Under the pieces are notes generated by a model. It ran no database searches, was not told the origin of the DNA, and worked only from the letters and a program-made list of their open reading frames with translations. Source: an uncultured Treponemataceae bacterium (GTDB taxonomy: Bacteria; Spirochaetota; Spirochaetia; Treponematales; UBA12059). Taken from it: DNA of 63,502 bases. Positions 1-63,502 of this stretch are shown one piece after another. The stretch is taken from positions 1-63,502 of the forward strand of contig CAZVTR010000006.1 in NCBI GenBank assembly GCA_964630305.1. The letters are read 5' to 3'. Positions within the stretch are counted from its first letter, which is position 1; every line of letters starts with the position of its first letter. The translations under genes were made by a program, and so were the position numbers.

Positions 1-308
1 AATTTTTCTGGTGATGTTTGATGAAATAGTTTGACAGCAACATAACCTATTACATTAAAGAGTGCACAACCTAAAATCCAGGAATCTCGAATTAATAGGT
101 TTTTGCTTGATGTTGAAGTAATATTAAGGATTAGGGAATAAATTGCAAGTATAAAAACTGATATAACGAGTATTTGACTATGAAAAATCTTATTTAAGCT
201 AAAATCTAATAAAGTATCCAAAATATACTCCTTAAAATTTTTTTATATTGGTTTTACATAAAGTTTCGTTTCTGAAGTAGCATTTGTCAAGAATACTATA
301 CAGCTGCT

Positions 309-2201
309 ATGACTTTCTTTATACTTATGGATATGCCATTTCTTCCCACAACGCAAGCAGAATTGACTGAAGCAGCAATACAAAGACTCGATTTTGTTAT
401 CCTTTCAGGAGATGCTTATATAGATCATCCATCATTTGGAACAGCGCTTATAGCACGTTTGCTGGAAAGCAGGGGATATACGGTGGGAATTATTGCACGT
501 CCGGACCCCGATGATGTTTCGGTGTTTCGTGCTCTCGGAAAACCGCGGCTGGCGTTTCTTATTACAAGCGGTTCTATGGATGCAATGGTGTGCAAGTATA
601 CTGCAAATAAAAAACCGCGCAGAGAAGATGAGTATAGTCCAGGAGGAGATCCTTCGTTATGCCGCAGTGCCGATGGAAGTCTGCATCAGTATCAAGTGAA
701 TGGTAAAAAAACATCGGCACGGCCGGATCGTACGGTAATTGCATATTGTACAAAGGCTCGGGAAGCGTTTAAGGGTGTTCCGATTATTGCCGGCGGTATT
801 GAAGCATCGCTGCGTCGCCTTTCGCACTATGATTACCTCTCTGATACAGTGCGGAGACCGATTATTTTAGATGCAAAAGCTGATTTGGTTATTTACGGCA
901 TGGCAGAGCTTGCACTGCTGGAAACCGCTAAGCGGCTCGCGAATAATCCGCCTGAGCAGGTTGGTTATGACCAATCGATAGTAAGGTTGCGGGGTATTCG
1001 CGGGACAGTATGGCGCTGTTCGAACATGAACCATGTTCCCGATACTGCAGTCTGGCTTCCACCATTTGAAGAAACGGCTCGCGATAAACTAACCTTTGCT
1101 CGTACTTTTGCTTTACAGTATCACAATACCGATCCGGAAACAGCTCGTGTTTTGGTTGAACAGGCAGGCAATCAGTTTGCTGTTCAGGAGCCTCCGGCGT
1201 ATCCCATTTCACGTGCTTTATTTGATGAATTGTATACATTTTCTTACATGCGCACATGGCATCCTGTATACGATAGCTATGGAGGTGTCCCCGCATTTAA
1301 GGAGGTCCAATTTTCAATAACCTCTAATCGCGGTTGCTTTGGAGCCTGTGCATTTTGTGCGCTTGCATTTCATCAGGGAAGAATTATTACAAGCCGATCG
1401 CATGAATCGATACTTGCAGAAGCAAAACTGCTCACTGCTCAGCCAAATTTTAAGGGTTACATTCATGATGTTGGCGGCCCCACTGCCAATTTCAGAAATC
1501 CTGCTTGTGTTAAACAGGAAAATGGTTCAGCCTGTGTTGATAAACGCTGTTTAGTGCCTGTCCCTTGCAAGGCTCTGAAGACAAGTCATGAAGATTTTAT
1601 AGCGCTCTTAAAAAAATTAAGAAATCTGCCTGGTATCAAAAAAGTATTTATACGATCCGGTATCCGGTTTGACTACATTTTAGCTGGAAACAATGAAGAC
1701 TTTTTACGAGAATTAGCTTCCCATCACGTATCTGGACAGCTTAAAGTTGCACCTGAACATGTATCTGACCATGTACTTGCACTGATGGGTAAACCGCCGC
1801 ATGCTGTGTATGAAAAATTTGTAGAACGATGGAAATCAATCAATAAAAATTTGGGCTTAAAACAGTTTTTAATTCCCTATTTCATAGCGTCATTGCCAGG
1901 AGCTACTTTACAGGATGCGGTTGCCTTAGCTGAGTATCTCCGAGATTCGGGTTTTATTCCTGACCAGGTGCAGGATTTTTATCCCACACCAGGAACACTT
2001 GCTACAGCAATGTATTATACAGGGATTGATCCCATTACTGGCGATGCAGTCTATACGGCAAAAGGCGCACGGGAACGAGCTATGCAGCGTGCGCTGCTCC
2101 AATACTCTCACCCTGAAAATCGCCAGCTTGTCAAGGAAGCGCTTAAGCTTGCAGGAAGGGAAGACCTTATTGGAAAAGGTGCAAAGTGCTTGGTATCATG
2201 A
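309..2201 (+). CDS. ygiQ: YgiQ/UPF0313 family radical SAM protein
   Basis: N-terminal 'LSGDAYIDHPSFG', 'GGIEASLRRLSHYDY', CxxxCxxC motif 'CFGACAFC', 'SGQLKVAPEH', 'QVQDFYPTP'. The true start may be ATG 327 or 333. Confidence 0.9.
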   Translation: MTFFILMDMPFLPTTQAELTEAAIQRLDFVILSGDAYIDHPSFGTALIARLLESRGYTVGIIARPDPDDVSVFRALGKPRLAFLITSGSMDAMVCKYTANKKPRREDEYSPGGDPSLCRSADGSLHQYQVNGKKTSARPDRTVIAYCTKAREAFKGVPIIAGGIEASLRRLSHYDYLSDTVRRPIILDAKADLVIYGMAELALLETAKRLANNPPEQVGYDQSIVRLRGIRGTVWRCSNMNHVPDTAVWLPPFEETARDKLTFARTFALQYHNTDPETARVLVEQAGNQFAVQEPPAYPISRALFDELYTFSYMRTWHPVYDSYGGVPAFKEVQFSITSNRGCFGACAFCALAFHQGRIITSRSHESILAEAKLLTAQPNFKGYIHDVGGPTANFRNPACVKQENGSACVDKRCLVPVPCKALKTSHEDFIALLKKLRNLPGIKKVFIRSGIRFDYILAGNNEDFLRELASHHVSGQLKVAPEHVSDHVLALMGKPPHAVYEKFVERWKSINKNLGLKQFLIPYFIASLPGATLQDAVALAEYLRDSGFIPDQVQDFYPTPGTLATAMYYTGIDPITGDAVYTAKGARERAMQRALLQYSHPENRQLVKEALKLAGREDLIGKGAKCLVS

Positions 2202-3008
2202 ATAGTATGACGAGCGTATTGCTTCCAATTCTTTTTGCATAAGCGAGTGGACTTTTCCTGCTAATTCTTGTGCTGTTAAATTATCTGCAACATGTACCGG
2301 CGGCAATACATGGATATGTATGGTATGTTTCCCTGGTGCAATAAAGCCTTTTTTAGGAAGGAGCTGGTAAGGCCCATCAATTACAACAGGCAGTATATCT
2401 GTCTGAGTATTGATAGCGGCTTTAAATGTTCCTTTTTTAAATTCATGGATTTCGCCGTCTTTAGTTCTGGTGCCTTCGGGAAATAAGAGGATTGATTCTC
2501 CTCGCTTAAGATGCTTTTCAATTGAAGCAAGTACACCCATCTGGCTTTTGAGGCTCTTTCTGTCCACTAATAGATGGCCGCTCAGGAGCAAGTTCCACCC
2601 GACAATCGGCACAAAAGCAAGCGCTTTTTTACTAATCATTTTAACCGGATAAAAGAGCCGAAAAGCAATTAGTACGTCGAGCAGGGATTGGTGATTCATT
2701 ACCACGATATATGTTTTTTTTCTGTCGAGATATTGTTTTCCCTGGATATCAAGGTTCCAAAGCGGGCTTAAAGCCAGAGCGATGGTGCACCACAGTGAAG
2801 AATGATAATGCATAATAATTCGCTTTTTATCAAAAAGCGCGGTGAGCACAAACAGTATAAGTTGAAAAGGAATAAAAAGAATAAAGCACAGTACAATTTC
2901 AAACCAGGTGAATAGTGAAAGAATGGCAAGCATAGGGTAAACAATAGTAGTATTAGGTAAGAAAATCAAGAGCAACACTATTGCAGCTGACTGAAAGTTT
3001 GACAGCAC
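2196..3008 (-). CDS. plsC: 1-acyl-sn-glycerol-3-phosphate acyltransferase (PlsC family)
   Basis: HX4D motif 'NHQSLLD' and 'FPEGTRT'; hydrophobic N-terminus; GTG start is uncertain. Confidence 0.88.
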   Translation of the reverse strand: MLSNFQSAAIVLLLIFLPNTTIVYPMLAILSLFTWFEIVLCFILFIPFQLILFVLTALFDKKRIIMHYHSSLWCTIALALSPLWNLDIQGKQYLDRKKTYIVVMNHQSLLDVLIAFRLFYPVKMISKKALAFVPIVGWNLLLSGHLLVDRKSLKSQMGVLASIEKHLKRGESILLFPEGTRTKDGEIHEFKKGTFKAAINTQTDILPVVIDGPYQLLPKKGFIAPGKHTIHIHVLPPVHVADNLTAQELAGKVHSLMQKELEAIRSSYYS

Positions 3009-3096
3009 AATACATGACAGTTAAACTTACTATATCCATTTTGGAATAACAGTGTTTGAGACAAAAACACAATCCGCCCGTGTTAAGGAGAAAATT

Positions 3097-3762
3097 TTGA
3101 AAAAAATACTTTTGCTAGCTTTGTGTTGCTGTATACCAGTTTTTGGTACTGAACAGACAGCAAATCTTTTATTGAATGAAGGTGTTGCTAACTATAACTT
3201 TCTCAGTGCATTGGAAATCGAAGTTGTAAAAGAGCTGAATCTTGCACGAACAAATCCTAAACAGTATGCAGAGTATCTCAAAGAGTATAGGAAATATTAT
3301 CAAGGAAACTATATAGCATTACCAGGCAAAAATTTAAGAATATCAAATGAAGGAGTTAAAGTAGTTGATGAAGCGATAGAACAATTACTTTCCTATAAAC
3401 CAATACAGCCGTTAAAAATTTCTTTAGGTATGTCACTTGCAGCAAAAGATCATGTTAATGATCAGGGGCAATCGGGCGCAATGGGGCATATAGGAAATGA
3501 TCTCAGCAGTCCGTTTGCAAGAATGAACCGATATGGCACCTGGAACATAACAGCAGGTGAAAACATAGATTATGGAAACGATAGTGCAAGGCTCATCGTG
3601 ATAAATTTAATTGTCGATGATGGAGTTATTGACCGAGGTCATAGAAAGAGTATTTTTAACAAGGATTTTAATGTTGTTGGCGTTGCCTGCGGACCTCATA
3701 TTTATATGGGTTATATGTGTGTCATGACTTTTGCCGGAGCATATAAAGAAAAAACTAAATAA
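3097..3762 (+). CDS. Secreted CAP/SCP-domain protein
   Basis: 'ELNLARTNP', 'SLAAKDHVNDQ..GHIG', 'AGENIDYG', 'GHRKSIFNKDFNVVGVACGPH'. TTG start chosen at 3097 (RBS AAGGAG 3085-3090), giving the signal peptide MKKILLLALCCCIPVFG. Confidence 0.8.
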   Translation: MKKILLLALCCCIPVFGTEQTANLLLNEGVANYNFLSALEIEVVKELNLARTNPKQYAEYLKEYRKYYQGNYIALPGKNLRISNEGVKVVDEAIEQLLSYKPIQPLKISLGMSLAAKDHVNDQGQSGAMGHIGNDLSSPFARMNRYGTWNITAGENIDYGNDSARLIVINLIVDDGVIDRGHRKSIFNKDFNVVGVACGPHIYMGYMCVMTFAGAYKEKTK

Positions 3763-3773
3763 CTAGCAATAAA

Positions 3774-3808
3774 AAAAGCAGTATGCTTGAGAACATCATA
3801 CTGCTTTT
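3774..3808. terminator. Bidirectional intrinsic terminator between the CAP gene and the purine operon
   Basis: Perfect 12-bp stem AAAAGCAGTATG (3774-3785) / CATACTGCTTTT (3797-3808) with A/T tracts on both sides. A second, weaker hairpin lies at 3824-3856. Confidence 0.8.
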
Positions 3809-3881
3809 AATAAATCATACACAATGCTGTTTGTGCCATGCGCATAAGCACAGCATACAGTAAAACAGCTATTCTTAAAGT

Positions 3882-5072
3882 TTATTCAATTTCCCGTTTA
3901 TGATTGCGCTCGATGAGAGCTTTTAGTGTTTTTACCGGATCTTTCCGTTTTCCAAGAAGAATCATTGCTGCAATAATGTATGGTTTGAATCCCGCTTCGC
4001 GATAAGTGTCGTTGCGGTAGCGGTCAAATACGCTTGCGGCAACTTCACCCGCTTTACAGGAAACATCTGTGATATCGGCGGGGAGGCAGTGCATGTAAAG
4101 AGCTTTACCGTTTTTTGTCAGCTTCATTTTTTCTTCGGTGCATTCCCAATCGATGAATTTTGCATTGTTAGCAAGACACTGTTTTTCAAGTTCCTTTAAT
4201 CCTGCTTGATCTCCAGCATGGAGCAGCGGCACACGTTTGAGCATTACGTCATACGGTGCCCAGCTCTTGGGGTACACGATATCGGCATCTTTAAACGCTT
4301 CTTCCATGCTGTTCGAGTGAACAAATTTTCCTCCGCTTTCCTGAGCCTGTTTTTTTGCTAGTTCTACTACTTCTGGAATGAGATTGTAGCCTTCGGGATG
4401 TGCAAGGTGAACTTCCATGCCAAAACGGGTTGCAAGGCCAATAATGCCCTGCGGAACAGAGAGCGGTTTTCCGTAAGAGGGTGAGTATGCCCAGGTCATT
4501 GCAATTTTTTTGCCTTTGAGTTTATCGAGACCGCCAAAATACTCAGCGAGGTGCAATAAGTCAGCCATTGATTGTGTCGGATGATCAATATCACTCTGAA
4601 GGTTAACAATAGTGGGGCGGGATGGAAGTACAGCATCCTTTACCGCTTCATCTAAAGCTTGTGCAACTTCACGCTGGTACCGGTCGCCTTCACCGAGATA
4701 CATATCATCACGGATACCAATTGCCTCAGAAAGGAAACTTATCATAACCGCTGTTTCACGGACAGTTTCACCATGCGCAATTTGGCTCTTGCCTTCATCG
4801 AGATCTTGTACATAAAGACCAAGCAGATCGCAGGCGCTCGAAAAAGAAAACCTGGTTCGAGTCGAATTATCCCGAAAATTCGAAACAGCGATGCCAGAAT
4901 GCCAGATGCGCGGGCTCATGTTTGCTTTGCGCATTTCCTGGAGAATGCGTGCAACAAGAAATGTTGCTTCTATTTCATCCCTTGTTTTTTCCCATGTTAA
5001 CAGAAAATCCTTGTTGTACATGGCAATTTTTTTTGTCGACAGCTTGTCGAGTAAATCATTGATAACGCTCAT
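3882..5072 (-). CDS. ygeW: Knotted carbamoyltransferase YgeW
   Basis: 'FRDNSTRTRFSF', 'HPTQSMAD', 'WAYSPSYGKPLSVPQG', 'MHCLPADI'; 396 aa. Confidence 0.95.
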   Translation of the reverse strand: MSVINDLLDKLSTKKIAMYNKDFLLTWEKTRDEIEATFLVARILQEMRKANMSPRIWHSGIAVSNFRDNSTRTRFSFSSACDLLGLYVQDLDEGKSQIAHGETVRETAVMISFLSEAIGIRDDMYLGEGDRYQREVAQALDEAVKDAVLPSRPTIVNLQSDIDHPTQSMADLLHLAEYFGGLDKLKGKKIAMTWAYSPSYGKPLSVPQGIIGLATRFGMEVHLAHPEGYNLIPEVVELAKKQAQESGGKFVHSNSMEEAFKDADIVYPKSWAPYDVMLKRVPLLHAGDQAGLKELEKQCLANNAKFIDWECTEEKMKLTKNGKALYMHCLPADITDVSCKAGEVAASVFDRYRNDTYREAGFKPYIIAAMILLGKRKDPVKTLKALIERNHKREIE

Positions 5073-5111
5073 GGTTCCTCCTCTGTTACAATAAGCTATG
5101 TTTAAACAGTT

Positions 5112-8003
5112 CTATAATACAGCTTTGTGCGGTGTTTGCACTGTTCCGAGCAGTTTTAAAATACGCTCAGGTGTGAATGGCCACTCCCTGCACCAGATAC
5201 CAAGCGCATCATGCAATGCAATTGCAATTGCTGGGGCTGATCCATTTACCGATATTTCGGAAACCGATTTTCCTCCAAAGGGGCCTATCTCATCATCAAC
5301 AGGCACAAATTCCACATGGAAATCTTCTGGCACTTCATAGATGGATGGAACTTTGTAGTCAAGAAAATTTGGATTGATGAGTACCCCCTGTTTATCAAAC
5401 AGCAGTTCTTCATAGAGCGAGTGTCCTATTGCCTTTAATGCGGCGCCATAGACCTGCCCCATTGCAAGGTCAGGATTGATTGGTGTCCCGCAGTCTTGAT
5501 ATGCATGGTAGCGGAGTATTCTAACCTCGCCAGTGTCTGGATTTGCTTCTAAATCTACAAAATGCGCTGCATAGGGGAAAGCTGCATGATCGGTTTTAAA
5601 GCTGCCAAAACCGACGAGCTCTGCATGTCCTTCGCCTTGAACCGAAATATGAGCAAGCTTTGCAAGCGTTATGGAGCCTGTTTTGCCCTGTATAGTTCCA
5701 GGGTAGATGAGTTTGAGCTGTGAGACAGGTTCATTTAAAATAATACTTGCAGCTGCGAGGCATTTTGTTTTGAGATCTTCTGCTGCTTTAAGTGCTGCGT
5801 TGCCAGAAAAATATGTGCCTGAACTTGCATAGGCACCTTTATCAAAAGGAGTGATATCAGTATCACCTGAAACGACACTGATATGCTCGAGGTCGACTGC
5901 AAGGGTTTCTGCAACAAGTTTAGCGGTAACGGTATCAAGACCTGTACCAAGATCTGCACCGCCAGACAAGAGGAGCAGTGAACCATCGGAAAGCAGTCGG
6001 ACTTCTGCATTGGCCGCATCGAGCCCCGGTAAGCCGGAGCCTTGCTGTATAATCACAGCACCGCGTCCTCGTCTCCAGCCGGGTGTAGGTGCAGGAGGAG
6101 TCGGATTATCCCAATTAAACGCTTTGCGGCCGCGGCTGAGCATTTCGCCAAGTCCGCATTCTCCGAGCGTTACCGGAGCACCGGGGCGCCCTTCTCCGAG
6201 ACTGCGCAAAATTTCGATGCGGGTTCCGGAGCGCACTCTGTTTTTTTCAATGAGTTCAAGCTGATCAATGCCGAGTATTTCAGCAAGTTCTGCTAGTGCT
6301 GTCTGAACCGCAAAGGAACCTTTAGGAGCACCATAGCCCTGATATGCTCCCGCAGGTGGGAGATTAGTGTACCAGCTGTTTACTTCAAAGCGCATGTTCT
6401 CACAGATAATGAGCGGCAGGCTTTTACTGACTGCATTCATAGGAACGGTGAGACAGTGCTGTCCATACGCACCGGTATCCGCATCGAGTTTCATATACAC
6501 CGCAGTGAGTGTTCCGTCTTTTTTGGCTCCCAGTTTCATGGTAATTTCCATGCCGTGTCGTGTACGGCTTGAACGGAACTCTTGTTTACGGGAATAGCGG
6601 AAAAAAACAGGGAGTCCTGTTGTCCACGCTAAGTACCCTGCAATATCTTCAACAACGATGTCCTGTTTGGCACCAAACCCGCCGCCAACTCGTTCTTTGA
6701 TAATGCGAACTTTATGTTCAGGTAGACCAATTACGCGTGCGACAATGCGTCTGACATGCCAGGGGACTTGAGTCGATGCATGGATAATAAGCCGACCTTT
6801 TTCTGGTTTAGCTAATACAACATGCGGTTCCATTGGGGTACTCTGAACACGGTTCCCAATGTACGTGCGTTCAATAACGACATCGGCTTCGCTAAAACCT
6901 TTTTCAATGTCACCGATACCATCACTTGCGCTGGCTGCAAGGTTTTGGTGTGGATCTGCATGGAGTGTGAATTGGTACATAATTGGTTCTTCGCGAGAAT
7001 CACCTTCTGTGGAAATGCCTTCTGGTTTTGTACCGTCAGCATAGGATACGGAACCATGATGCACGATTGGTGCACCGGCTTTTTTTGCTTCATGTATAGA
7101 GAGCACGGGAGGCAATAGCTCATACTCAACACTAATCGCATCTACGGCAGCCTCTGCCTGCTCATGTGTTTTGGCCAGTACAGCAGCTACTCTGTCTCCG
7201 ACATAGCGAACCTTGCGGGAAAACATGAGCTGATCATATGGACTTGGTTCAGGGTACCCCTGTCCGGCAGTGGTATAGGTGTGCTGCGGACAGTTTTCAT
7301 GGGTAAGAATTGTCACCACACCAGGCATTGCGAGCGCCTTACTGGTATCGATTTTTTTTATATATGCGTGCGCATGAGGGCTTTCGAGCAGCACTACATG
7401 GTAAGCATCGGCGTCAACAAAATCCTCCACATAGAGGCGCTGTCCTGTTGCCATCATGAGGGAATCGACTTTAGCGCGATTTTTTCCGATATGACGCAGT
7501 TCTGGTTTAAACTCCGGGTAAAGTTTTTCATGATATGCTGGATCATGCAATCGTTTTACAGCGAGGCGGACTGCATTAAAGAATTGTTCGTAACCCGTAC
7601 AGCGGCAGAATGTCCCGGAGAGGGCATCTTTAATTGCTTCTCTGTCGGGATTATGATTGCGCTGAAGTAAATTAAAAATAGCAAGTGTGACTGCTGGAGT
7701 GCAATAGCCGCACTGTACGCAAGCACTATCAATGAGTGCTTTTTGAATTATTCGTATTGTTTCATTTGTTCGATAAAAATCTACAGTAATAAGTTCCGCA
7801 TCTGCTATTTGACCGGTGAGAATCTGGCATGAGTTTACCTGTCGTCCATTAAGAATTACAGAACATAGTCCGCAGACGCCTTCGCCGTCACAGCCATTGC
7901 GAACTGATACAATACCATGGCTGCGCAAGGTTTCAAGGAGCGGTTTGCCGGGATCGATGTCCCACTGTACTGGTGTACCGTTGAGGGTGAATGAAATCAT
8001 CAT
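5112..8003 (-). CDS. xdhD: XdhD-like molybdenum hydroxylase, fused 2x[2Fe-2S] and Mo-cofactor-binding subunit
   Basis: 'GCDGEGVCGLC', 'QCGYCTP', 'CRCTGY', 'GGGFGAKQD', 'GAYQGYGAPKG', 'GKSVSEISVNG'; 963 aa, the XdhD architecture. Confidence 0.88.
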   Translation of the reverse strand: MMISFTLNGTPVQWDIDPGKPLLETLRSHGIVSVRNGCDGEGVCGLCSVILNGRQVNSCQILTGQIADAELITVDFYRTNETIRIIQKALIDSACVQCGYCTPAVTLAIFNLLQRNHNPDREAIKDALSGTFCRCTGYEQFFNAVRLAVKRLHDPAYHEKLYPEFKPELRHIGKNRAKVDSLMMATGQRLYVEDFVDADAYHVVLLESPHAHAYIKKIDTSKALAMPGVVTILTHENCPQHTYTTAGQGYPEPSPYDQLMFSRKVRYVGDRVAAVLAKTHEQAEAAVDAISVEYELLPPVLSIHEAKKAGAPIVHHGSVSYADGTKPEGISTEGDSREEPIMYQFTLHADPHQNLAASASDGIGDIEKGFSEADVVIERTYIGNRVQSTPMEPHVVLAKPEKGRLIIHASTQVPWHVRRIVARVIGLPEHKVRIIKERVGGGFGAKQDIVVEDIAGYLAWTTGLPVFFRYSRKQEFRSSRTRHGMEITMKLGAKKDGTLTAVYMKLDADTGAYGQHCLTVPMNAVSKSLPLIICENMRFEVNSWYTNLPPAGAYQGYGAPKGSFAVQTALAELAEILGIDQLELIEKNRVRSGTRIEILRSLGEGRPGAPVTLGECGLGEMLSRGRKAFNWDNPTPPAPTPGWRRGRGAVIIQQGSGLPGLDAANAEVRLLSDGSLLLLSGGADLGTGLDTVTAKLVAETLAVDLEHISVVSGDTDITPFDKGAYASSGTYFSGNAALKAAEDLKTKCLAAASIILNEPVSQLKLIYPGTIQGKTGSITLAKLAHISVQGEGHAELVGFGSFKTDHAAFPYAAHFVDLEANPDTGEVRILRYHAYQDCGTPINPDLAMGQVYGAALKAIGHSLYEELLFDKQGVLINPNFLDYKVPSIYEVPEDFHVEFVPVDDEIGPFGGKSVSEISVNGSAPAIAIALHDALGIWCREWPFTPERILKLLGTVQTPHKAVL

Positions 8004-8803
8004 GGCTGAACCTCCGCATTGAGGAGTGCTTCTGCTAGTTTTTCAGCGCCAATGTATTCTTTGTATGAAGCACTGCCGCGCTGATCGGTGATAGCATGAA
8101 GCAGGGGTTGTATGCGTGTCCGAATTGTGTGTTTATCGGAAGGCAGCTGGATACCTTCAAAGAGAGCAGCAATATCGGTGCGGAGCTCTGCATGTTTGGA
8201 AAAGCCTCCGAGAACAATGCGTAGCTCTGTGAAGCTGTTGTTATGTGCGAGCTTACATGCAACGGCTGCTGTAATTGAGGAGAGATCACAGGATGTGCGC
8301 CGGAAAAAGGCAAAGTTCATAGCCAGCCCTCTGGGGTTACTGCAATGTACTTCAAGGATAATTCCCTGTGGGTTTTGCAGCCAAGTTTGGAGGGGAACAA
8401 GTGTCGTGCTCGTTGTTACTGTAAGGTTTGCATCGAGGAGGAGCAATATGGGAATGAGACTTGCACAGGATTTATTTGCCCCTATATTACCGCCAATTGT
8501 TGCTCTGTTTCTGATATTGCGGTTACTCATGGTCGCAAGCGCTTTTTTAAATATTGGAGGAACATTCGATTCCAGGAGTTCTTGAAATGTCATACCGCTT
8601 CCAATGATGATTTCAGATTCATTCACACTGATAAACTTAGGAACAATGCGGCTGATATCCATAGCTGTTTCCAGGGTTAGCGATGCGGGGTGTGCTAAAA
8701 GATAAGTTCCGCCTGCAAGCATAGGAACCTGTGGATTCTGAGTATTATAGTGAGCAGCTTCATCTATTGAAGCTGGCTGTATCAAGTTTTTTACTGTTAC
8801 CAT
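8000..8803 (-). CDS. ygfM: FAD-binding subunit of a Mo hydroxylase (YgfM-like)
   Basis: 'LAGGTYL', 'IRNRATIGGNI', 'ASLIPILLLLDA'; 4-bp overlap with xdhD. Confidence 0.8.
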   Translation of the reverse strand: MVTVKNLIQPASIDEAAHYNTQNPQVPMLAGGTYLLAHPASLTLETAMDISRIVPKFISVNESEIIIGSGMTFQELLESNVPPIFKKALATMSNRNIRNRATIGGNIGANKSCASLIPILLLLDANLTVTTSTTLVPLQTWLQNPQGIILEVHCSNPRGLAMNFAFFRRTSCDLSSITAAVACKLAHNNSFTELRIVLGGFSKHAELRTDIAALFEGIQLPSDKHTIRTRIQPLLHAITDQRGSASYKEYIGAEKLAEALLNAEVQP

Positions 8804-10197
8804 GGCAGATGCACTCCGGCTTTAGATAAGAGCTTGCGTGCTGCTTTGTTAGCAGCTTCTGCAAGTGCTTCTTCATCGATATTAACAAGTTTTCCCCGTG
8901 ATACAACAATGGAGCCATTAACTATAAGATAATCTACTCCATGATTATAACCGGAAAACAGCAATGCTGCAGGCGGATCAGACAGCGCTCCTGCATATTC
9001 AAGTTTGCTGAGATCAAACAGTGCAATATCTGCTAATGAACCTTCTTCCAGTGTGCCCGCATGTGGGAAACCGAGTATGCGAGCTCCGCCTTCTGTAGCA
9101 ATGCCAAAGATTTCTCGTGCTGTACTGCCTGTTGCGCCATATCGTACGCGCTGGAGCAAAAGAGCTTGCCGCGCTTCACCAAGCATATCTGAGCTGTCAT
9201 TAGATGCAGAGCCATCAACAGCGAGTCCGACGGGTATACCTTTATCGAGCATTTCGCGCACTCTGCAGATACCAGATGCTAACCGCATATTAGAGGCAGG
9301 GCAGTGTGCAATGCCGGTTTGATAGCGTGCTAATGTATCAAGTTCTTCATCGGTAAAGTGAATACCATGAGCGTACCACACATCCGGTCCAATAAATTCA
9401 CAATCCTCCATTACTTTGAGCGGGCGTCTACCGTAAACTCTCATGCAATATTCATCTTCGTCTGCTGTTTCTGCTAGATGTGTGTGAAGCCGAGCTCCAT
9501 ACTTGCGTGCAAGCCTCGCAGATTCTTTCATGAGCTTCTCTGATACCGAAAACGGAGAACAGGGAGCAAGCGCAAGTTTTCTCATTGCATCAGGCGCAGG
9601 ATCGTGGTAGCGCTTAATAGCTTCTTCGGATTGAATGAGTATGGTCTCTTCATCCTGGACCACAGTGTCCGGCGGCAGCCCTCCGTCTTTTTTTGAGCGA
9701 GACATAGAGCCGCGGGTTGGTGCAAAGCGTATTCCTATTTCAGACGCAGCTTTAAACTGGAGACCGGGCAGATCGTCTTTGAAATCAACAGGATAAAGAT
9801 AGTGGTGATCGGTAGAAAGTGTACAGCCTGTTTTGGCAAGCTCAGCAAGGGCTAATTTGCTCGACAGGTATACAGCCTCCTCATCAATACCTTTCCAGAT
9901 TTCATAGAGATACACGAGCCAGGTAAAGAGCTTTGCATTTTGTACAGCAGGAACATTTCGTGTAAGCGTCTGGTAAAAATGATGGTGAGTGTTTACCATA
10001 CCTGGCATGACAAGATGTTTTGATGCATCGATTGTAGTTGTTCCTGCTGGTACTGTAATGGCTGGAGCTATCTTTGCAATTCTGTTTCCATCTATGAATA
10101 TGTCGACACCATGTAAATCGGTTTCAAGCGATCCTGCTTGCTTGCCGCTTCCGTAGTGAGACTTGAGTACCCAGAAGCAGTTTTTAAGGAGTATCAC
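8797..10197 (-). CDS. 8-oxoguanine deaminase family amidohydrolase
   Basis: 'NTHHHFYQTLTR', 'APCSPFSVS', 'HTHLAET', 'HCPASNMRLASG', 'AVDGSASND'; GTG start. Confidence 0.85.
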   Translation of the reverse strand: MILLKNCFWVLKSHYGSGKQAGSLETDLHGVDIFIDGNRIAKIAPAITVPAGTTTIDASKHLVMPGMVNTHHHFYQTLTRNVPAVQNAKLFTWLVYLYEIWKGIDEEAVYLSSKLALAELAKTGCTLSTDHHYLYPVDFKDDLPGLQFKAASEIGIRFAPTRGSMSRSKKDGGLPPDTVVQDEETILIQSEEAIKRYHDPAPDAMRKLALAPCSPFSVSEKLMKESARLARKYGARLHTHLAETADEDEYCMRVYGRRPLKVMEDCEFIGPDVWYAHGIHFTDEELDTLARYQTGIAHCPASNMRLASGICRVREMLDKGIPVGLAVDGSASNDSSDMLGEARQALLLQRVRYGATGSTAREIFGIATEGGARILGFPHAGTLEEGSLADIALFDLSKLEYAGALSDPPAALLFSGYNHGVDYLIVNGSIVVSRGKLVNIDEEALAEAANKAARKLLSKAGVHLPW

Positions 10198-11651
10198 CGC
10201 AAAACCTCCGCATTAAAATCTTCAATGAGTTTATCAAGCTGAGCAGTTTGTTTGTGCAAGTTACCCCAGTATGATCGATAATCATCCCACTGAGCTCTCA
10301 GTTCATCGAGTGATTTTCCAAGCTGTTCAATCCAGGTAAAGTATTTAAGCTGATGTATTCGCCGTCTATCTGCATGGGTAAGATCGGCTACATAATCTAC
10401 AGAGAGCCGCTGGAGCATATCAAAATCTTTATCAGCCTGGCGCTGCGTGTAGGGGCCGCGTTCCTGTGTGAGCTCTTGCAGTCTTGAACCATAGAGCTGG
10501 AGTGAATCGGTAAATACAGTGAGCACGATATCGTGTTCTCCAAGTTCGTAATATTTGGCCGCTTTAATTGCAGCAACAAGGTTGCCAATGCCTGAAATAC
10601 CAATGAGATCGAGATTGTCTACAACAGCTTGAGGGATACCGTTTTCTTTGAGCACTTCCCGACCAGCTTTTTCATTAAACAACCGGAGGAGCCGCATTGG
10701 AATTTCATCGTCAACAGCTACTGCAACATCGGTATCACGGAGATTGTGTATCCAGGGAATATGTTTATCACCAATGCCTTCAATGCGGTGACCGCCAAAA
10801 CCATTTTCAAGAATAGTGGGGCATTGCAGCGCTTCACCAACGCCTACGCGGGTACCCGCAAAGTGTTCTTTGAGGTAGCTTCCTGCGCCGAGCGTTCCGG
10901 CAGAGCCGGAGCTGAACACGGAAAGCGCCAGGTAGTCATTGCCTCGGTTAAGTTTATTGTATACTTCTTCGAGCGCTGGTCCTGTCACTGCATAGTGCCA
11001 GAGGTGGTTGGGAAGCTGATCAAATTGGTTAAAGATGACTGCGTCTGGCCGGGTTTTTTCCAGTTCGACGCATTTGTCAAAAATTTCTTTAACATTGGAT
11101 TCACAGCCTGGAGTTGCTATGACTTCTTCTGCCATAGTTTTAAGCCATTCAAAACGCTCTCGTGACATTTCTGCAGGTAAAATAGCAATTGATGGGCAGG
11201 AAAGGAGCCGGCTTATATAGGCTCCGCCGCGGCAGTAATTGCCAGTAGAAGGCCATACCGCTTTTTTAGAGGTCGGATCAAAACGGCCGGTAATTAGTTC
11301 CGGAACCAGGCAGGAATAAGCGGCTCCTACTTTATGCGCACCAGTTGGAAACCACTTGCCAACTATTGCTGCTATGCGTGCTTTTGTCCCTGTGAGTGTT
11401 CTGGGAAGTTCAAAATAATTAACTGGTCCAAAAGCGCCGCCTTGTTCTTTGGGTTCATTGTGCCAGGTTACACGAAAAAGATTTCTGCTGTGTACATCCC
11501 AAAGGCCGATAGATTTGAGTTCCTGTACAATTGATGCAGGAATCAATGTGGGATCTTTCATCTGCGCATAGGTGGGAAGCAGAATACCCTTTTCTTTACA
11601 GCGCTCTATGTTTTTGCGCCGCTGGCTTTCGTTAATTCGTAAATCGATCAT
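10194..11651 (-). CDS. Uncharacterised fold-type II PLP-dependent enzyme (cysteine synthase/beta family) with long C-terminal extension
   Basis: PLP lysine region 'FPTGAHKVGA', 'PSTGNYCRG', 'SSGSAGTLG', 'HRIEGIGDKHIPW'; 485 aa. Confidence 0.8.
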   Translation of the reverse strand: MIDLRINESQRRKNIERCKEKGILLPTYAQMKDPTLIPASIVQELKSIGLWDVHSRNLFRVTWHNEPKEQGGAFGPVNYFELPRTLTGTKARIAAIVGKWFPTGAHKVGAAYSCLVPELITGRFDPTSKKAVWPSTGNYCRGGAYISRLLSCPSIAILPAEMSRERFEWLKTMAEEVIATPGCESNVKEIFDKCVELEKTRPDAVIFNQFDQLPNHLWHYAVTGPALEEVYNKLNRGNDYLALSVFSSGSAGTLGAGSYLKEHFAGTRVGVGEALQCPTILENGFGGHRIEGIGDKHIPWIHNLRDTDVAVAVDDEIPMRLLRLFNEKAGREVLKENGIPQAVVDNLDLIGISGIGNLVAAIKAAKYYELGEHDIVLTVFTDSLQLYGSRLQELTQERGPYTQRQADKDFDMLQRLSVDYVADLTHADRRRIHQLKYFTWIEQLGKSLDELRAQWDDYRSYWGNLHKQTAQLDKLIEDFNAEVLR

Positions 11652-11692
11652 CGTGGTCTCCTTATGTTTACAATAATTGTATCTATCTAAAG

Positions 11693-12928
11693 TTACTGCA
11701 GTCCAAGCCCTTTTGCTGCTGATGCTATATCTTTTAGGCCGCTCCCGGTAACTAAGAGGATTACTACAGCGGATTTTGGTATTTCAGAAGAAGCTTTTTT
11801 GAAACCTGCAAGCACGGTGGCAGAACTTGGTTCTGCAAACACACCAGTTAAGCTGGCTAGTTCTTTTTGTGCTTCAAGAATTTCACTGTCAGAGACAGTC
11901 ACGGTTTTGCCGTTGTACTTGTTGAGCTGCTTGAGTGCGTGGTAACCATTTCTGGGAACATCGACAGAAATAGAATCTGCAAGCGTAGTGCTGGGAACAA
12001 CATCAAAGTACTTGCGCCAGGGATGCTCTTCGTGCGGAGCACCTGCAAACTTGTTGCTGGTTTTATCATACAGCACAGCCTTTTTATCGGATTTAAGCCG
12101 TTCATACGCACGAGCGAGCGCGCTTGAGCCTTCTGCCTGGCATGCCCACAGTGTCGGCATTTTACGAATAAATTCGAACTCATACATTTCTTCAAAACCC
12201 TTATAGAGCCCTGATAGTATGACGCCGTCACCCGCAGGAACAAATACATGATCCGGGTGGATAAGACTGCAGATTTCTAAAGCCGCAGTCTTTTTCCCCT
12301 CAATAGTGAGCGGATTGTACGCAGTATTTCTACAGAGCACATTGTGCTCTTTACAGTACGCAAGACATTCATCGAATGCTTTATCGTAGGTGCCATCTAC
12401 CTCAATAAGTTTTGCACCATACTGCAGTACTTGAATGCGTTTAGCGATAGGTGCTGTTTTTGGGAGAAAAACAGTGATATTCAACCCGGCTCCTGCGCCG
12501 ATACCGGCCATGCTGGAAGCTGCATTGCCGGTGCTGGCGAGCGCTATTTCCTTAATGCCATGCTGAAGCGCAAAACCTGCAACTAAATAGGATGCTCGAT
12601 CTTTATACGAAGCGGTTGGTTCACAGGTGTCGTCTTTGATGTAGAGCTTATCGAACCCATACTTTGTTTGAAGCCGGAATGGACTGTGCATCGGCGTATA
12701 GCCAACTTGCACTTGCGGCTGGAAATCGTATGGTACAGGGTCGGGAAGATCCTCTTCCAGTTGCAGAATTTTTTTTCGTTCTTTGGGACTAACTTCGATT
12801 GCGCATTCCAGTATACCGCGCAGAGGCTCATCTGGTTTCTGATATGCGCTGCATTCATCACAGACATAGACGCCTGGCTCGTGCGGGAACTCTTTTCCGC
12901 ACTCACTGCATCTGTACTTCCATTTCAT
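11693..12928 (-). CDS. Threonine-synthase-like fold-type II PLP enzyme
   Basis: N-terminal Zn-ribbon 'CSECG..CDECS', 'EPTASYKDR', 'ASTGNAASS', 'VPAGDGVILSG', 'AEPSSA', 'LVTGSGLKD'. Start moved to ATG 12928 (RBS GAGGAG). Confidence 0.8.
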   Translation of the reverse strand: MKWKYRCSECGKEFPHEPGVYVCDECSAYQKPDEPLRGILECAIEVSPKERKKILQLEEDLPDPVPYDFQPQVQVGYTPMHSPFRLQTKYGFDKLYIKDDTCEPTASYKDRASYLVAGFALQHGIKEIALASTGNAASSMAGIGAGAGLNITVFLPKTAPIAKRIQVLQYGAKLIEVDGTYDKAFDECLAYCKEHNVLCRNTAYNPLTIEGKKTAALEICSLIHPDHVFVPAGDGVILSGLYKGFEEMYEFEFIRKMPTLWACQAEGSSALARAYERLKSDKKAVLYDKTSNKFAGAPHEEHPWRKYFDVVPSTTLADSISVDVPRNGYHALKQLNKYNGKTVTVSDSEILEAQKELASLTGVFAEPSSATVLAGFKKASSEIPKSAVVILLVTGSGLKDIASAAKGLGLQ

Positions 12929-12932
12929 GTGG

Positions 12933-14141
12933 TTACTCCTCGATAAAATAGGGTAGCGCTGCATAAAAAGCTGCAGCTCTCCATAAATCATCTACCCGGG
13001 TAACCTCATTTGGTGCATGCGCTTGTGCTTCATCTCCTGGTCCAAAACCGATGCAGGGGATACCATGGCGGCCTGCAACAGCTACACAGTTTGTGGAAAA
13101 AGTCCATTTATCAACTACAGGTTTACTTCCAAATACTGCTTCATGTGCTTTAATGCCGCTCTGCACGAGCGGATGTGTCTCGGGGAATTTCCATGTTGGG
13201 AAATAGAGCTCCTGAGAGTATTGTTTACCGGTCCAGCTGGGAGTATTGTAATCGGGGATAAGAATCTCAGCGTCGGTAATACCAGCCTTTGCAAGAGCAT
13301 CCTGTACCTGCTTAACAGCAATTTCTTTGGTTTCACCCCAGGTGAGCCTTCTGTCGAGGTAGAGCATAGCCTGATCCGGGACAGCGCACTGTGAGGGACC
13401 GTGAACATCGATTTTAGAAACAACGACGGTACCCTTTCCAAGGAACCTGTCATCGTCGGGTTGGAGTTCGTCATTGAGCTTTTCTATTGCGAGTGCAGCT
13501 CGTGCTGCTTTATACGCAGCAGATATGCCGCGTTCGGGGGCAGAACCGTGACAGGATAAGCCTTTAATGTGGATTTCCATTTCCATTCTACCGCGATGGC
13601 CGCGATAGAGCTTGAGGGATGTCGGTTCAGTGGAGACAAAATAATCCGGTTTAACGTGTTCTTCTTCAATAAGATACTTCCAGCACATGCCATCACAGTC
13701 TTCTTCGATAATCGTGAATGAAAACCAGACGCTGAATTTGCCATTGTATGCAAGTTCCTTAAGAATCTTTCCCGCTGCAAGCATAGATGCTGCGCCGCCG
13801 GTTTGATCACTGGTACCGCGGCCATAGACTAAACCATTTTCAATGTCTCCAGAAAAAGGGTCTTTCTTCCACTGAGCGGGATCGCCAATACCAACCGTAT
13901 CGATATGAGCATCAATAACAAGCTTTTTAGGACCGTTTCCTACACGGGCAAGCAGATTGCCCAGGCCATCGATTTTTACTTCATCGAAACCAATTTCTTC
14001 ACAAATGGTTTTGAGCAGTATAATGCGATCTTTTTCCTTGTTGCTCATTGCAGGCACTTTAATGATTCGTGAAAGTGTCTGTGCTGTCCAATCTTTGTAA
14101 CTTTCTGCGAGTGTGCGGATAGTTTCTGCTGGTGTGTTCAT
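12933..14141 (-). CDS. ygeY: YgeY family M20 metallohydrolase
   Basis: 'DAHIDTV', 'GRGTSDQTGG', 'EEDCDG', 'RGHRGRME', 'FSTNCVA', 'HAPNE'. Confidence 0.92.
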   Translation of the reverse strand: MNTPAETIRTLAESYKDWTAQTLSRIIKVPAMSNKEKDRIILLKTICEEIGFDEVKIDGLGNLLARVGNGPKKLVIDAHIDTVGIGDPAQWKKDPFSGDIENGLVYGRGTSDQTGGAASMLAAGKILKELAYNGKFSVWFSFTIIEEDCDGMCWKYLIEEEHVKPDYFVSTEPTSLKLYRGHRGRMEMEIHIKGLSCHGSAPERGISAAYKAARAALAIEKLNDELQPDDDRFLGKGTVVVSKIDVHGPSQCAVPDQAMLYLDRRLTWGETKEIAVKQVQDALAKAGITDAEILIPDYNTPSWTGKQYSQELYFPTWKFPETHPLVQSGIKAHEAVFGSKPVVDKWTFSTNCVAVAGRHGIPCIGFGPGDEAQAHAPNEVTRVDDLWRAAAFYAALPYFIEE

Positions 14142-15436
14142 AATGCCTCCATTGCTTTCCAGAGCCTTTGTGCCTGGTTTTGTGTTTCTTGTACGAGATT
14201 TTTTGTATCGAGCTGGATTATTCTGTTTTTCATTACAAGCTTACCTGCGATCATTGTTCCTGAAATGTATGCAGGGGAAAGTCCAAATGCCATGTGACCC
14301 ATAAAGTTTTCGGAAATAAGCGGTGTCGGGGGTTCATAGTCCCAAAAGGTAATATCAGCAGCGTACCCTGGAGCTATATAGCCAAACTTGTTATCGGGGA
14401 AGTACCGATTTAGGATTTTATTGCCATTCCAGAGCATACCGATGAAATCATTCATGTATAGTGGTCCGCCTGCATCCCGATGTTTATAGAAAGCGCATAT
14501 AGCTTCAGTAACCATGTCACTTCCGATGCCATCAGTGCCAAGTGCAACATTTTTATAACTTGGCAGAGCTTCGTTGTATCCAACATGGTTATTCATATTG
14601 GAACGGGCATTGTGAATAAGGAAAGCATCATGAGCATTGAGCTTTTCGATTTCAGAAGCTGTTAGGTAGATGCCGTGTGCAATAATAGTTTTAGAAGACA
14701 AAAGTTCAGCCCGTTCAAGCCGATCAACAATGTCGAGTCCATACTGATACCGTGAATGCACAGCATCATATTTATCTTCTGCAGCATGGATATGGAGCCC
14801 TGATTCCGTTTCGCGGACAGCCTCGCTCAGCATAGCCAGTGTTGTGTTGTTAATAGTAAAGAGTGCATGAGCGCCAATTGATCCTCTCAGGAGGGGATGG
14901 TGAGCGGTTTTTTTTGCGAATCGAATGTTTTCGGCAATCCCTGCTTCTGCGCCTGCATTGCCATTGCGATCAGTTGTCTCATAACAGAGAACACCGCGGA
15001 GTCCGGTGAGCTCAAACCCTTCCGCAATGCGATCGAGCGATGCATCGATACAGTTCGGACTCGCATGATGATCAATTACAGCGGTAACACCGTGCCGGAT
15101 AGCATGCAGTGCGCCGGCAATACCGCTGGCGCGTATCATATCGGCGTCGAGTGCTCTATCGAGACGCCACCAGAGATTATTGAGCTGCTGCACAAAATCT
15201 TTTGACGGAGGAACAGGTGCCATGAGTCCGCGGGCCAGTGCAGAGTAAAAGTGATTATGCGAACACACAAGACCAGGGCTGATATACGGGCTTGTGATAC
15301 TCTCAGCGTCCTGATAGCGGGCTTTGAGTCCTTTGCCGACTTCTTTGATATGCGTGCCTTCGATGAGTACATCGAGAGGTTCTGATACCGATATGGGGTT
15401 AAAATTAAGTATCTTTGTGTTTTCTATGAGTATCAT
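14138..15436 (-). CDS. ssnA: SsnA amidohydrolase
   Basis: 'CSHNHFYSALARG', 'WWRLDRALD', 'IDHHASP', 'HNARSNMNNHVG', 'LGTDGIGSDM'. Confidence 0.92.
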   Translation of the reverse strand: MILIENTKILNFNPISVSEPLDVLIEGTHIKEVGKGLKARYQDAESITSPYISPGLVCSHNHFYSALARGLMAPVPPSKDFVQQLNNLWWRLDRALDADMIRASGIAGALHAIRHGVTAVIDHHASPNCIDASLDRIAEGFELTGLRGVLCYETTDRNGNAGAEAGIAENIRFAKKTAHHPLLRGSIGAHALFTINNTTLAMLSEAVRETESGLHIHAAEDKYDAVHSRYQYGLDIVDRLERAELLSSKTIIAHGIYLTASEIEKLNAHDAFLIHNARSNMNNHVGYNEALPSYKNVALGTDGIGSDMVTEAICAFYKHRDAGGPLYMNDFIGMLWNGNKILNRYFPDNKFGYIAPGYAADITFWDYEPPTPLISENFMGHMAFGLSPAYISGTMIAGKLVMKNRIIQLDTKNLVQETQNQAQRLWKAMEAL

Positions 15437-18400
15437 CGGTTTTGCTCCTTGTTGTACAGCTCGGTTCGAGCAAGCAAGTATCGGTGGTTTGTGAAAAGCT
15501 CTCGCGCAGCAAACAAAAAGGGCGCTGATTGAGCGTCACCTGTTGTGTTCCATGCTTCAAATGTCAGTACAGCGGGTTTGGCTTTTTGTTCGGTTCGCAG
15601 AATGAGATTGGGTTGTTCCGCTTTTCCAAAAAATGCAAAACCGGTGTTGGAACTTGCTTCAAGTTCCTGTTTAGTGTCAAAGAGCGTGATTTTGTCTTTG
15701 CAAGGTTCGCCGTTGTAGGGACAAAAAAAGGAACAGTTGCCGCATTCATTGCAGAGTGCATCGATGTGGAGAATTTGAATAGGCTGCTTAAATGGACCCC
15801 CCGGTATCAAGGTTACAGGCAATGCAAAGTTAGCACGGTTGGGACAAGTTTCTACACAACGTAAACACATAACATCACAGGAAAGGCAGCGCTGAGCTTC
15901 ATTGGTTATAAAATTTTTATCACGAGGGTCGGTTTTAGTTTGATAAGCGCCTCGTTTCATGCGGATTAGTTCGAGTTCTGGATTGGTATGCGGTGTTTCT
16001 GTTAGGCTGTCAACCGGATCTATGCCGGCAATGCGCAGTATTGCAAAGGCTGCTTTTTTGCCGTCGGCTTCGGCAGCAATAATGCTTGAGGGGCCGCGTC
16101 GTAAATCTCCAATGACAAATACTTCTTCGTTTGAAAGACTCATCATGGTTTCTGGATTGCAGAGCGGGTATCCTCGTTCATGGGTTACCTTAAAATGATC
16201 AAGCAGCTGCGTATCAGCTGTTTCTCCGATTGCAGAAATAATGAGGTCACAGGGTTTGAGCTCGGTAATATCAGATGGATACGGGACACGTCTGCCGTCA
16301 TCGCCAGGTTTTCCGAGCAGCATTTTCCGAATTACTATATAGGGGCGTTCTTTTTTGATAACGGCTTCAGGGAGAGAGAGTTCAAGCAGCGTAACACCAT
16401 CGGCAAATGCTGCCTCAAGTTCTTCTTTGTCGGCAGGCATTTCTTCTCTCGTCCTTCGGTATGCAATGTATACATCAGGGCGCCAGGGAAGCCGCGCGGC
16501 TATGCGCGCCGCATCCATTGCGGTATTCCCGCCGCCTATGATAATTATTGTATTTGCGTTTTGATATTGCTCCATAAAGCTTCGGGTTTTTTCTCGTTCT
16601 AGATGGAGTGTTTTTAATAGATCCAAGGCAGTAATTACCGGAATAGTGCAATTTTTTATGTCGATTGGTTTAGATACAGTTGCTCCGCTGGCAAGCACAA
16701 TAGAGGTATAGCCTTGCTCCTTAAGCTCACTGTATGTTGGGTTTGCATTTTTAATAAAAACAGCACCTAATGCCTGAATACGTTCGATATCTTTTTGAAG
16801 CGACTCTTTTGTAATACGGAATTTAGGTATCACGGAAGCAGGTATACCGCCGATGCTGGATGTTTGTTCAAAGACGGTAACAGGATAGCCATTGAGCGCA
16901 AGGTAATGAGCGCATGCAAGTCCGGCAGGTCCTGATCCAAGTATTGCTGTTTTACCCTTATCGAGTACGGGTACTTTTGTTTTTGGCTTGCTGTGAGCTG
17001 TCAGAGCACAGCGATGTTTGATGTCGCGTATTTCAATTGGACCCTCATAGTCATTGCGCGAACACGAGTACATGCACTGGTGATCACAGAGGATACCCGT
17101 AATGTTCGGCAAAGGGTTATCTTTATAGATGATTTCGAGACCTATATCGGCCTTATGTTCTGCAAGTGCGCGAATATACTGAGGTGCTTTTTGCATTGCG
17201 GGGCATGCTTCGATACAGGGTGCTGCAAAACAATCGGATAGCGGCAACTCTTTGTTAATGTACACGGTACCTGTTTTATATGAGCGCTGATAGTATGGTT
17301 TGTTAAAAACACTGTCTGCGAGTAAATGGATGTGTTCAGAATCTGGTTGGGATGCATGCTCTTCTAAAAGTCCTTCTGTGGCTGTTTCTGCAATAGTGAG
17401 GAGCCGCTGGTAACCACCGGGTTTGAGGATATCAGTTACAACGGTGAGCGGCCCAAGTCCAGCTTCGATACATTGCTTAGCATTATATGAAGCTATTCCT
17501 CCGCAAAACGAAAGCGCACTTAGATTAGGAAGCGAATCGATAAGTTCTGATGCTAGCCGTATTGTAATAGGGAAGAGCGCACGTCCAGACATATATCGTT
17601 CTGCACCGGGAAGTCTGTTTGTATTGTTGATGTTAGCCAGTGTATTAGAGAGCTTAACACCAAACCAAGTTCCTTCATTGTTGGCAAGCTGTGACAGATT
17701 TTCAATGAGCTTAATTGCATCTTCAAATTGGAGATCATGTTCAAAGGTTTCGCGTTTTAATTCAATGTTTGTCCAGCCCAGCTTATTGAGGATGCTTCGC
17801 ACTTTAAGGAAACCCAGCAAAGTTGGATTAAGCTTGATGTATGTAGGTAATTTTTTCTCTTTAATGAGATAGCTTCCGATCTGCTCAATTTCATGAGAGG
17901 GACAGCCATGCATTGTAGAGAGCGTTATCGAATGAATTGGCGAATCTGAAAGGTTTGCTATGTATGCCTGTGCCTTTTCCCTAACGTGTTCACCAAAAAT
18001 GGCCTGACAACTGGAACTGGTTAAAGCATCAAGTGTTTCAGCAATAATAGTTTTCATTATTGGGAGTTTCCAGGGATTACGCATACCTTCAATAAAGGAG
18101 TCTACTTTTTGTGATTTTATGCCTTCCAGCGTATAACCGGCTGAAATATTAAAAATAAAATCTTGAGCAGGAATATCCATCAGTATTGAGAGGGTTTTTA
18201 TAGCAATCCATCCTCGAAGATACTCTTCCATGGCTTCTTCGACGAGGAGTTCTGTTGACCACTCGACATTGTGTCCTTCATCGAGCGCATCGATGCATGG
18301 TTTATCGAGTTCGAGACGATCATTTATTTGTACTGTTTTAAGCTCGAATACGCGAGCGCTGCAGAGCCAGCCCGCAATGAGATTAGGGGCAATCTGTGTG

Positions 18401-18597
18401 TGCGGCCCAGCTGCGAGTCCCGCAGGAATCGAAATGCGGGTGTTATAAACGGTAAATCCGGGAGATTTTTGCACCAGTACCTTCATTGCATCGATGCAAA
18501 ACGCAGGTATTTCAAAAATTGTTTTTTTTGCCCGATATTCACCGAACATATGTTCAAAGAGTGCTCTCATTGACGTTGTTTTCATAATTTTGCTCAT
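15433..18597 (-). CDS. ygfK: YgfK flavin/Fe-S oxidoreductase ('putative selenate reductase')
   Basis: 'AAGPHTQIAPN', 'LKTVQINDRL', 'GVKLSNTL', 'GSGPAGLA', 'GGGNTAMDAAR', C-terminal ferredoxin Cys motifs. Start set to ATG 18597 (ATGA overlap with the upstream stop). Confidence 0.92.
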   Translation of the reverse strand: MSKIMKTTSMRALFEHMFGEYRAKKTIFEIPAFCIDAMKVLVQKSPGFTVYNTRISIPAGLAAGPHTQIAPNLIAGWLCSARVFELKTVQINDRLELDKPCIDALDEGHNVEWSTELLVEEAMEEYLRGWIAIKTLSILMDIPAQDFIFNISAGYTLEGIKSQKVDSFIEGMRNPWKLPIMKTIIAETLDALTSSSCQAIFGEHVREKAQAYIANLSDSPIHSITLSTMHGCPSHEIEQIGSYLIKEKKLPTYIKLNPTLLGFLKVRSILNKLGWTNIELKRETFEHDLQFEDAIKLIENLSQLANNEGTWFGVKLSNTLANINNTNRLPGAERYMSGRALFPITIRLASELIDSLPNLSALSFCGGIASYNAKQCIEAGLGPLTVVTDILKPGGYQRLLTIAETATEGLLEEHASQPDSEHIHLLADSVFNKPYYQRSYKTGTVYINKELPLSDCFAAPCIEACPAMQKAPQYIRALAEHKADIGLEIIYKDNPLPNITGILCDHQCMYSCSRNDYEGPIEIRDIKHRCALTAHSKPKTKVPVLDKGKTAILGSGPAGLACAHYLALNGYPVTVFEQTSSIGGIPASVIPKFRITKESLQKDIERIQALGAVFIKNANPTYSELKEQGYTSIVLASGATVSKPIDIKNCTIPVITALDLLKTLHLEREKTRSFMEQYQNANTIIIIGGGNTAMDAARIAARLPWRPDVYIAYRRTREEMPADKEELEAAFADGVTLLELSLPEAVIKKERPYIVIRKMLLGKPGDDGRRVPYPSDITELKPCDLIISAIGETADTQLLDHFKVTHERGYPLCNPETMMSLSNEEVFVIGDLRRGPSSIIAAEADGKKAAFAILRIAGIDPVDSLTETPHTNPELELIRMKRGAYQTKTDPRDKNFITNEAQRCLSCDVMCLRCVETCPNRANFALPVTLIPGGPFKQPIQILHIDALCNECGNCSFFCPYNGEPCKDKITLFDTKQELEASSNTGFAFFGKAEQPNLILRTEQKAKPAVLTFEAWNTTGDAQSAPFLFAARELFTNHRYLLARTELYNKEQNR

Positions 18598-20036
18598 GCG
18601 TACCCCCACTGCAGATGTTTTCCATACCCTGGTTGAACAGTAATGCAATTTTGAAGATTGTCTGAATTACTTCGAGCATCCCAGACAATTGTGCCGCGAA
18701 CCATGGTTATTTCTATAAAACCATCAAAAGTCTTTCCTTGAAATGGTGTTACTGTTCCTTTACTGAGCAATTTATCGCCCTGAACGGTGTATTTTTTTTG
18801 CGGATGAACAAATACCAGATCAGCATCTTTCCCTGGTTCTATCGAGCCTTTACCGTTATCAAGTCCGTAGCGGCGAGCTGCGTTTCCTGCAGTGAGAGCC
18901 GTGAACTGCTTTAGGCTGATCCTGCCTGACTGGTATCCTTCTGAATACAAATAAGGAAAGAGTGTCCCTGTGCCTGGTATACCGCCGTAATCAGTCCAGA
19001 TAGAGCCGGTCTGTTTTTCTTCATGCGGTGCAGGAGCATGGTCGCTTGCAACAAATGAAAATACGTTTCGGCTTATAAGGCGCCAGAGTTTTTCGGTTTG
19101 TCCCAATGATTTAACAGGAGGAGCGGTTTTAAGTGCTGAACCGTGTGTTGCAAAATCTTCACGTGAAAATGCCAGGTAGTGCGGGCATGTCTCTGCCGTA
19201 GCGCCAGCATTGACTGCTAGCTCTGCAGCTTCTGCAGTGCCGACATGTACAATGTGAAGTGCTTGTGTGTAACCCCAGGCAAGAGCGCAGGCCGATGCAA
19301 CCGCAGAGAGCTCTGCAAGCTCACAGCGTGCATTGACATAATCATCCCACTCCGGAGAGCGGTTTTCTTGTTCTGCACGAGCTTTCCAGTACTGGGTTGC
19401 AGGCGCAATAAAAAGCGGATCTTCTGCGTGGAGGAGAAGCGGTCGTTTGAGTTCTGCAGATTTCACGAGCGCTTTTCTAAAGCGAGCATGATCCACAGCA
19501 GTAAAGGTGTCCATACCTGAGATGAAGTAGCACTTAAACCCGACGACATAGGGTGCGAGAGCTTCCATTGCTTCCAGCATGATGTCTTCGTGATGAGCGG
19601 TGGTGACTGTTTGTAATGAGCCAGGGAATGATGCGAGGATGGTTTCAGGGAGCATTCCCGAAACACCGCCAAAGAGTGCAAAATCGATAATGCTCTGTGA
19701 TCGTATGTGCGAAAGCTTGTACAAAAGCGCTTCTTTTGATATGACCGGCGGAATGCTCGTGCATGGCATATCAATTACCGTTGTTATACCGCCTCGTGCT
19801 GCAGCCATAGAACCATGGTAAAAATCTTCTCGGTGTGTAAAGCCAGGTTCATCAAAATGCACATGGGGATCGATGGCCCCAGGGAAAACTTCATAGCCTT
19901 CTGCTTCTAAAACTGTTTCATTGCTGGCTTCGATGGAATCGGCAATAGCTTTTATTTTGCCATTGGCAATATGAATATCTCTTTTTTGAAGCTGGTCTTG
20001 ATTGGGCAGTGCGACACGGCAATTTTTGATAATCAT
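18594..20036 (-). CDS. Allantoinase-like cyclic amidohydrolase (AllB/dihydroorotase superfamily)
   Basis: 'GAIDPHVHFDEPG', 'GGITTVIDMP', 'GFKCYF', 'HAED', 'ETCPHYL', 'KTAPPVK', 'ASDHAP', 'YGGIPG'. Motifs resemble AllB more than HyuA/dihydropyrimidinase. Confidence 0.75.
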   Translation of the reverse strand: MIIKNCRVALPNQDQLQKRDIHIANGKIKAIADSIEASNETVLEAEGYEVFPGAIDPHVHFDEPGFTHREDFYHGSMAAARGGITTVIDMPCTSIPPVISKEALLYKLSHIRSQSIIDFALFGGVSGMLPETILASFPGSLQTVTTAHHEDIMLEAMEALAPYVVGFKCYFISGMDTFTAVDHARFRKALVKSAELKRPLLLHAEDPLFIAPATQYWKARAEQENRSPEWDDYVNARCELAELSAVASACALAWGYTQALHIVHVGTAEAAELAVNAGATAETCPHYLAFSREDFATHGSALKTAPPVKSLGQTEKLWRLISRNVFSFVASDHAPAPHEEKQTGSIWTDYGGIPGTGTLFPYLYSEGYQSGRISLKQFTALTAGNAARRYGLDNGKGSIEPGKDADLVFVHPQKKYTVQGDKLLSKGTVTPFQGKTFDGFIEITMVRGTIVWDARSNSDNLQNCITVQPGYGKHLQWGYA

Positions 20037-22354
20037 TATTGTTCCCCTTTCGGAGTGTGTGTGGTAACTGTAGCCGGGCTCACAACTAAATTGTCTAGAT
20101 ATCGCAGAGCTTTTTCGGGAGTCATTGGAAGATCATAGAAGAGTGTCCCTGTTGGGTTAGCGGCATGGAGCGCATCGAGTACAGCAAAATAACCGGCGAT
20201 GCCATACATGAATGGCGGTTCTCCTATGGCCTTCGAATTAGCGACTGTGTGCGGATTTGGTGCATCGATGATTTCAACAATCATCTCTGGCATAAAGTGA
20301 GCGTCAGGAACTTTATATGTAGAGAGCGTGTTTGCCAAAAGCCGGCCATCAGCGCTAAAGCAGAGCTCTTCTAAAGCTGACCAGCCAAGACCCTGTGCAA
20401 ATGCTCCTTCTATCTGCCCAATATCGATATCAGGTGCGATAGAGTTAGCAAGGTCATGAACAATCCATGCTGTATCAAAATGGTATGTGCCTTTGAGCAT
20501 ATCGACTGTTGCAGTAACTATTGCACAGCCGTATACATGATACGCAAATGGTCTGCCGTATTCTTTTTCCATGTCATAAAATAAATCTGGGGTGGCATAA
20601 AAAGCATGTGCGCTTAAATCGATTCTGCTTTCATATGCTTTTTTCACAATATCTTCAAATGAATAGCCTGTATCCTGTCCGGCTTTATCGGATGGTTTAA
20701 CATATACGAGCCTGCAATTAGAAAAATCGAGCTCTGTTTTAATGGTGTGAAGTATCTCTGCTGCAAGCAACAAAAGCCGCTCTTTTATTTGTTCTGCTGC
20801 GAGGCATGCAGCAGCGCCGTTAATATCGGTACCCGTGCTCGCAGCAGTGGGCTGTGTATTAGCAACGGTAGATGTTCTTGTAGTTTCAATTTTAACACGA
20901 GAATCCGGTATGCCTAAACAGCGCGCGGTGAGCAGCGCTATCTTGCGGTTTACTCCCTGTCCCATTTCAACAGCGCCGGTGCTTACGCTTACAGAACCGT
21001 CATGGTATACATGTACCAGTGCACCGCCTTGATTCATCATTAGTTTAGTAAAACTGATACCAAAGCAGATGGGTATACCTGCTGCGCCTTTTTTATAACG
21101 GCGGTTTTTGCTGTTAAACTCGTCAATTGCAGAACGGAGTTCACGCCAGTTTGCTAGCTCCATGCAGCGGGTTACTGTTGCTTCTGCACGTGCATCTTCA
21201 AGCCGCATACCGTAGTGCGTTCGATCATTAGTATGCACAAGATTTTTTAGCCTGAGTTCCATAGGATCCATGTTGAGTGCGTTTGCTGCTGCTTCTAGTG
21301 CGCTTTCTATGACAAAAAATCCCTGCGGACCGCCAAAGCCGCGGAAAGCGGTAAAGGGTACCAGATTTGTTCTGCACATAATGCCAGTTACTTTGACATT
21401 CGGGATGTGATACGCACCGCACGCATGAAACAATGTTCGCGGAATGATTGCTGGAGAAAGATCGGTAGCAGCGCCTGAATTCTGGTAATATACAGCTTCA
21501 AAAGCTCGTATGGTTCCGTCTTTAGAAAGTCCTATAGTAAAATCGCTTGAGTAGGGGTGACGCTTCCCGGTCGCCTGTAAGTCATCGCGCCGGTTAAGAT
21601 AGAGCTTTACGGGCCGTTTTGTTACATAGGCACCGAGCGCTGCAAGTGCTGCCCAGGCATTAGCTTGTTCCTCTTTGCCGCCAAAAGCACCGCCGAGGCG
21701 CCTTGTTTCGATTTCTATTTTATGCATCGGCAGACCGAGAATACGCGCAACAATCTGCTGAACGAGCGAAGGAGATTGTGTGCCTGCAATGATCCTCATG
21801 CCTCCCGAATCTTCCGGAACAGCTATGGCTCCTTGAGTTTCCAGGTAAACATGTTCCTGACCGCCCGAATCTACTCTTCCCGTTATAACAATATCGCAAT
21901 CTGCCAACGCCTGCTGTGTGTCGCCGCATTGCTGAATGCGGGGTTTGAGAATAACCTTACCTTGTGCATATGCCTCACGCGGATCGGTTATTGCGGGAAG
22001 CTCTTTTATATTAGTTATGGTAATTTTACTTAATGCTTTTCGCGCAAGGCTTTTTGTTTCGGCAAGAACAAGCGCCAGTACCTCTCCCTGATAGTGCCAT
22101 TCGTGTTCTGCAAGCAGAGGTTCATCATCCATGACCATGCCAAGTTCATTTTTCCCCGGTACATCCTGTGCGGTAAGTATCCGGACGGAAGGATGCACAG
22201 CGAGTGCTTCTGAGACATCAAGACCTGAATATGTTCCGTGAGCTGTTGGGGATAGAAGCGGCACTGCATGAAGCAGTGTTGATGCTTCCGGAAGATCATC
22301 AATATAGAGTGTAGTGCCAGTTACATGCGGAATACTGTCGGTATTGTAGTTCAT
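20036..22354 (-). CDS. xdhB: Xanthine dehydrogenase molybdopterin-binding subunit (Rhodobacter/Pseudomonas type)
   Basis: 'GGQEHVYLE', 'RRLGGAFGGKE', 'GKRHPY', 'AFRGFGGPQG', 'VEMGQG', 'GQIEGAFAQG', 'SKAIGEPPF'. Confidence 0.93.
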   Translation of the reverse strand: MNYNTDSIPHVTGTTLYIDDLPEASTLLHAVPLLSPTAHGTYSGLDVSEALAVHPSVRILTAQDVPGKNELGMVMDDEPLLAEHEWHYQGEVLALVLAETKSLARKALSKITITNIKELPAITDPREAYAQGKVILKPRIQQCGDTQQALADCDIVITGRVDSGGQEHVYLETQGAIAVPEDSGGMRIIAGTQSPSLVQQIVARILGLPMHKIEIETRRLGGAFGGKEEQANAWAALAALGAYVTKRPVKLYLNRRDDLQATGKRHPYSSDFTIGLSKDGTIRAFEAVYYQNSGAATDLSPAIIPRTLFHACGAYHIPNVKVTGIMCRTNLVPFTAFRGFGGPQGFFVIESALEAAANALNMDPMELRLKNLVHTNDRTHYGMRLEDARAEATVTRCMELANWRELRSAIDEFNSKNRRYKKGAAGIPICFGISFTKLMMNQGGALVHVYHDGSVSVSTGAVEMGQGVNRKIALLTARCLGIPDSRVKIETTRTSTVANTQPTAASTGTDINGAAACLAAEQIKERLLLLAAEILHTIKTELDFSNCRLVYVKPSDKAGQDTGYSFEDIVKKAYESRIDLSAHAFYATPDLFYDMEKEYGRPFAYHVYGCAIVTATVDMLKGTYHFDTAWIVHDLANSIAPDIDIGQIEGAFAQGLGWSALEELCFSADGRLLANTLSTYKVPDAHFMPEMIVEIIDAPNPHTVANSKAIGEPPFMYGIAGYFAVLDALHAANPTGTLFYDLPMTPEKALRYLDNLVVSPATVTTHTPKGEQ

Positions 22355-23754
22355 GGCAGCAATTCCTCCTCAAGTTCAGGCCATAACCGTAGAGCATGCG
22401 CAAGCACCAATCTGAAAACCAAACGTTTACGGTATTCCGAGGTACCTCGTACATCGCTAATTGGCGTCGCACTAGTTTGTGCTTTCTGAGCTAGATGCTG
22501 TACGATCTCAGAAGAAGATTTCTTTCCTATTATAAGAGCAGATGCTTCTTCTAGTAAAAGCGGTACTGGTGCTACTCCTCCAAACGAAAGTCTGGCTTGT
22601 TGTATTGTGCCATCATCAGCTTCTTCTACTGCGAATGCTGAGTTTACCGTGGCAATATCGAGGTGTTCTCGTTTAGATACTTTTTCAAAGCTGATTCTTA
22701 GTGGCTTTGCTGGGATCACAATAGCATCAATTTGCTCATCTGTATTTATTGCTAGTTTTTTATAACTGATAAAAGCTTTCTGGAGCGGCTGAGATCGTTT
22801 TGTGCCGCGACTAGTTTTTATGCTGAGCTCAGCACCCAGAGCAAGAAGCATAACTGTCATATCGGCAATGGGTGAAGCATTGGCAATATTGCCAGCAAGC
22901 GTAGCACGGTTGCGGATAGGGATGCTTGCAATGTATTGTTCATACTGTTCTATGCCCGGGAAAGTTGTTCGTATATGTTCTGAATCAAAGAAGTCGCGAA
23001 TAGTGACAGCAGAACCAATGATGAGCTTTCCATGTTCATGACGTATTTGATGAGCGGGCGGTTCGAGATCGGTGTAGCGCGGAACAAGTTCCTGGTCAGG
23101 ATCCGGGTTTTGCACAAAAAAGTCAGTACCGCCGCCCAGTGTTCTTGTTGTGGGAATAGTTTCCCGTATCGGTTCGGGAATTGAATGCATGGTGTCTGCA
23201 AGAGCGCGGGGAAGTATGCCTTCCTGTGCAAGAAAAGCCAGCCTGGTATGGAAATCGGCGGGCACTTCAGGAAAGGACTGCACCAGTTTAGCTGCAGCTC
23301 TGCGGATACTGCCGTAACCTGTGCACCGGCAGAGGTTCCCGTCGATTGCTGTGATTGCATGGCGGTAATCGATGGGGCCGCCTTCAATAAACAGTGCGGT
23401 GAGTGCTACAACGAAGCCAGGACTGCAAAAACCGCACTGGCTTGCTCCTGTTTCTAAAAATGCCTGCATTACCGGAGTAAGCCCAGCCTCGGCAATGCCT
23501 TCAATGGTGATAATATGTTTACCATCGAGATCGGAAAGTCCAAGCGTGCAAGATGTGACAGCATGATACACGGGTTTACCATCAATGGTTTCTCCCAGTA
23601 TAACCATGCATGCGCCACAATCGCCTTCGCGGCAGCCCTCTTTAGTTCCTTTGAGCTGGGCAGTATTGCGTATCCAATCAAGAGCAGGCTGTTCCCTATC
23701 GAGCGTTATCGTATGCTCTTGTGTGTTCAATCTAAACCGTATTGTTCTGTGCAT
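22351..23754 (-). CDS. xdhA: Xanthine dehydrogenase small subunit (2x[2Fe-2S] + FAD)
   Basis: 'GTKEGCREGDCGAC', 'SQCGFCSPG', 'GNLCRCTGY', 'GGGTD', 'IRNRATLAGNIANASPIAD', 'KVSKREHLDI'. Confidence 0.92.
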   Translation of the reverse strand: MHRTIRFRLNTQEHTITLDREQPALDWIRNTAQLKGTKEGCREGDCGACMVILGETIDGKPVYHAVTSCTLGLSDLDGKHIITIEGIAEAGLTPVMQAFLETGASQCGFCSPGFVVALTALFIEGGPIDYRHAITAIDGNLCRCTGYGSIRRAAAKLVQSFPEVPADFHTRLAFLAQEGILPRALADTMHSIPEPIRETIPTTRTLGGGTDFFVQNPDPDQELVPRYTDLEPPAHQIRHEHGKLIIGSAVTIRDFFDSEHIRTTFPGIEQYEQYIASIPIRNRATLAGNIANASPIADMTVMLLALGAELSIKTSRGTKRSQPLQKAFISYKKLAINTDEQIDAIVIPAKPLRISFEKVSKREHLDIATVNSAFAVEEADDGTIQQARLSFGGVAPVPLLLEEASALIIGKKSSSEIVQHLAQKAQTSATPISDVRGTSEYRKRLVFRLVLAHALRLWPELEEELLP

Positions 23755-23757
23755 ACG

Positions 23758-25497
23758 TTATTCCTCTACAAAAAGATCAACAAGTTTAAACGACTCAACA
23801 TCAACGAGACCTTGATCGGTGAGCTTGAGTGATGGTATTACCGGCAGAGCCATAAACGATAACAGCATAAGCGGGGATACTTTTTGAATTCCCTCTTGTT
23901 CAAAGTATGCAGAAAATCTTTCAAGCGATGCTAATACTTCCGATATGGATTTATCGCTCATAAGCCCAGCAATAGGCAGAGGAAGTTCAGCAATTATGGT
24001 ATCCCGATCGGTGATAACATAGCCGCCTTTCATTGCATTTAATCGTTTTACTGCTTTAAAAATGGAAGTGTCATCGGCTCCTGCAACGATAATGTTATGA
24101 GAATCATGGCTTACGGTTGAACCGATTGCTCCGTGCTTTAAACCAAGCCCGCGGATAAAGCCCTTGCCGATTGATCCAGTGCCTCCGTGTCGTTCTATAA
24201 CAAAAAGCTTTAACAAATCGCGAGCTGGATCTGCAACACACAAACCATTGTCTACCGCAGGTTCCAGTATCGATTTTCCCGTCACGATTGAGCCGGGCAC
24301 AGCTTCGATGACGCGGATTTTTTTACCAATATATGGAATGGCAAACGCCGATTCATCGAGCCACTTAACATTGACAGAGTCTCTAACGCGGGGGAGCGAG
24401 CCAGCAGTGCTAAATAATTCTGTCCATGCTGATGTTTTTTCCCCGTGTTCTGCAATGATTGTTCCTTGCTTAATAACTTTTTTTACGGAAAATGGCTCAT
24501 TGTGGTCAAAAACAATAAAGTTTGCTTTGTAGCCGGGAGCAATAGAGCCGCAGCGCCGCAGTCCAAAGTAGAGCGAAGGATTATGCGCCGCCATTCGCAG
24601 TGCATCTATAAGCGGGATTCCCTTTTCCTGCAGAATTCGGACAGCTGCATCAATGTGGCCCTCTTTGACAATATCATGCGGGTGTCTGTCATCGGTACAG
24701 AGCATCATGCGGTGTACGGTGTCATGGTTCATTGCAGGAATAAGGTGCTCAAGATCACGAGCAGATGATCCAAACCTAGCCATTATCCACATACCTTTTG
24801 ATAACTTTTCCAGCGCTTCTTCTGGCGTTGTGGCCTCGTGGTCACTCCTGATGCCAGAGATGACATACGCTGAAAGTTCTTTGCCAGATAGACCCGGTGA
24901 ATGTCCGTCAATTACTTTGCCATTTTCCCAAAATAGAGAAAGCTTATCACGGAGCTGCAGATCTCCTGAGAGAATTCCTGGATAGTTCATCACTTCGCCC
25001 AAGCCAAGTATGCGAGGCTCCCGTGTGAACGGCGCAAGATCCGATGCATAGAGCGATGCTCCTGCTGTATCAAACGATGTCGCGGGGACACAGCTGGGTG
25101 CCATGAAAAAAATCTCAAGAGGTATCCCCTCAGACGCTTTGAGCATCCAGTGTATGCCGTCATAACCGAGCACATTAGCGATTTCATGCGGATCAGCAAT
25201 AACTGTTAGTGTTCCATGCGGCGTAACCAGGTTGCAAAATTCCCGAGGATGCACCAGGCTTGATTCTATATGAACATGGGCATCGACAAGGCCCGGGCTT
25301 ACACATAAGCCGCCGAGATCAATACATTGTTTTACAGGTAAATTTTCACTGATGCCTACAATATAACCTTTGTATACGGTGATAGAAGCAGGCCCACGTA
25401 TCGTATTAGTAAAAAAATCGGTATAGAAGCAGTTAGTATAGCAAATATCAGAAGATATTTTCCCCAGAGCTGCTTCAATTATTTCATAAGGAAGCAT
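23758..25497 (-). CDS. ade: Adenine deaminase
   Basis: 'DAHVHIESS', 'DPHEIANV', 'LGEVMNYPG', 'DGHSPG', 'SDHEA', 'CTDDRHP', 'SHDSHN', 'LSFMALPVIPSLKLTD'. Confidence 0.95.
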   Translation of the reverse strand: MLPYEIIEAALGKISSDICYTNCFYTDFFTNTIRGPASITVYKGYIVGISENLPVKQCIDLGGLCVSPGLVDAHVHIESSLVHPREFCNLVTPHGTLTVIADPHEIANVLGYDGIHWMLKASEGIPLEIFFMAPSCVPATSFDTAGASLYASDLAPFTREPRILGLGEVMNYPGILSGDLQLRDKLSLFWENGKVIDGHSPGLSGKELSAYVISGIRSDHEATTPEEALEKLSKGMWIMARFGSSARDLEHLIPAMNHDTVHRMMLCTDDRHPHDIVKEGHIDAAVRILQEKGIPLIDALRMAAHNPSLYFGLRRCGSIAPGYKANFIVFDHNEPFSVKKVIKQGTIIAEHGEKTSAWTELFSTAGSLPRVRDSVNVKWLDESAFAIPYIGKKIRVIEAVPGSIVTGKSILEPAVDNGLCVADPARDLLKLFVIERHGGTGSIGKGFIRGLGLKHGAIGSTVSHDSHNIIVAGADDTSIFKAVKRLNAMKGGYVITDRDTIIAELPLPIAGLMSDKSISEVLASLERFSAYFEQEGIQKVSPLMLLSFMALPVIPSLKLTDQGLVDVESFKLVDLFVEE

Positions 25498-25532
25498 ATA
25501 ACCTCGATATTAAGCATTAAGGGGTATCTTCT

Positions 25533-25560
25533 ATTGTAACACATATTCTATGGCTGTCAA
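25533..25560 (-). promoter_or_regulatory. Sigma-70 promoter of the purine operon
   Basis: On the minus strand: TTGACA (25560-25555), 16-nt spacer ending in TGT (extended -10), TACAAT (25538-25533); about 35 nt upstream of the ade ATG with RBS GAGG. Confidence 0.75.
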
Positions 25561-25596
25561 AAGAAAAATGAGCAGCACTAGCTGTATATGTATTGT

Positions 25597-26706
25597 TTAA
25601 ATGTTTTTTCTCATTTTATCAAATTGCTTGCTAATTGTTTGAGCTGCTGCATCAACAAGCAGTTTGAGAGTTTTTAAAATCATGGTCTTTGTTTCACTGT
25701 CAAGATTCTTGAGCGCTTCTCCTGCGGTTTTTGCACGCTGGAACCAGTTGGTAGAGAGTTCTGAGAATGTCGAAACTCCTGTCGCTTCAAGAATAGAGAA
25801 GAGCGCATCAATAAACTTTTCACGTTCTTGCGGTGTGAGCTCTTTAAGCCAATTTTTTATTGTTTTATCGAGAAACTTGCTTGTGTCGGTTATAGTATCT
25901 TTACATACAAAATTTGTTCCAAGTACCAACCATGAATACGGATCGTGCTGAGCAATGCCGCGGTGTATGCTTTCCACAATTGTGTACTGCTCAGCATGTT
26001 CGAGAAGCATACCGATTATTGATGATTGCGGAACAAACGCGAAAAGCCTTTTGTTTAATAATTGGAATTCTGGTTTGACTATGATACTTTCATCAAATCC
26101 TGGCCCGTCATTATTGTAAACTGCTAGAATGCGCCGCTGGACGCTCGGTTTACAAAATGCGCTTGCGTATACTGCAAGGTTGCCACCTTTAGAATGTCCC
26201 CCAGTCCTTAACTTTCCCCATAGCTTTCCTGCAGCGGTTTCAATGTAGCGGCATGCAAGCTGCTGTGCGGGGACAGGTGTCAAAAAGCTCATGTTAAAAT
26301 CTTCTTTCCACCCTGTTAGGCTGGCATCGGTACCGCGAAAGGCAATATAGTGTGTCTTGTCGGTACATGTTATGGTCACAGCAGCAAATTGCGTTTCCTT
26401 GTCTTTGTCGAAATGAGTGCTATAGCCTGATAATCTAAAGGAAGCAAATCGGTTTGTTGATGCGGTTTTTGTAAAGAAATCAATGTGCTGCTGAGTACGT
26501 TCAGATGATACTTTGTCTTGAATTTTCTTTAAATGCAATGCTGCTTCATGGAATGTTATTCCTTTAGCGGTAAACACAGCTGGCACAATAGTTTCAAATG
26601 GAAGGTATGCAATAACGCTGAGAATGAGATTGTCGATAGGATTAAAAGCACTCTGTACCAGTGTAATATCGCCACGCCAGTCAAGGTAATCAAGTATGTT
26701 GGCCAT
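25597..26706 (-). CDS. DUF2974 (Mbeg1-like) alpha/beta hydrolase/lipase
   Basis: 'MANILDYLDWRGD', 'AFRGTDASLTGWKEDFNM', nucleophile motif 'GHSKGGNLA', 'NNDGPGF', 'QHDPYSW'. Confidence 0.88.
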   Translation of the reverse strand: MANILDYLDWRGDITLVQSAFNPIDNLILSVIAYLPFETIVPAVFTAKGITFHEAALHLKKIQDKVSSERTQQHIDFFTKTASTNRFASFRLSGYSTHFDKDKETQFAAVTITCTDKTHYIAFRGTDASLTGWKEDFNMSFLTPVPAQQLACRYIETAAGKLWGKLRTGGHSKGGNLAVYASAFCKPSVQRRILAVYNNDGPGFDESIIVKPEFQLLNKRLFAFVPQSSIIGMLLEHAEQYTIVESIHRGIAQHDPYSWLVLGTNFVCKDTITDTSKFLDKTIKNWLKELTPQEREKFIDALFSILEATGVSTFSELSTNWFQRAKTAGEALKNLDSETKTMILKTLKLLVDAAAQTISKQFDKMRKNI

Positions 26707-26830
26707 AGTAACAGTATAACATATTTTTGAAGGGGTGCTAGGCTCAAAGGTTCTGTTTCGCTCTCAAAGAATCGCTATCTCAAACGACTAACTTATAAGC
26801 GATAGTTGGGAGTCATAGTTATGTAATAAT

Positions 26831-27832
26831 TCATTCTAACACTATAACCCTATTTCTGCCTTCATTTTTTGCCATATATAAAGCCTTATCAACTCTTTCC
26901 AAAAGACTCTCAACGTTATCATCAGTTTTGTAAGCAGTAACTCCAAAACTTGCAGTCTTGTGTTCAATTATTTCAAATAAAAAATTTTCTGTAACTATTC
27001 TTATTTTATTCGCTAAAACTTTAGCTTTTTCAAGCTCTGTTTCTGGACAAAGTATCAAAAACTCTTCCCCGCCCCAGCGGCCACAAATATCCGTATTCCT
27101 TACGTTTTCTGAAATTATGCTTGCAAATTGTAATAAGATTCTGTCTCCCACAAGATGACCAAAAGTATCATTCACTTCTTTAAAATGATCTATGTCTAAC
27201 ATTATAACAGAAAACGGCCTGTTATAACGTTTTGCTCTTTCAAGTTCCGCATAAATTATTTCTTCTATTATACGTCTATTGTAAAGAGAAGTTAATTTAT
27301 CAGTTATCGCAAGTTTATTTAATTCAATATTTAAAGCCTGTAATTCTTCTGTTTTCTCCTTTACCAATCGTTCAAGAACAACATTTCTTTCTTCTATCTC
27401 TTTGAGTGGATATGCTTCATCTTCTCCATGTTCAACTGTTGGTAAAGAAATATGCTTGTGCTCAATTTGCCAATTGTTGTGATTAAAAATCCAGACTGTC
27501 GTGTATCTTAATTTATTTAACCTTACCTCTTCTTTCAATATAAATAATTTTAAATTTAATTCACAGGCTACTATCCCGACATTGTCGAATGGTTTTTGAA
27601 TATGCATGCTTAAAATTTCATAATCTATTGGATCAGGAACCTGAGAAATATCTCTTTCAAATAACGAAATAGATTGTTCTAGATTAAACGAAACTTCATC
27701 CAAACCGGTGCCAAAAATAGAAAAATTAGGACTAAAAAATTTTTTTACTGTTTCAAAATTTCTTTCTTTAAAGTATGCTGTTAGATAGGAAAGAAAAGCT
27801 TGTTTCACATCTTCGGTGTCAAAATCACTCAT
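26831..27832 (-). CDS. Diguanylate cyclase with N-terminal SnoaL/NTF2-like domain
   Basis: 'TDKLTSLYNRR', 'DIDHFKEVNDTFGHLVGD', I-site RxxD (RNTD), 'GRWGGEEF'. The N-terminus has an NTF2-like pattern ending 'WQIEHKHIS', followed by a coiled coil. ATG 27832 follows a GGAG RBS (ORF track uses GTG 27838). Confidence 0.88.
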   Translation of the reverse strand: MSDFDTEDVKQAFLSYLTAYFKERNFETVKKFFSPNFSIFGTGLDEVSFNLEQSISLFERDISQVPDPIDYEILSMHIQKPFDNVGIVACELNLKLFILKEEVRLNKLRYTTVWIFNHNNWQIEHKHISLPTVEHGEDEAYPLKEIEERNVVLERLVKEKTEELQALNIELNKLAITDKLTSLYNRRIIEEIIYAELERAKRYNRPFSVIMLDIDHFKEVNDTFGHLVGDRILLQFASIISENVRNTDICGRWGGEEFLILCPETELEKAKVLANKIRIVTENFLFEIIEHKTASFGVTAYKTDDNVESLLERVDKALYMAKNEGRNRVIVLE

Positions 27833-28029
27833 AAACACTCCAGTGTGAAATATAAGTGCATTCGGTTATATGTCAAGGAAGCGGCCACATAAATCTGGTT
27901 GACAAACAAACAGATTGTCTTCTTATTTGGGATTTGTTTGTATTACCCTATATAACTCTATCCGTCGGATCAGGGTAGGCACAGGGGGTACTATGTATGT
28001 TTATATACCAAAATAATTGCAACTACCTC

Positions 28030-28057
28030 TTGACAGAATAAAAAATCATGCTAGTAT
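28030..28057 (+). promoter_or_regulatory. Sigma-70 promoter of the sugar ABC operon
   Basis: TTGACA (28030-28035), 16 nt, TG-n-TAGTAT (28052-28057). Confidence 0.7.
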
Positions 28058-28071
28058 TGCAGTATACGGTT

Positions 28072-28087
28072 ATTAAACCGGTTAAAT
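28072..28087. promoter_or_regulatory. LacI-family operator
   Basis: Near-palindrome ATTAAACCGGTTAAAT with the central CG typical of LacI/GalR sites, just downstream of the predicted transcription start; a LacI gene is in the same locus. Confidence 0.65.
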
Positions 28088-28123
28088 TGCTGTTCAATAC
28101 AGTATCTCAGTAAGGAGGCATTC

Positions 28124-29374
28124 ATGAAAAAAATAGTACTTGCACTCATGGCAGTACTTGCAGTAGTTGCAATAACTGCTTGCGGCGGTCAAAAAGGCGG
28201 TAAAACCCTTACGCTTATGCAGAATAAGCCGGAAATTGATGCTCAGCTCAAAGCATATGCTGCCGAATGGGGAAAAAGAAACAATGTTACCGTTGTCATC
28301 AAATCAATTGGTGGAACTTCTGGAGGCATGGGACCTCAGCTTAAAGCTGATTATGCAGCCGGCGACATGCCCGATATTTTTGCATTTGATGGACTTGAAG
28401 CATATAAAGAGTGGGAAGGTGTAATTCTCGATCTTTCAAACGAGCCATGGGTTTCAAAAACCTCAGTCGCGTTCAAGTATAATGGTAAAGTATATGGCTT
28501 CCCTGTTGCTGTTGAAGGATGGGGCATGGCATACAACGCTGATCTTTTAGCAAAAGCCGGAATCGATCCTAAAACACTCAATAACTATGATGCATACAAA
28601 GCAGCTTTTGAAAAACTTGATGCAATGAAAAAAGAGCTTGGCATTGATTCTGTTGTTTCCATGGCAGCTTCTGTTGAAATGGGCTGGGTAACAGCACACC
28701 ATAACTTCAACTCACTGCTCTCAAATGGCCTTTCCTATGGGGATCTCTCTGTAGTAAATGATCTTCTTGCAGGCAAAGTCGATGAGCAGCGTCTTGCAGA
28801 GTATGCCGATTGGGTAGAATTGCTTTTCAAATATGCAGATAAAACAGTGCTGTTGACTGGTAACTATGATGCACAGGTTGGCGCTTTTGCTGCTGGAAAA
28901 GCAGTGTTCCTGCATCAGGGAAACTGGGTAGATCCTAACATGAAGGCTGCTAATGCAACGTTCAAAATGGCATTTGCTCCTCATGGTTCTATGAAACAGA
29001 CAACTGATGGTATCTTTGTTGCTGCACCTTCATTTTATGCAATTAACAAAGATTCAAAAAATCTTGCGCTTGCAAAGAAATTCCTAAACGACCTCGTAGA
29101 AACTCCGTCTGGAAACAACTATATGGTTAAAGAAGCACTTATGATTCCTGCCTTTTCTAACATTACACTCAATCCTGAGGGACAGCTTTCTAAATCGGTT
29201 CAGGAATGGGCAGGTGCTGGAAAAGTATATTCATGGAATCAGTACTATTTCACCGGAGATTTCCGCGATAAAGTGCTCACTCCAATTTATAATCAGTTTG
29301 CTGCAGGAAAGATTTCCAAGAGTCAGTTTATTGCACTCATGAAAAAAGCATTTGAGGAAAATGCTAAAAAATAG
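28124..29374 (+). CDS. Sugar ABC transporter substrate-binding lipoprotein (CUT1, MsmE-like)
   Basis: Lipobox 'VAITAC', 'MPDIFAFDG', 'YGFPVAVEGWG', 'FLHQGNW'; RBS AAGGAGG. Confidence 0.88.
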   Translation: MKKIVLALMAVLAVVAITACGGQKGGKTLTLMQNKPEIDAQLKAYAAEWGKRNNVTVVIKSIGGTSGGMGPQLKADYAAGDMPDIFAFDGLEAYKEWEGVILDLSNEPWVSKTSVAFKYNGKVYGFPVAVEGWGMAYNADLLAKAGIDPKTLNNYDAYKAAFEKLDAMKKELGIDSVVSMAASVEMGWVTAHHNFNSLLSNGLSYGDLSVVNDLLAGKVDEQRLAEYADWVELLFKYADKTVLLTGNYDAQVGAFAAGKAVFLHQGNWVDPNMKAANATFKMAFAPHGSMKQTTDGIFVAAPSFYAINKDSKNLALAKKFLNDLVETPSGNNYMVKEALMIPAFSNITLNPEGQLSKSVQEWAGAGKVYSWNQYYFTGDFRDKVLTPIYNQFAAGKISKSQFIALMKKAFEENAKK

Positions 29375-29398
29375 TGTACAATAAATAGTAGATGAGGT

Positions 29399-29430
29399 TG
29401 ACTGGCTGTCTTGTGCAGCCAGTCACTTTT
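29399..29430 (+). terminator. Stem-loop between the binding-protein gene and the permeases
   Basis: Perfect 10-bp stem TGACTGGCTG / CAGCCAGTCA followed by CTTTT. Confidence 0.7.
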
Positions 29431-29509
29431 TACAGTCATGCAACTATCAAAACAGAGGACAGTGGTTTTGGTTTGATACTTGCACGCCTGTACATAAAGG
29501 AGGTCTGCC

Positions 29510-30436
29510 ATGAAAGGAAGTATGCAAAAGGAATCCCGGCTTGTGTTCTGGCTGTTTTTATTGCCTGCATTGTTTGCATTTATTATGGTGATGGTGATTC
29601 CCTTTTTTATGGGTGCTTTTTATGCTTTTACAAATTGGTCATCATCGGCAAAGCTAGACGGCGGCCTCAAATTTATTGGGTTAAAAAACTTTATAGATTC
29701 ATTTAAAGATCCTGCGTTTATTTATTCATTTGGTTTAACGGGTGTTTATACGCTGCTTTCTATGGTAACAGTAAATCTAATTGCATTTGCGCTTGCTCTC
29801 TTAGTAACCAGTAAGCTCAAGCTAAAAAATATTTATAGAGCAGGTTTTTTTGTACCAAATCTGATAGGCGGTTTAATTCTGGGGTATATCTGGCAGTTTA
29901 TATTTAATAACGCCGTGCCAGCGCTCGGAAAGGTTTTCCCATTTTTAAGCGCCCTTGCCGATCCTCAGAATCTGATGTTAAGCAAAAGCACTACTGCAGT
30001 TATTGCAATGGTCATTGTGAGTACCTGGCAGTATGCGGGGTACATTATGATGATTTACATTGCGGCTATAGAAAATGTCCCCGAAGAATTGCATGAAGCT
30101 GCTAAAATCGATGGTGCTAATTCGTGGATGCGCTTAAAAATGATTACGCTGCCAATGGTTGCACAGGCTTTTACAGTTACTATGTTCCTGACGCTTGTGT
30201 TCAGTTTTAAACAATTTGATGTAAACGTATCCTTAACGAGCGGTGGTCCGTCAACCATGCTCATGAATAAACCAATTTTGGGGACTGAGCTCTTAGCGTT
30301 AAATATATATAACACAGCGTTTATTTCTAATAATTTAGCAATGGGACAGGCTAGGGCGGTAATATTCTTCATTGTGCTTGCAATAATTTCACTCATACAG
30401 GTTTATGTCAACAAGAAAAAGGAGATAGAGCTATGA
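29510..30436 (+). CDS. Sugar ABC transporter permease (MalF/MsmF type)
   Basis: Hydrophobic segments; EAA motif 'ELHEAAKIDGAN'; 'FFVPNLIGGLILG'. Confidence 0.9.
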   Translation: MKGSMQKESRLVFWLFLLPALFAFIMVMVIPFFMGAFYAFTNWSSSAKLDGGLKFIGLKNFIDSFKDPAFIYSFGLTGVYTLLSMVTVNLIAFALALLVTSKLKLKNIYRAGFFVPNLIGGLILGYIWQFIFNNAVPALGKVFPFLSALADPQNLMLSKSTTAVIAMVIVSTWQYAGYIMMIYIAAIENVPEELHEAAKIDGANSWMRLKMITLPMVAQAFTVTMFLTLVFSFKQFDVNVSLTSGGPSTMLMNKPILGTELLALNIYNTAFISNNLAMGQARAVIFFIVLAIISLIQVYVNKKKEIEL

Positions 30437-31293
30437 TTTCCAGAAAAAAAATTGGTTTGATTATACTAGAATTTGTTACAGCTCTCCTCTTTGTCGCATT
30501 TATTTTTCCTTTTTATATGGTAATTATCAATTCTGCTAAAACTGCTTTTGAAATAACTCAATATCCGTTATCGCTTCCGGAGCGGTTTGGTAATCTTTTT
30601 GCCAACATTGTTAAAATATGGAAAAACGAAGCTGTACGGTATCCAGCTTCTTTTTTGGCTTCGGTTATAATTACCACTGTTTCATTGCTCCTTATCAATC
30701 TTTTTTCGGCTCAGGCAGCATGGGTGTTGGCGAGAACAAAAACAAAAACATCATCATTCATTTTCTTTATTTTTGTTGCAGCAATGGTTATTCCGTTTCA
30801 GATTGTCATGTTCCCATTGTTGTCCTGGTTTAGAACCGTTACCAACATTACCGGCATACCGCTGCTCCGCACATACCTTGGCATTATTATCAGCTATATT
30901 GGTTTTGGTGCTCCGCTTTCGATTTTTTTGTTTCATGGGTTTATCAAGAGTATTCCGCTTGAATTAGAGGAAGCCGCGCTGATAGATGGCTGTAAAAAGC
31001 ATGAAATATTTTTTAAGATAGTTTTTCCAATATTAAAACCAATTCAGGCGACCGTATTAGTTTTGAATGGTATATGGATTTGGAACGATTTTCTTTTACC
31101 GCTTCTTGTGCTGGGAAAGGGCAATACCATACAGACTATTCCGCTCGCAGTGAGCAACTTTGCCGGTGCTTTTGTCAAGCAATGGGATTTAATTTTAACT
31201 GCAATACTGATGGCGATGATACCAATTATCATTTTCTTCCTCTTTGCGCAAAAGTATATCGTTAAAGGAATGATTGCAGGATCGATAAAATAA
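30433..31293 (+). CDS. Sugar ABC transporter permease (MalG/MsmG type)
   Basis: EAA motif 'ELEEAALIDGC', 'WNDFLLPLLVL'; ATGA overlap with the upstream permease. Confidence 0.9.
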   Translation: MISRKKIGLIILEFVTALLFVAFIFPFYMVIINSAKTAFEITQYPLSLPERFGNLFANIVKIWKNEAVRYPASFLASVIITTVSLLLINLFSAQAAWVLARTKTKTSSFIFFIFVAAMVIPFQIVMFPLLSWFRTVTNITGIPLLRTYLGIIISYIGFGAPLSIFLFHGFIKSIPLELEEAALIDGCKKHEIFFKIVFPILKPIQATVLVLNGIWIWNDFLLPLLVLGKGNTIQTIPLAVSNFAGAFVKQWDLILTAILMAMIPIIIFFLFAQKYIVKGMIAGSIK

Positions 31294-33218
31294 TGAAAGA
31301 CCACTTTTTAGAACTCCTCGCTTTTTGCATAGAGTATTGGCAGCTCAGGGGTATTACTCAAGACGTATTATGGAAGCCTTTTTATGCGAGGCTCGCAGAT
31401 AACTTTGTCCGTTTTGCAGAACAGCTATTTGTTTTGTATGGACATAGGCCGGATTTTGGGTTTTATGTTGCAAAAATACTTGAAAATTTATTTTTTGCTT
31501 ATAAAAACAGACCGCTCTATTTAAAAAAGCGTGATGAACAGTTTCCTGTTGAATCCGGCTGGTATCTTTCACCGAATATGATTGGCGCTGTCGCATATGT
31601 TGATAGGTTTGCAGGAACCTTTAAAGGCATTCAAGAGCGCCTCTCATATTTGCAGGAACTTGGTATTTCCTATTTGCATTTGATGCCGTTTTATAGGAGT
31701 CCAGAAAAAGAAAATGACGGAGGCTATGCTGTTTCAAGTTATCGCGAAACAGATCCCAAACTTGGAACAATTGAAGATTTACAAGAGCTATCACGGGTAC
31801 TGCTCGATAACGGTATAGTGCTCGTAGCCGATTTTATTTTTAATCACACATCGGATGAGCATGAGTGGGCGCTCAAAGCAAAAGCTGGAAATCAAACGTT
31901 TGAACAGTTTTACTGGACATTTGCAAATTACGAAGACGTACAGCAGTATCAAGCCCATCTTCGCGATATCTTTCCTGAAGTTCGCAAAGGTTCATTTACA
32001 TACTGTGAGGCACTGGGTAAATGGGTGTGGACCACATTTCATTCATACCAGTGGGATTTGCGGTATGAAAACCCTGCTGTATTTAATGCAATGGCTCAGG
32101 AAATGCTTGCGATTGCAAATAGCGGAATATCGGTATTGCGTCTCGATGCAGTAGCCTTTACCTGGAAACGTAAGGGTACTTCATGCGAAAATCTTCCAGA
32201 AGCGCATACCTTGATACAGGCATTTAGAACAGCGGCTAAAATTGTCGCGCCTTCGCTCTTGTTTAAATCTGAAGCAATAGTTCATCCTGCGGAAATAGCT
32301 AAATATATTGATAGAGAAGAATGTCAGCTTTCATACAATCCGCTTTTAATGGCGGAATTATGGGAAGCGAGTGCAACAAAGGAAGTACGATTGCTCGTAC
32401 ACTCTTTCAGAAAGCATTTCCACATTCCGGAGGGCTGTGCGTGGGTAAACTATATCCGCTGTCATGATGATATAGGCTGGACATTTGCCGATGAGGATGC
32501 AGCTGAACTAGGCATCAATGCATATGACCACCGAAAATTCCTTAATGAGTTTTATATGGGACTCTTCCTGGGGAGTTTTAGCAGGGGTGTGAGCTTTCAG
32601 TATAATCCACACACTGGGGACAGGAGAATTTGCGGCACCGCTGCATCACTGGCTGGCATAGAATTAGCGCTTGAGCAAGGCAGCGGATACGATATCGAGT
32701 GCGCCGTGAGAAGATTGCTTATGCTTTATGGCATTATTTATGCAGTGAGCGGTATACCGCTCTTATACCTAGGTGATGAGATTGCAGCGCTCAATGATTA
32801 TTCCTATGAACAAGATCCGCATCACTGCTCAGACAGCAGGTGGGTACACAGGCCGCGCTGGTCAGACGAGGCATACAAAAACAGACATACCGTCACATCG
32901 CTAGCTGGTAAGGTATTCACAGCGTTATGCACATATGCACGCATAAGAAAAACTCACGACATTTTTGGCGCGGGGGAATTGGAAGTGCTTGATTCAGGGC
33001 ATCCCTCGGTATTGGTACTTAGAAAACAGCACAAGAATGCTATTTTGCTTGTTGTTGCAAATTTTTCTGAACACAGTGTCACTATGCCTGCATGGTGGTT
33101 TCATAATCATACAGGTGGGAGTGCTGGAAAAGATTTGCTGTCAGGAAAATTGCTTGCAGATGATGAAGAGTTAAGGCTTGAATCTTGCGGTATTGTTTGG
33201 CTGGGATATGGAGTATAG
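31293..33218 (+). CDS. Amylosucrase / sucrose hydrolase (GH13_4)
   Basis: 'DGGYAVSSY', 'DFIFNHTS', 'FHSYQWDL', nucleophile 'RLDAVAF', acid/base 'FKSEAIVHP', 'NYIRCHDDIGW', 'DSRWVHRP'. Confidence 0.88.
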   Translation: MKDHFLELLAFCIEYWQLRGITQDVLWKPFYARLADNFVRFAEQLFVLYGHRPDFGFYVAKILENLFFAYKNRPLYLKKRDEQFPVESGWYLSPNMIGAVAYVDRFAGTFKGIQERLSYLQELGISYLHLMPFYRSPEKENDGGYAVSSYRETDPKLGTIEDLQELSRVLLDNGIVLVADFIFNHTSDEHEWALKAKAGNQTFEQFYWTFANYEDVQQYQAHLRDIFPEVRKGSFTYCEALGKWVWTTFHSYQWDLRYENPAVFNAMAQEMLAIANSGISVLRLDAVAFTWKRKGTSCENLPEAHTLIQAFRTAAKIVAPSLLFKSEAIVHPAEIAKYIDREECQLSYNPLLMAELWEASATKEVRLLVHSFRKHFHIPEGCAWVNYIRCHDDIGWTFADEDAAELGINAYDHRKFLNEFYMGLFLGSFSRGVSFQYNPHTGDRRICGTAASLAGIELALEQGSGYDIECAVRRLLMLYGIIYAVSGIPLLYLGDEIAALNDYSYEQDPHHCSDSRWVHRPRWSDEAYKNRHTVTSLAGKVFTALCTYARIRKTHDIFGAGELEVLDSGHPSVLVLRKQHKNAILLVVANFSEHSVTMPAWWFHNHTGGSAGKDLLSGKLLADDEELRLESCGIVWLGYGV

Positions 33219-33221
33219 CAG

Positions 33222-34268
33222 ATGAAGAAAAAGAAAAAAGTAACAATAAAAGATATAGCAGAGTATGCACAAGTTTCAAAAGCAACGGTTTCGTTTGCTT
33301 TTAATATGCCCTGGAAAATAATGCCGGAAACACGAGAAAAAGTGATGCGGGCTGCCGATGCGCTTGGCTATGCGCCAGACCCTGTTGCACGGACGCTTGC
33401 AACAAAACGAGTTGGAGCAATTGGACTTTTACTTCCGGATCCAATACAGGAAGCGTTTAAAAATCCTTACATGTTTGAAGTGCTGCAGGGTATTGGAAAA
33501 GTGTGCAATGACGAAGATCTCGTTTTAACGATACTTCCACCTGTGAAAGGACTTCTTACCCATACAATTAATACAGCTGTGGTAGACGGTTTTATAACAA
33601 TTGGCATCAGTCCCGGACCGGAAATTCTCTCTATTATTGATAAGCGACATATTCCATTTGTAACCATTGACGGTGCAGGTTTAAGCAGCTCTGTAAATAT
33701 TGGCATTGATGATAGCAAAGCAGCATACGATTTAATGAATCTTGTTTTAAGAGCAGGGCATCGATCTGTTGCAGTGATTAGTTTAAAAAACAGCATTGAT
33801 CCGGATGATCCAGGAGAAGTGTATCGTTCGAGAATTGTTCAAAACAGACTCGCTGGTGTTGAAGCGGCACGGAAACAATTCATGGAAGAAACAAAAAAGC
33901 ATATTGCTGTAGCGGTTTACTATGCAGATGCAAGCTTAGAGTCTTCACGTTCTGTGCTGCGTGCAATGTTTAATGAAGGGAATCGGCCTGATGCTATTCT
34001 GTGTTTGAGTGATATCGCAGCGCTAGCAGCTTATGATGTCTGCAATCATTTAGGCTATGCTATCCCAGATGCAATTTCCATAGCAGGTTTTGATGGGATA
34101 GAGTTAGGTTCGATTTTACAGCCATCATTAACTACCGTAGCACAATCGGGGTTTGAAAAAGGTATAAAAGCGGCTCAAGCAATAGTAGCAATGATGAAAA
34201 ATGAGCCATGCGAAAATGTATTACTAAGTTATCACTTAATTTATGGTAATTCAGTAAAGAACATATAA
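33222..34268 (+). CDS. LacI family transcriptional regulator
   Basis: HTH 'VTIKDIAEYAQVSKATVSFAFN', hinge 'YAPDPVARTL', 'ISIAGFDG', 'PSLTTV'. Confidence 0.92.
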   Translation: MKKKKKVTIKDIAEYAQVSKATVSFAFNMPWKIMPETREKVMRAADALGYAPDPVARTLATKRVGAIGLLLPDPIQEAFKNPYMFEVLQGIGKVCNDEDLVLTILPPVKGLLTHTINTAVVDGFITIGISPGPEILSIIDKRHIPFVTIDGAGLSSSVNIGIDDSKAAYDLMNLVLRAGHRSVAVISLKNSIDPDDPGEVYRSRIVQNRLAGVEAARKQFMEETKKHIAVAVYYADASLESSRSVLRAMFNEGNRPDAILCLSDIAALAAYDVCNHLGYAIPDAISIAGFDGIELGSILQPSLTTVAQSGFEKGIKAAQAIVAMMKNEPCENVLLSYHLIYGNSVKNI

Positions 34269-34302
34269 TGCTAAAAGTCGGATTTTAGATGAGGTGTTGG
34301 GC

Positions 34303-35274
34303 ATGATTGTATGTGTTGGTGAAGCACTTATTGATATGGTAGAGAATCCAGATCAGAGAGAAATGTGTTTTATTCCTAAACCCGGAGGGAGTCCATATAA
34401 TACAGCTATAGCTGCAGCACGAGCAGGCGCAGAGGTTGGGTTTTTTGGCACGCTTTCTGTTGATAACTTTGGAAGAAAACTCATGAATAGGCTTAAAAAA
34501 GAACATGTTTCAATAAAGTATGTTAAACAATGTACTGATCCAACCGCGCTTGCTTTTGTTCAAATCCGAGAACATGGCGAACCGGAATATTCATTCTATT
34601 TTAATGGAACATCAATGACAGCCTTTGATCCAAAAAAAGCTGTACAGCTGATCAATGAAATACAAGCAATTTCCTGTGTTGTGGTTGGTTCAATTTCATT
34701 GGTTGTTGAGCCAACAGCAACTTTGATAGAAGCAATGATACTTTCAATTACAGCTTCACCTCATCGGCAGCTTATTAGCTTTGATCCAAATGTTCGACCG
34801 GTATTAGTTCGTGATAAAGCCTTGTATTTAGAAAGGTTTCAAAAAATAGTTGAGCATGCTGATATTGTAAAAGTATCTCATGCGGATCTTGAGTATTTAA
34901 TGCCTGATGTCAATTTTGAAACAGCGCTTAAGCAGCTTGCAACGCGAGGTCCAGGACTTGTTGTTGGTACGCGAGGAAGTCAGGGTGCTCTCTGTATTAG
35001 ACGTAATGCAGATGGTGTGCTCTTGCAGTGTGATGTTCCCGGCTGTGAGGTAACGGTAGCAGACACTGTTGGCGCAGGGGATACATTTCATGGAGCACTG
35101 CTGGCTGCGCTGCAGGCTATGGGAAAACTGAATAGAGATGGGCTGAGAACCATGACCGAAGAGCAGCTCAAGCATGCTTTAGAATTTGCAGTATGCGCTT
35201 CTGCGCTAGTGTGCATGCGCTACGGTGCAGAACCGCCTACGTTGCAAGAAATTACTGCAATGCTTCCTCAATGA
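34303..35274 (+). CDS. PfkB family carbohydrate kinase (fructokinase-like)
   Basis: 'GEALIDM', 'PGGSPYNTA', 'FDPNVRP', anion-hole motif 'DTVGAGDTF'; ATG 34303 follows RBS GAGGTG. Confidence 0.88.
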   Translation: MIVCVGEALIDMVENPDQREMCFIPKPGGSPYNTAIAAARAGAEVGFFGTLSVDNFGRKLMNRLKKEHVSIKYVKQCTDPTALAFVQIREHGEPEYSFYFNGTSMTAFDPKKAVQLINEIQAISCVVVGSISLVVEPTATLIEAMILSITASPHRQLISFDPNVRPVLVRDKALYLERFQKIVEHADIVKVSHADLEYLMPDVNFETALKQLATRGPGLVVGTRGSQGALCIRRNADGVLLQCDVPGCEVTVADTVGAGDTFHGALLAALQAMGKLNRDGLRTMTEEQLKHALEFAVCASALVCMRYGAEPPTLQEITAMLPQ

Positions 35275-36583
35275 GGAGACAGTTTTCCGGTATTACAGTT
35301 TTTCCGCTCAGGGTTATTGGCTTATTATCAAAAAGATTTTTACCGGAAATTGTTCCGGGTATGGTGATATAGCCTTTGCGTGCATTGAGATTGCACAGCG
35401 CATGCCACTGCGCATGTTCTCCTCTTCGTGTTAAAAGGATAATGCCATCACCGAGCGCCATATAAGAAATTGCTGCTCGGTGAGCTTTAATCTGCTGAGT
35501 AAGCGAAAAACATTGAGTAAAGAATTTATTGAATTCGCCGTTTTTCGTTTCCCATGGGACAGGCTGCTTTTCAAACAGTGTCGGATATTCGCTAATACCC
35601 CATTCTTGTCCCATATATATAAAGGTGCATCCCGGCAAAAATTGATAGAACAATGTCCAGGCTTTGAGCATGTCACTGTCTTTAAAGCGCCATGCCGCTC
35701 GTTTTTGATCATGGTTTTCAAGAAAACGAATTTTCTGTGCCGATGCAGGGTATAGCGCTTGCTGCAACCTGACATGATCAAGGTATGCAGTAATATTTTT
35801 TTGCCCTGCCCAGATCTGTTCCAGAATCTCAAAACCATCATAGTCATATGAGAGATCAAAAGCTTCGTGAATTTCAGGGTCAGACCATGCCTGGTAACCT
35901 CTCCCGCGCAGCTCAATAATAAAAGAGGGATGGACGCTTTCCGCAAGCCAGAGTGTAGGCCGCTCATCGCGCGCTGTTGCGTTGTTATAGCGATTAACAT
36001 GCATTCGTGCTTGTTTCCAAAATTCTACTGGCACGAGCGAAGCTACATCACAGCGAAATCCATCGACACCTAAACTTCTCCAATAGTCGAGCGTGTCAAT
36101 GAGCTCATTCCAGAGGCCAGGTTGTGATGTCTTACTGTAGTAATCAAAATCAACGACATCGGACCAATCTTCACATTTCCTTCCTAGCGAACCATTAGAT
36201 GTTCTCATAAACCATTCCGGATGCTTTTGAGCTAATATCGAATCTGGTGCAGTATGGTTGAATACCACATCAATCATGAGTTTGAGTCCGGCCTCGTGTA
36301 CAGCTGTGATGAATGCGCGGAAGTCATCGAGTGTACCAAGTTCTGGATTAATTGCTCGGTAATCTTGTATCGCATAGGGACTGCCCATGCTGCCTTTTCT
36401 GTTTTGTTTTCCGATTGGATGAACAGGTGTGACGTATACCCAGGAACAGCCAAGCTGTTTAATTTCCTGAAGTTTAGAAATTGCCGAACGGAATGTGCCT
36501 TCTTCAGTATAGTTACGAACAAAAACTTGGTACAATGCTGTGGTTTCGGGTGTTTTTTGTATGGCAGGATGTTTGCGATTCAT
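35252..36583 (-). CDS. Alpha-amylase family glycoside hydrolase (GH13)
   Basis: 'GSPYAIQDY', region I 'DVVFNHT', II 'GFRCDVAS', III 'LAES', IV 'FLENHDQKR'. Confidence 0.88.
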   Translation of the reverse strand: MNRKHPAIQKTPETTALYQVFVRNYTEEGTFRSAISKLQEIKQLGCSWVYVTPVHPIGKQNRKGSMGSPYAIQDYRAINPELGTLDDFRAFITAVHEAGLKLMIDVVFNHTAPDSILAQKHPEWFMRTSNGSLGRKCEDWSDVVDFDYYSKTSQPGLWNELIDTLDYWRSLGVDGFRCDVASLVPVEFWKQARMHVNRYNNATARDERPTLWLAESVHPSFIIELRGRGYQAWSDPEIHEAFDLSYDYDGFEILEQIWAGQKNITAYLDHVRLQQALYPASAQKIRFLENHDQKRAAWRFKDSDMLKAWTLFYQFLPGCTFIYMGQEWGISEYPTLFEKQPVPWETKNGEFNKFFTQCFSLTQQIKAHRAAISYMALGDGIILLTRRGEHAQWHALCNLNARKGYITIPGTISGKNLFDNKPITLSGKTVIPENCLLIEEALQ

Positions 36584-36721
36584 AGTTTGCTCCTTGCAAT
36601 TAGTATAGTATCATAAAACGACAGCATTGTAGATATATTGTTATTGCAGTAGAGCACCTATGGTTAAGGTGCATCGAGTATTGTATGCTGCAGTAAATAA
36701 CATGGAAAGGCGTTTATAGCG

Positions 36722-38290
36722 ATGAAACTATGGTTTTCAAAAACGGTACAATGGTTCTGCTGCATCGGTGTTTTGCTCGTATGTGTTGCTTCATGCACTG
36801 AATATAATTTCTTTATTGTTGTACCAGACAATTTTAATGAGCTTGCAGAAAAATATCCGGTTTTGCAAAAGCATTCCTTTAAACTAATGACACAGACTAA
36901 CTATAAGGCTCTTGATAATGCTAAAAATCATGTGAGACTTGAACTGTATGAAGCAGAACCGTTTGAGACAGTGCCGGAATCATACATATGCATTGGACAG
37001 GAAATTTTAGTTCCTGCGGTACCTCTCCATAGTATGACACTCAGTATTAGCAGGCAAGATCTCAAGGAATATTTTGTTGATAAGCTGGGTTTGCCAGCTG
37101 ATGTTATAGTATTACCCTTGCAAAAACTATCGCTTCCGTTCAAAGCGATACCTGCTGAAGGATCCTATATCAATGATCCCGAATATCCATTAGTGCGTAA
37201 GTTATATGTTCATCTGGAAACATACAGCAATGAAGAAGCGCAGGAAACAAAAAGGAATAAAAGTTTTTTCTCTACAGCACAGCGCGCATGGAACGCAAAT
37301 CGATTTTCGGTTTTTGCAAAGGCGGTACATGATTGGTTTACAGGCGCTGGCCATCGTGCAGAAAAGCTTTATCGCGAAGGAGAACCTGTACAGTGGGTCA
37401 TTGCTGTTGGCGATGTCATGCTCGGGAGAGGCATCGATGAACGGTTAAAAGCAGAAGGAGTCGAAGCAGTGTTTACCGACACCTTGCAGCATCTCCGGCA
37501 GGGAGCCATAACCGCTTGCAACTTCGAAGCATCACTTTCACAGGGGAAAGGGCCGCTGCAAAAATCGTATAATTTTTTTGTGCCTCCCTGGGCGCTTGCT
37601 TATTTGCAAGAAGCTGGGTTCAATTATCTAACGCTTACGAATAATCATGTGTGGGACTATGGCATTGATGGTTTTATTGAAACACTTGCTCGTGTAAAAA
37701 CGTCAGGTCTTGCAACGAGCGGTGCCGGCATGAATCTTGAGGAAGCGGAAAAACCCTGGTTGTTTGAAAAAGGAACTACTAAGTTTTGTGTGCTTTCTGT
37801 AGCAGCGTATCCTCAGGAAAAAAACGGTTTTAATGGGAAGGAACTAGCGTCGGCAGGGAAACATGCTCCAGGAATTTTATTTTCCGGAAAAGGCGCTGAA
37901 GATGCTATGAAAAAATATTTTAGAAAAGATACGTTTAATATCGTGTTTGTGCATGGAGGCATTGAGGGCTCCAATGTGCCGGGTGCTGAGTATGAAAACC
38001 TCTATCGTTCATTTGTTGATATGGGCGCTAATTTAGTTATTGGCAGTCACCCTCATGTGCTCCAAAGAATGGAAGCATATAATGGTGCGCTCATAGCCTA
38101 TAGCCTTGGAGATTTTATATTTGCAGAAATGGATGACGTACCGGGTGGTGAAGATGGTCTAATATTAAAGGTGGGGCTTGCAAAAGGAAAAATTGTTTAT
38201 GTGGAAGCAGTCCCCGTAAAATTATCGTATGTTGATGTACGTGTAAAGCACGATGTGCATGAGCTTGCACAATTTATGTCATTAAAATAA
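36722..38290 (+). CDS. CapA family metallophosphatase-like protein, exported/lipoprotein
   Basis: 'GDVMLGR', 'CNFEAS', '[10 protein letters not shown]', 'HGG', 'IGSHPHVLQ', 'YSLGDF'; N-terminal signal with Cys. Confidence 0.8.
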
Positions 38291-38313
38291 GATGTTTTAT
38301 ACAAGGAGATAGT

Positions 38314-38817
38314 ATGGCAGAAAAAGTACAGCTTGAAACTAATTTTGGAACTATTGTGATTGGATTATTTCCTGAAAAAGCACCAGAGACGGTAAAGAAT
38401 TTTTTAAGCTATGTAACTGACGGGTTTTATAATGGAGTAATTTTTCATCGAGTTATTCCTGGGTTCATGATTCAGGGAGGCGGTTTTGAGCCTGGCATGA
38501 AACAGAAGAAAACTAAAGATCCAATAAAAAATGAAGCTGATAATATGCTAAGCAATAAACGCGGCACTATCGCAATGGCGCGCACCAATATAGTGAACTC
38601 TGCGACTGCACAATTTTTTATTAATCTCAAAGACAATTTTTTCCTGGATCATAAGAGCAGCAAACCGGAAGAATTTGGTTATGCTGTTTTTGGAGAAGTG
38701 CTGGAAGGAATGGATGTTGTTGATGCAATTGCGCAGGTAAAAACTGGTTCGCGCGGTTTTCATAATGATGTTCCCGTTGAGGATGTTGTCATAACGCAAG
38801 CGAAAATTATAAACTGA
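38314..38817 (+). CDS. ppiB: Peptidyl-prolyl cis-trans isomerase, cyclophilin type
   Basis: 'APETVKNF', '[14 protein letters not shown]', 'GTIAMART', 'SATAQFFIN', 'GYAVFGEV'. Confidence 0.93.
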
Positions 38818-38827
38818 TTGTATGCTG

Positions 38828-39982
38828 CTAAAAATGTATCAGCATTAACGTTGCATCGTCTTTAAATTGTTTTTCTTCCTGTTTGTTTTGCAGGTATTCC
38901 ATGAGCGTTTGAGCAGGCGTGCCGGCTGCGATGATTTGTGCAAGCTGGCCGCATGCTTCATTGTTAACCGATGCTGCATTTTTATATTCAGTAACTCCGT
39001 CGGTCATGATGGCTATGGTATCTCCTTTCTGCATGGTCAGCTGATGCTCGATATAAGTTGCATCCGGAGAAAACCCTAATGCCGGCCCATCCTGGAAGAA
39101 ATATTCAAATGCGCCTGTGTTATAAGAAACAAGTATGGGCGGCAGTCCTGCATTCGAGAGCTGTACTTGTTTTGTAGCAGGATCAATAAACAGCGCAGAA
39201 AATGCAATAATTGTATCAGGTGAAGCAGTAAGCAAGAGCAGAATCTCTTTGTTGAGCTTTGCTAAAAAATCTCTCGGCGACGTAAAGCTAAAGTCTCCTA
39301 AAAGCCGCTGACTTTGTATGAGCGTTTTGAGCATTACAGTGACAAGAGCGGGTTTGATTCCGTGTCCAGAAACATCTCCCATTAAAATGACAACTCTTCC
39401 GTCTTTGAGAGTAAACGCATCGTAGTAATCGCCGCCGCATCCAATAGTTTTCTGCGGGTGATACTCTACTGCTATAAATGGATACGCAGGGGCCGTCTCA
39501 TGCAGACTGAGCATAGCCTTTTGAAACGCGCTGGCAGTCTCAAGCTGTTTTTCAATTTCGACTCGTAAGCGTGCATTTTCTTTTCTCAGTTTAAATTCAG
39601 CAAGTGCGCTTTCTACTTCCGAAAATAATCTATCTTGATCCCATGGTTTTGGAAGCAGGCTGCGGATATTGGCAGATACGGCGCGGCGAATATCGTCCAT
39701 GTCTGAGTAAGCGGTGAGCAGTGTCGTCTGTATATCCTTATCGAAAGAACGAATGCTCTCAAGGAGTTCTGCTCCATTCATGCCAGGCATACGCAGATCA
39801 GAAATGACCATAAAAACCGTTTCTTGATTGTTTTTAATATACTCTAATCCATGTAAAGGATTTTGAAATGTTTGGATAGAAAATTCAATTTCCGGATGCT
39901 TTATTCGTATTTCTCGTTCGAGGGCTTTTGTTACGCGCGGTTCATCATCAATGATGACTAATTGCAGAATATTCTCATCCAT
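38828..39982 (-). CDS. Response regulator with PP2C/SpoIIE phosphatase output (RsbU-like)
   Basis: REC: 'IIDDEP', 'ISDLRMPGMNG', 'LTAYSD', 'PKPW'. PP2C: 'GGDYYD', 'GDVSGHG', 'TDGVTE', 'DDATL'. Confidence 0.88.
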   Translation of the reverse strand: MDENILQLVIIDDEPRVTKALEREIRIKHPEIEFSIQTFQNPLHGLEYIKNNQETVFMVISDLRMPGMNGAELLESIRSFDKDIQTTLLTAYSDMDDIRRAVSANIRSLLPKPWDQDRLFSEVESALAEFKLRKENARLRVEIEKQLETASAFQKAMLSLHETAPAYPFIAVEYHPQKTIGCGGDYYDAFTLKDGRVVILMGDVSGHGIKPALVTVMLKTLIQSQRLLGDFSFTSPRDFLAKLNKEILLLLTASPDTIIAFSALFIDPATKQVQLSNAGLPPILVSYNTGAFEYFFQDGPALGFSPDATYIEHQLTMQKGDTIAIMTDGVTEYKNAASVNNEACGQLAQIIAAGTPAQTLMEYLQNKQEEKQFKDDATLMLIHF

Positions 39983-40100
39983 ACTTTTTCTCCTTAGTTT
40001 TGAAAGCGATTATAGCACATAATTATGATAGTTGTAAAAAAATGTATGAATATGCATTCTTTTTGCTTGCTATTCAAAATGAGACTGGTATACTGCAAGT

Positions 40101-41933
40101 ATGGAATATAGATTTTTCCTGGTCCTGGCGCCTATTACCGTTTTATTGCTTATTGTTGTAATTGTTCTGCTGTGGAAATTTCGATCTGAGCCGACAGCTC
40201 GTTCACTAGGGCGGTATGCTCTGCTTTGTATCTGGCTCATTGTTACAAACAGCGCAGAACAGCTTGCTGCCACAAAAGAACTGACACTGTTTTTTGCAAA
40301 ACTTTCGTACATCAGTTATTTGCTCCTGCCTTTGTCGTTTGCAGGATTTTGTCTCCGATACACAGGTCATGATAAGTACTTTCCCCCAACACTCTGGGAG
40401 ATTTTAGTTATTATCGCCTTGCTCTGTTATGCAATGGTGATAACGAATGACTTACATCATTTATTCTGGAGAGAGGTTCAATTTGTAGAGATACAGGGCT
40501 TGTTAACGATGCAGCCAAAATATGGTCCGTTTTTTTGGCTGACTGCCGGGTATTGCTGGTCAATTATGTCGATGGCAATGATATTTGTGCTTCGGGCCTA
40601 TAACTTACGGATGGGGCTGCACCGCTTGCGTTCAATCTGGATACTCATTGGATTACATTTGCCTGCCGTTTCTAATTTTATTTACACATTAAAACTTGCA
40701 CCCGCTATACAAAAAGACTACACACCAATCGGTTTTGGCCTCTCTGTTATTGCATTTTTTATTGGCGCTTTTATGGTGCGCGCTATAAAGCTTGTTCCGA
40801 TGGCTCGAGGCGTGGTGCTTGAAGAACTGGAAGAGGGATACATTTTTTTAGATGCTTCAGGACGGCTCACAGACTACAATGTATATGCAGGGCGATTGCT
40901 CAATATTACCGATGCCATGATCGGAAAAATATTTTCTGAGTTGCCGCAGTTAGAGCTTCTCGATAAGGCATTTATTATCAGCGCAGAAGAAAAAAGCGCG
41001 CTTGCATCGGGAGAAACTATTTCGTGGACAGTTCATCAGAATGATAATGTTTTTTTAGTCAAACTCCGGGTAATATACGGTAAATCGGGTTCCCGCGGAA
41101 CAGCAATTCTTATCAGCGACATAACCGAGCGGAGCAAAATGCAGTTTGAGATAGAAACAGCGCGTGCAAATATTTTAAAGCGTGAACGATTTGCGGTCAT
41201 CGGGCGGCTTGCCGCAGACATCGCCCATGAAATTAATAACCCGCTCGGTTTTGTGTGGAGCGGTTTCCGATCACTGCAGGCAATCTGTAAACAAAAGGAA
41301 GCTGAAGGCTGTTTTACACAAGAAGCAAAAGAGATTCTCCAGGAGATTGGCGAAGGATTATCGAGCATTGAGCGTGTTGTAAAGAGCCTGCTGGAATATT
41401 CGCGTCGAGGAGCAATGCTCGATTATGCACCAGCGCCGTACGATTTCGCGCAGGGAATCCATGCTGCAATTGAACTTGCCCGCGGTGATTTTGACCGCTT
41501 TGCAAAAATTGAACTAGAGCTAGAACAGGTACCGCAGCTTGTTGTCAAAGGCAACGAGATAGATCAAGTCATACTCAATATCATTCGTAATGCAGTTGAT
41601 GCAGTGCGAGAACGCTTTTGTCCCGAATTAAAAGACGGCAAGATGTGTGTAGACTTAAGCCAAAAGCCGGGGCTTATCCATGTAAAATTGTACAGGGACG
41701 GCGATGATGCTGTGTGTGAAATATCCAACAACGGCCCTCCGATACGCTCTGAAGATGCAGAGAGAATATTCGAGGCATTCTTTTCCACAAAAGATGAGCG
41801 GAGAGGAACCGGTTTGGGGTTATCCATTGCCAGGGAAATTATTGAGGAGCACCATAGAGGAAAACTGCGGCTCAAGCAGTGTGATCCGGTGACTTTTGAA
41901 ATACGGCTTCCTGTCAATTCGCAACACACATAA
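40101..41933 (+). CDS. Sensor histidine kinase with N-terminal 7TM (HisKA_7TM-like) and PAS-like domains
   Basis: Multiple transmembrane helices, PAS-like 'YIFLDASGRLTDYN', H-box 'IAHEINNPLG', N-box 'NIIRNAVDA', G2 'GTGLGLS'. Confidence 0.88.
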   Translation: MEYRFFLVLAPITVLLLIVVIVLLWKFRSEPTARSLGRYALLCIWLIVTNSAEQLAATKELTLFFAKLSYISYLLLPLSFAGFCLRYTGHDKYFPPTLWEILVIIALLCYAMVITNDLHHLFWREVQFVEIQGLLTMQPKYGPFFWLTAGYCWSIMSMAMIFVLRAYNLRMGLHRLRSIWILIGLHLPAVSNFIYTLKLAPAIQKDYTPIGFGLSVIAFFIGAFMVRAIKLVPMARGVVLEELEEGYIFLDASGRLTDYNVYAGRLLNITDAMIGKIFSELPQLELLDKAFIISAEEKSALASGETISWTVHQNDNVFLVKLRVIYGKSGSRGTAILISDITERSKMQFEIETARANILKRERFAVIGRLAADIAHEINNPLGFVWSGFRSLQAICKQKEAEGCFTQEAKEILQEIGEGLSSIERVVKSLLEYSRRGAMLDYAPAPYDFAQGIHAAIELARGDFDRFAKIELELEQVPQLVVKGNEIDQVILNIIRNAVDAVRERFCPELKDGKMCVDLSQKPGLIHVKLYRDGDDAVCEISNNGPPIRSEDAERIFEAFFSTKDERRGTGLGLSIAREIIEEHHRGKLRLKQCDPVTFEIRLPVNSQHT

Positions 41934-41940
41934 AAAGTAT

Positions 41941-42774
41941 TTACTGCTTTTTATCATGCTTTGCGTACAGGTTTTCCGCTTGTTCAAACGAGCGGAGTAT
42001 GCCCTTAATCATCGAAGCGCTAAACCCTTCATGCTCCATTTCGTTGAGACCGGCAATCGTACAGCCGCGCGGCGTAGTGACCTTATCGATAGCGGATTCT
42101 GGATGCTCATTAAGCTTGAGCAAGAGTTCCGCAGCCCCTTTGGCCGTTTGCGCTGCGATGTGGAGCGCATCATCGGCATGGAAGCCAATTTGAATGCCGC
42201 CCTGAGAAGCCGCGCGAATGGCACGCAAAAAGTATGCGACACCGCAGGCGCCGAGCACGGTTGCAGGAACCATGAGCTGTTCGTCGATGATGAGCGTGGC
42301 GCCGAGCAGGTTAAAGAGCTCTACTGCTTCGAGCAATGCTGCTTTGTGCTGTGGCAATGTTGAAAGACAGGTCATCGATTCCCGGATTGCAATTGCTATG
42401 TTGGGCATAGCTCGAATGACGGGCACAGCAGGGGATATGTATGTGTAGAGTGTGCTGAGCGCTACATCAGTAATTACAGAAATAACTATCTTGTTGTTTG
42501 TAATACCCGCGCCAATTTCCTGCAGCAATTCATCGGTCTGAGCCGGGCGCACTGCAAGAATAATGATATCGGCTTCCGAAACAGCTTTTGAATTATCGGA
42601 AGAAAGCAAAAACCCTTTTTCGCCCAGCGCGCTCAAAAGCTGCGTTTGCTTTCGGGTAAGGATAATTTGTCCCGGTTTATACTTTCGCGATTTTACGAGC
42701 CCTTCTGCAATGGAACAGCCGATATTGCCTGCTCCGATAATGGCAATAGTTTTTTGTGTGGCGCTGTCGTTCAT
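41941..42774 (-). CDS. proC: Pyrroline-5-carboxylate reductase
   Basis: 'IIGAGNIG', 'IILAVRP', 'RAMPN', 'VTTPRGCTIAGL'. Confidence 0.93.
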   Translation of the reverse strand: MNDSATQKTIAIIGAGNIGCSIAEGLVKSRKYKPGQIILTRKQTQLLSALGEKGFLLSSDNSKAVSEADIIILAVRPAQTDELLQEIGAGITNNKIVISVITDVALSTLYTYISPAVPVIRAMPNIAIAIRESMTCLSTLPQHKAALLEAVELFNLLGATLIIDEQLMVPATVLGACGVAYFLRAIRAASQGGIQIGFHADDALHIAAQTAKGAAELLLKLNEHPESAIDKVTTPRGCTIAGLNEMEHEGFSASMIKGILRSFEQAENLYAKHDKKQ

Positions 42775-42858
42775 GAGATCCTCCGCATAGATTATTTACT
42801 GTAGTTATTCAGTATACTGCATAAACAAGCAGTATGTCATTTAAGAGAGTACGTAAAT

Positions 42859-42887
42859 TTGACAGGCAAGGCTTTTTATAGTACCAT
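42859..42887 (+). promoter_or_regulatory. Sigma-70 promoter of the toxin-antitoxin operon
   Basis: TTGACA (42859-42864), 17 nt, TACCAT (42882-42887). GTAC cores at 42849 and 42881 could be autoregulatory operator half-sites. Confidence 0.6.
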
Positions 42888-42906
42888 AATAAGACTGGAG
42901 GCTAAA

Positions 42907-43191
42907 ATGAATGTAAACTTTAAGAAAGATATTAAGCCGATATCATATCTTAAGACAAATGCCGCAGAGATGATGAAATATGTAAATGAAAATCGAAATC
43001 CAGTTATTATCACACAGAATGGTGAGGCAAAAGCAGTTCTAATGGATATTGATTCTTATCAAAACATGCAAAACGCTTTTGCTTTATTAAATATCATTAA
43101 AATATCTGAAGATGAAATAAAAAAAGGCAATGTTCAAGATTCAGAAGAAGTATTCACTGAGTTAAAAAATAAATATTTCAAGGAACACTAA
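42907..43191 (+). CDS. Type II antitoxin, Phd/YefM family
   Basis: 'IKPISYLKTNAAEMMKYVNENRNPVIITQNGEAKAVLMD'; ATG 42907 follows GGAGG. Confidence 0.88.
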   Translation: MNVNFKKDIKPISYLKTNAAEMMKYVNENRNPVIITQNGEAKAVLMDIDSYQNMQNAFALLNIIKISEDEIKKGNVQDSEEVFTELKNKYFKEH

Positions 43192-43520
43192 TGGAATATA
43201 GAGTTATTATTCCAAACAGCGTAAAAAAAGATATTGAAGAGATTATCGAATATTATATTGTAGAAAAACCAGATTACGCACAAAAGATATTTGAATCAAT
43301 TATCTCAAGAATTAATTCATTAAAATATTTTCCACAAAAAGGAAGAGTTGTCCCTGAACTGTTAGAATATAATATAAATGAATATCGAGAACTCATAGAA
43401 TCGTATTGGCGAATTATATATAGAATAGAAAATAATCATGTTGAACTATTCACTATTATTGATTCCAGAAGAAATGTACAAGATTTATTGGTTGAAAAGT
43501 TAAAAAGAAAAGTCATCTAA
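43191..43520 (+). CDS. Type II toxin, RelE/ParE family
   Basis: 'DIEEIIEYY', 'INSLKYFPQKGRVVPEL', 'YRELI', 'WRIIYRIE', 'TIIDSRR'; 1-bp TAATG overlap with the antitoxin. Confidence 0.88.
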   Translation: MEYRVIIPNSVKKDIEEIIEYYIVEKPDYAQKIFESIISRINSLKYFPQKGRVVPELLEYNINEYRELIESYWRIIYRIENNHVELFTIIDSRRNVQDLLVEKLKRKVI

Positions 43521-43591
43521 CATCAGCTAATTTATGAAGATTCGTTCTGTTGGTTATACTGTCGTTTGTTTTATTGCTTTGATGGTTGGAT
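43515..43591 (+). mobile_element. Degenerate integron attC-like site
   Basis: R'' ATCTAAC (RYYYAAC) contains the toxin stop codon; R' GTTGGAT (GTTRRRY) lies 77 bp away. The arms are partly complementary (AAC-ATCA-GC / GC-TT-TGATG-GTT); the centre folds poorly. Confidence 0.4.
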
Positions 43592-43658
43592 AACATAAAG
43601 AAGATATATAAAAATAAGCTATTTTTGTGGTACGATTTTGATGAGGCAATTCGATAGA

Positions 43659-43685
43659 TTGACAAGTACAATTTTTTTTTATACT
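43659..43685 (+). promoter_or_regulatory. Sigma-70 promoter with a T9 tract in a short (15-nt) spacer
   Basis: TTGACA (43659-43664), AGTACAATTTTTTTT, TATACT (43680-43685); upstream of RBS AAGGAGG and the lipoprotein ATG. Confidence 0.6.
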
Positions 43686-43721
43686 GACACAATATAGTTT
43701 TGTCGAAGGAGGATAGATATT

Positions 43722-44564
43722 ATGAGAAATTATTTAAGATTTTTTGAGTCATTTTTGTTATTTGTTACATTAATATCTTGTGTAAGCACAGGTAATGAAA
43801 AAAAACAGCAAAATGCACTTGATTTTCAATATTCTGGTTATGATGATTCTAAAAATATTGTTACAATTCTATATCAATTAATTCAAACAGAAAAGAAAAC
43901 GATTGAAAATAGTATTTGGAAGTATTCATACACAGACGTAGAAAAAATAGTTAATTTTTATAATACCAACACTATTACAATATATAATGTTTTTGGTGGT
44001 GATAAAATATCCTATTATACTTATAATATTGATATTTCATTGGTGGAAGGACAATTAAAATTCTCTTTCAGCAAACCAGTTAGAAAAAAGGAAAACAGTT
44101 CCAATAGTTCTAGTATAATAAATGCAATGTATGATATTCCTGTTTCATATAACTATGAACCTGTAGCAATGTATTTAGCAGAAAAAATAAAAGAAGCACA
44201 AAATAATCAAATATTGTATGACCAGTCGAAATCGGCTTTGTTTTCAGATTTAGATTTCTTGGTAAGATATGTGATAAGTCTTACTGATATTCAATTTAAA
44301 AAATTTTGTGAAGAAGAAAATTTTACAATAAAAGTTGAATTTAAATTGACGGTTGATTCAATTGTTGAGAATAAAAATGAAAATTATAAAGAGTATAAAT
44401 ATTTAGTTAGGGAATTACTAGATCCTCTATTAAATGTACATGTCGAATTCTATACAAACAATAAAGAAATTGCAATGACGTCAAGAGGAACAAAGATAAC
44501 AATTAAAGGTGTACTTGGTTTTGAAAGAAGATTAACTGGTGATTATATAGTAGTGAAAGAATAG
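43722..44564 (+). CDS. Hypothetical AT-rich lipoprotein
   Basis: Spirochaete-type signal ending 'TLISC'; strong RBS; 280-aa ORF. The C-terminus may be an OB-fold (weak). Confidence 0.7.
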   Translation: MRNYLRFFESFLLFVTLISCVSTGNEKKQQNALDFQYSGYDDSKNIVTILYQLIQTEKKTIENSIWKYSYTDVEKIVNFYNTNTITIYNVFGGDKISYYTYNIDISLVEGQLKFSFSKPVRKKENSSNSSSIINAMYDIPVSYNYEPVAMYLAEKIKEAQNNQILYDQSKSALFSDLDFLVRYVISLTDIQFKKFCEEENFTIKVEFKLTVDSIVENKNENYKEYKYLVRELLDPLLNVHVEFYTNNKEIAMTSRGTKITIKGVLGFERRLTGDYIVVKE

Positions 44565-44573
44565 ATTTTGAAT

Positions 44574-44611
44574 CTTTACCTGCCAGTATCTTAAATACCT
44601 AGCAGGTAAAG
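44574..44611. terminator. Stem-loop downstream of the lipoprotein gene
   Basis: CTTTACCTGC (44574-44583) / GCAGGTAAAG (44602-44611), extendable by an inner AGTAT/ATAC pairing. Confidence 0.6.
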
Positions 44612-45200
44612 GTATTTACTTTAAATAATTTTAGCTCATATATTTGTTTTTTTTAGGAAGTCAATGTTTAACTGGGGGTTAACATTTCCGAGGTTTCTTT
44701 TTTAAATAATAAAAATTAGTTTTATTTTATCAAGAAACTAATTTAGTGTTATGTCAGCTTTGATTTTGAATGCAGTAATAAAAATCTTGGAATAATAGAC
44801 ATGAATTATGAAAAACATTTATGCGAACAAAGTTAAATTGTTGATTTGAATAAATTGATACTAAAGCTTCCATAAAATATATTTATTCAAATTATATAAT
44901 ACAAAAAACAAGTTGTTTTATTAAAAGATTTTATTATAGCATTTCTTAATATAAAATGCACTTATAAATTATAGCCGGCCCTATTTCAAAAAATCATACA
45001 ATCAATTGTTATTCATATTAGTTTTTGCAGTATAATAATATCTTCATTGTCTAAGCATGGTACCTTAAATTCCTCCGCTCCTTTTCCCATACTCTTTTCT
45101 CCAAAAATAGTGTATAATGTGTCCGTTTGTGGTTCTCTGGCTTGTTTGGCCGCTGAGATGCCATGGAAATTATCAAAGCTGTGCGGAGGAGGCATTGCTC

Positions 45201-46688
45201 ATGGAAAAGTATATTTTAGCACTGGATCAAGGAACTACCACTTCACGGGCAATAGTATTTAATGAAATAGGAATGATTTTGGGAGTCAAACAGCTCCCCT
45301 TTAACCAGATATACCCGCAGCCTGGCTGGGTTGAGCATGATCCTGAGGAAATCTGGAAAACGCAGTATGAGGCTGCTCTCGGAGCAATGGAAGCCGCGCA
45401 GATTACCTCAAATCAGATTGCGGCAATTGGCATCACAAACCAGCGGGAAACGTGTGTGCTGTGGGATAAAAAAACCGGCGCGCCGGTTTATAATGCAATA
45501 GTCTGGCAGTGCCGGCGTTCTGCCCCGATATGCCAGGAGCTTAAAGCGCTTGGGTATGAAAAGGAAATCCGTGAGCGCACAGGGCTTTTACTCGATCCGT
45601 ATTTTTCTGGCACAAAGCTCATGTGGCTCTTTGACAACGTGAGCGGACTCCGCACCAAAGCGGAACGCGGCGATATTCTTTTTGGCACAATCGACAGCTG
45701 GCTCATTTATAAGCTCACTGGCAAGCATGTAACCGATCCGACAAATGCATCGCGAACCCTGCTCTTTAACATTCACGAGGGCCGATGGGATGAGGATATA
45801 CTCAAAATAATGAAAATACCTCCATCGATATTGCCGACAGTGCTACCGAGCTCTTCCGATTTTGGTTTTACAAAAAAAGATTTGTTTGGATCAGAGATAC
45901 CGGTAACCGGCTGTGCAGGGGATCAGCAGGCTGCTTTGTTTGGCCATGCGTGTTTTGAAGCCGGAGCATCCAAAAACACCTATGGCACCGGTTGTTTCAC
46001 GCTGATGAACACAGGTCCTACTGCAATTACTTCAAAGCATAACCTGCTCACAACAATTGCATGGGATCTTGGCAAAGGCTTTACGTACGCGCTTGAAGGT
46101 TCTGTGTTTATTGGCGGAGCGGTTGTGCAATGGCTCAGAGATGAGCTTGGTATTATAGCCGAATCAGCAGAGATAGAAAAACTTGCCCGTTCGGTACCCG
46201 ACAATGGCGGCGTGGTGATTGTACCTGCATTTGTGGGTATGGGAGCTCCGTACTGGGATCCGGAAGCCCGCGGCGCAGTACTCGGCATTACACGCGGCAC
46301 ATCGAAAGCGCATTTTGCACGAGCCGCGCTCGAAGCTATAGCTTATCAATCACGCGACTTGCTCGTTGCAATGGAAAACGATTTAGGTTCACCAATACCG
46401 TTTATTAAGGCCGATGGCGGTGCAAGTGCTAATAATTTCCTCATGCAATTCCAGTCCGATATTCTCGATAAGCCGGTTATACTGCCTGAAGTGTCAGAAG
46501 TAACTGCGCTCGGTGCGGCATACCTTGCAGGGCTTCGTGTCGGGTACTGGGCAAGCACTGAGGAAGTAGAGCGCAACTGGAGAAAGAAACGTGAGTTTAT
46601 TCCGGCAATGACCAAGGAAGCTCGCGAGAAGCTCATCGTGCGTTGGAATAAAGCAGTTGAAGTAACACGTTCGTTTGTTTGCTGTTGA
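45201..46688 (+). CDS. glpK: Glycerol kinase
   Basis: '[11 protein letters not shown]', 'GWVEHDP', 'GITNQRET', 'AIVWQCRR', 'DPYFSGTK', 'GDQQAALFG', 'KNTYGTGCF', 'YALEGS', 'ADGGASAN'; ATG 45201 follows GGAGGAGG. Confidence 0.96.
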
Positions 46689-46737
46689 TGGTTTTCGTAT
46701 ATAGTTAGTTATTTTAATATAATTATTTGGAGGAGTT

Positions 46738-47223
46738 ATGCAGATTGATACCGTTCAGCTCGTATGGAAAAAAGATGCAAACATAATCATAGGGCAGTCT
46801 CATTTTATTAAAACCGTGGAAGATATAGCGGAGATTATGGCATCGACCAATCCGGGAATTAAGTATGGACTTGCGTTTAATGAAGCATCGGGGCCGTGTC
46901 TTGTCAGAACAGAAGGCAATGACCCGGAGCTCATAAAGGATGCAGAAGCATGCGCATTAAAAATCGGAGCTGGGCATACATTTTATTTAATACTTGGGAG
47001 CGGCGGCTATCCCATCAATGTGCTCGATAGAATTAAAATGTGCCAGGAAGTCTGCAGGATATTCTGTGCAACCGCGAATCCGGTGCAGGTAATTGTTGCA
47101 CGAACAGAACAAGGTGCAGGCATTTTAGGCGTTATCGATGGCAATAGCCCCAAGGGTGTTGAGCAGGAAAACGATAAAGCAGACCGCAAGGCAATGCTGA
47201 GGCGGTTTGGATATAAATTTTAA
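46738..47223 (+). CDS. DUF355 / 'adenosine-specific kinase' family protein
   Basis: 'NIIIGQSHFIKTVED', 'GLAFNEASG', 'GAGHTF', 'PINVL', 'IFCATANP', 'GVIDG'. Confidence 0.88.
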   Translation: MQIDTVQLVWKKDANIIIGQSHFIKTVEDIAEIMASTNPGIKYGLAFNEASGPCLVRTEGNDPELIKDAEACALKIGAGHTFYLILGSGGYPINVLDRIKMCQEVCRIFCATANPVQVIVARTEQGAGILGVIDGNSPKGVEQENDKADRKAMLRRFGYKF

Positions 47224-47268
47224 GTAACAGTTATTTGAACTTTTCAAACGAAAAAGGAGTATCGAGCA

Positions 47269-48153
47269 ATGCAGATTCAAGGAGTTAAAATAGCATTTAT
47301 TGGCACCGGTGTAATGGGAGCAAGCATGGCAAGGCATCTTATGCATGCTGGCGCACAGGTTACCGTTTATAATAGAACAAAAGCAAAAGCAGAACCGCTC
47401 ATTGCAGAGGGCGCCCAATGGGCCGAAACTATTCCCGAAGCTGTCCGCGGAAAAGCGGTAGTTTTTACCATGGTCGGATATCCAGCGGACGTTGAGGCAG
47501 TCTATCTTGGTCCAGAAGGGATTCTGCAGCATGCAGCCCCCGGTACGATAGTGGTAGATCATACCACAAGTGATCCAGCGCTCGCAGCGCGCATAGCGCA
47601 AGCGGCTGAACAAAAGTCAATGCTCGCGCTGGATGCACCGGTATCAGGCGGCGATATCGGCGCAAAAAATGCGACACTGACCATTATGGTCGGAGGTTCC
47701 AAAACTGCGTTTGACGAAGTTCTGCCATTCTTTGAAGTGATGGGCAAAAAGATAGTGCTTCAGGGAGGACCGGGAGCAGGACAGCATACAAAAATGGCAA
47801 ACCAGATAGCGATTGCAGGTTCGCTGACCGGAGCAGTTGAGGCTATCCGTTATGCGGAAGCAGCAGGGCTCGAACCATTGCGTGTGCTCGAAAGCATTGG
47901 CGGCGGATCGGCACAGAGCTGGCAGCTTGTTAACATGGTTCCGCGCATGCTCAACGGAGATTTTGAGCCCGGTTTTTATGCAAAGCATTTCCTAAAAGAT
48001 TTACGCATAGCCCTCGATAATGCAAAAAAAATGAATCTGCGGCTGCCCTTGCTTGAATTGGCCGAACAATTCTTTACAAAAGCTTCTGATAAGGGTTTCG
48101 GAGAAAAAGGAACTCAAATACTCTACCACCTCTATAAGAATGGGATGATCTAA
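47269..48153 (+). CDS. NAD(P)-dependent beta-hydroxyacid dehydrogenase (3-hydroxyisobutyrate / tartronate semialdehyde reductase family)
   Basis: 'FIGTGVMGASMA', 'DAPVSGGDIGA', 'GAGQHTKMANQ', 'FLKDLRIAL'. Confidence 0.88.
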   Translation: MQIQGVKIAFIGTGVMGASMARHLMHAGAQVTVYNRTKAKAEPLIAEGAQWAETIPEAVRGKAVVFTMVGYPADVEAVYLGPEGILQHAAPGTIVVDHTTSDPALAARIAQAAEQKSMLALDAPVSGGDIGAKNATLTIMVGGSKTAFDEVLPFFEVMGKKIVLQGGPGAGQHTKMANQIAIAGSLTGAVEAIRYAEAAGLEPLRVLESIGGGSAQSWQLVNMVPRMLNGDFEPGFYAKHFLKDLRIALDNAKKMNLRLPLLELAEQFFTKASDKGFGEKGTQILYHLYKNGMI

Positions 48154-49211
48154 TGTCAGATGAGCAGCGAGCATATTCACGAGAACTAACATTAGCGCCG
48201 GCATCTGTTGTAGAAAATGGAAAATTGGCATTTGGATGCTACTCGGGCATAATAGGTGATACAGATATTACTGCAGCGAATATACACGGTCTTCCGCACT
48301 TTATAAAGCAGGCCCGCTGTAAAGCATGGAGAGCATTACAGCTTGGTACTGACCGATGGTTTGTTTTTATTGCTCTCTATGAGGCACGGCTTTTAGGAAT
48401 GGGCTTTGCGTATGTTTGGGATAAAGTTAATAAGAAACATTATGCAATCAAGCATTCCAGGCTGTTTTCGGGGTTTGGCATAACCGGAAACATGGACGGA
48501 GAAACAATCGGCTACACAGCTCATGATTCATGTCTGCATTGCCTCACTGATGTATATCATAATAGGATAACAATTACAGGGAGGGCACGGGCACAAAGGC
48601 ATAAGCCTGCAATAGCATTTTCTTTTTCGCTCAATCTGGGAGATAAGCATGCATCGCCGATGAGTGTAGTATTGCCATTTTACGCCAATCGTGGAATGTA
48701 TTCAATGAAGTGCCTGATGCCTGCTGACGGCTGGCTCTATGTTAATGGCGAGCGCTGCGAATTAAAGCCAGAAGAAACGCTTGCGGTATTTGATGACCAC
48801 AAGGGATTTTACCCGTATCAAATGCGTTATAATTGGGTAACAGGTTTTGGGTTTGACAGCAAAGGCCGGCGAATTGGCATCAATCTTACGGAAAATCAAG
48901 TTATCCAGCAAAATATTTATAACGAAAATATTCTTTGGATAAACAATAAAATTATACCACTGCCGCCAATAAAAATTACAAAACCTGATGGCGTTTATAA
49001 ACCCTGGCACATTCAGGATCTTGAGGGGCTTGTGGATCTCACATTTATTCCCGAGCGGGACAACAGGCTTGCAGTAGATGCACTCGTTGCAAAGCTCGAT
49101 TACCATGGACCATTTGGGACATTTAGCGGGACGCTCAAGACGCCTGATGGAGATAAAATCGATCCCGCCATATTGTATGGAATGGGTGAACAAAAGTATT
49201 TGCGCGTATGA
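48153..49211 (+). CDS. DUF2804 domain protein
   Basis: 'SPMSVVLPF', 'KCLMPADG', 'DDHKGFYPY', 'YNWVTGFG', 'INLTENQ', 'PFGTFSG' resemble DUF2804; translationally coupled. Confidence 0.7.
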   Translation: MSDEQRAYSRELTLAPASVVENGKLAFGCYSGIIGDTDITAANIHGLPHFIKQARCKAWRALQLGTDRWFVFIALYEARLLGMGFAYVWDKVNKKHYAIKHSRLFSGFGITGNMDGETIGYTAHDSCLHCLTDVYHNRITITGRARAQRHKPAIAFSFSLNLGDKHASPMSVVLPFYANRGMYSMKCLMPADGWLYVNGERCELKPEETLAVFDDHKGFYPYQMRYNWVTGFGFDSKGRRIGINLTENQVIQQNIYNENILWINNKIIPLPPIKITKPDGVYKPWHIQDLEGLVDLTFIPERDNRLAVDALVAKLDYHGPFGTFSGTLKTPDGDKIDPAILYGMGEQKYLRV

Positions 49212-50392
49212 GTGATTATCAAACAATCATTGCAGAATCAGTAAAAGCGCTTGTGAGCGCAACTCTCAGTAAAACGCAGGCAAAACAGGGTGCAATAAAA
49301 ATTAAACCTATCATGGTGAACGGTAAACCGATGTACCAGGCATCATGGATAGAAAACGCGCAGGCGTTTCATAAAAACTATTCATACGAGGCACTGCTCG
49401 ATTTCATTGCAGAAGTTTTTCCAGGGACATACAGGCAGTTTGTCATTAAAACAGCCAACTATTTTGTGCAATGCTTGGCTGATAAGCACGGTAAAGTGCA
49501 TGTTGTTAAGCACACAAACAAGACTAATAAGAGTGAAACTAAACCTGCACAAATAAATTTGCTCAGTACTCACCATAACCGCACGAAGCAGTATATCCTT
49601 CCGGAAGGTACAGCTGTACCATGGCTTGTCGATCTTGGCGTAATGGATAGGCAAGGTCATGTTATAAGAAAATACCATGATAAGTTCAGACAGATAAACC
49701 GATTTCTTGAGTTTATTGATGATATCTGGCCTGACCTTGTGCAGCATGACCCACTGCGGGTTGTTGATTTTGGGTGCGGTAAATCATATTTAACATTTGC
49801 GATGCATTACTACTTTACCGAGATTAAAAAAGCGCATGTTGATATGATTGGGCTTGACTTAAAGCAGGATGTCATGGCGAACTGCAATATGCTTGCTCAG
49901 CGTTATGGTTTTAATAATTTGCTTTTTAAGACTGGTGATATTGCTGGTTTTACAGAAGCAAAGCAAGCGGATTTAGTCGTTTGTCTCCACGCCTGTGACA
50001 CAGCAACCGACTACGCGCTTCAAAAAGCTGTTGCCTGGAATGCAAAAGCAATACTTGCGGTTCCCTGCTGCCAAAAAGAGCTCATTCATGCCCTCGAAGC
50101 AGAACCGCTTGCATCTATGATGAAACATGGGATTTTACGGGAACGGGTAGGTTCGCTTGTAACCGATACAATACGTGCACTTGCGCTTGAAGCTGTTGGG
50201 TATAAAGTAACTATTATGGAATTTATTGCCACAGAGCATACGCCTAAAAATATACTTATTAGAGCGCAAAAGCTGTCCGAGTTTTCTGAATCACAAAAAA
50301 AGGCTGCGCTTGAACGGCTCTATGCGTTTTTGAATTTTTGGCATGTACAGCCGCTCATTGTTAGTTTGTTACATGTTTCAGAGAAATTTTAA
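49208..50392 (+). CDS. SAM-dependent methyltransferase (Methyltransf_32-like)
   Basis: 'KFRQINRFLE', 'VDFGCGKSYLTF', 'LHACDTATD', 'VPCCQKEL', 'EHTPKN'. Confidence 0.85.
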   Translation: MSDYQTIIAESVKALVSATLSKTQAKQGAIKIKPIMVNGKPMYQASWIENAQAFHKNYSYEALLDFIAEVFPGTYRQFVIKTANYFVQCLADKHGKVHVVKHTNKTNKSETKPAQINLLSTHHNRTKQYILPEGTAVPWLVDLGVMDRQGHVIRKYHDKFRQINRFLEFIDDIWPDLVQHDPLRVVDFGCGKSYLTFAMHYYFTEIKKAHVDMIGLDLKQDVMANCNMLAQRYGFNNLLFKTGDIAGFTEAKQADLVVCLHACDTATDYALQKAVAWNAKAILAVPCCQKELIHALEAEPLASMMKHGILRERVGSLVTDTIRALALEAVGYKVTIMEFIATEHTPKNILIRAQKLSEFSESQKKAALERLYAFLNFWHVQPLIVSLLHVSEKF

Positions 50393-50435
50393 AGTTAAAA
50401 TATACTAACTGCCAGGCAGTCTGTATGAAAAGAGG

Positions 50436-51266
50436 CTATGGCGTGATGTTTAGTTTTTCCTCTAAAATTCTCTTTGTCCGCTCATCAATCGTGATGCTTT
50501 CGCCGTTCCAGAGTTTCCGTATCACAGCGGTCTCTTCACCCGAAAGCCGGATGCCTTTGAGTACATGGTTTTCAAAGCTGGCGCAGGTGAGTGGCGCTAC
50601 TTTTTTGGTAATTTCATAGATTACTTCGGCATATTCTCTAATTTCACGCTGTGCATGACGATCGAGCCGGAGCATGAGAAAGCGCAGGAGGTTGTGGAGA
50701 TCCATCTGCCAGTACCATTCGGTATAGGTTGAAAGCGGAAGATTGACTCTTGCAAGCTCTCGTGCCACTTCCATATCGAGCAGTTGTTCGTAGTGTTTAT
50801 ATGCTTGCCGCTGCTCCTCATCCATCATGCTGATAACATTTTGAGCAGTCTCGGGAGAAAATGGCTCATCGGTGCGCCCCTGTTTGTTATCTTTGCTCTG
50901 CTTGGCTACGGCATCGGGGGAAGGAAGCCAGAACTCATCCTTGAGCACAGAGTATCTCCCCGAGATTTCGTTGAGCCGGGCAGTGCGGTGGCGAATCCAC
51001 TGGCGTGCGACAAAAATTGGCAGTTTAATATGAAATGTGAGCACTACCTGCTCAAAAGGGCTCGTGTGTTCATTCCTGAGGAGGTAATCAATGAGCGCTG
51101 TATCTTCCCGAACTGTTTTTGTCCCTTTCCCATACGAAACGCGCGCTGCCTGAACAATGCGTTCATCGCCCCCAAGATAATCGACAAGGCGGACAAAGCC
51201 GTGATTGTGCACTGGAAATTCTTTATCGAGAATAGCTTCAGCTTCGGGAACAATGCAGTGTGCCAT
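50436..51266 (-). CDS. thyX: FAD-dependent thymidylate synthase
   Basis: 'AARVSY', 'HTSPFEQ', ThyX motif RHRX7S 'RHRTARLNEISGRY', 'ARVNLPLS', 'HAQREIR'. Confidence 0.95.
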   Translation of the reverse strand: MAHCIVPEAEAILDKEFPVHNHGFVRLVDYLGGDERIVQAARVSYGKGTKTVREDTALIDYLLRNEHTSPFEQVVLTFHIKLPIFVARQWIRHRTARLNEISGRYSVLKDEFWLPSPDAVAKQSKDNKQGRTDEPFSPETAQNVISMMDEEQRQAYKHYEQLLDMEVARELARVNLPLSTYTEWYWQMDLHNLLRFLMLRLDRHAQREIREYAEVIYEITKKVAPLTCASFENHVLKGIRLSGEETAVIRKLWNGESITIDERTKRILEEKLNITP

Positions 51267-51287
51267 ATGTGTTACCCCTTTGAAAAA

Positions 51288-52331
51288 TTATAAGGTCGCT
51301 TCCAGAATTCGTATCCAGTTTTTATAGGCTATTTTTTCGATTTCTTCAAGGGTAAAGCCATGAGCTCTGAACTCGTCGATGAGGCGCGGCAATCCGCTAA
51401 CATCGCCCAGATCAGCGGGAATGGGCGCGCCGTCAAAATCTGAACCGAATGCTACATGATCAACCCCGATGCGGTCTGCAATGTATGCTGCGTGCTGAAC
51501 GATGAGGCTGAGCGGTGTGTCGGTATTGATTGCGCAATCCTCTCGCAAAAAGTGAACAGCAAAGTTAATTCCAATTAAGCCGTTTGATTCTCCGATAGCC
51601 TGTATTTGCCGGTCTGTGAGGTTGCGCTTTGACGGTGAGAGTGCATGCGCGCAGGAGTGCGTCGCAACAAGCGGTTTTGTGGAGAGTGCAGCGATGTCCC
51701 AGAAACCTTTTTCATTGATATGCGAGCAGTCAATGAGTATGCCCATGCGGTTGCAGGCTCTCACCAGTTCGCGGCCAGCTTCGGTTAAGCCGGGGCCGGT
51801 ATCGGGATTCCCCGGTCCGCCTGATGTGACCCCGTGACCAAACACATTCGCTCTGCTCCATACAGGACCGATGGACCGGACACCGAGGTTGTAAAAAAAA
51901 TCGAGGTTTGAAAGATCGCCGGCTATGGCTTCAGCTCCTTCTATGTGGAGCAGCATGGCAATTGTATTGTTGGTGCATGTTTGTTTGAGTTCGCTCGCAG
52001 AATGGATAATCGTTAAGCTGTTATTGGATTCCTGTGCAAGCTCTAGGAGCATGTGAATTTTATTTGTTGTTTGTTCGTATGCATAATCTGGATCGAGCGG
52101 GTTATAATTAAGTATCCGTTTCTCTTCATCGGATAATTCTTGCTGAGGCAAAGGCTGGGGAATAAACACTGCAAAAAACCCGCCTAGAAAATTACCCTCG
52201 CGCATGCGCGGAACATCAAGATGACCCTTTGTCTGCCGTTCAAATAAGAGGTGTTTGTTAGCTTCAATATTGTCAGAGAGATGTTCTGAAAAATCGTTGT
52301 GTCCGTCAAAAACCCGGATGTTGTTTTGCAT
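51288..52331 (-). CDS. Membrane dipeptidase family (M19)
   Basis: 'FDGHND', 'LHIEGAE', 'GPVWSR', 'IDCSH', 'ATHSCA', 'RNLTD', 'FGSDFDG'. Confidence 0.9.
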   Translation of the reverse strand: MQNNIRVFDGHNDFSEHLSDNIEANKHLLFERQTKGHLDVPRMREGNFLGGFFAVFIPQPLPQQELSDEEKRILNYNPLDPDYAYEQTTNKIHMLLELAQESNNSLTIIHSASELKQTCTNNTIAMLLHIEGAEAIAGDLSNLDFFYNLGVRSIGPVWSRANVFGHGVTSGGPGNPDTGPGLTEAGRELVRACNRMGILIDCSHINEKGFWDIAALSTKPLVATHSCAHALSPSKRNLTDRQIQAIGESNGLIGINFAVHFLREDCAINTDTPLSLIVQHAAYIADRIGVDHVAFGSDFDGAPIPADLGDVSGLPRLIDEFRAHGFTLEEIEKIAYKNWIRILEATL

Positions 52332-52357
52332 GATGGTGTCCTTTCGGTGCGGCTGTA

Positions 52358-53257
52358 CTACTTGTATAGAAAAGCAATTTCTCCCTCGAACGGAATAATA
52401 GTATTTTTTTTGTTTTCAGAACCATGAAAATCACAGCCGAATGTCGTAACGAAATTAAATGGCTCGGCAAGCTTGTGAATGAGCTCATTGAGCTTTTGCT
52501 GCTCGTGGTTCCGGTACGCATACCATTCGAGCCCCTCTATGCCTGCGGATTGAAAGTAGGCAAGCATTTCCCGGGCTCGTGAGTACTCTTTTGTTAAAAC
52601 TTCTGTATCATCATCAAACTCATGGCCAAAATGTGGGAGCACAACAATACCATTGTCTGCTTTTGCCGCTGCAATTACTTCTTTAATGTGCGGTTTTAGT
52701 GGCTCCCGAGCATTTTTAAATACTGGAGCGGTATACCGCTTTTTAAATTCTTTGTAAGTTGTTTTTTTATCAATAACTGTGCATTCAATAAAAAAAGCAT
52801 ATAGCTCAGGACTGGTTATGCGAATGGTATTGAACAGCAGCTCTTTTGCTTCCGGAGCAAGCGGTAAACGTAATAATTTTTTAACAAAGAAATCTTTGAG
52901 CGATAAGCTGGGTTTGATATGCCTTGAGTGCTCAATGACTGTCTGGACTGCTAAAAGCCTTCTGCTCCTGTATGTGTTTGTCAGAGATTCCGTATGGCTG
53001 TAGTTTCCTTCCGGGAAATAGCATAAAATTTCGCTGTCATAGCCAATTTCGGGTGCAATACAGTCAATTTCTATTGCTGGTATCGATGCAATACCGTTGC
53101 TTTTTGCGGCTTCTAAAAAAAATGGCGTTCCGCCAAATGTATCGTGGTCGGTGAGACATGCAAAGTTCACGTTGTGCTGTACAAGCGAATCCACTAGCTC
53201 CTGCGGTGTGAGAGTGCCGTCGGAAAATACGCTATGCAAATGCATGTCAATGAGCAT
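52358..53257 (-). CDS. PHP-domain phosphoesterase (TrpH/YciV-like)
   Basis: 'DMHLHSVFSDG', 'LTDHD', 'IEID', 'PH', 'GCDFHG'; start moved to ATG 53257. Confidence 0.82.
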   Translation of the reverse strand: MLIDMHLHSVFSDGTLTPQELVDSLVQHNVNFACLTDHDTFGGTPFFLEAAKSNGIASIPAIEIDCIAPEIGYDSEILCYFPEGNYSHTESLTNTYRSRRLLAVQTVIEHSRHIKPSLSLKDFFVKKLLRLPLAPEAKELLFNTIRITSPELYAFFIECTVIDKKTTYKEFKKRYTAPVFKNAREPLKPHIKEVIAAAKADNGIVVLPHFGHEFDDDTEVLTKEYSRAREMLAYFQSAGIEGLEWYAYRNHEQQKLNELIHKLAEPFNFVTTFGCDFHGSENKKNTIIPFEGEIAFLYK

Positions 53258-53534
53258 AGCACCAGCATAAACTATTTTTTTAGGGCTGACAAGGAAAAAG
53301 GGAGGGGAGAAATGGCGGGAAATAATTACAGGGACAGACACCATAAACAGTTTGCTTGTATGCTGACTGGATATGCATTGAAAGCAATAGCATCTACCTT
53401 CCCCTCTCCTCTGTTGACAAAAACAGTCAAACTGTCATAAATTCCTTATTAGCCATAAAACATGAATCTTATTGTATAATTGTGAGCGTGCTGAACTATC
53501 GTACAGTACGATTGCTGCGCAAGGAGGAGATGAG

Positions 53535-54455
53535 ATGAAAACGTGCATAGTGTTTCCTGGGCAGGGTGCTCAGGCTATTGGCATGGGAAAAGATTTATTC
53601 GATGCGTATAAACAAGTGCGGGAGCTGTTTGAGCATGCTTCTGATATCACAAAAATGAAACTGGCCGATCTTATTTTTTCAGGGACAGAAGATGAGTTAA
53701 AGCAGACCCAGAATACGCAGGTAGCGCTGGCACTGGTTGATTATTCAGCGGCTGTTGTGCTCCACGATATGGGTTTTACCTGTGAGGGCACTGCCGGTTT
53801 TAGTTTGGGTGAGTGGCCGGCGCTCGTGGAAGCAGGGGTGCTTTCTTTTGAAACAATGATGAAGCTTGTGGCAGAGCGCGGAAGGCTCATGGATGAAGCA
53901 GGCAAACGCTCAGGCGGTTCAACGATGAGCGCAGTGCTTTCTCTCGAACCGGAAAAAATAGAGGCTGCTCTCAAGCAGGCTGGTATTAACGATGTATGGG
54001 TTGCAAACTATAATGCGCCAAACCAGTCAGTAATCTCAGGAACAGAAGCAGGTATTACCAAAGCGGAAGAAGTCATAAAAAATGCTGGCGCGCGCAGAGT
54101 TGTTCGCCTTAAGGTTTCTGGTGCGTTCCACTCACCTATCATGCAGTATGCGTACGATGGCTTTAAAGAAATTCTCCAGGACGTTGTATTCAAAGATCCT
54201 GCTATCGCATTTTATTCCAATGTGACCGGCGGCAAGGTAACCTCCAGCGCAGAGCTAAAGAAGCTAGCGGCTGACCAGATAATCAGTCCTGTGCGGTGGA
54301 CACAGGAGGAAGCCGCAATTGTGAATGATGGCTACGGCCGCATATTGGAAGCTGGACCAGGCACCGTGCTGTGCGGCTTGTGGAAATCTTTCAACACAGA
54401 AATTCCCGCGTATCCATGTGGTACCTTGGAGCTGATACAAAAAGTTCCACAGTAA
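53535..54455 (+). CDS. fabD: Malonyl CoA-ACP transacylase
   Basis: 'FPGQGAQ', 'TQNTQVA', 'AGFSLGE' (GxSxG), 'ANYNAPNQ', 'VSGAFHS', 'EAGPG'; ATG 53535 follows AAGGAGG. Confidence 0.94.
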   Translation: MKTCIVFPGQGAQAIGMGKDLFDAYKQVRELFEHASDITKMKLADLIFSGTEDELKQTQNTQVALALVDYSAAVVLHDMGFTCEGTAGFSLGEWPALVEAGVLSFETMMKLVAERGRLMDEAGKRSGGSTMSAVLSLEPEKIEAALKQAGINDVWVANYNAPNQSVISGTEAGITKAEEVIKNAGARRVVRLKVSGAFHSPIMQYAYDGFKEILQDVVFKDPAIAFYSNVTGGKVTSSAELKKLAADQIISPVRWTQEEAAIVNDGYGRILEAGPGTVLCGLWKSFNTEIPAYPCGTLELIQKVPQ

Positions 54456-54553
54456 TGCTATAGTGACGTACACTGATTGGTTTGTAATCAGCGCAACCAG
54501 TATGTCTGTGAAATTGAATGCTAAATGATAAGAGCCAGGAGAGGAGCAACGGT

Positions 54554-55297
54554 ATGGAATTGTTAAAAGGAAAAAACTGCTTAGTTACAGGCGGATCAAA
54601 AGGTATCGGCAGAGCCATTGTTAAAAAGTTTTTAGAAGAAGGTGCAAATGTTTATTATGTTTCACGTTCGGAAGCAGATAATGCAGAAGAGCTTGCTGCA
54701 ATTGCTCAAACCAATGCATGTAAACTCAAATGGATTTCCTGCAGTGTAACCGATGAAAAAGCGCTGGAATCCGCAATTGATGCAATAGCCAATGAAGGCT
54801 CGATTGATGTTGTGGTTAACAATGCCGGAATTACCAAAGACGGCCTCGTGTTTAGAATGAGTACCGAAGATTGGGAACAGGTGCTGCTCACTAATCTTAC
54901 TAGCGCATTTTTCGTGTGCCGCACCGCAGCGCGCCACATGATCAAGAAGCGCGCAGGCAGCATCATCAATGTGTCGAGTGTTGTTGGTATAACAGGAAAC
55001 GGCGGCCAAACCAACTATGCTGCATCAAAAGCCGGCCTCATCGGGTTTTCAAAGAGTTTAGCGAAAGAGGTTGCGAGCAGGGGTGTGCGCGTCAATGTGG
55101 TAGCTCCTGGCTTTATCGATACTGCCATGACAGAGAAAATTCCTGAAGAAGCAAAAGAAAAGCTTAAATCAGCAATTCCGCTCGGCAGAACCGGCAAGCC
55201 CGAAGAAATAGCATCAGCAGTGCTGTTTCTTGCATCCGATATGGCTTCTTACATTACCGGTGAAGTCTTAAAAATTGATGGCGGAATGGCAATGTAG
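54554..55297 (+). CDS. fabG: 3-oxoacyl-ACP reductase
   Basis: 'TGGSKGIG', 'NNAGITKD', 'NVSSVVG', 'GQTNYAASKAG', 'NVVAPGFIDT'. Confidence 0.94.
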   Translation: MELLKGKNCLVTGGSKGIGRAIVKKFLEEGANVYYVSRSEADNAEELAAIAQTNACKLKWISCSVTDEKALESAIDAIANEGSIDVVVNNAGITKDGLVFRMSTEDWEQVLLTNLTSAFFVCRTAARHMIKKRAGSIINVSSVVGITGNGGQTNYAASKAGLIGFSKSLAKEVASRGVRVNVVAPGFIDTAMTEKIPEEAKEKLKSAIPLGRTGKPEEIASAVLFLASDMASYITGEVLKIDGGMAM

Positions 55298-55322
55298 TAT
55301 ACTATGACCACATGAGGTGGTC

Positions 55323-57467
55323 ATGAATCCAACTATACGCGTACTGCCAGGTTCTCCTGCACCGTTTGGTGCAACGCTTGTGCCTGGCGGTATCAATTTT
55401 GCACTGTTTTCACGACATGCAACCAGTATCACACTTGAGCTCTATGCAAACCCTTCAGACAGCACAGCATTTTTTGAATATAAGTTTGATCCTGTCATAA
55501 ACCGCACGGGGGATGTGTGGCATGCAGAGCTCCAGGGCATTGGTGCGGGGACACTCTATGGGTATAGAGTCGACGGTCCCTATATCCCGCAAGAAGGGCT
55601 CCGGTTTAATAAGCACAAACTGCTCCTTGACCCATATGCCAAAGCGCTCACGGGTGATTTTATCTGGGATCTCACAGAGTCCTGCGGCTATGATATTGCG
55701 AGTGAAGAAAAAGACCTTTCGTTTTCGCAAGTTGATAATGCCGGCTTTATGCCAAAGTGCATTGTTATCGATGACACCGCGTTTGACTGGCAGGGGGACA
55801 GACCCCTCAATTTGCCGCTCCGGCATGCCGTAATCTATGAGCTGCACGTTCGCGGTGCCACGCGTCATGGAAGTTCAGGGGTTTCGGCACCTGGCACCTA
55901 TCAGGGAATTATAGAAAAAATTCCGTATTTTAAGGATCTTGGGATAACCAGCCTGGAACTGCTTCCCGTTCAGGAATTTGATTTTTACGAAAACCAGCGC
56001 AAAAATCCTTTTACCGGAGAACAGCTCAAGCAGTACTGGGGGTATAGCACGCTCGCATTCTTTGCGCCAAAAGGAATCTATGCGGCAAGCGGAACCTGCG
56101 GAGAACAGGTGACTGAGTTTAAAACCATGGTGCGCGAGCTCCACAAAGCAGGCATCGAAGTCATCCTCGATGTGGTATTCAATCATACTGCAGAAGGCAA
56201 TGAGCTCGGGCCTACCGTGTCGTTCCGCGGTTTTGATAATCCTATCTGGTACATGCTCGATGAGAACCCGCGATACTACAAGAATTTTTCCGGCTGCGGC
56301 AATACGCTCAACTGCAATAATCCGATTGTGAGGAATTTTATTATCGATTGTCTCCACTACTGGGTTGTGCAGATGCATGTCGATGGATTCAGGTTCGATC
56401 TTGCATCGATACTGGGGCGCGATCAAAAGGGAAAGATGCTCGAAAATCCGCCCATGATTGAGATGATAGCAGAAGATCCTATCCTGCGAAACACAAAGCT
56501 CATTGCAGAAGCGTGGGATGCAGGCGGAGCATATCAGGTCGGTGCGTTTCCCGGCGGCCGCTGGGCAGAGTGGAATGATCGGTTTAGAGATGATGTGCGG
56601 CGATACTGGCGCGGCGATAGCGGTTTTACCGGTGCATTTGCAACTCGAATTACTGGCTCAAGCGATTTGTACCTGCGAGATGGCAGAAAACCCTTTCATT
56701 CAATCAATTATGTATGCTGTCATGACGGTTTTACGCTAATGGATCTTGTTTCGTATAACGGCAAGCATAATGACGAAAATGGCGAGAATAATTTTGACGG
56801 GCATCCGAGCAACTTTAGCTATAACTATGGTTTTGAAGGCCCCGCTAATGATCCAAAGATTCTCGACGTGCGCAGGAGGCAAATTAAAAACTTTTTAACT
56901 ACTCTCTTTTTGTCTCTCGGAACGCCAATGCTCCTCGCTGGAGATGAGTTTGGCAGAACGCAGCAGGGTAACAATAATGCCTGGTGTCAGGACAATGAAA
57001 TTTCCTGGATTAATTGGGACTTGCTCACAGCGAATGCGGATCTGTTTAGTTTTGTAAAAAAACTCATAGCATTCAGAAAACGGCATCCGGCGTTTCATCG
57101 GCCTGAATTTTATACTGGCAAGCAAGGACGCCATAACAAAATGCCTGATATTACCTGGTTTAGTCCCGATGGCGGTGAACCGGACTGGAAGAGCGACAGC
57201 AAGTGTCTTGCGATGCGCATCGATGGGACTAAAGCTGATATTCTCCTTGATAAAGATGATAATGATTTTTTCATCATCTGGAATCCGGAACAGCAATCGG
57301 TGCCTGTCCAGCTTTCAGCGCTGCCTGATGGCAAGCAGTGGTATCGAATAATCGATACGAGCAGGTCCGAAACTGATGCCTTTTATGAAGAGCAGACGGC
57401 TCAGTATGTACCGCACTGTCCGTACATTGCAGGTGCTAATTCTGTTGTGGTGCTGCTTTCCCGATAA
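55323..57467 (+). CDS. glgX: Glycogen debranching enzyme GlgX (GH13_11)
   Basis: 'LLLDPYAK', 'IYELHVRG', 'YWGYST', 'DVVFNHTAEG', 'DGFRFDLAS', 'IAEAWD', 'CHDGFTL', 'QQGNNNAWCQDN'. Confidence 0.95.
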   Translation: MNPTIRVLPGSPAPFGATLVPGGINFALFSRHATSITLELYANPSDSTAFFEYKFDPVINRTGDVWHAELQGIGAGTLYGYRVDGPYIPQEGLRFNKHKLLLDPYAKALTGDFIWDLTESCGYDIASEEKDLSFSQVDNAGFMPKCIVIDDTAFDWQGDRPLNLPLRHAVIYELHVRGATRHGSSGVSAPGTYQGIIEKIPYFKDLGITSLELLPVQEFDFYENQRKNPFTGEQLKQYWGYSTLAFFAPKGIYAASGTCGEQVTEFKTMVRELHKAGIEVILDVVFNHTAEGNELGPTVSFRGFDNPIWYMLDENPRYYKNFSGCGNTLNCNNPIVRNFIIDCLHYWVVQMHVDGFRFDLASILGRDQKGKMLENPPMIEMIAEDPILRNTKLIAEAWDAGGAYQVGAFPGGRWAEWNDRFRDDVRRYWRGDSGFTGAFATRITGSSDLYLRDGRKPFHSINYVCCHDGFTLMDLVSYNGKHNDENGENNFDGHPSNFSYNYGFEGPANDPKILDVRRRQIKNFLTTLFLSLGTPMLLAGDEFGRTQQGNNNAWCQDNEISWINWDLLTANADLFSFVKKLIAFRKRHPAFHRPEFYTGKQGRHNKMPDITWFSPDGGEPDWKSDSKCLAMRIDGTKADILLDKDDNDFFIIWNPEQQSVPVQLSALPDGKQWYRIIDTSRSETDAFYEEQTAQYVPHCPYIAGANSVVVLLSR

Positions 57468-57717
57468 AATGGGTTGAAATGATACACTCACTCACTCAAC
57501 CGATACTTGTTGTTTCATTTTAATACAGTAAACAGTTGTTTGTACTCTGTGTGTAGAATTGTAACACAATTAAAGTTATCCGCAGCGCTTTACACATGCG
57601 ATTTGATGCAGTCGTGCCCGCAAAATAGCGCGGGACTGCCAGCTTTTGTGTTGTTAAGTGTTTGTGTTGTAATAAAATAGCTGCTAGGTCTGATTTTTGG
57701 CAAACTAATATCTGAAT

Positions 57718-57733
57718 TGGCACGAAACTTGCT
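57718..57733 (+). promoter_or_regulatory. Sigma-54 (-24/-12) promoter
   Basis: TGGCAC-GAAAC-TTGCT, an exact match to TGGCAC-N5-TTGCW, ending 26 nt before the sigma-factor ATG. Confidence 0.85.
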
Positions 57734-57759
57734 TGATTAGTATCAGTTCAGGAGGAACC

Positions 57760-58626
57760 ATGAAAACAACACGTGAAATAAAAGAACAGACCAGTGCCGA
57801 TGCCAATGTGCTTTCTATATACTTAAAAGAAATTAATCGAATCCCGCTCATGACCCGCGAAGAGGAAGATCACTATGCGCGGCTTGCTGCTCAGGGAGAT
57901 AAGCTTGCAAAAGAAAAGCTCGTTAAAGCAAACTTGCGGTTTGTTGTAAATGTTGCCAAGAAATACCAGAATCAGGGTTTGCCGCTTGCTGACCTCATAT
58001 CAGAAGGCAATATCGGACTTTTGCATGCAATTGAGCGCTTTGATGTGAGCAAAGGGTACCACTTTATTTCCTATGCAGTGTGGTGGATTCGTCAGGCAAT
58101 TCTCAAGGCAATCTGCGAAAAGAGCCGGCCCATTCGTCTTCCGCTGAACCGGGCTAATGAGCTTGTGCAGATTGAAAAAGCGAAAAAAATTATAAACGAG
58201 AGCATGTCCGAAGATGATGAAGAACAAGAGATAGCGCGTATGCTCAACATGGAACCGGAACATGTCCGTGATTTAGTCGCAGTCAGCAGAGATTTTGTAT
58301 CGCTCGACGCACCCATTTATGATGACAAAGAATCCGGAACACTCGTCGATACGGTGAATAGTTCTGCATATAAGGGACCAGAGGATACCGTTATCGAACT
58401 TGCACTCCGCGACGATATCAATCGTGTTTTGGGAACACTTACAGAAAAAGAGCGCAAAATTATCGAAATGCGCTTTGGGCTAAATAACCATAAGCCGCTC
58501 AGCCTTAAAGAAATTGGCGAAGAGTTTAATCTGACAAAAGAACGCATCAGGCAGATTGAAAAAGCTGTTATAAAACGGCTTTCTGATTCGTATGATGCTT
58601 CGATGCTGGAAAGCTATGTTGCATAA
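57760..58626 (+). CDS. Short sigma-70-family RNA polymerase sigma factor lacking region 1.1 (RpoS-like/alternative)
   Basis: Region 1.2 'SIYLKEINRIPLMT', 'ANLRFVVNVAKKY', 'DLISEGNIGL', 'FISYAVWWIRQAI', region 4 'LKEIGEEFNLTKERIRQIE'; ATG 57760 follows GGAGG. Confidence 0.88.
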   Translation: MKTTREIKEQTSADANVLSIYLKEINRIPLMTREEEDHYARLAAQGDKLAKEKLVKANLRFVVNVAKKYQNQGLPLADLISEGNIGLLHAIERFDVSKGYHFISYAVWWIRQAILKAICEKSRPIRLPLNRANELVQIEKAKKIINESMSEDDEEQEIARMLNMEPEHVRDLVAVSRDFVSLDAPIYDDKESGTLVDTVNSSAYKGPEDTVIELALRDDINRVLGTLTEKERKIIEMRFGLNNHKPLSLKEIGEEFNLTKERIRQIEKAVIKRLSDSYDASMLESYVA

Positions 58627-58671
58627 GGTATGATAGCGGTAGAATCGGAATACAACTGATGTGAAAATTGA

Positions 58672-58701
58672 GGGTACACTGCTGACGTGTGCCCTTTTTT
58701 T
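58672..58701 (+). terminator. Intrinsic terminator after the sigma factor gene
   Basis: GGGTACAC / GTGTGCCC stem followed by T7. Confidence 0.75.
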
Positions 58702-58748
58702 ATGTGCGGATGGTAGGGTGCGCCTCAGAATACGGTTCTGCAACACTG

Positions 58749-59030
58749 CTAGTACAATTCAATGGTAAATGATGCATAGGTTCCTGAGAAGGGCTTTTCG
58801 GTAACGTCGACGGATGTTACATGCGCGCCTGGTGGTCCCTGATGCAGCCACTGGATGTAGCGGTTGACTGCAGATACCGGACCTTCGGCATAGGTTTCTA
58901 CACCTCCGTCAGGAAGGTTGCTTATCCAACCGGTGAGTCCCAGTGATTTAGCAAAATTGCGAGCTTCATAGCGAAATCCGACTCCCTGGACTCGTCCGCG
59001 TATTATTGCTAGAATTGCTTTGTTTTCCAT
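58749..59030 (-). CDS. acyP: Acylphosphatase
   Basis: 'GRVQGVGFR', 'GWISNLPDGGVE', 'WLHQGPP'. Confidence 0.93.
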   Translation of the reverse strand: MENKAILAIIRGRVQGVGFRYEARNFAKSLGLTGWISNLPDGGVETYAEGPVSAVNRYIQWLHQGPPGAHVTSVDVTEKPFSGTYASFTIELY

Positions 59031-59097
59031 AATAGAGTTATCCTGTATTAGTTGTTGTATCTACTGTTGTAAAAACAGCCTGATTTAAATGACAATG

Positions 59098-59126
59098 TTG
59101 ACTAAATTCCTTATAAATTCTATACT
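59098..59126 (+). promoter_or_regulatory. Sigma-70 promoter of the rpmH operon
   Basis: TTGACT (59098-59103), 17 nt, TATACT (59121-59126). Confidence 0.75.
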
Positions 59127-59178
59127 TGCGTCTCTATAAGTCAAGGAAAATCTTTTTTTTATATAGTAGAGGTATCAG

Positions 59179-59334
59179 ATGAAAAGAACCTATCAGCCAA
59201 GCCGAACGCGGAGAGTGCGTAAATTTGGATTCCGTGCCAGAATGGCAACCAAAGGTGGAAGACTGGTATTAAAACGGAGAAGAGCAAAAGGAAGAATCCG
59301 TCTTACCATTTCTGATGAAAAGAAAAAGTATTAA
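59179..59334 (+). CDS. rpmH: 50S ribosomal protein L34 (not in the ORF track; 51 aa)
   Basis: Translated by hand: [51 protein letters not shown]; RBS GAGG. Confidence 0.97.
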
Positions 59335-59346
59335 GCCATAACTAAT

Positions 59347-59697
59347 GTGGTATGTCTGAAGTTTTCCAAAGATGAACGCTTAACGCGTTCTAAGGATATT
59401 CAGCGTGTTTACAGGGAAGGGAAGCGGTATCAAACACAGGGGATGGCAATGCAAGTATGCTATAACTCCCTTGAGAGAACCAGGGTCGTGTTTTCAGCCA
59501 GTAAGAAAGTAGGTACTGCTGTTCGTCGTAATCGGGCAAGGCGTATTTGTTCTGAAATTTGGAGAACAGTATACAAACCCTGGATTACTAAATGGGTTGA
59601 TATCATCTTTATAATACAGCCCTGCCAGGAAGAAACGTTTGAAGAACGAAAAAAGCAGATGCAGATTCTTCTCAAAAAAGCAGGATTGGCACTGTAG
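59347..59697 (+). CDS. rnpA: Ribonuclease P protein component
   Basis: 'FSKDERL', '[15 protein letters not shown]' (RNR motif); synteny. Confidence 0.9.
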
Positions 59698-59698
59698 T

Positions 59699-59920
59699 AT
59701 GAGAAGTGTAATGATTGCAATTATTGCATTTCCGATAAAGCTATATAGAAAATTTATTTCTCCCCTGTTTCCCCCTTCATGCCGATTTTATCCAACCTGT
59801 TCAACCTATGCACTTCAGGCGCTCGATAAGTATGGCCCACTTAAGGGACTATACTTATCGATAAAACGAATTAGCAAATGTCATCCATTCCATCCGGGAG
59901 GTTATGATCCACTGCCATGA
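59699..59920 (+). CDS. yidD: Membrane protein insertion efficiency factor YidD
   Basis: 'YRKFISPL', '[10 protein letters not shown]', '[17 protein letters not shown]'; ATG 59699. Confidence 0.93.
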
Positions 59921-61719
59921 ATACATTTGAAAATGATGATGCAGGATCATCAAAAAGAACCCTGTTAGCTGTAGTCCTTTCCGTGCTGTTTGTCTTTGCA
60001 GTAAGTATTGTACAAACGTTATTTTTTTCACCGCCAGTTCAGGCGCCTCAAAATCAGCAGCCAACAGTCCAGACTCCTCTTCAGGAACAGCAAGCTGTTG
60101 CAGCAGGTACTGAGACTGTACAGCCGCAGCTACCTGTTGAAGATGAATACCAGAAGCTTGTTCCTGAAACAGTTACAGTCGAGACCGATTTTATCAAAGC
60201 TGTTTTTACGAATGAAGGTGGTTCAATAGTTTCTTTGCAGTTAAAGAAACATCTCACGGACGGAAAGCCGGTTGAAATGCTCGTACCGGCAGAAGGACCT
60301 TCTGGATTTGGCGTGATTATTCCTTCGAGCCAAGGAAAGGAAACGCCGCAGCCGCAGCGTGATCTCATGAAATATGAGCGTATTAGTGATACAGTAATTG
60401 AGTTTTCACGTGTGTACTATGCAAAGAATCAGCAGGGTGCGGTTACTTCCTACACACTCAAAAAACGATATGAATTTGTTCCCGATGAATACATTATTAA
60501 GCTTTCGATAATTCATGAAAACACTGTTCCACAGCCTCTTGCTATTGGAAATGGTGAAAGCGCTTATGCTTTATATTTTGGTCCGCAAATTGGACCGGAT
60601 TTTACTGAATTAACTAACTATTCGGATTTTAGACGTATCGTAGTGCTGGAAGGCACTAAGCGAAAGGTTTTGAATACTAAAAACGGCACTATTACACAAA
60701 ATACTCGTTTTACCTGGGCGGGTATTGCAGGGAAATATTTTTCACTCATAGTAATTCCTGACGCTACGCAGTACAGCCTGCGAGCAACCAATATTCAGAA
60801 AAAAGGCGTAAAAGCAGTAACGTCAATGTCGTTTGTCCGTCCGCCTATTACAGCAAGTGCCCAAACCGATACGTTTTACATCTATATTGGACCAAAAAAT
60901 TATAAAGAACTCGCCCGGTATGACGATCCGGCTAAGAATTACTATAAGCACTCTGCAGATAGTCTAACTAAAATCATGGAAGGCAATAATGCTCTCGGTT
61001 GGCTTGAAAGTGCGCTTAAATGGCTCTTAAACCTGTTTTACAGCATTATTCCAAACTACGGTATCGCTATCATTCTGCTGACTATTTTAGTGCGGGTAAT
61101 ACTGGTACCGCTCACGATTAAGAGCAGTAAGAGCACTGCGAAAATGCAGGAAATTCAGCCCAAAATTCAGGAATTGCAGAATAAGTATAAAAACAATCCC
61201 CAGAAATTGAATATTGAACTTGCTGAACTTTATAAAAAGGAAGGGGCAAACCCGCTTTCCGGATGTCTCCCGGTGCTATTGCAATTCCCTATCTTTATTG
61301 CGATGTACAGCTTGTTTAGCAATCATTTTGATTTGCGGGGTGCAAGTTTTATCCCTGGCTGGATTACCGATCTTTCACTGCCAGAGGCAATTGTTAGCTT
61401 TAATACAATTGATTTGTTTATCTGGAAAATAAGCGCTATACGAGCACTGCCAATAATTTACCTTTTAAGCCAGCTCTGGTATGGAAAATTCATGCAGCAG
61501 CCAACGTCTGCAGGGCAAAATCAAAGCCAAATGAATTTTATGCTCTATGGTTTGCCGATAATTTTCTTTTTTGTGCTGTATGATGCTCCATCCGGATTGT
61601 TAGTGTACTGGATTGTTGCGAATATCCTTACGGTTATTCAGCAGTATTTAATAAACAGGTTTATTCATAAGAAAAATGCTGGAAAACCGGCAAAACCGGC
61701 AATTGCCAAAGTTAAATGA
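59917..61719 (+). CDS. yidC: Membrane protein insertase YidC
   Basis: Large periplasmic domain, '[14 protein letters not shown]', '[10 protein letters not shown]', 'NPLSGCLP', 'GLLVYW'. Confidence 0.94.
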
Positions 61720-61747
61720 TTATTATGTTTTAAGGAGAATATAGAGT

Positions 61748-62404
61748 ATGGTTCACGAGTTTGAAGGCAAAACAGAAGAAGAAGCCATAGAAAATGCAGT
61801 TGCTGCATTGGGAGTAGAACGGGACAAGTTCGATGTAGAAATTTTAGAGACCACAAAAGGCTCATTTTTAAAAAAAGCAAAAACGCGGATCCGTGTTTAT
61901 CTACATGACAATGAGAAAAAGGAAACTGCTGCGAGCAAGCTGCTCCCTGAACATGAGGAAAAAATCATTGAGTTTGTGCAGAAACTCATTGAGCACATGG
62001 GATATACCTGCAAAGCATCTATTTTGTTCAGAGAAGAAAAAAAGCTTGGCGTACGTCTTGAAAGTCCTAATGTTTCAATTATTATTGGAAAAAAAGGGAA
62101 AAATCTCGATGCGATTCAAAGCCTGCTCAATGTGTATGCAAGTAAAATAGGACTTGCAAATTACAAAATTGTTGTTGATTCAGAAAACTATCGGCTCCGG
62201 CGCGAAGAATCGCTCGTTAAAATGGCTTATGAATTGGCTGAAAAAGTACGAAAAACCAGAACCAGCATTTTGCTCGAACCAATGAACCCTTTTGAACGCC
62301 GCATCATTCATACTACATTGAACAATATCGTAGATATTGAGACAAAGAGTGAAGGTGAAGGTCTCTACAAGCAGGTGCGGATTATGTTTAGAGGTAAAAT
62401 ATAA
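61748..62404 (+). CDS. jag: Jag/EloR (KhpB) RNA-binding protein
   Basis: Jag_N 'FEGKTEEEAI', KH 'IIGKKGKNLDAIQ', R3H 'MNPFERRIIH'. Confidence 0.92.
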   Translation: MVHEFEGKTEEEAIENAVAALGVERDKFDVEILETTKGSFLKKAKTRIRVYLHDNEKKETAASKLLPEHEEKIIEFVQKLIEHMGYTCKASILFREEKKLGVRLESPNVSIIIGKKGKNLDAIQSLLNVYASKIGLANYKIVVDSENYRLRREESLVKMAYELAEKVRKTRTSILLEPMNPFERRIIHTTLNNIVDIETKSEGEGLYKQVRIMFRGKI

Positions 62405-62454
62405 AAAAGTAGTTGTATAGAACTTTTACTTTAAATGCACTATACTAATGTACT

Positions 62455-63498
62455 ATGAAATATTTGTTATTTGCATTAGTAAGCGGTTTTGCAAGTTTGC
62501 TCTTGCAGCCGCTTATAATAATAATATCTAAAAAAAATAATTGGTTTGATAAACCAGATGAACGAAAAATACACACAGCTCAAATCTCCCGGCTTGGGGG
62601 TATTGGTATATTTGTTTCATTTGTTATCAGCTTTAGTGCAGCGCTCATATCTTCGCAGGAACTATTTAATGAATTTTCACGCCACTTCCCTGTATTGATT
62701 GGCATGGCCGTTATATTTGCGATAGGGCTGCTGGATGATTTTTTTAATGTCCGTGCGCTTGTTCGTTTTATTATTCAAGTAGCAGTTGCCTTAGGGTTAT
62801 CGGTGTGGGGATATCGGTTTACTAGCTTATGGCTTCCGGGAATGGGATCAATTATGCTCGGCTGGTTTTCCTATCCGCTCACTATATTATGGATAGTAGG
62901 AGTTATTAACGCAATCAACATGATTGACGGCATGGATGGCCTATGCGGCGGAATCAGCCTCATAGCGCTGTTTAGCTTTGGGCTTATTCTGATAGATAGA
63001 AATCAGAGTTTTGGTGCTTCAACTGCGATTATCCTGGCAGGCGCAATCGTAGGATATTTATTTTATAACTTTCCGCCCGCAAAAATTTTCATGGGCGATT
63101 CAGGAAGCAATTTGCTAGGGTTTACGCTTGCTATATTGCCGCTCATGGAAACACAGAGCATATCCAAAGGTACGATGATATGGATAGCCCCTACAGTGCT
63201 GTTACTGCCAATATTCGATGTGTTTGCTGCAATGCTCAGGCGAATGAGGCAGGGAAAATCAATCATGACTCCTGATAAGTGGCATATTCACCATAAACTT
63301 CTGCATTTGGGTTTTTCTACGCGATCAATCTTAGCAATGATTTATTCAACCTGTATGGTTCTTGGCGCGGTTGCAGTCTTAGAATTATATCTTAGTCCAT
63401 TGGTGCATTGGCTCGCTCTTATAGCATCGTGGGGCTTGCTGCTAGTGCTTTTTATTATTTTACACTATTTAAAAGAAAAATCGGTTGTAAGTTCATAA
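62455..63498 (+). CDS. WecA/TagO/MraY family (GT4) undecaprenyl-phosphate GlcNAc-1-phosphate transferase
   Basis: 'DKPDERKIH', 'RLGGIGI', 'GLLDDF', 'NAINMIDGMDGL', 'FMGDSGS', 'DKWHIHH'. Confidence 0.9.
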   Translation: MKYLLFALVSGFASLLLQPLIIIISKKNNWFDKPDERKIHTAQISRLGGIGIFVSFVISFSAALISSQELFNEFSRHFPVLIGMAVIFAIGLLDDFFNVRALVRFIIQVAVALGLSVWGYRFTSLWLPGMGSIMLGWFSYPLTILWIVGVINAINMIDGMDGLCGGISLIALFSFGLILIDRNQSFGASTAIILAGAIVGYLFYNFPPAKIFMGDSGSNLLGFTLAILPLMETQSISKGTMIWIAPTVLLLPIFDVFAAMLRRMRQGKSIMTPDKWHIHHKLLHLGFSTRSILAMIYSTCMVLGAVAVLELYLSPLVHWLALIASWGLLLVLFIILHYLKEKSVVSS

Positions 63499-63502
63499 TT
63501 TG

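Follow-up and report, generated by a model that had tools for sequence, protein, structure and literature searches.

A thirteen-gene spirochaete operon with a predicted reductive urate pathway and candidate substitute enzymes at three steps

Architecture of the operon

The DNA stretch analysed here (63.5 kb, hereafter the window) carries thirteen consecutive co-directional genes, termed g1 to g13, on the minus strand from 25497 to 3882. The genes and their flanking signals, with names that follow the closest protein families, are as follows.

25533..25560, minus strand: sigma-70-like promoter-like site, TTGACA-16-TGtTACAAT
23758..25497, minus strand: g1, adenine deaminase (Ade), 579 aa, TIGR01178
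22351..23754, minus strand: g2, xanthine dehydrogenase small subunit, Rhodobacter XdhA type, 467 aa
20036..22354, minus strand: g3, xanthine dehydrogenase molybdopterin subunit, XdhB type, 772 aa
18594..20036, minus strand: g4, allantoinase-like cyclic amidohydrolase, 480 aa
15433..18597, minus strand: g5, YgfK, Fe-S flavoprotein (putative 2,8-dioxopurine reductase), 1054 aa, TIGR03315
14138..15436, minus strand: g6, SsnA, putative ring-opening amidohydrolase, 432 aa, NF005540 and TIGR03314
12933..14141, minus strand: g7, YgeY, putative M20 ureido-group hydrolase, 402 aa, NF009555
11693..12928, minus strand: g8, threonine-synthase-like PLP enzyme (TSl), 411 aa, N-terminal CxxC...CxxC zinc ribbon
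10194..11651, minus strand: g9, cysteine-synthase/CBS-like PLP enzyme (CSl), 485 aa
8797..10197, minus strand: g10, 8-oxoguanine-deaminase-family amidohydrolase (cog0402), 466 aa, NF006055
8000..8803, minus strand: g11, putative YgfM-like FAD subunit of XdhD, 267 aa, Pfam domains
5112..8003, minus strand: g12, XdhD-type Mo/Fe-S subunit (putatively urate <-> 2,8-dioxopurine), 963 aa, TIGR03313
3882..5072, minus strand: g13, YgeW, knotted carbamoyltransferase, 396 aa, NF005538
3771..3808, minus strand: intrinsic terminator downstream of ygeW, 12-bp stem, 11-nt loop, U7

The ORF listing and junction analysis revealed that the largest intergenic gap is 41 nt (g8/g9), and that all other neighbours overlap or lie closer. 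ATGA overlaps join g2/g3, g4/g5, g5/g6, g6/g7 and g11/g12, in addition to a GTGA at g9/g10, a 1-nt TAATG overlap at g3/g4 and a 7-nt overlap at g10/g11, and gaps of 3, 4 and 39 nt separate g1/g2, g7/g8 and g12/g13, respectively. These junctions were computed with corrected starts for two genes that were too long in the mechanical ORF list: ygfK starts at ATG 18597 and not at TTG 18648, because TIGR03315 matches the long ORF only from residue 19 onwards, and g8 starts at ATG 12928, preceded by GAGGAG, and not at 12991, because its homologues begin with MRW.Y.CP.C.

The promoter-like site is a strong one, which precedes the start codon of ade by 36 nt, matches the consensus at 11 of 12 positions and has an extended -10 TG. 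At the other end, the hairpin downstream of ygeW folds at -14.8 kcal/mol (z = -4.5), and none of 200 shuffled sequences folds as well; it was overlooked by the automatic terminator scan because its loop has 11 nt. The thirteen genes thus form one real operon, flanked by one promoter-like site and one terminator, which bears out the co-directional layout, the short gaps and the two flanking signals given in the initial annotation. The terminator is shared with a convergent CAP-domain gene (3052..3762).

Independent assemblies and spirochaete MAGs at greater distance carry the genes in this same order, and the arrangement is therefore not due to chance. In four spirochaete MAG loci (L005, L007, L009 and L011), the order xdhB-allB-ygfK-ssnA-ygeY-TSl-CSl-deaminase-ygfM-xdhD-ygeW is kept at 34-85% protein identity. 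Gracilinema caldarium has the nearest named homologue of g9 (86% identity), and Treponema and Rectinemataceae MAGs come next, in agreement with the spirochaete origin suggested earlier; the host is a free-living spirochaete related to Gracilinema and Treponema.

The predicted purine funnel and reductive core

Gene-by-gene family assignment, which the initial annotation had called for, gave a divided outcome. Seven proteins pass curated cut-offs (Ade, YgfK, SsnA, YgeY, the 8-oxoguanine deaminase, XdhD and YgeW), whereas XdhAB, the YgfM-like subunit, g4, g8 and g9 stay below.

Four genes would form a funnel towards urate. Ade (575 bits against TIGR01178, cut-off 472.5) would convert adenine to hypoxanthine, as judged from its family. 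The g2 protein is a fusion of two [2Fe-2S] domains and an FAD protein (Pfam Fer2, Fer2_2, FAD_binding_5 and CO_deh_flav_C) and scores 313 bits against TIGR02963, under the cut-off of 467; g3 reaches 763 bits against TIGR02965 (cut-off 849.5). By sequence, g2 and g3 are a putative canonical XdhAB-type xanthine dehydrogenase with the catalytic Glu/Arg/Glu: bovine XOR matches g3 with an E-value of 3e-152, and its Glu802, Arg880 and Glu1261 are all conserved in g3, as E228, R306 and E712. By family, the pair would take hypoxanthine via xanthine to urate. The fourth member, g10, is assigned to the 8-oxoguanine deaminase family with a predicted substrate (NF006055, 596 bits, cut-off 532), and its PDB matches are 3HPA (1.6e-125) and the 8-oxoguanine deaminase 7WW2 (2.4e-116). 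Its contribution to the pool would come from deamination of 8-oxoguanine or of a similar 2-amino-oxopurine.

Five proteins of the reductive core (XdhD, YgfK, SsnA, YgeY and YgeW) reach orthologue-level identity with biochemically characterised E. coli proteins. The g12 protein scores 1122.8 bits against TIGR03313 (cut-off 1101.9) and is 48.7% (49%) identical to E. coli XdhD, with E604 corresponding to Glu606 of the E. coli enzyme, and with Gln and Asn at the positions of XOR Glu802 and Arg880, as in E. coli XdhD. Its partner g11 has the Pfam domains FAD_binding_5 and CO_deh_flav_C and overlaps the xdhD start by 4 nt, as in E. coli, but scores 79 bits against TIGR03312 (cut-off 241.5), with 27% identity to E. 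coli YgfM. Together they would reduce urate to 2,8-dioxopurine, which YgfK (TIGR03315, 968 bits, cut-off 835; 40% identity over 1005 aa) would dearomatise. SsnA (NF005540, 514 bits against 444; TIGR03314, 508 against 455.5; 47.5% identity) would then open the pyrimidine ring to yield ureidomethyl-hydantoin; its gene adjoins ygfK with an ATGA overlap, an adjacency that marks members of the pathway. After hydantoin opening, YgeW (NF005538, 681 bits, cut-off 453; 65% identity) may phosphorolyse one ureido group to carbamoyl phosphate, and YgeY (NF009555, 498 bits, cut-off 321; 48% identity) may hydrolyse the other to leave 2,3-diaminopropionate.

In E. coli, the reductive uric-acid cluster consists of ygeW-ygeX-ygeY-hyuA-yqeA together with ygfK-ssnA-ygfM-xdhD (Li et al. 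2025, PMC12507026). The operon has in common with it the XdhD active-site signature, a putative YgfM-like subunit, YgfK, SsnA, YgeY and YgeW, as well as the ygfM-xdhD overlap and the ygfK-ssnA adjacency. They differ in that all genes here lie in one operon, along with ade, an XdhAB-type xanthine dehydrogenase and a gene of the 8-oxoguanine deaminase family. The 2,8-dioxopurine pathway of Clostridium sporogenes, with XDH, DOPDH (XdhAC) and DOPOR (Liu et al. 2025, bioRxiv 10.1101/2025.04.24.650524), follows the same overall logic: XDH produces urate from hypoxanthine and xanthine, the urate is reduced to 2,8-dioxopurine by another molybdenum hydroxylase, and the later stages are again reduction, ring openings and decarbamoylations. 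However, the clostridial DOPDH is selenium-dependent and lacks an FAD subunit, whereas the operon encodes a putative FAD subunit and the window has no selenium-trait gene; YgeX and carbamate kinase serve in the last steps of the clostridial pathway.

Altogether, the family assignments support the central proposal of the initial annotation, a purine-to-urate funnel joined to the reductive urate route. We consider it likely, at a probability of about 0.75, that the operon is one transcription unit for anaerobic purine catabolism by the reductive urate (2,8-dioxopurine) pathway plus this funnel. The chemistry of the pathway has been published (PMC12507026; bioRxiv 10.1101/2025.04.24.650524; commentary PMC12990295), and its presence in Spirochaetota was reported in 2025 (PMC12507026), which makes the finding less new than first implied.

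The operon had also been called self-contained, which the window does not support. No match to the carbamate kinase YqeA was found in the 63.5 kb even at E <= 10, nor does the window contain a urate/xanthine permease, a regulator or the Moco maturation genes XdhC/YqeB/YqeC/MocA; UacT/XanQ and YgeV of E. coli are likewise missing from it. Genes for carbamate kinase, transport, regulation and Moco maturation would have to lie in other parts of the genome. The selenium-cofactor genes yqeB, yqeC and selD, which occur in every pathway-carrying strain of a published gut-strain library, were not seen in the window either.

Proposed substitutes for the hydantoinase and the ammonia-lyase

The core of the pathway is ordinary, and at three steps the work would fall to substitute enzymes, which are uncharacterised but common among other bacteria. 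As the initial annotation had anticipated, several steps are assigned to different enzyme families: an allantoinase-like enzyme (g4) and two PLP enzymes (g8 and g9) would replace HyuA and YgeX. Precedents exist in C. difficile, where UacX stands for YgfK and UacY for YgeW/YqeA, and in an F420 variant of Chloroflexota (PMC12507026), in which non-orthologous enzymes likewise serve single steps in different lineages. Those variants replace other steps, whereas here the hydantoinase and the PLP lyase are exchanged, a replacement for which we found no description in the searchable literature.

No HyuA-type D-hydantoinase (IPR011778/TIGR02033) is present in the window. In its position, the operon has g4, which is 27% identical to E. 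coli HyuA and scores 191 bits against TIGR02033 (cut-off 393). Its closest family is allantoinase (E. coli allantoinase 3E74, 4e-63), and the ligands of the binuclear metal site are kept (H58/H60, K168, H203, H264 and D332), as in AllB. It differs from AllB in a score of 334.8 bits against TIGR03178, just under the cut-off of 357.85, and in its setting between xdhB and ygfK, which is found in every spirochaete relative examined. We propose that g4 is a ureidomethyl-hydantoin hydrolase standing in for HyuA; it would open the hydantoin ring of a substrate equal to allantoin plus one CH2.

For YgeX, no operon gene matched the family models at E <= 1e-5, and tblastn against the window gave at best 23% identity over 81 aa (E = 0.001). 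Genes for YgeX, HyuA or carbamate kinase may be located beyond these 63.5 kb. E. coli has YgeX, and the operon instead carries TSl and CSl. Like threonine synthase and OASS/CBS, both are fold-type-II PLP enzymes with a conserved lysine, an Asn loop and a phosphate-binding loop, but their neighbours are decarbamoylases and purine genes rather than those of threonine or cysteine biosynthesis.

TSl keeps the PLP lysine (K109), but stays under every threonine-synthase cut-off, with a top score of 177 bits against 303. Four threonine synthases of solved structure share the motif NPxR(L/I)EGQKT, for which TSl has NPLTIEGKKT; the phosphate-binding residues of threonine synthase, Arg160 and Ser155 (T. 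thermophilus numbering), are replaced in TSl by T208 and A203. TSl was thus not assigned as a threonine synthase.

CSl retains the CysK signature, namely K107, S135-T-G-N138, Q209, the G249-S..G-T253 loop and S353, and its top Foldseek matches are CBS and OASS. Nevertheless, it reaches 77 bits against the cysK model TIGR01139 (cut-off 351) and was not assigned as a CysK/CysM cysteine synthase. Its identity to OASS/CBS proteins of solved structure is 19-26%, and it is longer than these by about 80 residues at the N terminus and 95 at the C terminus. No NCBIfam model fits CSl or its distant relatives. The family occurs in at least 592 GTDB species at 58-81% identity across phyla, and an alignment of 81 sequences has 153 columns conserved at 97% or more.

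Against this background, a mosaic of ordinary threonine and cysteine synthases (g8 and g9) with an ordinary allantoinase (g4), and hence no complete route in the operon, is very unlikely. It would agree with the source annotations, which read “threonine synthase” and “cysteine synthase”, and with the near-threshold allantoinase score of g4. It conflicts, however, with the low scores of both PLP enzymes, the loss of the phosphate-binding Arg in TSl, the long family-specific extensions of CSl, and the linkage of both genes to purine/ureide genes across more than 10 phyla; moreover, the family-model search of the operon genes found no uricase or other oxidative allantoin-route gene near g4.

Linkage of TSl and CSl and the end of the pathway

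We compared 86 related loci with 10-kb flanks, a sample biased by the fact that 80 of the 86 were collected through CSl itself. YgeX was found within 10 kb in none of the 86, although such flanks would miss the YgeX of a split cluster like that of E. coli, in which ygeX lies 10.5 kb from ssnA; carbamate kinase was found in 12 of the 86. The TSl gene is present in all 27 related loci with YgeY and in 19 of the 22 with SsnA, and directly follows a decarbamoylase in 28 of its 50 occurrences. CSl, by contrast, is directly followed by a g10-family gene in 23 of 24 loci. Given these different partners, at least one of the two enzymes probably does something else. Two PLP enzymes are also more than one replacement of YgeX requires, and a simple 8-oxoguanine funnel does not account for the tight pairing of CSl with g10.

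From its sequence and linkage, TSl is the most likely candidate for the YgeX step. In the absence of YgeX, the C3 diamino acid would go to the two fold-type-II PLP enzymes, of which TSl, as an ammonia-lyase analogue, would give pyruvate and NH3, and CSl, paired with g10, would have some second role. The pyruvate end product claimed in the initial annotation thus presupposes a role for two uncharacterised PLP enzymes, as no YgeX orthologue is present, and does not stand as an observation.

A different end to the same core is distinctly less probable, in which TSl and/or CSl would not be a diaminopropionate ammonia-lyase. The remodelled phosphate pocket of TSl might accept albizziin (3-ureido-alanine), from which the enzyme would eliminate urea, or CSl might catalyse β-replacement of diaminopropionate or albizziin to serine or cysteine, such that the C3 unit is salvaged and not burnt to pyruvate. 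The neutral residues in place of both phosphate ligands are compatible with the former, as is an albizziin ureido side chain that would be similar in length to that of phosphohomoserine; CSl for its part keeps every β-replacement residue of OASS/CBS and structurally resembles β-substituted-alanine synthases most. Some loci (L089, L095) have ssnA-ygeY-TSl but neither CSl nor a carbamoyltransferase within 10 kb, and published work left open the order in which the ureido groups are removed (PMC12990295). Yet the E. coli enzymes to which YgeW and YgeY are truly orthologous jointly yield diaminopropionate, which makes a urea-eliminating step unnecessary. Furthermore, the window contains no urease or urea carboxylase, and the characterised pathway has no urea intermediate (PMC12507026).

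It is improbable that CSl and g10 form a separate module outside C3 disposal, either processing guanine-derived (2-amino or guanidino) analogues of pathway intermediates, or with CSl delivering the sulfide or selenide that becomes the terminal ligand in both molybdenum enzymes. The near-constant CSl-g10 pairing and the lack of a guanine deaminase in the operon fit such a module, and so do the similarity of CSl to H2S-producing OASS/CBS enzymes such as Fn1055 and the five loci in which CSl is preceded by DUF364-XdhC-NTPase maturation genes. But known Moco sulfurases are fold-type-I, NifS-like enzymes, and the minimal module of Betaproteobacteria, M20 - CN_hydrolase - TSl - CSl, has no molybdenum enzyme within 10 kb. 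In Bipolaricaulota, CSl follows CTase-CTase-carbamate kinase, which also suggests a catabolic role.

Beyond the reductive urate operon itself, we tentatively suggest, as a possibility short of an even chance, that TSl and CSl, the latter with its fixed amidohydrolase partner, represent an unrecognised terminal branch of anaerobic purine/ureide catabolism that replaces YgeX in hundreds of species from more than 10 phyla. In a published neighbourhood survey, both would have been scored as “YgeX”, because any PF00291 protein was counted. If such a branch exists, its chemistry may differ from plain deamination of diaminopropionate: for instance, albizziin might lose urea, the C3 unit might be recovered as serine or cysteine, or guanine-derived guanidino intermediates might be handled.

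Architecture and surroundings of the operon

The thirteen genes lie consecutively on the minus strand from 25497 to 3882, and the ORF list together with junction analysis bears out the co-directional operon described in the initial annotation. Eight of the 12 junctions are overlaps of 1-7 nt (ATGA/GTGA/TAATG type) and two are gaps of 3-4 nt, the largest gaps being 41 and 39 nt. Two raw ORFs were too long, and their starts were corrected: that of ygfK (g5) to the ATG at 18597, which shares an ATGA with the stop codon of the allantoinase-like gene g4, the TIGR03315 match covering the long ORF only from residue 19 on; and that of g8 to the ATG at 12928, which is preceded by a GAGGAG ribosome-binding site, with the zinc-ribbon motif MxW.Y.CP.C forming the same beginning in g8 homologues. 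The operon has the following transcription signals:

25560..25533, minus strand, predicted near-consensus promoter, TTGACA-16-TGtTACAAT (11/12 matches, extended -10)
3808..3771, minus strand, terminator hairpin of 12 bp with a U7 tail (fold -14.8 kcal/mol, z = -4.5)

The hairpin, common to the operon and a convergent CAP-domain gene, was found by manual reading and folding; its loop exceeds the limit of the automatic scan, which returned nothing 3' of ygeW. An Mbeg1-like gene (PF11187; 25597-26706, minus strand) precedes ade by 99 bp in the same orientation and also lies upstream of ade in the close relatives L085-L087; it is excluded from the operon because the predicted promoter falls between the two genes. 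An Rfam scan of the whole window gave no family match, and thus no hit to a purine, Moco or 8-oxoguanine riboswitch in the leader, and the window has no tRNA genes.

The remaining genes of the window serve sugar uptake, signalling, lipid and housekeeping functions, and no purine-specific regulator is visible across it. Landmarks outside the operon are:

309-2201, plus strand, YgiQ-like radical SAM protein (Radical_SAM_N + DUF3362), left end of the window
26831-27838, minus strand, GGDEF diguanylate cyclase, just upstream of the cluster
28124-36583, sugar-utilisation cluster: ABC transporter (binding protein and two permeases), two GH13 enzymes, LacI-family regulator, fructokinase-like kinase
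38828-41933, response regulator and PAS/histidine-kinase pair
59917-62404, plus strand, yidC-jag pair, right end of the window

The sugar-utilisation cluster has no relation to the purine operon. Cumulative GC skew rises monotonically over the entire window. The G+C content of the operon (4001-26000) is 44-49%, compared to 36-42% in the immediate flanks (1-4000 and 26001-32000); this contrast is no clear evidence of horizontal transfer, since G+C rises to 48% elsewhere in the window too.

Core enzymes and missing functions

In profile searches, seven genes score above the curated NCBIfam cut-offs.

Profile scores of the seven genes
g1, adenine deaminase (Ade), 575 vs cut-off 472.5 bits
g5, YgfK, 968 vs cut-off 835 bits
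g6, SsnA, 514 vs cut-off 444 bits
g7, YgeY, 498 vs cut-off 321 bits
g10, 8-oxoguanine deaminase, 596 vs cut-off 532 bits
g12, XdhD-type Mo/Fe-S subunit, 1122.8 vs cut-off 1101.9 bits
g13, YgeW, 681 vs cut-off 453 bits

Direct comparison with the reference cluster of E. coli K-12 gave protein identities of 65% for YgeW, 48.7% for XdhD, 48% for YgeY, 47.5% for SsnA, 40% for YgfK and 27% for YgfM. The core of the operon is ordinary.

Active-site residues distinguish the two molybdenum enzymes. In g3, which is partnered by the fused Fe-S/FAD subunit g2, the xanthine-oxidoreductase catalytic residues Glu802, Arg880 and Glu1261 are all kept; the pair is a predicted Rhodobacter-type XdhAB, with scores somewhat under the equivalog cut-offs. 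By contrast, Gln and Asn replace Glu802 and Arg880 in both g12 and E. coli XdhD. Moreover, g12 conserves Glu606 of E. coli XdhD, a residue proposed by Li et al. to orient urate for 6-dehydroxylation (PMC12507026).

The initial annotation had called the cluster a self-contained route from purines to pyruvate, which is right in substance but overstated in both "self-contained" and "to pyruvate". Carbamate kinase, NCS2 permease, XdhC/YqeB/YqeC and MocA have no match in the window even at E <= 10; because of the absence of carbamate kinase, permease and maturation genes, the operon is not self-contained and the ATP-yielding step is not local. A YgeX orthologue is likewise absent, with no match to the YgeX model and a best tblastn match over the whole window of 23% over 81 aa (E = 0.001). 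There is also no HyuA orthologue in the window, g4 being only 27% identical to HyuA.

The g4 protein scores 191 vs 393 bits on the D-hydantoinase model and 335 vs 358 bits on the allantoinase model, and keeps all binuclear-metal ligands of the cyclic amidohydrolases (H58/H60, K168, H203, H264 and D332). Its likeness to allantoinase raised the alternative of an oxidative allantoin route, which was rejected: no uricase or allantoate genes were found, and g4 lies between xdhB and ygfK in every case. The likely substrate of g4 is ureidomethyl-hydantoin. This compound differs from allantoin by one additional methylene group, so that an allantoinase-derived enzyme would be a chemically natural stand-in for HyuA.

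Threonine-synthase-like and cysteine-synthase-like enzymes

The g8 product, a threonine-synthase-like PLP enzyme (TSl), has an N-terminal zinc ribbon and falls under all threonine-synthase cut-offs. Its NPLTIEGKKT stands in place of the NPxR(L/I)EGQKT motif shared by four solved threonine synthases, and it thus lacks the substrate-phosphate-binding Arg (and a Ser) of threonine synthase; the ligand numbering is that of the T. thermophilus structure work. We compared 86 related loci, a sample gathered via the cysteine-synthase-like PLP enzyme CSl (80 loci), TSl (2) and SsnA (4) and therefore biased to CSl-containing loci. In this biased sample, each of the 27 loci encoding a YgeY-like M20 enzyme also has TSl, as do 19 of the 22 SsnA loci. 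A decarbamoylase is encoded immediately upstream in 28 of 50 TSl occurrences (M20 in 17, carbamoyltransferase in 6, CN-hydrolase in 5), and in L089, L094 and L095 TSl stands beside ssnA-ygeY without CSl. YgeX is absent from the 10-kb flanks of the 86 loci, flanks too short for an E. coli-like spacing, in which ygeX lies 10.5 kb from ssnA. Altogether, the stronger candidate for the YgeX step is TSl rather than CSl.

The g9 product, CSl, aligns to E. coli CysK with the PLP lysine, Asn loop, Gln, phosphate-binding loop and N1 serine kept, and has long extra termini and only 77 vs 351 bits on the cysK model. No curated family model fits CSl, and its distant full-length relatives (28-57% identity) all fall under the cut-offs. 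The family is exceptionally conserved: at least 592 GTDB species encode it, and among the matches listed identity across phyla is 58-81% (Spirochaetota, Betaproteobacteria, Chloroflexota, Bipolaricaulota, Halanaerobiales, Atribacterota, Acidobacteriota and others). In an alignment of 81 sequences, 153 columns reach 97% conservation or more. A g9 model that AlphaFold2 built on a shallow alignment has a mean pLDDT of only 67.6, with active-site loops below 50, and Foldseek returned generic OASS/CBS matches only, so no substrate was read from the model. Apparent Rosetta-stone fusions of the g9 family among 50%-identity representatives (to an ABC ATPase, HerA, a metallo-beta-lactamase and a thiolase) show no consistent pattern and resemble artefacts of chimeric gene calling.

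A g10-type gene, whose product in the window is closely homologous to 3HPA and 7WW2, both characterised 8-oxoguanine deaminases, lies directly 3' of CSl in 23 of the 24 loci that carry it, across several operon arrangements (L004-L083 and L090; e.g. L022 10001-12900, L078 4557-7600 and window 8797-11651). Such fixed pairing would not be expected of a peripheral funnel enzyme. We conclude that CSl and g10 would have a coupled function, the label "8-oxoguanine funnel" not explaining their pairing, and, from locus comparison, that TSl and CSl would both act on products of ureido-group removal. In L023, L028, L036, L037 and L038, a conserved maturation block encoding a 206-aa protein of unknown function, DUF364/DUF4213, XdhC and NTPase_1 lies immediately upstream of CSl (e.g. 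L036 7377-9989).

Logan metagenome contigs carry exact copies of g9 in an unchanged gene order, and relatives with a 92%-identical Ade, from activated-sludge and similar metagenomes, keep the order Mbeg1-like, ade, xdhA, xdhB, allB-like, ygfK, ssnA. Among named organisms, Gracilinema caldarium (Treponematales, Breznakiellaceae) has the nearest g9 homologue, at 86% identity; next among the matches listed are Treponema, Rectinemataceae and Spirochaetaceae MAGs. The full xdhB-to-ygeW order recurs in spirochaete MAG loci L005, L007, L009 and L011 at 34-85% protein identity; L090 lacks ygfM-xdhD within its operon, and the operon in L089 stops after the TSl gene. Betaproteobacteria (Rhodocyclaceae, Methyloversatilis and others) retain a minimal set of four genes, for M20, CN_hydrolase, TSl and CSl (L017-L021; e.g. 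L021 6500-11464), with no other purine gene nearby and no molybdenum enzyme, SsnA or YgfK within 10 kb; this module resembles an independent route for an amino acid bearing two carbamoyl groups. In the Bipolaricaulota loci L040, L048, L073, L045 and L080, two carbamoyltransferases and carbamate kinase precede CSl, without M20 enzyme or TSl; if both ureido groups were phosphorolysed, the pathway could give two ATP.

Proposed pathway and its implications

In the scheme proposed here, the enzymes are placed by family membership, and we infer all substrates from E. coli and Clostridium biochemistry (PMC12507026; bioRxiv 10.1101/2025.04.24.650524; PMC12990295). Ade would convert adenine to hypoxanthine, g2/g3 would oxidize hypoxanthine via xanthine to urate, and g10 may feed in 8-oxoguanine or a related aminopurine as urate. 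The YgfM-like FAD subunit g11 with g12 would then convert urate to 2,8-dioxopurine, which YgfK would reduce, before SsnA opens the ring to give ureidomethyl-hydantoin and g4 opens the hydantoin to 2,3-diureidopropionate. YgeW would release carbamoyl phosphate and a mono-ureido acid, from which YgeY would produce 2,3-diaminopropionate; TSl and/or CSl would finally yield pyruvate and ammonia.

Two groups described the reductive urate pathway in 2025, in gut Enterobacteria and Clostridia (PMC12507026; bioRxiv 10.1101/2025.04.24.650524). That SsnA clusters occur in Spirochaetota was pointed out by Li et al., who also reported UacX, UacY and an F420 enzyme as replacements specific to other lineages (PMC12507026). 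Their survey of SsnA neighbourhoods (Fig. 3g legend) defined HyuA by IPR011778 and YgeX as any PF00291 protein (PMC12507026), so TSl and CSl would be merged there with true YgeX. The literature searched holds no description of pathway substitutes of the TSl or CSl type. The new leads are the three substitute enzymes g4, TSl and CSl, above all the widespread unannotated CSl and TSl families.

Overall, the operon is a compact, single-transcript version of the pathway in an environmental spirochaete, in which a purine funnel is joined to the core and three non-orthologous replacements are indicated: an allantoinase-type hydantoinase, TSl and CSl. The pathway is under pursuit for urate-lowering probiotics. 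Establishing the function of the substitutes would complete it in many anaerobes without YgeX, could help settle the order and stereochemistry of ureido cleavage, and would correct the current "threonine synthase" and "cysteine synthase" annotations.

Follow-up and report, generated by a model that had tools for sequence, protein, structure and literature searches.

An allantoinase-like cyclic amidohydrolase as the probable HyuA-step enzyme of a reductive urate cluster in an uncultured Treponemataceae bacterium

Reductive urate degradation includes a step in which a cyclic ureide is opened by HyuA. In the genome of an uncultured Treponemataceae bacterium, a urate gene string holds at 18594-20036 a gene whose product, P0001, was described in the initial annotation as an allantoinase homologue in the HyuA slot. 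The question raised by this locus is whether P0001 is a genuine allantoinase, a HyuA, or an enzyme of another kind, and which reaction it would catalyze. The window, i.e., the whole stretch of DNA analyzed, is 63,502 nucleotides long.

The urate operon and the product of the gene at 18594-20036

The urate gene string spans positions 3882-25497 and lies entirely on the minus strand, with XdhD, YgfK, SsnA, YgeY, and YgeW all scoring above the curated NCBIfam cut-offs. From its first gene onward, it reads as follows:

23758-25497, minus strand: adenine deaminase, first gene in the conserved block (TIGR01178, 575 bits, above cut-off)
22351-23754, minus strand: xdhA-like Fe-S/FAD subunit (TIGR02963, 313 bits; Pfam Fer2_2, FAD_binding_5, and CO_deh_flav_C)
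20036-22354, minus strand: xdhB-like molybdopterin subunit (TIGR02965, 763 bits)
18594-20036, minus strand: P0001, ALN-type cyclic amidohydrolase, predicted ureidomethyl-hydantoin hydrolase of the HyuA step (ORF, motifs, NCBIfam, tree, AF2/Foldseek)
15433-18597, minus strand: ygfK, 2,8-dioxopurine reductase family (TIGR03315, 968 bits, above cut-off)
14138-15436, minus strand: ssnA, ureidomethyl-hydantoin-producing amidohydrolase (PRK07203, 514 bits, and TIGR03314, 508 bits, both above cut-off)
12933-14141, minus strand: ygeY, M20 ureido-group hydrolase (PRK13004, 498 bits, above cut-off)
11693-12991, minus strand: PLP enzyme 1, threonine-synthase-like, at the place of ygeX (PF00291 and sub-cut-off ThrC models)
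10194-11651, minus strand: PLP enzyme 2, CysK/CBS-like, 485 aa
8797-10197, minus strand: amidohydrolase of the 8-oxoguanine-deaminase family (PRK08203, 596 bits, above cut-off)
8000-8803, minus strand: ygfM-like FAD subunit (TIGR03312, 79 bits, a weak match)
5112-8003, minus strand: xdhD-type Mo/Fe-S subunit, urate to 2,8-dioxopurine (TIGR03313, 1122.8 bits, above cut-off)
3882-5072, minus strand: ygeW, knotted carbamoyltransferase (PRK07200, 681 bits, above cut-off)

The TAA stop codon of xdhB overlaps the ATG of the P0001 gene (TAATG), whose TGA stop in turn overlaps the ATG of ygfK (ATGA); translation of P0001 is coupled to that of xdhB on the upstream side and of ygfK on the downstream side. 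The TIGR03315 match begins at residue 19 of the longest ygfK ORF, whose translation probably starts at the ATG in 18597-18595. XdhD and SsnA of the window are 49 and 47.5% identical to their E. coli counterparts, respectively. With the reductive 2,8-dioxopurine urate cluster (Li et al. 2025, bioRxiv 10.1101/2025.05.19.654654; Liu et al. 2025, bioRxiv 10.1101/2025.04.24.650524) the window has XdhD/YgfM, YgfK, SsnA, YgeY, and YgeW in common, but it carries the ALN-type enzyme in place of HyuA and two other PLP enzymes in place of YgeX, and its operon adds XdhAB, adenine deaminase, and the 8-oxoguanine-deaminase-family enzyme. Canonical HyuA, YgeX, and YqeA were not found in the genome to which the window belongs, nor were carbamate kinase and YqeB/YqeC.

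P0001 is encoded by a single minus-strand ORF that spans exactly 18594-20036 (480 aa). All six motifs quoted in the initial annotation are present, i.e., HFDEPG (residues 60-65), IDMP (88-91), GFKC (166-169), KTAPP (303-307), SDHAP (331-335), and YGGIPG (350-355), and the Pfam Amidohydro_1 domain (PF01979) scores 79.4 bits against a gathering cut-off of 25, which places the protein in the superfamily. The binuclear metal centre of AllB consists of H59, H61, Kcx146, H186, H242, and D315 (PMC9863593). The equivalents of all six residues are intact in P0001, as H58, H60, K168, H203, H264, and D332, and they are invariant across a 25-sequence alignment of its clade; from this invariance, P0001 is judged to be catalytically competent. 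The AF2 model (pLDDT 87.2, pTM 0.90) has the TIM-barrel plus beta-sandwich fold and superposes on allantoinase and hydantoinase structures with TM values of 0.82-0.86. P0001 is thus a binuclear-metal cyclic amidohydrolase and belongs to a distinct clade, recovered as sister to the bacterial allantoinases.

Relationship of P0001 to allantoinases and hydantoinases

The initial annotation had called the protein AllB/dihydroorotase-like rather than dihydropyrimidinase-like, and this was borne out by four kinds of comparison. On the NCBIfam models, P0001 scores 339.9 and 334.8 bits with the allantoinase models, 311.7 bits with the dihydroorotase model PRK02382, and 191.4 bits with the D-hydantoinase model TIGR02033. 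BLASTP gives 33% identity and 230 bits with E. coli AllB, against 27% and 129 bits with E. coli HyuA, and in a sequence search of solved structures allantoinases reach 217, 217, and 193 bits and hydantoinases at most 155 bits. The best Foldseek matches of the P0001 model are the allantoinases 8HFD, 3E74, and 3HM7, the E. coli enzyme being the first. AllB (EC 3.5.2.5; E. coli, PDB 3E74/8HFD; TIGR03178) is thus the closest sequence relative of P0001; it has the same fold (TMq 0.85) and the same metal centre, including the carbamylated lysine, and acts on a ureido-bearing 5-substituted hydantoin.

P0001 nevertheless differs from AllB proper. Its score with the AllB model TIGR03178 (334.8 bits) is below the equivalog cut-off of 357.85, compared with 676 bits for E. 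coli AllB; nine other members of the clade score 317-369 bits, with two of the nine above the cut-off. The HyuA/D-hydantoinase model TIGR02033 is missed as well (191.4 bits, or 186.9 in the genome search, against a cut-off of 393.25). Four residues that are invariant in the AllB references, a set of five sequences only, namely N94, S317, W332, and Q339, are replaced in P0001 by T93, A334, Y350, and G357; according to docking models, three of the four AllB residues take part in active-site contacts (PMC9863593). T93, A334, and Y350 occur in all 81 clade members, and each of the four replacements in at least 95% of them. Loop II, moreover, is about five residues shorter in P0001 than in E. coli AllB.

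In maximum-likelihood trees, which were quick runs under two models with a small AllB reference set and gave the same topology, the P0001 clade is sister to bacterial AllB and is not nested within it (SH-aLRT 95 and 92), and HydA/HyuA group apart, in a clade supported at 100%. Forcing the P0001 clade beside E. coli AllB was rejected by the AU test (p-AU 0.011). Clustering with true HyuA, which the initial annotation had named as an outcome that would tell against its reading, was likewise rejected for the urate-cluster HyuA subclade (AU p = 1.8e-6). Joining the P0001 clade to the whole hydantoinase group was still acceptable (p = 0.35), and therefore the sister relation to AllB, suggested by the trees, is not claimed as proven. 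The trees and the residues together indicate that P0001 is not a bona fide AllB, and that it represents a separate sister clade of old origin whose AllB-type positions have been remodelled. The proposal that an allantoinase homologue had been recruited stands in part: a homologue appears to hold the HyuA role, but as a member of this old clade and not as a recent recruit from AllB.

Genomic context and the reaction proposed for P0001

The absence of uricase and of other oxidative allantoin genes, noticed at first for the window, extends to the entire genome, which is 96.7% complete. Neither uricase nor HIU hydrolase was found in it, AllA, AllC, AllD, and AllE gave no tblastn match and AllC no family match either, and the oxamate route and an allantoin transporter were likewise not found; an allantoicase search returned no match, its control being also silent. 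The genome encodes no protein above the D-hydantoinase cut-off, and P0001 is its sole strong cyclic amidohydrolase of this class. An ORF on contig C5, considered as a second candidate for the step, proved to be an isoaspartyl dipeptidase.

Relatives of P0001 with 46-87% identity were found at 80 further loci in Spirochaetota, Fidelibacterota, and Bacteroidota. An orthologue is encoded by Rectinema subterraneum SURF-ANA1 (L054, positions 10001-11437). Every one of the 80 has at least one urate-cluster neighbour, no further HyuA- or AllB-like gene occurs at any of them, and the allantoate-use genes AllC, AllE, AllA, and AllD are missing from all of them, as from the genome of the window; unlike the AllB genes, then, genes of the P0001 type never accompany allantoate-degrading genes and always lie with the reductive urate cluster. 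Where at least 6 kb of downstream sequence is available, ssnA and ygfK are both present in 42 of 44 loci. The gene, written here as ALN, is retained in two independent operon layouts. That of Spirochaetota reads ade-xdhA-xdhB-ALN-ygfK-ssnA-ygeY-PLP, and that of Fidelibacterota and Bacteroidota reads xdhD-ALN-ssnA-ygfK-ygeY-ygeW-PLP. The clade is specific to reductive urate degradation by way of 2,8-dioxopurine, and the exchange of HyuA for an allantoinase-like enzyme appears, from the sequences, to recur in at least three phyla.

SsnA was detected in 56 of 401 Spirochaetota genomes; a hydantoinase positive for TIGR02033 occurs in 30 of these and the P0001 type in 10 others, and no genome has both. 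The canonical hyuA/ygeX cluster is found in family f24. Of the 11 spirochaete genomes of the P0001 type, 4 also encode, at an unlinked site, a dihydropyrimidinase-like protein that scores below the cut-off and could catalyze the reaction. In some ssnA clusters a cyclic amidohydrolase is lacking altogether, and therefore the enzyme need not be encoded in the cluster. The ALN type and the PLP pair do not strictly co-vary, the PLP enzymes occurring without ALN in some clusters. P0122, a single record, is a natural ALN-SsnA fusion protein. An apparent second fusion of this kind (L071) was discarded, its ORF crossing a run of N that was translated as X, as was an XdhB-ALN single ORF (L040, i.e., P0121), one record in which a stop codon was possibly lost.

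HyuA has been described to open ureidomethyl-hydantoin, in agreement with the background given in the initial annotation, and SsnA to make two products in vitro, both of which are opened by HyuA (bioRxiv 10.1101/2025.05.19.654654). In the pathway that we propose, XdhD/YgfM would convert urate to 2,8-dioxopurine, from which YgfK and SsnA would produce 5-ureidomethyl-hydantoin, with 5-ureido-dihydrouracil as minor isomer; P0001 would then hydrolyze the cyclic amide to 2,3-diureidopropionate, and YgeW, YgeY, and the two PLP enzymes would complete the pathway. P0001 most likely performs the HyuA step and opens ureidomethyl-hydantoin, as made by SsnA, to 2,3-diureidopropionate; this substrate is assigned from genomic context, and we hold it to be probable. 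That an allantoinase homologue acts at this step is strongly supported by the synteny over 80 loci, the two layouts, the lack of another candidate, the presence of the rest of the pathway, and the rejection of a union with true HyuA. The altered AllB-type positions, the coupling to xdhB and ygfK, and the P0122 fusion also speak for it. The predicted reaction and product are those of the E. coli and Clostridium HyuA (YgeZ; TIGR02033, IPR011778), with which P0001 also shares superfamily, chemistry, and the neighbours ygfK, ssnA, ygeY, ygeW, and xdhD, although the two proteins belong to different major clades. The slot that the initial annotation assigned to the gene is to be understood functionally and not positionally: here the gene is flanked by xdhB and ygfK, compared with a place beside ygeY in E. 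coli. The chemistry is plausible by analogy, as ureidomethyl-hydantoin is the one-carbon homologue of allantoin and the role of HyuA is known. From the CIP rules, we infer that (S)-allantoin shares its spatial arrangement with the D-type (R)-5-substituted hydantoins, and therefore an allantoinase-type pocket would take (R)-ureidomethyl-hydantoin and yield the (R)-product of HyuA.

The same scaffold could instead belong to a genuine (S)-allantoin amidohydrolase that serves exogenous allantoin and sits in a purine operon through shared regulation only. By every measure AllB is the nearest characterized family, two of the nine other clade members pass the NCBI cut-off for it, and many relatives are labelled allantoinase by JGI; but the genome has no allantoate amidohydrolase, no ureidoglycine or ureidoglycolate enzymes, no oxamate route, and no allantoin transporter, all four residues conserved throughout the five AllB references are replaced, the clade falls outside crown AllB, and the gene is tied to xdh, ygfK, and ssnA in 80 loci, all of which makes this reading very unlikely. 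The initial annotation had also suggested that the enzyme lets the pathway accept allantoin in addition, and an enzyme opening both compounds might be expected from an allantoinase-like scaffold and from substrates one CH2 apart. However, allantoate would lead nowhere, as the genome has no route for it, and the remodelled positions point to specialization; the suggestion found no support, and we give such a bifunctional enzyme little credence.

A function in the same pathway on another cyclic intermediate, be it 5-ureido-dihydrouracil or a lineage-specific SsnA product, would make P0001 a functional neighbour and not the exact equivalent of HyuA. It is in keeping with the two in vitro products of SsnA, with the proximity of the clade to dihydroorotase-type six-ring hydrolases (PRK02382), and with the divergence of SsnA in P0001-type clusters, just 31-58% identical to the reference sequences. 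Yet the nearest characterized relatives use a 5-substituted hydantoin, and no sequence feature separates the two substrates; both isomers open to the same 2,3-diureidopropionate, and therefore the role in the pathway would be unchanged. We consider this variant unlikely. Several relatives are named dihydroorotase by NCBI, but that P0001 serves pyrimidine synthesis is extremely improbable: its score of 236.8 bits with pyrC_multi (TIGR00857) is below the cut-off of 279, the genome encodes a type-II PyrC-like protein elsewhere, on contig C22, and the gene stands in a purine catabolism operon at every locus. In addition, P0001 has Asp62 at the position after the HxH motif, where class-I dihydroorotases have Arg. 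Opening of ureidomethyl-hydantoin at the HyuA step is thus the reading that we retain.

Implications for urate metabolism and for the annotation of the family

In our literature searches we found no paper describing an allantoinase-like enzyme in the reductive urate pathway. HyuA, as IPR011778 or by BLAST to C. sporogenes HyuA, is one of the markers in surveys of gut and environmental urate degraders, and therefore the step would be missed in the clusters of Spirochaetota, Fidelibacterota, and Bacteroidota. The database names of the clade members are inconsistent (allantoinase, dihydroorotase, or "amidohydrolase") and the clade straddles the NCBI AllB cut-off, so that metabolic reconstructions may assign allantoin use or pyrimidine synthesis in error.

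Allantoinase of the oxidative route and the anaerobes' ureidomethyl-hydantoin hydrolase may be sisters derived from one ancestral "ureido-hydantoin" hydrolase, so that two otherwise unrelated urate pathways would share a homologous step, with the choice of ureide set by T/N 93, A/S 334, Y/W 350, G/Q 357, and the length of loop II; we offer this as a tentative and rather doubtful idea. Were the anaerobic enzyme the more ancient of the two, allantoinase would have arisen by recruitment from the reductive pathway, and not vice versa. The two enzymes would offer a sister pair for studying how a hydantoinase pocket chooses between allantoin and its one-carbon homologue, and the clade may provide an alternative part for engineered uricolytic probiotics. 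In evolutionary terms, it would tie the oxidative to the reductive ureide pathways.

Operon organization and gene junctions

The window carries an operon for reductive urate degradation by way of 2,8-dioxopurine, a route elucidated in 2025. In this pathway XdhD/YgfM convert urate to 2,8-dioxopurine, YgfK and SsnA yield ureidomethyl-hydantoin as the major and 5-ureido-dihydrouracil as the minor product, HyuA converts both to 2,3-diureidopropionate, and YgeW, YgeY and YgeX perform the last steps, to pyruvate (bioRxiv 10.1101/2025.05.19.654654; bioRxiv 10.1101/2025.04.24.650524; commentary PMC12990295).

18594-20036, minus strand: P0001, allantoinase-like (ALN) cyclic amidohydrolase, a single ORF of 480 aa
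Operon, minus strand, in transcription order: adenine deaminase, xdhA-like, xdhB-like, P0001, ygfK, ssnA, ygeY, PLP1, PLP2 (the two PLP enzymes), 8-oxoguanine-deaminase-family, ygfM-like, xdhD, ygeW

YgfK, SsnA, YgeY, XdhD and YgeW score over curated NCBIfam cut-offs. The interval of the initial annotation is filled exactly by the P0001 ORF, on the minus strand, and all six motifs quoted there were found in its translation. The junction overlaps couple P0001 translationally with both neighbours: the xdhB stop and the P0001 start share TAATG, with a purine-rich ribosome-binding site 5′ of it, and the P0001 stop overlaps the likely ygfK start in ATGA, where the in-frame ATG at 18597 agrees with the YgfK model start.

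Fused frames were observed elsewhere. P0122, a called protein of 890 aa on a 1.47-Mb contig, joins an ALN-type enzyme (1-441) to SsnA (516-879), and in P0121 (L040:6839-10471) XdhB and ALN share one in-frame ORF of 1221 aa; both cases are known from one record each, and a lost stop codon is possible. At locus L147 (G110:C7), from the window's family, ALN and SsnA lie within open frames of 689 and 1048 aa, far longer than the genes themselves, reflecting either fused neighbours or absent stop codons.

Family assignment and phylogeny of P0001

Pfam assigns P0001 nothing more specific than the Amidohydro_1 and Amidohydro_3 domains, and the protein scored below the cut-offs of the five NCBIfam models listed.

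NCBIfam models against P0001 (score; cut-off, in bits)
Allantoinase PRK06189: 339.9; 631
AllB (allantoinase) TIGR03178: 334.8; 357.85
DHOase PRK02382: 311.7; 452
pyrC_multi: 236.8; 279
D-hydantoinase TIGR02033: 191.4; 393

The suggestion that the enzyme is allantoinase-like rather than dihydropyrimidinase-like was borne out by this ranking, by BLASTP (E. coli AllB, 33% identity and 230 bits; E. coli HyuA, 27% and 129 bits), by a sequence search of solved structures, in which three allantoinases (217, 217 and 193 bits) preceded L-/D-hydantoinases and DHOases (≤155 bits), and by the fold match of the AlphaFold2 model (pLDDT 87.2, pTM 0.90), closest to E. coli allantoinase 8HFD (TMq 0.85, 31% identity), with dihydropyrimidinase folds almost as near. 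Compared with the remaining members of the clade of P0001-type enzymes, P0001 and its 87% relative at L011 have ~15-20 inserted residues (~128-150, window 19560-19650), modelled at pLDDT <50. A C-terminal tail ending PG(Y/F)GK..L.WGY (window 18594-18650 in P0001) is common to the spirochaete clade members and absent from AllB, HyuA and the Fidelibacterota members.

Quick ML trees were built from 22 clade members, E. coli AllB and HyuA, 23 other spirochaete cyclic amidohydrolases, and annotated AllB, HydA and DHOase sequences from plasmid and chromid records; LG+G4 and LG+C20+F+G4 gave the same result on clade relations. The clade was monophyletic (99) and joined by the type found in spirochaete family f32 (100), the two together being sister to bacterial AllB (95 and 92 under the two models), while HydA/HyuA formed a separate clade (100). 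The AU test rejected union of the clade with the urate-cluster HyuA subclade (p = 1.8e-6), so the phylogeny proposed in the initial annotation did not place P0001 with true HyuA, and it also rejected nesting next to E. coli AllB (p = 0.011). Union with the whole hydantoinase group was not rejected (p = 0.35), so the sister relation to bacterial AllB is probable. On the AllB model, clade members scored 317-369 bits, spanning the cut-off of 357.85, against 676 bits for E. coli AllB. The clade differs from AllB in its score, in the residues invariant in AllB, in its place in the tree and in its genomic context, and from HyuA in score and tree position.

Alternative candidates and distribution across genomes

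The window's own genome (2.34 Mb, 78 contigs, 96.7% complete) was searched for other enzymes. With the D-hydantoinase and AllB models nothing scored above cut-off, P0001 being the sole strong match, and in tblastn the E. coli HyuA and AllB queries matched P0001 alone. The weaker matches were an isoaspartyl dipeptidase on contig C5, rejected on that ground as a second candidate, and, on C22, a gene resembling type-II PyrC. The latter (C22:3656-4390; L094:1375-2301, minus), a 308-aa type-II DHOase-like ORF, is the sole PyrC candidate and may be truncated or divergent, covering model positions 1-255 of 341 with 224.8 bits (cut-off 293). Because of this gene P0001 is not required as dihydroorotase, a role also disfavoured by its pyrC_multi score.

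The reported lack of uricase and oxidative allantoin genes extends to the whole genome: tblastn with E. coli YgeX, YqeA, YqeB, YqeC, AllA, AllC, AllD, AllE, AllW and Gcl gave no match, and family searches did not find AllC, carbamate kinase, uricase or HIU hydrolase; the allantoicase search, whose control was silent, says nothing on that enzyme. Allantoate would have no onward route. Carbamate kinase (YqeA, YbcF, ArcC) was absent by tblastn and TIGR00746, although ygeW is present (3882-5072); this genome may lack the step, which is reported as ATP-yielding, or may direct carbamoyl phosphate into biosynthesis. YqeB and YqeC, markers of the selenium-cofactor trait, were unmatched although an XdhD-type enzyme lies at 5112-8003.

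P0001 relatives form a large family (46-87% identity), variously named allantoinase, dihydroorotase or amidohydrolase. Among GTDB species genomes, 80 loci were found (56 Spirochaetota, 11 Fidelibacterota (Marinimicrobia), 2 Bacteroidota, 11 unplaced), and all 80 have at least one urate-cluster neighbour; SsnA and YgfK are both present at 42 of the 44 with at least 6 kb downstream. A second HyuA-/AllB-like gene, YgeX, YqeA or any Al* gene occurs at none of the 80. The layout is ade-xdhA-xdhB-ALN-ygfK-ssnA-ygeY-PLP1-PLP2 in Spirochaetota and xdhD-ALN-ssnA-ygfK-ygeY-ygeW-PLP1 in the other phyla, and this retention of ALN in two rearranged layouts favours function over inherited gene order. Members of the f32 sister group (~40% identity, 503-518 aa) are encoded immediately downstream of an xdhD-like gene (L143:9944-13744, L144:10711-14796), and the same genomes have ssnA-ygeY-ygeW at a separate locus.

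SsnA exceeded its cut-off in 56 of 401 Spirochaetota genomes sampled; in 30 of these 56 a hydantoinase passes the TIGR02033 cut-off, and 10 have the P0001 type (49-61% identity), as does G110, with SsnA just below cut-off. As the genomes are related, these counts describe the sample and do not amount to a statistical test. No genome has both. Of the 11 P0001-type genomes, seven lack any further TIGR02033 match at 1e-40, and four have an unlinked dihydropyrimidinase-like gene below cut-off. Family f24 has the canonical hyuA-yqeB-xdh-ygfK-ssnA and ygeX-ygeY set. The ssnA-ygfK clusters of family f18 (L153, L157, L167, L168) contain PLP1, ygeW and yqeA and no cyclic amidohydrolase, the sole hydantoinase-like genes being unlinked; the 'HyuA' is unlinked in three f18 genomes and in G080 adjoins a PydA-like gene. 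Such clusters make the pattern less clean and may represent a third way of opening the ring.

Active site and predicted role

All six metal-centre residues defined in E. coli AllB (PMC9863593) are conserved in P0001 and invariant in a 25-sequence alignment of the clade. When 81 sequences of the clade were set against five AllB references, the positions at least 95% uniform in the clade and uniform but different in AllB included T93 for N94, A334 for S317, Y350 for W332 and G357 for Q339, and also C92 for L93, R69 for W70, T304 for C287, K309 for R292 and Y170 for F148. In AllB docking models Asn94, Ser317 and Trp332 touch ligands in the active site, and loop II is one of two dynamic specificity loops (PMC9863593); in P0001 this loop is ~5 residues shorter than in E. 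coli AllB and poorly predicted in the AlphaFold2 model. The replacements trend to smaller side chains, which would be compatible with a substrate extended by one CH2. By CIP priority the exocyclic ureido nitrogen of allantoin ranks above C4, and therefore (S)-allantoin is arranged spatially as a D-type (R)-5-substituted hydantoin. By these rules an allantoinase-type pocket would accept (R)-ureidomethyl-hydantoin and give the (R)-product reported for HyuA (bioRxiv 10.1101/2025.04.24.650524), making inversion unnecessary.

An allantoinase-like enzyme in the reductive urate pathway is unmentioned in both primary papers, commentary PMC12990295 and the other literature searched; Li et al. scored HyuA via IPR011778 only (bioRxiv 10.1101/2025.05.19.654654). 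P0001 probably performs the HyuA step in the urate operon. From the initial proposal of a recruited allantoinase, the comparative evidence retains a HyuA step probably filled by an allantoinase-sister enzyme, and this enzyme is not AllB itself. The P0001 type is best regarded as a family of its own within the cyclic amidohydrolase superfamily, sister to AllB and predicted to work like HyuA. Comparative evidence gives good support to a real and consistent displacement, in which an enzyme sister to allantoinase would take the place of HyuA as a non-orthologous (paralogous) substitute.

Follow-up and report, generated by a model that had tools for sequence, protein, structure and literature searches.

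The relay of purines through urate to 2,8-dioxopurine is already known from experiments in Escherichia coli and Clostridium sporogenes published in 2025. In E. coli, an xdhA mutant fails to use xanthine and an xdhD mutant builds up urate, and purified XdhD-YgfM with NADH yields 2,8-dioxopurine (Li et al. 2025, PMC12507026). In C. sporogenes, the relay was shown with mutants of the xanthine dehydrogenase (XDH) and of DOPDH and by 13C-hypoxanthine tracing, and every gut strain that had the cluster also had SelD and YqeBC (Liu et al. 2025, bioRxiv 10.1101/2025.04.24.650524).

Here we analysed a window of 63,502 nucleotides (the whole of the DNA studied; contig CAZVTR010000006.1 of assembly GCA_964630305.1), which carries a 13-gene operon. 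Judging from sequence, the most likely scheme is that a classical XDH encoded there forms uric acid, which a second molybdenum enzyme goes on to reduce. The locus is a variant of the known pathway. Its one unusual feature seems to be that it lies in a genus without the selenium genes that have hitherto always accompanied the pathway. The host of the operon is an uncultured spirochaete from a hot-spring source.

The window resembles E. coli K-12, in which a urate-forming XDH adjoins XdhD-YgfM, YgfK, SsnA, HyuA, YgeW and YgeY. However, the E. coli XDH is a non-orthologous three-subunit enzyme, XdhABC, whose XdhA is only 27% identical to XdhB of the window. In E. coli the genes are divided among several transcription units, some on each strand, and yqeB, yqeC, mocA, yqeA, ygeX and transporters are among them, whereas the window has all 13 genes in one operon, where two different PLP enzymes stand in for YgeX; yqeB, yqeC and selD were not found in the window's genus. 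C. sporogenes likewise has an XDH that takes hypoxanthine and xanthine to urate and a second Mo hydroxylase (DOPDH, XdhAC) that takes urate to 2,8-dioxopurine; both depend on SelD, and DOPDH works without a YgfM-type FAD subunit, whereas XdhD of the window has YgfM adjacent to it. The upstream enzyme is like XdhAB of Rhodobacter capsulatus (PDB 1JRO, 2W3R), with two [2Fe-2S] clusters and FAD in XdhA, Moco in XdhB and the same catalytic residues, although the R. capsulatus enzyme is a distant relative and requires the XdhC chaperone, none of which was found in the window's genus. The bovine and other eukaryotic xanthine oxidoreductases (XOR) are single fused chains sulfurated by a MOSC-domain Moco sulfurase, whereas the enzyme of the window has two subunits.

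Organisation and conservation of the operon

The structure of the operon and its conservation were observed directly (Table 1). Intergenic gaps across the 13 genes ranged from -59 to +41 nt. The ade gene stops 3 nt ahead of the xdhA start, the xdhA/xdhB and ygfM/xdhD junctions are ATGA overlaps and the xdhB/hyuA junction is a TAATG overlap; the junctions of the operon are translationally coupled. The earlier note had placed both Mo hydroxylases in one operon, and this holds, with all genes on a single strand, overlapping junctions and an identical order of the 13 genes in all seven relatives examined. These relatives come from two spirochaete families, and the same order in all seven puts the arrangement far beyond chance. 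A further 16 genomes carry XdhB and XdhD on one contig and strand, with a spacing of approximately 15 kb. The predicted pathway would thus extend beyond gut bacteria to spirochaetes living free in the environment (hot spring, mat and wastewater), where its genes form a single compact operon that is conserved.

Table 1. Features of the purine operon and of the region upstream of it, in window coordinates.
Feature	Position	Strand	Family match or remark
Gene order ade-xdhA-xdhB-hyuA-ygfK-ssnA-ygeY-PLP1-PLP2-deaminase-ygfM-xdhD-ygeW	25497 (ade) to 3882 (ygeW)	minus	
Promoter-like site (TTGACA, 16 nt, TG-extended TACAAT)	25533..25560	minus	inside the gap that precedes ade (99 nt)
Adenine deaminase, first gene, forms hypoxanthine from adenine	23758..25497	minus	TIGR01178 575 bits vs cut-off 472.5; Adenine_deam_C
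XdhA, small subunit, two [2Fe-2S] domains and FAD domain	22351..23754	minus	Pfam Fer2, Fer2_2, FAD_binding_5, CO_deh_flav_C
XdhB, molybdopterin subunit	20036..22354	minus	Ald_Xan_dh_C, MoCoBD_1, MoCoBD_2; complete xanthine-oxidoreductase active site
Cyclic amidohydrolase in the HyuA slot, allantoinase/dihydroorotase-like	18594..20036	minus	TIGR03178 335 bits, just under cut-off
YgfK, 2,8-dioxopurine reductase, Fe-S flavoenzyme	15433..18648	minus	TIGR03315 968 bits vs cut-off 835
SsnA, ring-opening amidohydrolase	14138..15436	minus	NF005540 514 bits vs cut-off 444; 48% identical to E. coli SsnA
YgeY, M20 hydrolase cleaving the ureido group	12933..14141	minus	NF009555 498 bits vs cut-off 321; 48% identical to E. 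coli YgeY
PLP enzyme 1 at the YgeX position, resembling threonine synthase	11693..12991	minus	PALP domain; ThrC matches sub-threshold
PLP enzyme 2, CysK-like, 485 aa	10194..11651	minus	PALP domain; weak cysK-family matches
8-oxoguanine-deaminase-family amidohydrolase	8797..10197	minus	NF006055 596 bits vs cut-off 532; 27% identical to E. coli GuaD
ygfM-xdhD pair	5112-8803	minus	
YgfM, FAD subunit of urate reductase, 267 aa	8000..8803	minus	ATGA overlap with xdhD
XdhD, fused [2Fe-2S] and molybdopterin subunit, predicted urate to 2,8-dioxopurine reductase	5112..8003	minus	TIGR03313
YgeW, knotted carbamoyltransferase, last gene	3882..5072	minus	NF005538 681 bits vs cut-off 453; 65% identical to E. 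coli YgeW

The promoter-like site upstream of ade has 11 of 12 consensus matches, with TG preceding the -10 element, and by this consensus match alone it is the probable start of the operon. A riboswitch or other known RNA control found no support, as nothing in the window scored at or above the gathering threshold of an Rfam family. In one activated-sludge RNA library, contigs at least 99% identical to the operon were found on ygeW, xdhD, the PLP genes, ygeY, hyuA, xdhB and xdhA; these contigs are short, none bridges two genes by 31 nt or more, and with DNA carry-over possible they are not proof of transcription.

The pathway set beside XdhD comprises YgfK, SsnA, YgeY and YgeW, all over their cut-offs, and an allantoinase-like amidohydrolase in the HyuA slot that is 27% identical to E. 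coli HyuA. YgfK is 40% identical to its E. coli counterpart, and since its family match starts only at residue 19, the true start probably lies downstream of the listed TTG at 18648. No orthologue of YgeX (diaminopropionate ammonia-lyase, the terminal enzyme of the pathway) was found in the genome by tblastn, and two PALP-fold enzymes hold its position; the gene of the first is kept in seven of the seven relatives examined, and the second has counterparts of 72-95% identity in relatives. Judging from its family, the 8-oxoguanine-deaminase homologue would channel an aminopurine into the pathway.

Active sites and origin of the two molybdenum hydroxylases

The identities of the genes and the residues of the active sites were likewise read directly from the alignments. 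The two reading frames that the earlier note had assigned to XdhA (467 aa) and XdhB (772 aa) proved right. XdhA matched R. capsulatus XdhA best among solved structures and over its full length (residues 5-454 against 3-447; 192 bits), while XdhB scored 512 bits against bovine XDH, its best-scoring solved structure, and 488 bits against R. capsulatus XdhB. The two-subunit architecture was confirmed by full-length alignment to chains A and B of 1JRO/2W3R together with the Pfam domains. XdhA and XdhB scored 313.4 and 763.1 bits against TIGR02963 and TIGR02965, under the respective cut-offs of 467 and 849.5, but these were still the top families by far. By these comparisons XdhAB is assigned to the two-subunit xanthine oxidoreductase lineage of R. 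capsulatus and eukaryotes, and XdhA and XdhB are, on their scores, divergent members of this lineage rather than strict equivalogs.

Every XdhB motif listed in the earlier note was found again, namely SGGQEH, GGAFGGKEE, IPRTLFH, FRGFGGPQG and IGEPP, which correspond in the alignment to bovine Gln767, Glu802, Arg880, Phe914 and Glu1261, respectively. GISFT corresponds to bovine Phe1009/Thr1010, and PTAAS to Ala1078/1079. All these catalytic and substrate-binding residues are conserved, and the motifs line up with both bovine XDH and R. capsulatus XdhB, with GGQEH, GGKEE, IPRTLFH, FRGFGGPQG, GISFT and IGEPP compared residue by residue.

XdhD scored 1122.8 bits against TIGR03313, over the cut-off of 1101.9, and shares 49% identity with its E. 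coli counterpart across 955 residues (residues 1-952). The two proteins have in common the motifs GFGxKQD (here GFGAKQD) and YQGYGAPKG, both of which had been noted before in this gene, and KSxSEI (here KSVSEIS). Glu604 of XdhD (in LGEGR) aligned to E. coli Glu606 (in IGEGK), which has been proposed to orient urate (Li et al. 2025, PMC12507026). YgfM is 27% identical to E. coli YgfM and reached 79 bits against TIGR03312, far under the cut-off of 241.5.

These alignments bear on whether one enzyme has a different substrate, either XdhAB acting on another N-heterocycle or an 8-oxo/2-oxopurine, or XdhD acting on a purine other than urate. Such a reading would accommodate XdhA, XdhB and YgfM falling under the NCBIfam equivalog cut-offs, the substrate-channel positions equivalent to bovine 1011-1014, which differ (KLMM vs VPFL), and the non-canonical parts of the operon (8-oxoguanine-deaminase homologue, allantoinase-like HyuA and two PLP enzymes for YgeX). 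We regard it as very improbable: XdhB keeps every residue through which bovine XOR contacts xanthine (Glu802, Arg880, Phe914, Phe1009, Thr1010, Glu1261 and Gln767), XdhD has the E. coli active-site motifs and the equivalent of Glu606, and the 2,8-dioxopurine-specific downstream enzymes YgfK and SsnA are present over their cut-offs.

A horizontal origin of XdhB had been raised as a possibility and found no support. Orthologues with 55-66% identity were present in 35 of the 36 genomes of the family and in all six genomes of a second family, and the nearest XdhB outside the spirochaetes, from metagenome sequences, was at most 48% identical. In the tree, the spirochaete proteins are monophyletic, mirror the split between the families and lie outside the clade holding the named proteobacterial, actinobacterial and eukaryotic XDHs. 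With this monophyly and the family split kept, a recent origin from Rhodobacter/Pseudomonas-type bacteria was rejected, and XdhB is, as the tree indicates, vertically inherited with no recent transfer.

Proposed pathway and redox balance

The complete XOR site in XdhB, the score of XdhD above TIGR03313 and the operon context support the relay put forward in the earlier note, with XdhAB producing urate and XdhD-YgfM reducing it at C6. We consider it quite probable that this is a purine-fermentation operon in which hypoxanthine and xanthine are converted to urate by XdhAB and urate to 2,8-dioxopurine by XdhD-YgfM; from the same evidence we infer the substrates and direction of the two enzymes, their cofactor use and their redox coupling through the NAD(P) pool.

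In this scheme, adenine deaminase would convert adenine to hypoxanthine, and XdhAB would hydroxylate C2 and then C8 to give urate, passing four electrons from Mo through two [2Fe-2S] clusters and FAD to what is presumably a pyridine nucleotide. XdhD-YgfM, orthologous to urate reductase of E. coli, would run the same chemistry in reverse at C6 to form 2,8-dioxopurine, the ring of which would be reduced by YgfK and dismantled by SsnA, the HyuA-like enzyme, YgeW, YgeY and the two PLP enzymes. From hypoxanthine, the two XdhAB oxidations would yield four electrons, exactly the number demanded by XdhD-YgfM and YgfK together, so that the breakdown of adenine or hypoxanthine would be redox-neutral; xanthine would require two external electrons and urate four. 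Electron recycling within the operon would be stoichiometrically sound. A relay of an oxidising and a reducing Mo hydroxylase lets anaerobes shift purine oxo groups from C6 to C2/C8, so that the purine ring can then be reduced and opened; on the present reading, the upstream role in it could fall to a sulfido-type, eukaryote-like XdhAB.

The direction of XdhAB deserves separate consideration. Xanthine dehydrogenases are reversible, C. sporogenes DOPDH is active both ways (Liu et al. 2025, bioRxiv 10.1101/2025.04.24.650524), and earlier work, as cited by Li et al. (PMC12507026), describes a second route in gut bacteria, in which XdhA reduces urate to xanthine. XdhAB might accordingly be mainly reductive, serving salvage or a side branch, with the two Mo enzymes competing for urate instead of acting in series. 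Against this, xdhAB directly follows adenine deaminase and the operon encodes a second aminopurine deaminase, both feeding in upstream of urate; the operon has no salvage phosphoribosyltransferase; and XDH mutants of E. coli and C. sporogenes are blocked in the use of xanthine or hypoxanthine, not of urate. A reductive XdhAB is improbable in our view, and the serial relay through urate is preferred.

Selenium and maturation genes

XdhC, YqeB, YqeC and SelD are required for activity of the homologues that have been studied. SelD, YqeB and YqeC were not found in the window's assembly (G000), its congener G001, G008, G019 or G009, and G020 and G024 yielded neither SelD nor YqeB; all three were present in the positive control, G021. 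Searches of G000 and G001 recovered neither XdhC_CoxI nor XdhC_C, and PF13478 was not found in G001, G008 or G019. PF02625 (XdhC-family chaperone), present in 26 of the 36 genomes of the family, was not found in G000 and G001 (genus g1) or in any of the three genomes of g8. A MOSC-type Moco sulfurase would be an alternative maturation route, and no MOSC domain was found in assembly G000. Altogether, six to seven genomes of three genera yielded no SelD, YqeB, YqeC or XdhC, and five of the genomes are at least 96% complete. Close relatives with the same operon have SelD, YqeB, YqeC and XdhC, and the operon tree points to four separate losses of the selenium/chaperone genes.

Assembly G000 also lacks moaA-E, moeA and arcC. 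An inability of the organism to synthesise Moco or to use carbamoyl phosphate was rejected and the lack put down to an assembly gap, since G001 and nearly all relatives carry MoaC, MoeA and arcC. Because of these gaps, absences are argued only where several near-complete genomes agree.

With SelD, YqeB, YqeC, XdhC_CoxI and XdhC_C not found in G000 or G001, and with DOPDH from a C. sporogenes selD mutant inactive (Liu et al. 2025, bioRxiv 10.1101/2025.04.24.650524), the Mo enzymes of this genus could be inactive relics left after the loss of the selenium and XdhC-type maturation genes. The coding sequences argue against decay. All 13 reading frames are intact, and at a dS of approximately 1 between G000 and G001 the dN/dS was 0.04 for XdhD, 0.05 for XdhB and 0.04-0.10 across the operon genes, the values for XdhD and XdhB being as low as or below those in relatives possessing selenium genes. 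Strong purifying selection acts on XdhD where the selenium genes are missing, and the operon without these genes recurs in at least three further lineages. Relics are accordingly a highly unlikely explanation, and a functional relay remains the preferred reading.

We tentatively suggest, as a possibility somewhat short of even, that in several spirochaete lineages, this genus among them, XDH and urate reductase need neither selenium nor a XdhC/YqeB-type chaperone for their maturation and function. If so, dependence on selenium would not be inherent in the 2,8-dioxopurine pathway, and Mo would receive its terminal sulfido (or other) ligand by a different route; should the gene absence be real, the obligate selenium dependence that has been claimed would be lineage-specific. 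The proteins would then lend themselves to the engineering of strains that degrade urate with simpler cofactor requirements, and to studies of what sets sulfur versus selenium use in Mo hydroxylases. A sequence signature in XdhD for the presence or absence of selenium genes gave nothing usable, as the sole differing column (position 207) was not uniform. A third Mo hydroxylase, on contig C48 of the window's assembly, does not belong to this system; it sits among sugar-nucleotide and pyrimidine-biosynthesis genes and scored only 112 bits against TIGR02965.

Gene content and active sites of the predicted purine operon

The genes xdhA/xdhB and ygfM/xdhD were found in a 13-gene array on one strand with intergenic gaps of -59 to +41 nt, which bears out the claim of the earlier note that XdhAB and XdhD/YgfM share an operon. 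Between ade and xdhA lay 3 nt; xdhA/xdhB and ygfM/xdhD each overlapped by ATGA, and xdhB/hyuA by TAATG. Gene 4, an allantoinase-like amidohydrolase, occupied the HyuA slot and was followed by ygfK, ssnA and ygeY (genes 5-7). The two PALP-fold PLP enzymes encoded by genes 8-9 (ThrC-like, 432 aa; CysK-like, 485 aa) occupied the place of YgeX, of which no orthologue was found in the genome, and this pair was kept in seven of the seven relatives examined. The gene 10 product, encoded directly upstream of ygfM-xdhD, scored 596 bits against the 532 cut-off of the 8-oxoguanine deaminase equivalog; no GuaD-type guanine deaminase was found in the operon. The 99 nt that precede ade contained a strong promoter-like site (TTGACA, 16 nt, TG-extended TACAAT), no Rfam families were found in the window, and the genes on either side of the operon (GGDEF cyclase, sugar operon, plsC and ygiQ) were unrelated.

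Coordinates of operon genes and one upstream neighbour in the window, numbered in transcription order
Feature	Position	Strand	Gene	Remark
Mbeg1-like (PF11187)	25597-26706	minus		upstream of the operon
adenine deaminase (ade)	25497-23758	minus	1
xdhA	22351-23754	minus	2	467 aa ORF
xdhB	20036-22354	minus	3	772 aa ORF
PALP-fold pair	10194-12991	minus	8-9	PLP enzymes
8-oxoguanine-deaminase-family enzyme	8797-10197	minus	10	amidohydrolase
ygfM	8803-8000	minus	11
xdhD	8003-5112	minus	12
ygeW	5072-3882	minus	13	last gene

The listed starts of ygfK (TTG, 18648) and PLP enzyme 1 (ATG, 12991) produced overlaps of 55 nt (18594-18648) and 59 nt (12933-12991) with the preceding genes. The true starts probably lie downstream, because family and orthologue matches began ~18-24 residues after the listed ones. 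Of the relatives examined, only the congener G001 kept the Mbeg1-like gene at its position; the six others did not.

XdhA contained two [2Fe-2S] domains, an FAD-binding domain and a CO-dehydrogenase flavoprotein C-terminal domain, and XdhB contained the hammerhead and both Moco-binding domains. Every XdhB and XdhD motif quoted in the earlier note was present, namely SGGQEH, GGAFGGKEE, IPRTLFH, FRGFGGPQG and IGEPP in XdhB, and GFGAKQD and YQGYGAPKG in XdhD. In a HMMER alignment with bovine XDH, the five XdhB motifs aligned with Gln767, Glu802, Arg880, Phe914 and Glu1261, respectively, and GISFT and PTAAS of XdhB with Phe1009/Thr1010 and Ala1078/1079. The closest solved structure for XdhA was R. 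capsulatus XdhA, with an end-to-end alignment, and XdhB matched bovine XDH and R. capsulatus XdhB equally well (512 and 488 bits, respectively). TIGR02965 and TIGR02963 were by far the best families for XdhB/XdhA, with both scores under the equivalog cut-offs, and XdhB shared only 27% identity with E. coli XdhA. Judged by its sequence, XdhAB represents a divergent branch within the XdhAB/eukaryotic XOR family.

A ~25-35-residue stretch of XdhB (residues ~525-565; window 20036-22354), probably a variable surface loop, had no counterpart in bovine XDH or in the orthologues of g10/g11, two other genera of relatives, in which the match broke into residues 2-530 and 565-758.

XdhD exceeded the TIGR03313 cut-off and shared 49% identity with E. 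coli XdhD over its full length, whereas YgfM was a distant homologue of E. coli YgfM (27% identity). Glu604 of XdhD was kept as the equivalent of E. coli Glu606, which was proposed to orient urate (Li et al., 2025, PMC12507026).

Proposed urate reduction and redox balance

The reductive urate (2,8-dioxopurine) pathway was solved by two studies in 2025 (PMC12507026; bioRxiv 10.1101/2025.04.24.650524). In E. coli, purified XdhD-YgfM with NADH turned urate into 2,8-dioxopurine, the xdhA mutant did not consume xanthine, and the xdhD mutant accumulated urate from xanthine (Li et al., 2025, PMC12507026). In C. sporogenes, hypoxanthine and xanthine oxidation was blocked in the XDH mutant and urate reduction was blocked in the mutant of DOPDH, the urate-reducing enzyme (Liu et al., 2025, bioRxiv 10.1101/2025.04.24.650524). 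The E. coli K-12 xdhABC genes immediately adjoin ygeW...ygfK-ssnA-ygfM-xdhD. Thus, the proposal that one locus encodes two molybdenum hydroxylases working in opposite directions was correct in kind and had already been demonstrated in E. coli and C. sporogenes. The reading that XdhAB makes urate and XdhD-YgfM reduces it is supported, and it was previously established for homologous systems. The window differs in its two-subunit XdhAB from E. coli, which has XdhABC, and from C. sporogenes, which has the clostridial XDH. Further differences are that the whole pathway is fused in a single conserved operon of environmental spirochaetes, that the terminal PLP chemistry is replaced, and that no selenium or XdhC genes were found in the genus.

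In the proposed route, Ade would convert adenine to hypoxanthine; XdhAB would oxidize hypoxanthine to xanthine and then urate, releasing 2 x 2 electrons; XdhD-YgfM would reduce urate to 2,8-dioxopurine and YgfK would reduce this to the dihydro form, each consuming 2 electrons; and hydrolytic and PLP steps would follow. By atom bookkeeping, hypoxanthine plus H2O should have the composition of dihydro-2,8-dioxopurine, and the operon would therefore be redox-neutral for adenine and hypoxanthine, with xanthine needing 2 and urate 4 external electrons. XdhAB and the reductases would be coupled via the NAD(P) pool; there is no sign of direct electron transfer between the proteins.

A third molybdenum hydroxylase, of three subunits (Mo, 694 aa; Fe-S, 162 aa; FAD, 274 aa), was located elsewhere in G000, the window's own assembly (C48:7698-11078, locus L059), adjoining pseB/pseC-like sugar-nucleotide genes, a 16S rRNA methyltransferase and pyrF/pyrE. 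It scored only 112 bits against TIGR02965.

Distribution and origin

The host belongs to the Spirochaetota and is uncultured (assembly of 2.34 Mb in 78 contigs, 96.7% complete), and the stretch was present in hot-spring, microbial-mat, wastewater, bioreactor and sludge metagenomes, of which the hot spring is the probable source. Of the 36 genomes sampled from the family, 35 had an XdhB orthologue (55-92% identity), as did 6/6 of a second family, and none were found in three other families of the order; XdhD had the same distribution. In 16 further genomes, ~15 kb separated the two genes on a shared contig and strand, and the order of all 13 genes was identical in the seven relatives (7/7) whose loci were compared. 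When analysed in one tree with the best global representatives, XdhBs of spirochaetes formed a monophyletic group (support 100) divided by family, outside the clade of Vibrio, Glutamicibacter, fused Myxococcota and eukaryotic XDHs; the sister sequences were metagenome proteins of at most 48% identity. A horizontal origin of XdhB had been considered possible; the wide two-family distribution and the monophyletic, family-split tree therefore do not support a recent transfer. The operon is old in the spirochaete clade.

Selenium and XdhC genes

All gut strains with the cluster reportedly have SelD and YqeBC, and DOPDH from a selD mutant was inactive (Liu et al., 2025, bioRxiv 10.1101/2025.04.24.650524). 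Searches of G000 found no SelD, YqeB, YqeC, XdhC_CoxI or MOSC, and E. coli YqeB, YqeC and SelD gave no match there as tblastn queries. G000, 96.7% complete by marker genes, also had no detectable moaA-E, moeA or carbamate kinase (arcC), whereas G001 and almost every relative carried MoaC, MoeA and arcC. At least two loci are probably missing from the assembly, and the absences in G000 alone are thus weak evidence. SelD and YqeB were likewise not found in G001 (99% complete), G008 (99%), G019 (98%), G009 (98%), G020 (88%) and G024 (87%), all of which do have MoaC and MoeA. In the four of these tested (G001, G008, G019 and G009), YqeC was not found, and XdhC_C matched only G009, weakly and below the cut-off. 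Most other relatives with the same operon had Sec-type SelD and YqeB, and the control G021 had yqeC-yqeB together.

Lineages without selenium genes fell at four separate places in the concatenated XdhB+XdhD tree, for which parsimony gave four changes. Within them, XdhD dN/dS was 0.03-0.14 at dS up to 1-2, similar to or below the values with selenium genes, and no column of the XdhD alignment separated the two groups. XdhAB and XdhD-YgfM therefore seem to function without any of the known selenium or XdhC machinery.

In most SelD-bearing relatives the SelD gene carried one in-frame TGA (e.g., G021:C9:259180-260112 and G047:C7:118590-119522), so that SelD itself is a selenocysteine protein. YqeB matches that ended after the first ~160-172 of the 256 profile positions and fell below the cut-off were seen at G003:C19:24869-25348, G029:C11:456686-457201 and G014:C266:3615-4094, and SelD was not found in G029; the partial YqeB in some relatives may represent maturation genes caught in decay.

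The stem branch to the window's genus (G000 and G001) was unusually long (XdhD, 0.6; XdhB, 0.42; concatenated, 0.6), and the amino-acid make-up of both was unlike the rest of the alignment. Possible causes are thermal adaptation, a reduced genome or altered cofactor chemistry.

Follow-up and report, generated by a model that had tools for sequence, protein, structure and literature searches.

Among the closest described systems is the Hk2-Rrp2/RpoN/RpoS cascade of Borrelia burgdorferi, in which rpoS is transcribed from a -24/-12 promoter (PMC3037356, PMC3162934). In the Lyme-disease agent this Rrp2-RpoN-RpoS relay acts as the central switch for virulence; the literature that we found describes it in Borrelia alone. 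Activation of rpoS in Borrelia is described as enhancer-independent, with a requirement for BosR and control by small RNA as further features. In Vibrio, the gene for the flagellar sigma factor sigma-28 (fliA) is under the control of sigma-54. Enterobacterial rpoH has a predicted sigma-54 promoter (PMC3162934). In Treponema denticola, expression of the sigma factor gene TDE0937 rises 21.8-fold on exposure to oxygen, 14-fold after osmotic downshift and 2.8-fold with heat (McHardy et al. 2010, PMC2965109). The same study put its product forward as a core regulator of stress responses, did not connect it with sigma-54 and stated that RpoS homologues are missing in this species. The T. denticola kinase Hpk2 autophosphorylates better under anaerobic conditions, and Rrp2 of this organism "remains unstudied" according to the same 2025 paper (PMC12070737). 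We found no literature that connects sigma-54 with TDE0937, with sigA of T. pallidum or with a cascade spanning the class; an earlier mention is possible in the Hpk2/Rrp2 papers of the Marconi laboratory or in Studholme & Buck 2000 ("Novel roles of sigmaN in small genomes").

Here we analysed a 63,502-nucleotide stretch of DNA (the window) from a hot-spring spirochaete MAG, in which an alternative sigma factor gene is preceded by a sigma-54 promoter box. The initial annotation had read an exact -24/-12 consensus 26 nt upstream of the start codon, and this reading holds: the box TGGCACGAAACTTGCT lies at 57718-57733 on the forward strand, with the GG doublet at 57719-57720 and the GC doublet at 57731-57732 at the ten-base spacing, and is followed by a gap of 26 nt (57734-57759) and an ATG at 57760. 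The transcription start predicted from the box, expected 11-13 nt past the GC doublet, is at about 57744. TGGCACGAAACTTGCT is the sole exact match to TGGCAC-N5-TTGCW in the window, with zero mismatches, where the genome-wide Markov-1 figures give about 0.12 exact sites per window. Across the genome there are 13 exact sites, whereas Markov-1 random genomes give 4.4 (none of 30 above 8); the expectation of 1.5 sites from composition only is too low, and the Markov-1 value was used. Sites with up to one mismatch number 5 in the window versus 3.3 expected, which is not significant. Because the number of motifs is by itself weak evidence, we did not use the chance count as the main argument and put the weight on the position of the box and its conservation.

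The box is indeed well conserved upstream of orthologues, the check that the initial annotation had proposed. It precedes the orthologous gene at all 30 loci in the same order and at 8 of the 9 other orthologue loci examined, two with TAGCAT. Across the class Spirochaetia, 54 of 65 orthologue loci, from about 45 families, score at least 15/16, a level that 0.53% of random 370-nt windows from this genome attain, and within the Treponemataceae 40 of 43 loci score at least 15, T. pallidum sigA (sigma-43) included. In an anchored logo of the orthologue upstream regions the only conserved parts are TTGGCAyG..TTGCw and the ribosome-binding site, the latter as a GGAGG block 10-17 nt 3' of the box, and no -35/-10 signal is seen. 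The invariant TTGC of the -12 element is the best-conserved block across about 130 loci. Furthermore, the spacing from the box to the ribosome-binding site and start codon is strict, mostly 20-35 nt across the class.

The sigma gene (57760-58626, forward strand) encodes a protein of 288 residues that matches Pfam models for regions 1.2 (PF00140), 2 (PF04542), 3 (PF04539) and 4 (PF04545) and has no Pfam match for region 1.1, the architecture of a group-2-like sigma-70 factor and in line with the initial description of a sigma lacking region 1.1. Its top NCBIfam model is rpoS_proteo (TIGR02394), at 264.6 bits and thus below the equivalog cut-off of 378.7, with the cyanobacterial group-2 and RpoD models scoring nearly equally; by these model scores the protein is "RpoS-like" in architecture only. 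The predicted leader is only about 16 nt long and contains the ribosome-binding site AGGAGG (57750-57755, forward strand). The gene's own terminator, also part of the initial annotation, was found as an intrinsic terminator at 58670-58705 on the same strand, a 10-pair stem (58670-58696) followed by a T-run.

RNA contigs matching this gene were found in three metatranscriptomes, differing from it at 3 positions over about 960 nt; they derive from activated sludge that holds a near-identical strain, a source other than the MAG's own sample. Their 5' ends lie at 57754 or 57767 and their 3' ends at 58652-58794, at the terminator. Depth is 77 over the sigma gene, at most 5 over neighbouring genes and zero over 57222-57739, and in aerated sludge the gene gives by far the top transcript of the surrounding 20 kb, a level that fits a stress role. 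The contig start at 57754 is 10 nt past the predicted +1 at 57744, in contigs that lack true 5'-end resolution. Mapping starts from contigs, calibrated on the sigma-54 promoter of hsp20, was rejected because the hsp20 contig, at a depth of 4.6, ends 58 nt short of its predicted sigma-54 start. Since Logan contigs lose transcript ends, the RNA fits a sigma-54 start without proving it. At contig resolution no start falls upstream of 57754, and a start at a sigma-70 promoter, which the initial annotation had named as counting against its reading, was not seen.

The upstream gene glgX ends at 57467, and the 250 bp between it and the box hold no credible open reading frame, as initially noted. This region was also suggested to offer room for enhancer and IHF sites; it contains one enhancer-like palindrome, and a weak hairpin may occupy part of it. 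The palindrome, a candidate enhancer of the form TGTGT-N9-ACACA (TGTGTAGAATTGTAACACA, 57550-57568), lies 168 bp upstream of the -24 box and is kept in a sister genome (G001). Only three exact palindromes of this TGTGT/ACACA kind occur in the whole genome. TGTGT-N7..11-ACACA with up to one mismatch is present 107-220 bp upstream in 46 of 87 A-type promoters (the family of the window gene, defined below), compared with 3 of 36 B-type promoters and none of 87 coding controls; about half of A-type loci thus have such a site, the N7 form being commoner than the N9 variant of the window. A palindrome at -168 of a kind typical of A-type promoters points to enhancer-dependent activation here. The hairpin, at 57608-57645 on the forward strand, is an imperfect GC-rich stem followed by CUUUUGUG, with a centroid energy of -15.9 kcal/mol and a z-score of only -1.09. 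It was not called by the terminator scan and is not conserved in G001, and a role as the glgX terminator is plausible, not significant. Searches of the 250-bp region for riboswitches or other known RNAs gave no Rfam match at E values up to 1.

In phylogenetic trees, the window sigma groups with TDE0937 and class-wide orthologues in an A-type clade (support 100/99), apart from RpoD, the B-type sigmas and the C11-type. The T. denticola orthologue TDE0937 is 59% identical to the window protein, and the published TDE0937 primers map within the T. denticola A-type ORF. The same genome encodes a B-type, Borrelia RpoS-like sigma (C7:56901-57734), whose gene has a perfect sigma-54 box to itself and an enhancer-type palindrome of another kind. 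When Borrelia RpoS is used as the query, this C7 paralogue scores 175 bits versus 147 bits for the window sigma, and Borrelia RpoS groups with the B-type sigmas with 100/100 support; in an AU test, its placement with the A-type was not rejected (delta lnL 6.07, p = 0.40). Best matches and trees indicate that the window sigma is probably a paralogue of Borrelia RpoS and not its orthologue. Synteny was uninformative as support for equating the B-type gene with Borrelia rpoS, the upstream neighbour of the C7 gene being a LysM/M23 peptidase gene and not flgJ. The presence of a sigma-54 box before two sister sigma genes across spirochaetes suggests that this wiring is probably old and widespread.

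The genome also encodes the trans-acting components that the initial annotation had asked for. The rpoN gene is intact (C46; a 458-residue ORF with a PF04552 match of 181 bits and the RpoN box ARRTVAKYR), and there are six full-length enhancer-binding proteins (bEBPs; PF00158), with loops reading GAFTGA, GAFTDA or GAYSGA. One of these, at C1:123391-124767, is an Rrp2 orthologue: it falls in the Rrp2 clade (SH-aLRT 99), whose members are Borrelia Rrp2, this C1 protein (genome G000) and the sole bEBP of four small genomes. It is a REC-AAA+-HTH activator adjoining an Hk2-like kinase, a 389-residue histidine kinase at C1:124764-125933 whose stop overlaps the rrp2 start and whose PAS-like, HisKA and HATPase regions we read from the sequence, without a domain scan. 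The other five bEBPs include a GAF-type protein on C10, shared with T. denticola, and an NtrC-type protein on C3.

Given the position and conservation of the box, we consider it likely that it is a working sigma-54 promoter giving rise to a monocistronic mRNA for the A-type sigma, within a cascade homologous to the Rrp2-RpoN-RpoS cascade of Borrelia. Holoenzyme containing sigma-54 would wait at the box in a closed complex and fire only after an AAA+ enhancer-binding protein is activated, producing a short mRNA that would start at about 57744 and end at the terminator near 58700. The sigma made from this mRNA would in turn direct core polymerase to the genes of its regulon, as the second step of a two-step sigma cascade. 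The activator would be the Rrp2 orthologue, encoded after the PAS histidine kinase and acting through the candidate palindrome at 57550-57568, and the output, judging from TDE0937 and its responses to oxygen, osmotic downshift and heat, would be a stress regulon.

It is very unlikely that the housekeeping sigma-70 instead transcribes the gene in the main, with the -24/-12 look being incidental. The promoter scan does find TTGTTA-16-TAAAAT at 57651-57678, with 9/12 matches, but the three sites of this kind in the region are at shuffle level (mean 2.8), and no RNA covers 57666-57739 despite a depth of 77 over the gene, so that this site is without RNA support. The box itself could be recast as a sigma-70 promoter with TTGGCA (57717-57722), which resembles TTGACA, as -35 and TAGTAT (57738-57743) as -10, and many relatives do have an A/T-rich "TtATA" 3' of the box. 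However, the spacing between these elements is 15 bp and the A/T block of the logo lies 12-13 bp off, which is too short, and a sigma-70 promoter has no use for the TTGC of the -12 element, which is invariant. We rejected a sigma-70 promoter on the basis of RNA coverage, spacing and the pattern of conservation, even though most T. denticola strains lack the GG and their gene is still inducible (PMC2965109). We regard as most improbable the idea that the box binds sigma-54 holoenzyme in a poised or repressive state while the sludge mRNA arises from a second, unrecognised promoter. Many conserved sigma-54 sites of E. coli are indeed not productive promoters (PMC4591121), and the RNA contigs are silent on which polymerase made them; however, the strict spacing of box, ribosome-binding site and start is the pattern of a short-leader promoter, and there is neither space for another promoter between the box and 57754 nor RNA further upstream.

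The identity of the activator is a separate matter. If the promoter is sigma-54-dependent, one of the five further bEBPs, such as the GAF-type C10 or the NtrC-type C3 protein, could act on it while the Rrp2 orthologue serves the B-type gene, a reading that we find unlikely, if a serious contender. Borrelia Rrp2 drives a B-type gene, the different palindromes of A- and B-type promoters imply different DNA-binding activators, and the GAF-type bEBP is common to T. denticola, where TDE0937 and Hpk2 respond to oxygen in opposite ways (PMC2965109, PMC12070737). On the other hand, the four small genomes with a single bEBP, which is of the Rrp2 clade, have an A-type gene and lack a B-type gene. Three of the four A-type loci examined from these single-bEBP lineages (G105, G057 and G090, and not G079) also carry the palindrome with one mismatch; G090 was included as a relative of G057, its own bEBP count not having been taken. 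Furthermore, G112 has an Rrp2-type gene 4 kb from its A-type gene, and Borrelia rpoS, which Rrp2 drives, has neither palindrome. We therefore keep the Rrp2 orthologue as the preferred activator of the A-type gene.

A wider scheme, which we put forward tentatively as one possible history, has the Spirochaetia ancestor with two parallel sigma-54-to-sigma branches that arose by duplication of an already sigma-54-dependent sigma gene. In branch A, the A-type sigma (the TDE0937/SigA family) would be fired by Hk2-Rrp2 via TGTGTCA-N3-TGACACA enhancers; in branch B, the B-type sigma (the Borrelia RpoS family) would be fired by a different bEBP via an enhancer at about -110 that reads TGTATA-N6-TATACA. 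On the way to Borrelia, both the A-type sigma and the activator of branch B would have disappeared, leaving Rrp2 to fire the B-type rpoS from solution; if true, this would explain the enhancer-less action of Rrp2 at rpoS. Branch A alone would have survived in Treponema in the strict sense, T. pallidum among them, and Rrp2 and sigma-54 would, if this holds, control SigA/TDE0937 there. The comparison suggests that the relay is a spirochaete circuit inherited across the class, that it exists in two paralogous branches with differing enhancer sequences, and that the branch in the window is the one that Treponema kept. It provides sigma-54 and Rrp2 (TDE1969) of T. denticola with a concrete candidate target, and the point extends to T. 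pallidum, in which genetic access to regulators is difficult; it also ties TDE0937, a sigma induced by stress, to a signalling route that acts before it. These links are testable in T. denticola, a species that can be manipulated genetically (PMC12878829).

Among the known systems, Vibrio fliA and enterobacterial rpoH resemble the window locus in that sigma-54 turns on another sigma in a hierarchical cascade, but their targets belong to the sigma-28 and sigma-32 groups and share no common descent with the window system; no exact sigma-54 box was found before the fliA gene of this genome (C1:119713-120501).

The Treponema counterparts belong to the A-type family. T. denticola TDE0937 has a box-like sequence and an upstream TGTGTCA-type palindrome, but most strains read TAGCAT at -24 instead of TGGCAT, the reading of G026, and the leader is longer, about 52 nt, with a hairpin. 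Because TDE0937 is strongly inducible all the same, the box may be dispensable there or another promoter may be used. The anaerobic preference of Hpk2 set against the rise of TDE0937 with oxygen means that a simple Hpk2-Rrp2-TDE0937 line is not self-evident. SigA of T. pallidum (sigma-43; AAC65963/O83976), which we take to be TP1012, is absent from our tree and was assigned by similarity as a divergent A-type orthologue, 43% identical to the T. denticola protein. A perfect TGGCATGATATTTGCT stands 49 nt before its GTG start, the leader is longer, and the genome has rpoN and an Rrp2-clade bEBP; the A-type palindrome was found neither at this locus nor at that of G079.

The Borrelia cascade shares several features with the window locus. 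In both, a near-identical sigma-54 box, which reads TTGGCA[CT]GATTTTTGC at the Borrelia rpoS loci examined, stands directly before a short sigma-70-family gene without region 1.1, the gene for an Rrp2-clade bEBP follows that for a histidine kinase, rpoN is present, and the target sigmas belong to sister clades. They differ in that the target here is A-type whereas Borrelia RpoS goes with the B-type, in that this genome has both types, each with a sigma-54 promoter, and in that Borrelia rpoS has neither palindrome whereas the A-type promoter here has one upstream. Of the Borrelia-like RpoN-to-RpoS cascade that was first proposed, the sigma-54-to-sigma wiring, rpoN and the Rrp2 orthologue stand, and the target is probably a paralogue of RpoS. 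It was also placed in "a different organism", which is correct insofar as this is not Borrelia; but because the organism is itself a spirochaete, the likeness speaks for a circuit inherited in common and not for independent invention. Overall, the sequence comparison argues for a real sigma-54-to-sigma cascade at this locus, ancestral and homologous to the known Borrelia one, to which it would add an A-type target and a second branch.

The sigma gene in the window is preceded by an exact sigma-54 (-24/-12) promoter element, or box, TGGCACGAAACTTGCT (57718-57733, plus strand), the sole exact TGGCAC-N5-TTGCW site in the 63.5-kb window. The box ends 26 nt before the ATG at 57760 of a 288-aa plus-strand ORF (57760-58626), and a ribosome-binding site, AGGAGG, lies downstream of it on the same strand at 57750-57755. 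In the protein, Pfam detected sigma-70 regions 1.2, 2, 3, and 4 alone, and region 1.1 was not found. The gene has its own plus-strand terminator, read from the sequence as a 10-pair hairpin with a T-run (58670-58696), and upstream, from the end of glgX at 57467, 250 bp hold no credible ORF; everything that the initial annotation described at this locus is borne out. Among NCBIfam models the protein scores highest with proteobacterial RpoS, at 264.6 bits against a cut-off of 378.7. Because this score is below the cut-off and the cyanobacterial group-2 and RpoD models score nearly as high, we classify the protein on these model scores as a group-2-like alternative sigma factor and not as a certified RpoS.

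Motif counts by themselves are weak evidence for such a promoter. With one mismatch allowed, the window holds five sites against 3.3 expected, and the whole genome has 13 exact boxes, several of them clearly intragenic, compared to a mean of 4.4 and a maximum of 8 in 30 Markov-1 random genomes. Four exact boxes elsewhere, all on the minus strand, are intergenic and face genes identified by sequence signatures: an Hsp20/alpha-crystallin gene (C9:45057; C numbers denote contigs), a methyl-accepting chemotaxis protein gene (C1:3536), a 959-aa lipoprotein-like repeat protein (C14:29915), and a HAMP class-III nucleotide cyclase (C7:33588). The argument rests on position and conservation. Orthologues of the window gene, which we call A-type, turned up in 39 of 41 genomes when the order was searched (the source genome counted), in 80/91 genomes sampled over 49 families of the class, and 55/71 sampled over the phylum. 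The initial annotation had proposed conservation of the box before spirochaete orthologues as a check, and the result is favorable: a box of the form TGGCA[CT]-N6-TGC, a few tens of nucleotides upstream of the start codon, is present at all 30 order-level loci, at 40/43 Treponemataceae loci and at eight of nine further orthologue loci, two of these as TAGCAT. A score of at least 15/16, which just 0.53% of random 370-nt windows of the source genome reach, occurs at 54 of 65 class-level loci, and a looser threshold of at least 14 is passed by 11/20 loci belonging to other classes. When ~87 A-type promoters were anchored on the box, the conserved parts were TTGGCAyG..TTGCw and a GGAGG 10–17 nt downstream, nothing else, and no -35/-10 pattern was seen among them. 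The tight box-to-start spacing implies a leader of ~10–20 nt in most free-living lineages. In most T. denticola strains (among loci L224-L231, L043, and L044, of this species and close relatives), the leader is ~52 nt and the ancestral GGAGG lies inside a hairpin, GGAGGTC-AAAAA-GACTTCC.

RNA from the locus was available as contigs from three activated-sludge metatranscriptomes, representing a near-identical strain (3 differences in ~960 nt). Over the sigma gene the contig starts are 57754, at depth 77, or 57767, the contig ends fall between 58652 and 58794, and RNA coverage was absent at 57222-57739. Within the 20 kb around the gene no other transcript comes near this abundance: the sigma mRNA has depth 77 and the rest, rpmH included, at most 5. 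These data fit a monocistronic transcript starting just past the -12 element, where the +1 is predicted near 57744, as in the initial annotation. The RNA begins 10 nt downstream of that position, with none upstream, but assembled contigs have limited resolution at transcript ends: an hsp20 contig from the same organism leaves the last 58 nt up to its predicted sigma-54 start uncovered. A sigma-70-like candidate, TTGTTA-16-TAAAAT (57651-57678), had no RNA support. Downstream, a minus-strand acylphosphatase-like ORF and then plus-strand rpmH-rnpA-yidD-yidC (58749-61719) show low expression in the same metatranscriptomes.

The source genome (2.34 Mb, 78 contigs, 40% G+C, the window being contig C6; two hot-spring metagenome runs contain the complete window DNA) has a single, intact rpoN whose 458-aa product carries the RpoN box ARRTVAKYR, and encodes six full-length enhancer-binding proteins (bEBPs). 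One of these (C1:123391-124767) groups with Borrelia Rrp2 (clade SH-aLRT 99), so that a search for rpoN and an Rrp2/NtrC-type activator, also proposed initially, recovered both. The gene directly before it encodes a histidine kinase of 389 aa that includes a PAS-like region (domains read from sequence), and the kinase stop overlaps the bEBP start, as in an hk2-rrp2 operon. A gene run of flhF, flhG/MinD-like, fliA (sigma-28), FapA/DUF342-like, and two small ORFs (C1:116935-122492) stops beside the 3' end of this oppositely oriented operon, and no exact sigma-54 box was found for fliA in that run. Across the class, rpoN was found in 88/91 genomes. In three genomes of one family, G067, G095, and G119 of f33, the DNA-binding domain of sigma-54 is unusually divergent, matching at E 1e-11 to 1e-15 compared to ~1e-55 elsewhere, and their A-type promoters (L132, L137, and L138) read GGGAAC/TGGAAC-N6-TTGC; here sigma-54 may be co-evolving with the -24 element.

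A second sigma gene in the genome, which we call B-type, also has a perfect box, TGGCACGCTTTTTGCT (C7:56861, from a genome-wide scan), 24 nt before its ATG. This gene (C7:56901-57734, locus L204) encodes 278 aa, is 35% identical to the window sigma at the protein level, and is nearest to Borrelia RpoS. It is hardly expressed in the sludge metatranscriptomes (depth ~2). B-type genes occur in roughly 50 of 91 class genomes, with a box score of at least 15 in 36/40 fetched loci. Presumed Borrelia genomes (28% G+C) carry RpoD and one short sigma, upstream of which lies TTGGCA[CT]GATTTTTGC[AG], the rpoS promoter. Borrelia RpoS matches the C7 paralogue (39%, 175 bits) better than the window gene (36%, 147 bits). 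A quick tree places it in the B clade (SH-aLRT 98), as does a careful mixture-model tree (100/100, the A clade being separate at 100/99), while an AU test did not reject its placement with A (delta lnL 6.07, p = 0.40). Both trees show A and B as sisters, RpoD lying outside the pair. The simplest reading is that one sigma-54-dependent sigma gene was duplicated early in Spirochaetia, and that Borrelia would have retained B and the organism studied here both. Within Treponemataceae, the search for B-type covered T. denticola G026 and G030 together with G034, which have A-type alone, and T. pallidum carries an A-type gene. Two Borrelia-like genomes show damage in the rpoN DNA-binding-domain frame, with eight stop codons in G066 (C1:472400-472828) and a split frame in G118 (C1:475649-476073), and both retain the rpoS box; this could reflect pseudogenisation, laboratory-strain mutation, or assembly error.

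The two promoter types differ in their upstream palindromes. TGTGT-N7..11-ACACA (at most one mismatch; typically TGTGTCA-N3-TGACACA) lies -107 to -220 from the box in 46/87 A-type and 3/36 B-type promoters, whereas TGTATA-N6-TATACA (same tolerance) lies at a fixed -107 to -117 in 16/36 B-type and 0/87 A-type promoters; coding controls gave none of either. The C7 promoter has two degenerate TGTATA-N6-TATACA sites (-143 and -110). In the window, the candidate enhancer is TGTGTAGAATTGTAACACA (57550-57568, -168 from the box), one of just three exact palindromes of its kind genome-wide and conserved in the sister genome G001. Three blocks at 57504-57610 are near-identical between the two genomes, CTTGTTGTTTCATTTTAA, TTGT.CTCTGTGTGTAGAAT.GTAACACAAT, and CACATGC..TTTGATGCA; the middle one contains the candidate enhancer, whereas the sequence separating the blocks from the promoter has diverged. 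In four small genomes that have A-type but lack B-type, there is exactly one bEBP, in every case of the Rrp2 clade. Four A-type loci from single-bEBP lineages were compared (G090 entered as a relative of G057 and not on a bEBP count of its own; G042 was left out): G105, G057, and G090 carry an A palindrome that has one mismatch, and G079 lacks it. Because single-bEBP A-type genomes combine an Rrp2-clade bEBP with this palindrome pattern, the Rrp2 orthologue is a candidate activator of the A-type promoter, with the chances about evenly split between it and one of the other five bEBPs. As a caveat, T. denticola Hpk2 is reported to autophosphorylate better anaerobically (PMC12070737), yet TDE0937, the A-type gene of that species, rises on oxygen exposure. 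Borrelia rpoS lacks both palindromes.

The T. denticola orthologue clusters with AAS11428.1 / Q73P62_TREDE, contains the published TDE0937 RT-PCR primers (forward exact, reverse one mismatch) and adjoins groES, as expected for TDE0934-TDE0937. TDE0937 was found to rise 2.8-fold on heat, 21.8-fold on oxygen exposure, and 14-fold on osmotic downshift, and was not linked to sigma-54 in that work (McHardy et al. 2010, PMC2965109). Its box may be weakened, because most strains read TAGCAT in place of TGGCAT at the -24 element; strain G026 retains TGGCAT. In T. pallidum (G214), the orthologue is 'RNA polymerase sigma-43 factor (sigA)' (AAC65963 / O83976), with a perfect TGGCATGATATTTGCT 49 nt upstream of its GTG start, and this species has rpoN and two bEBPs, one in the Rrp2 group.

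A sigma-54-to-sigma-S link has been described for Borrelia (PMC3037356, PMC3162934), and we found none outside Borrelia in the literature searched, of which coverage was incomplete. T. denticola Rrp2 has been called unstudied (PMC12070737). At most, sigma-70-family genes have been noted in general to be associated with predicted sigma-54 promoters (PMC12316311). The Borrelia-like RpoN -> RpoS cascade proposed initially is supported, with a qualification: the window locus shares the mechanistic design of Borrelia Rrp2-RpoN-RpoS and is related to it by descent, but the Borrelia target is RpoS, whereas the window target is on best evidence probably not an RpoS orthologue and scores below the curated RpoS cut-off.
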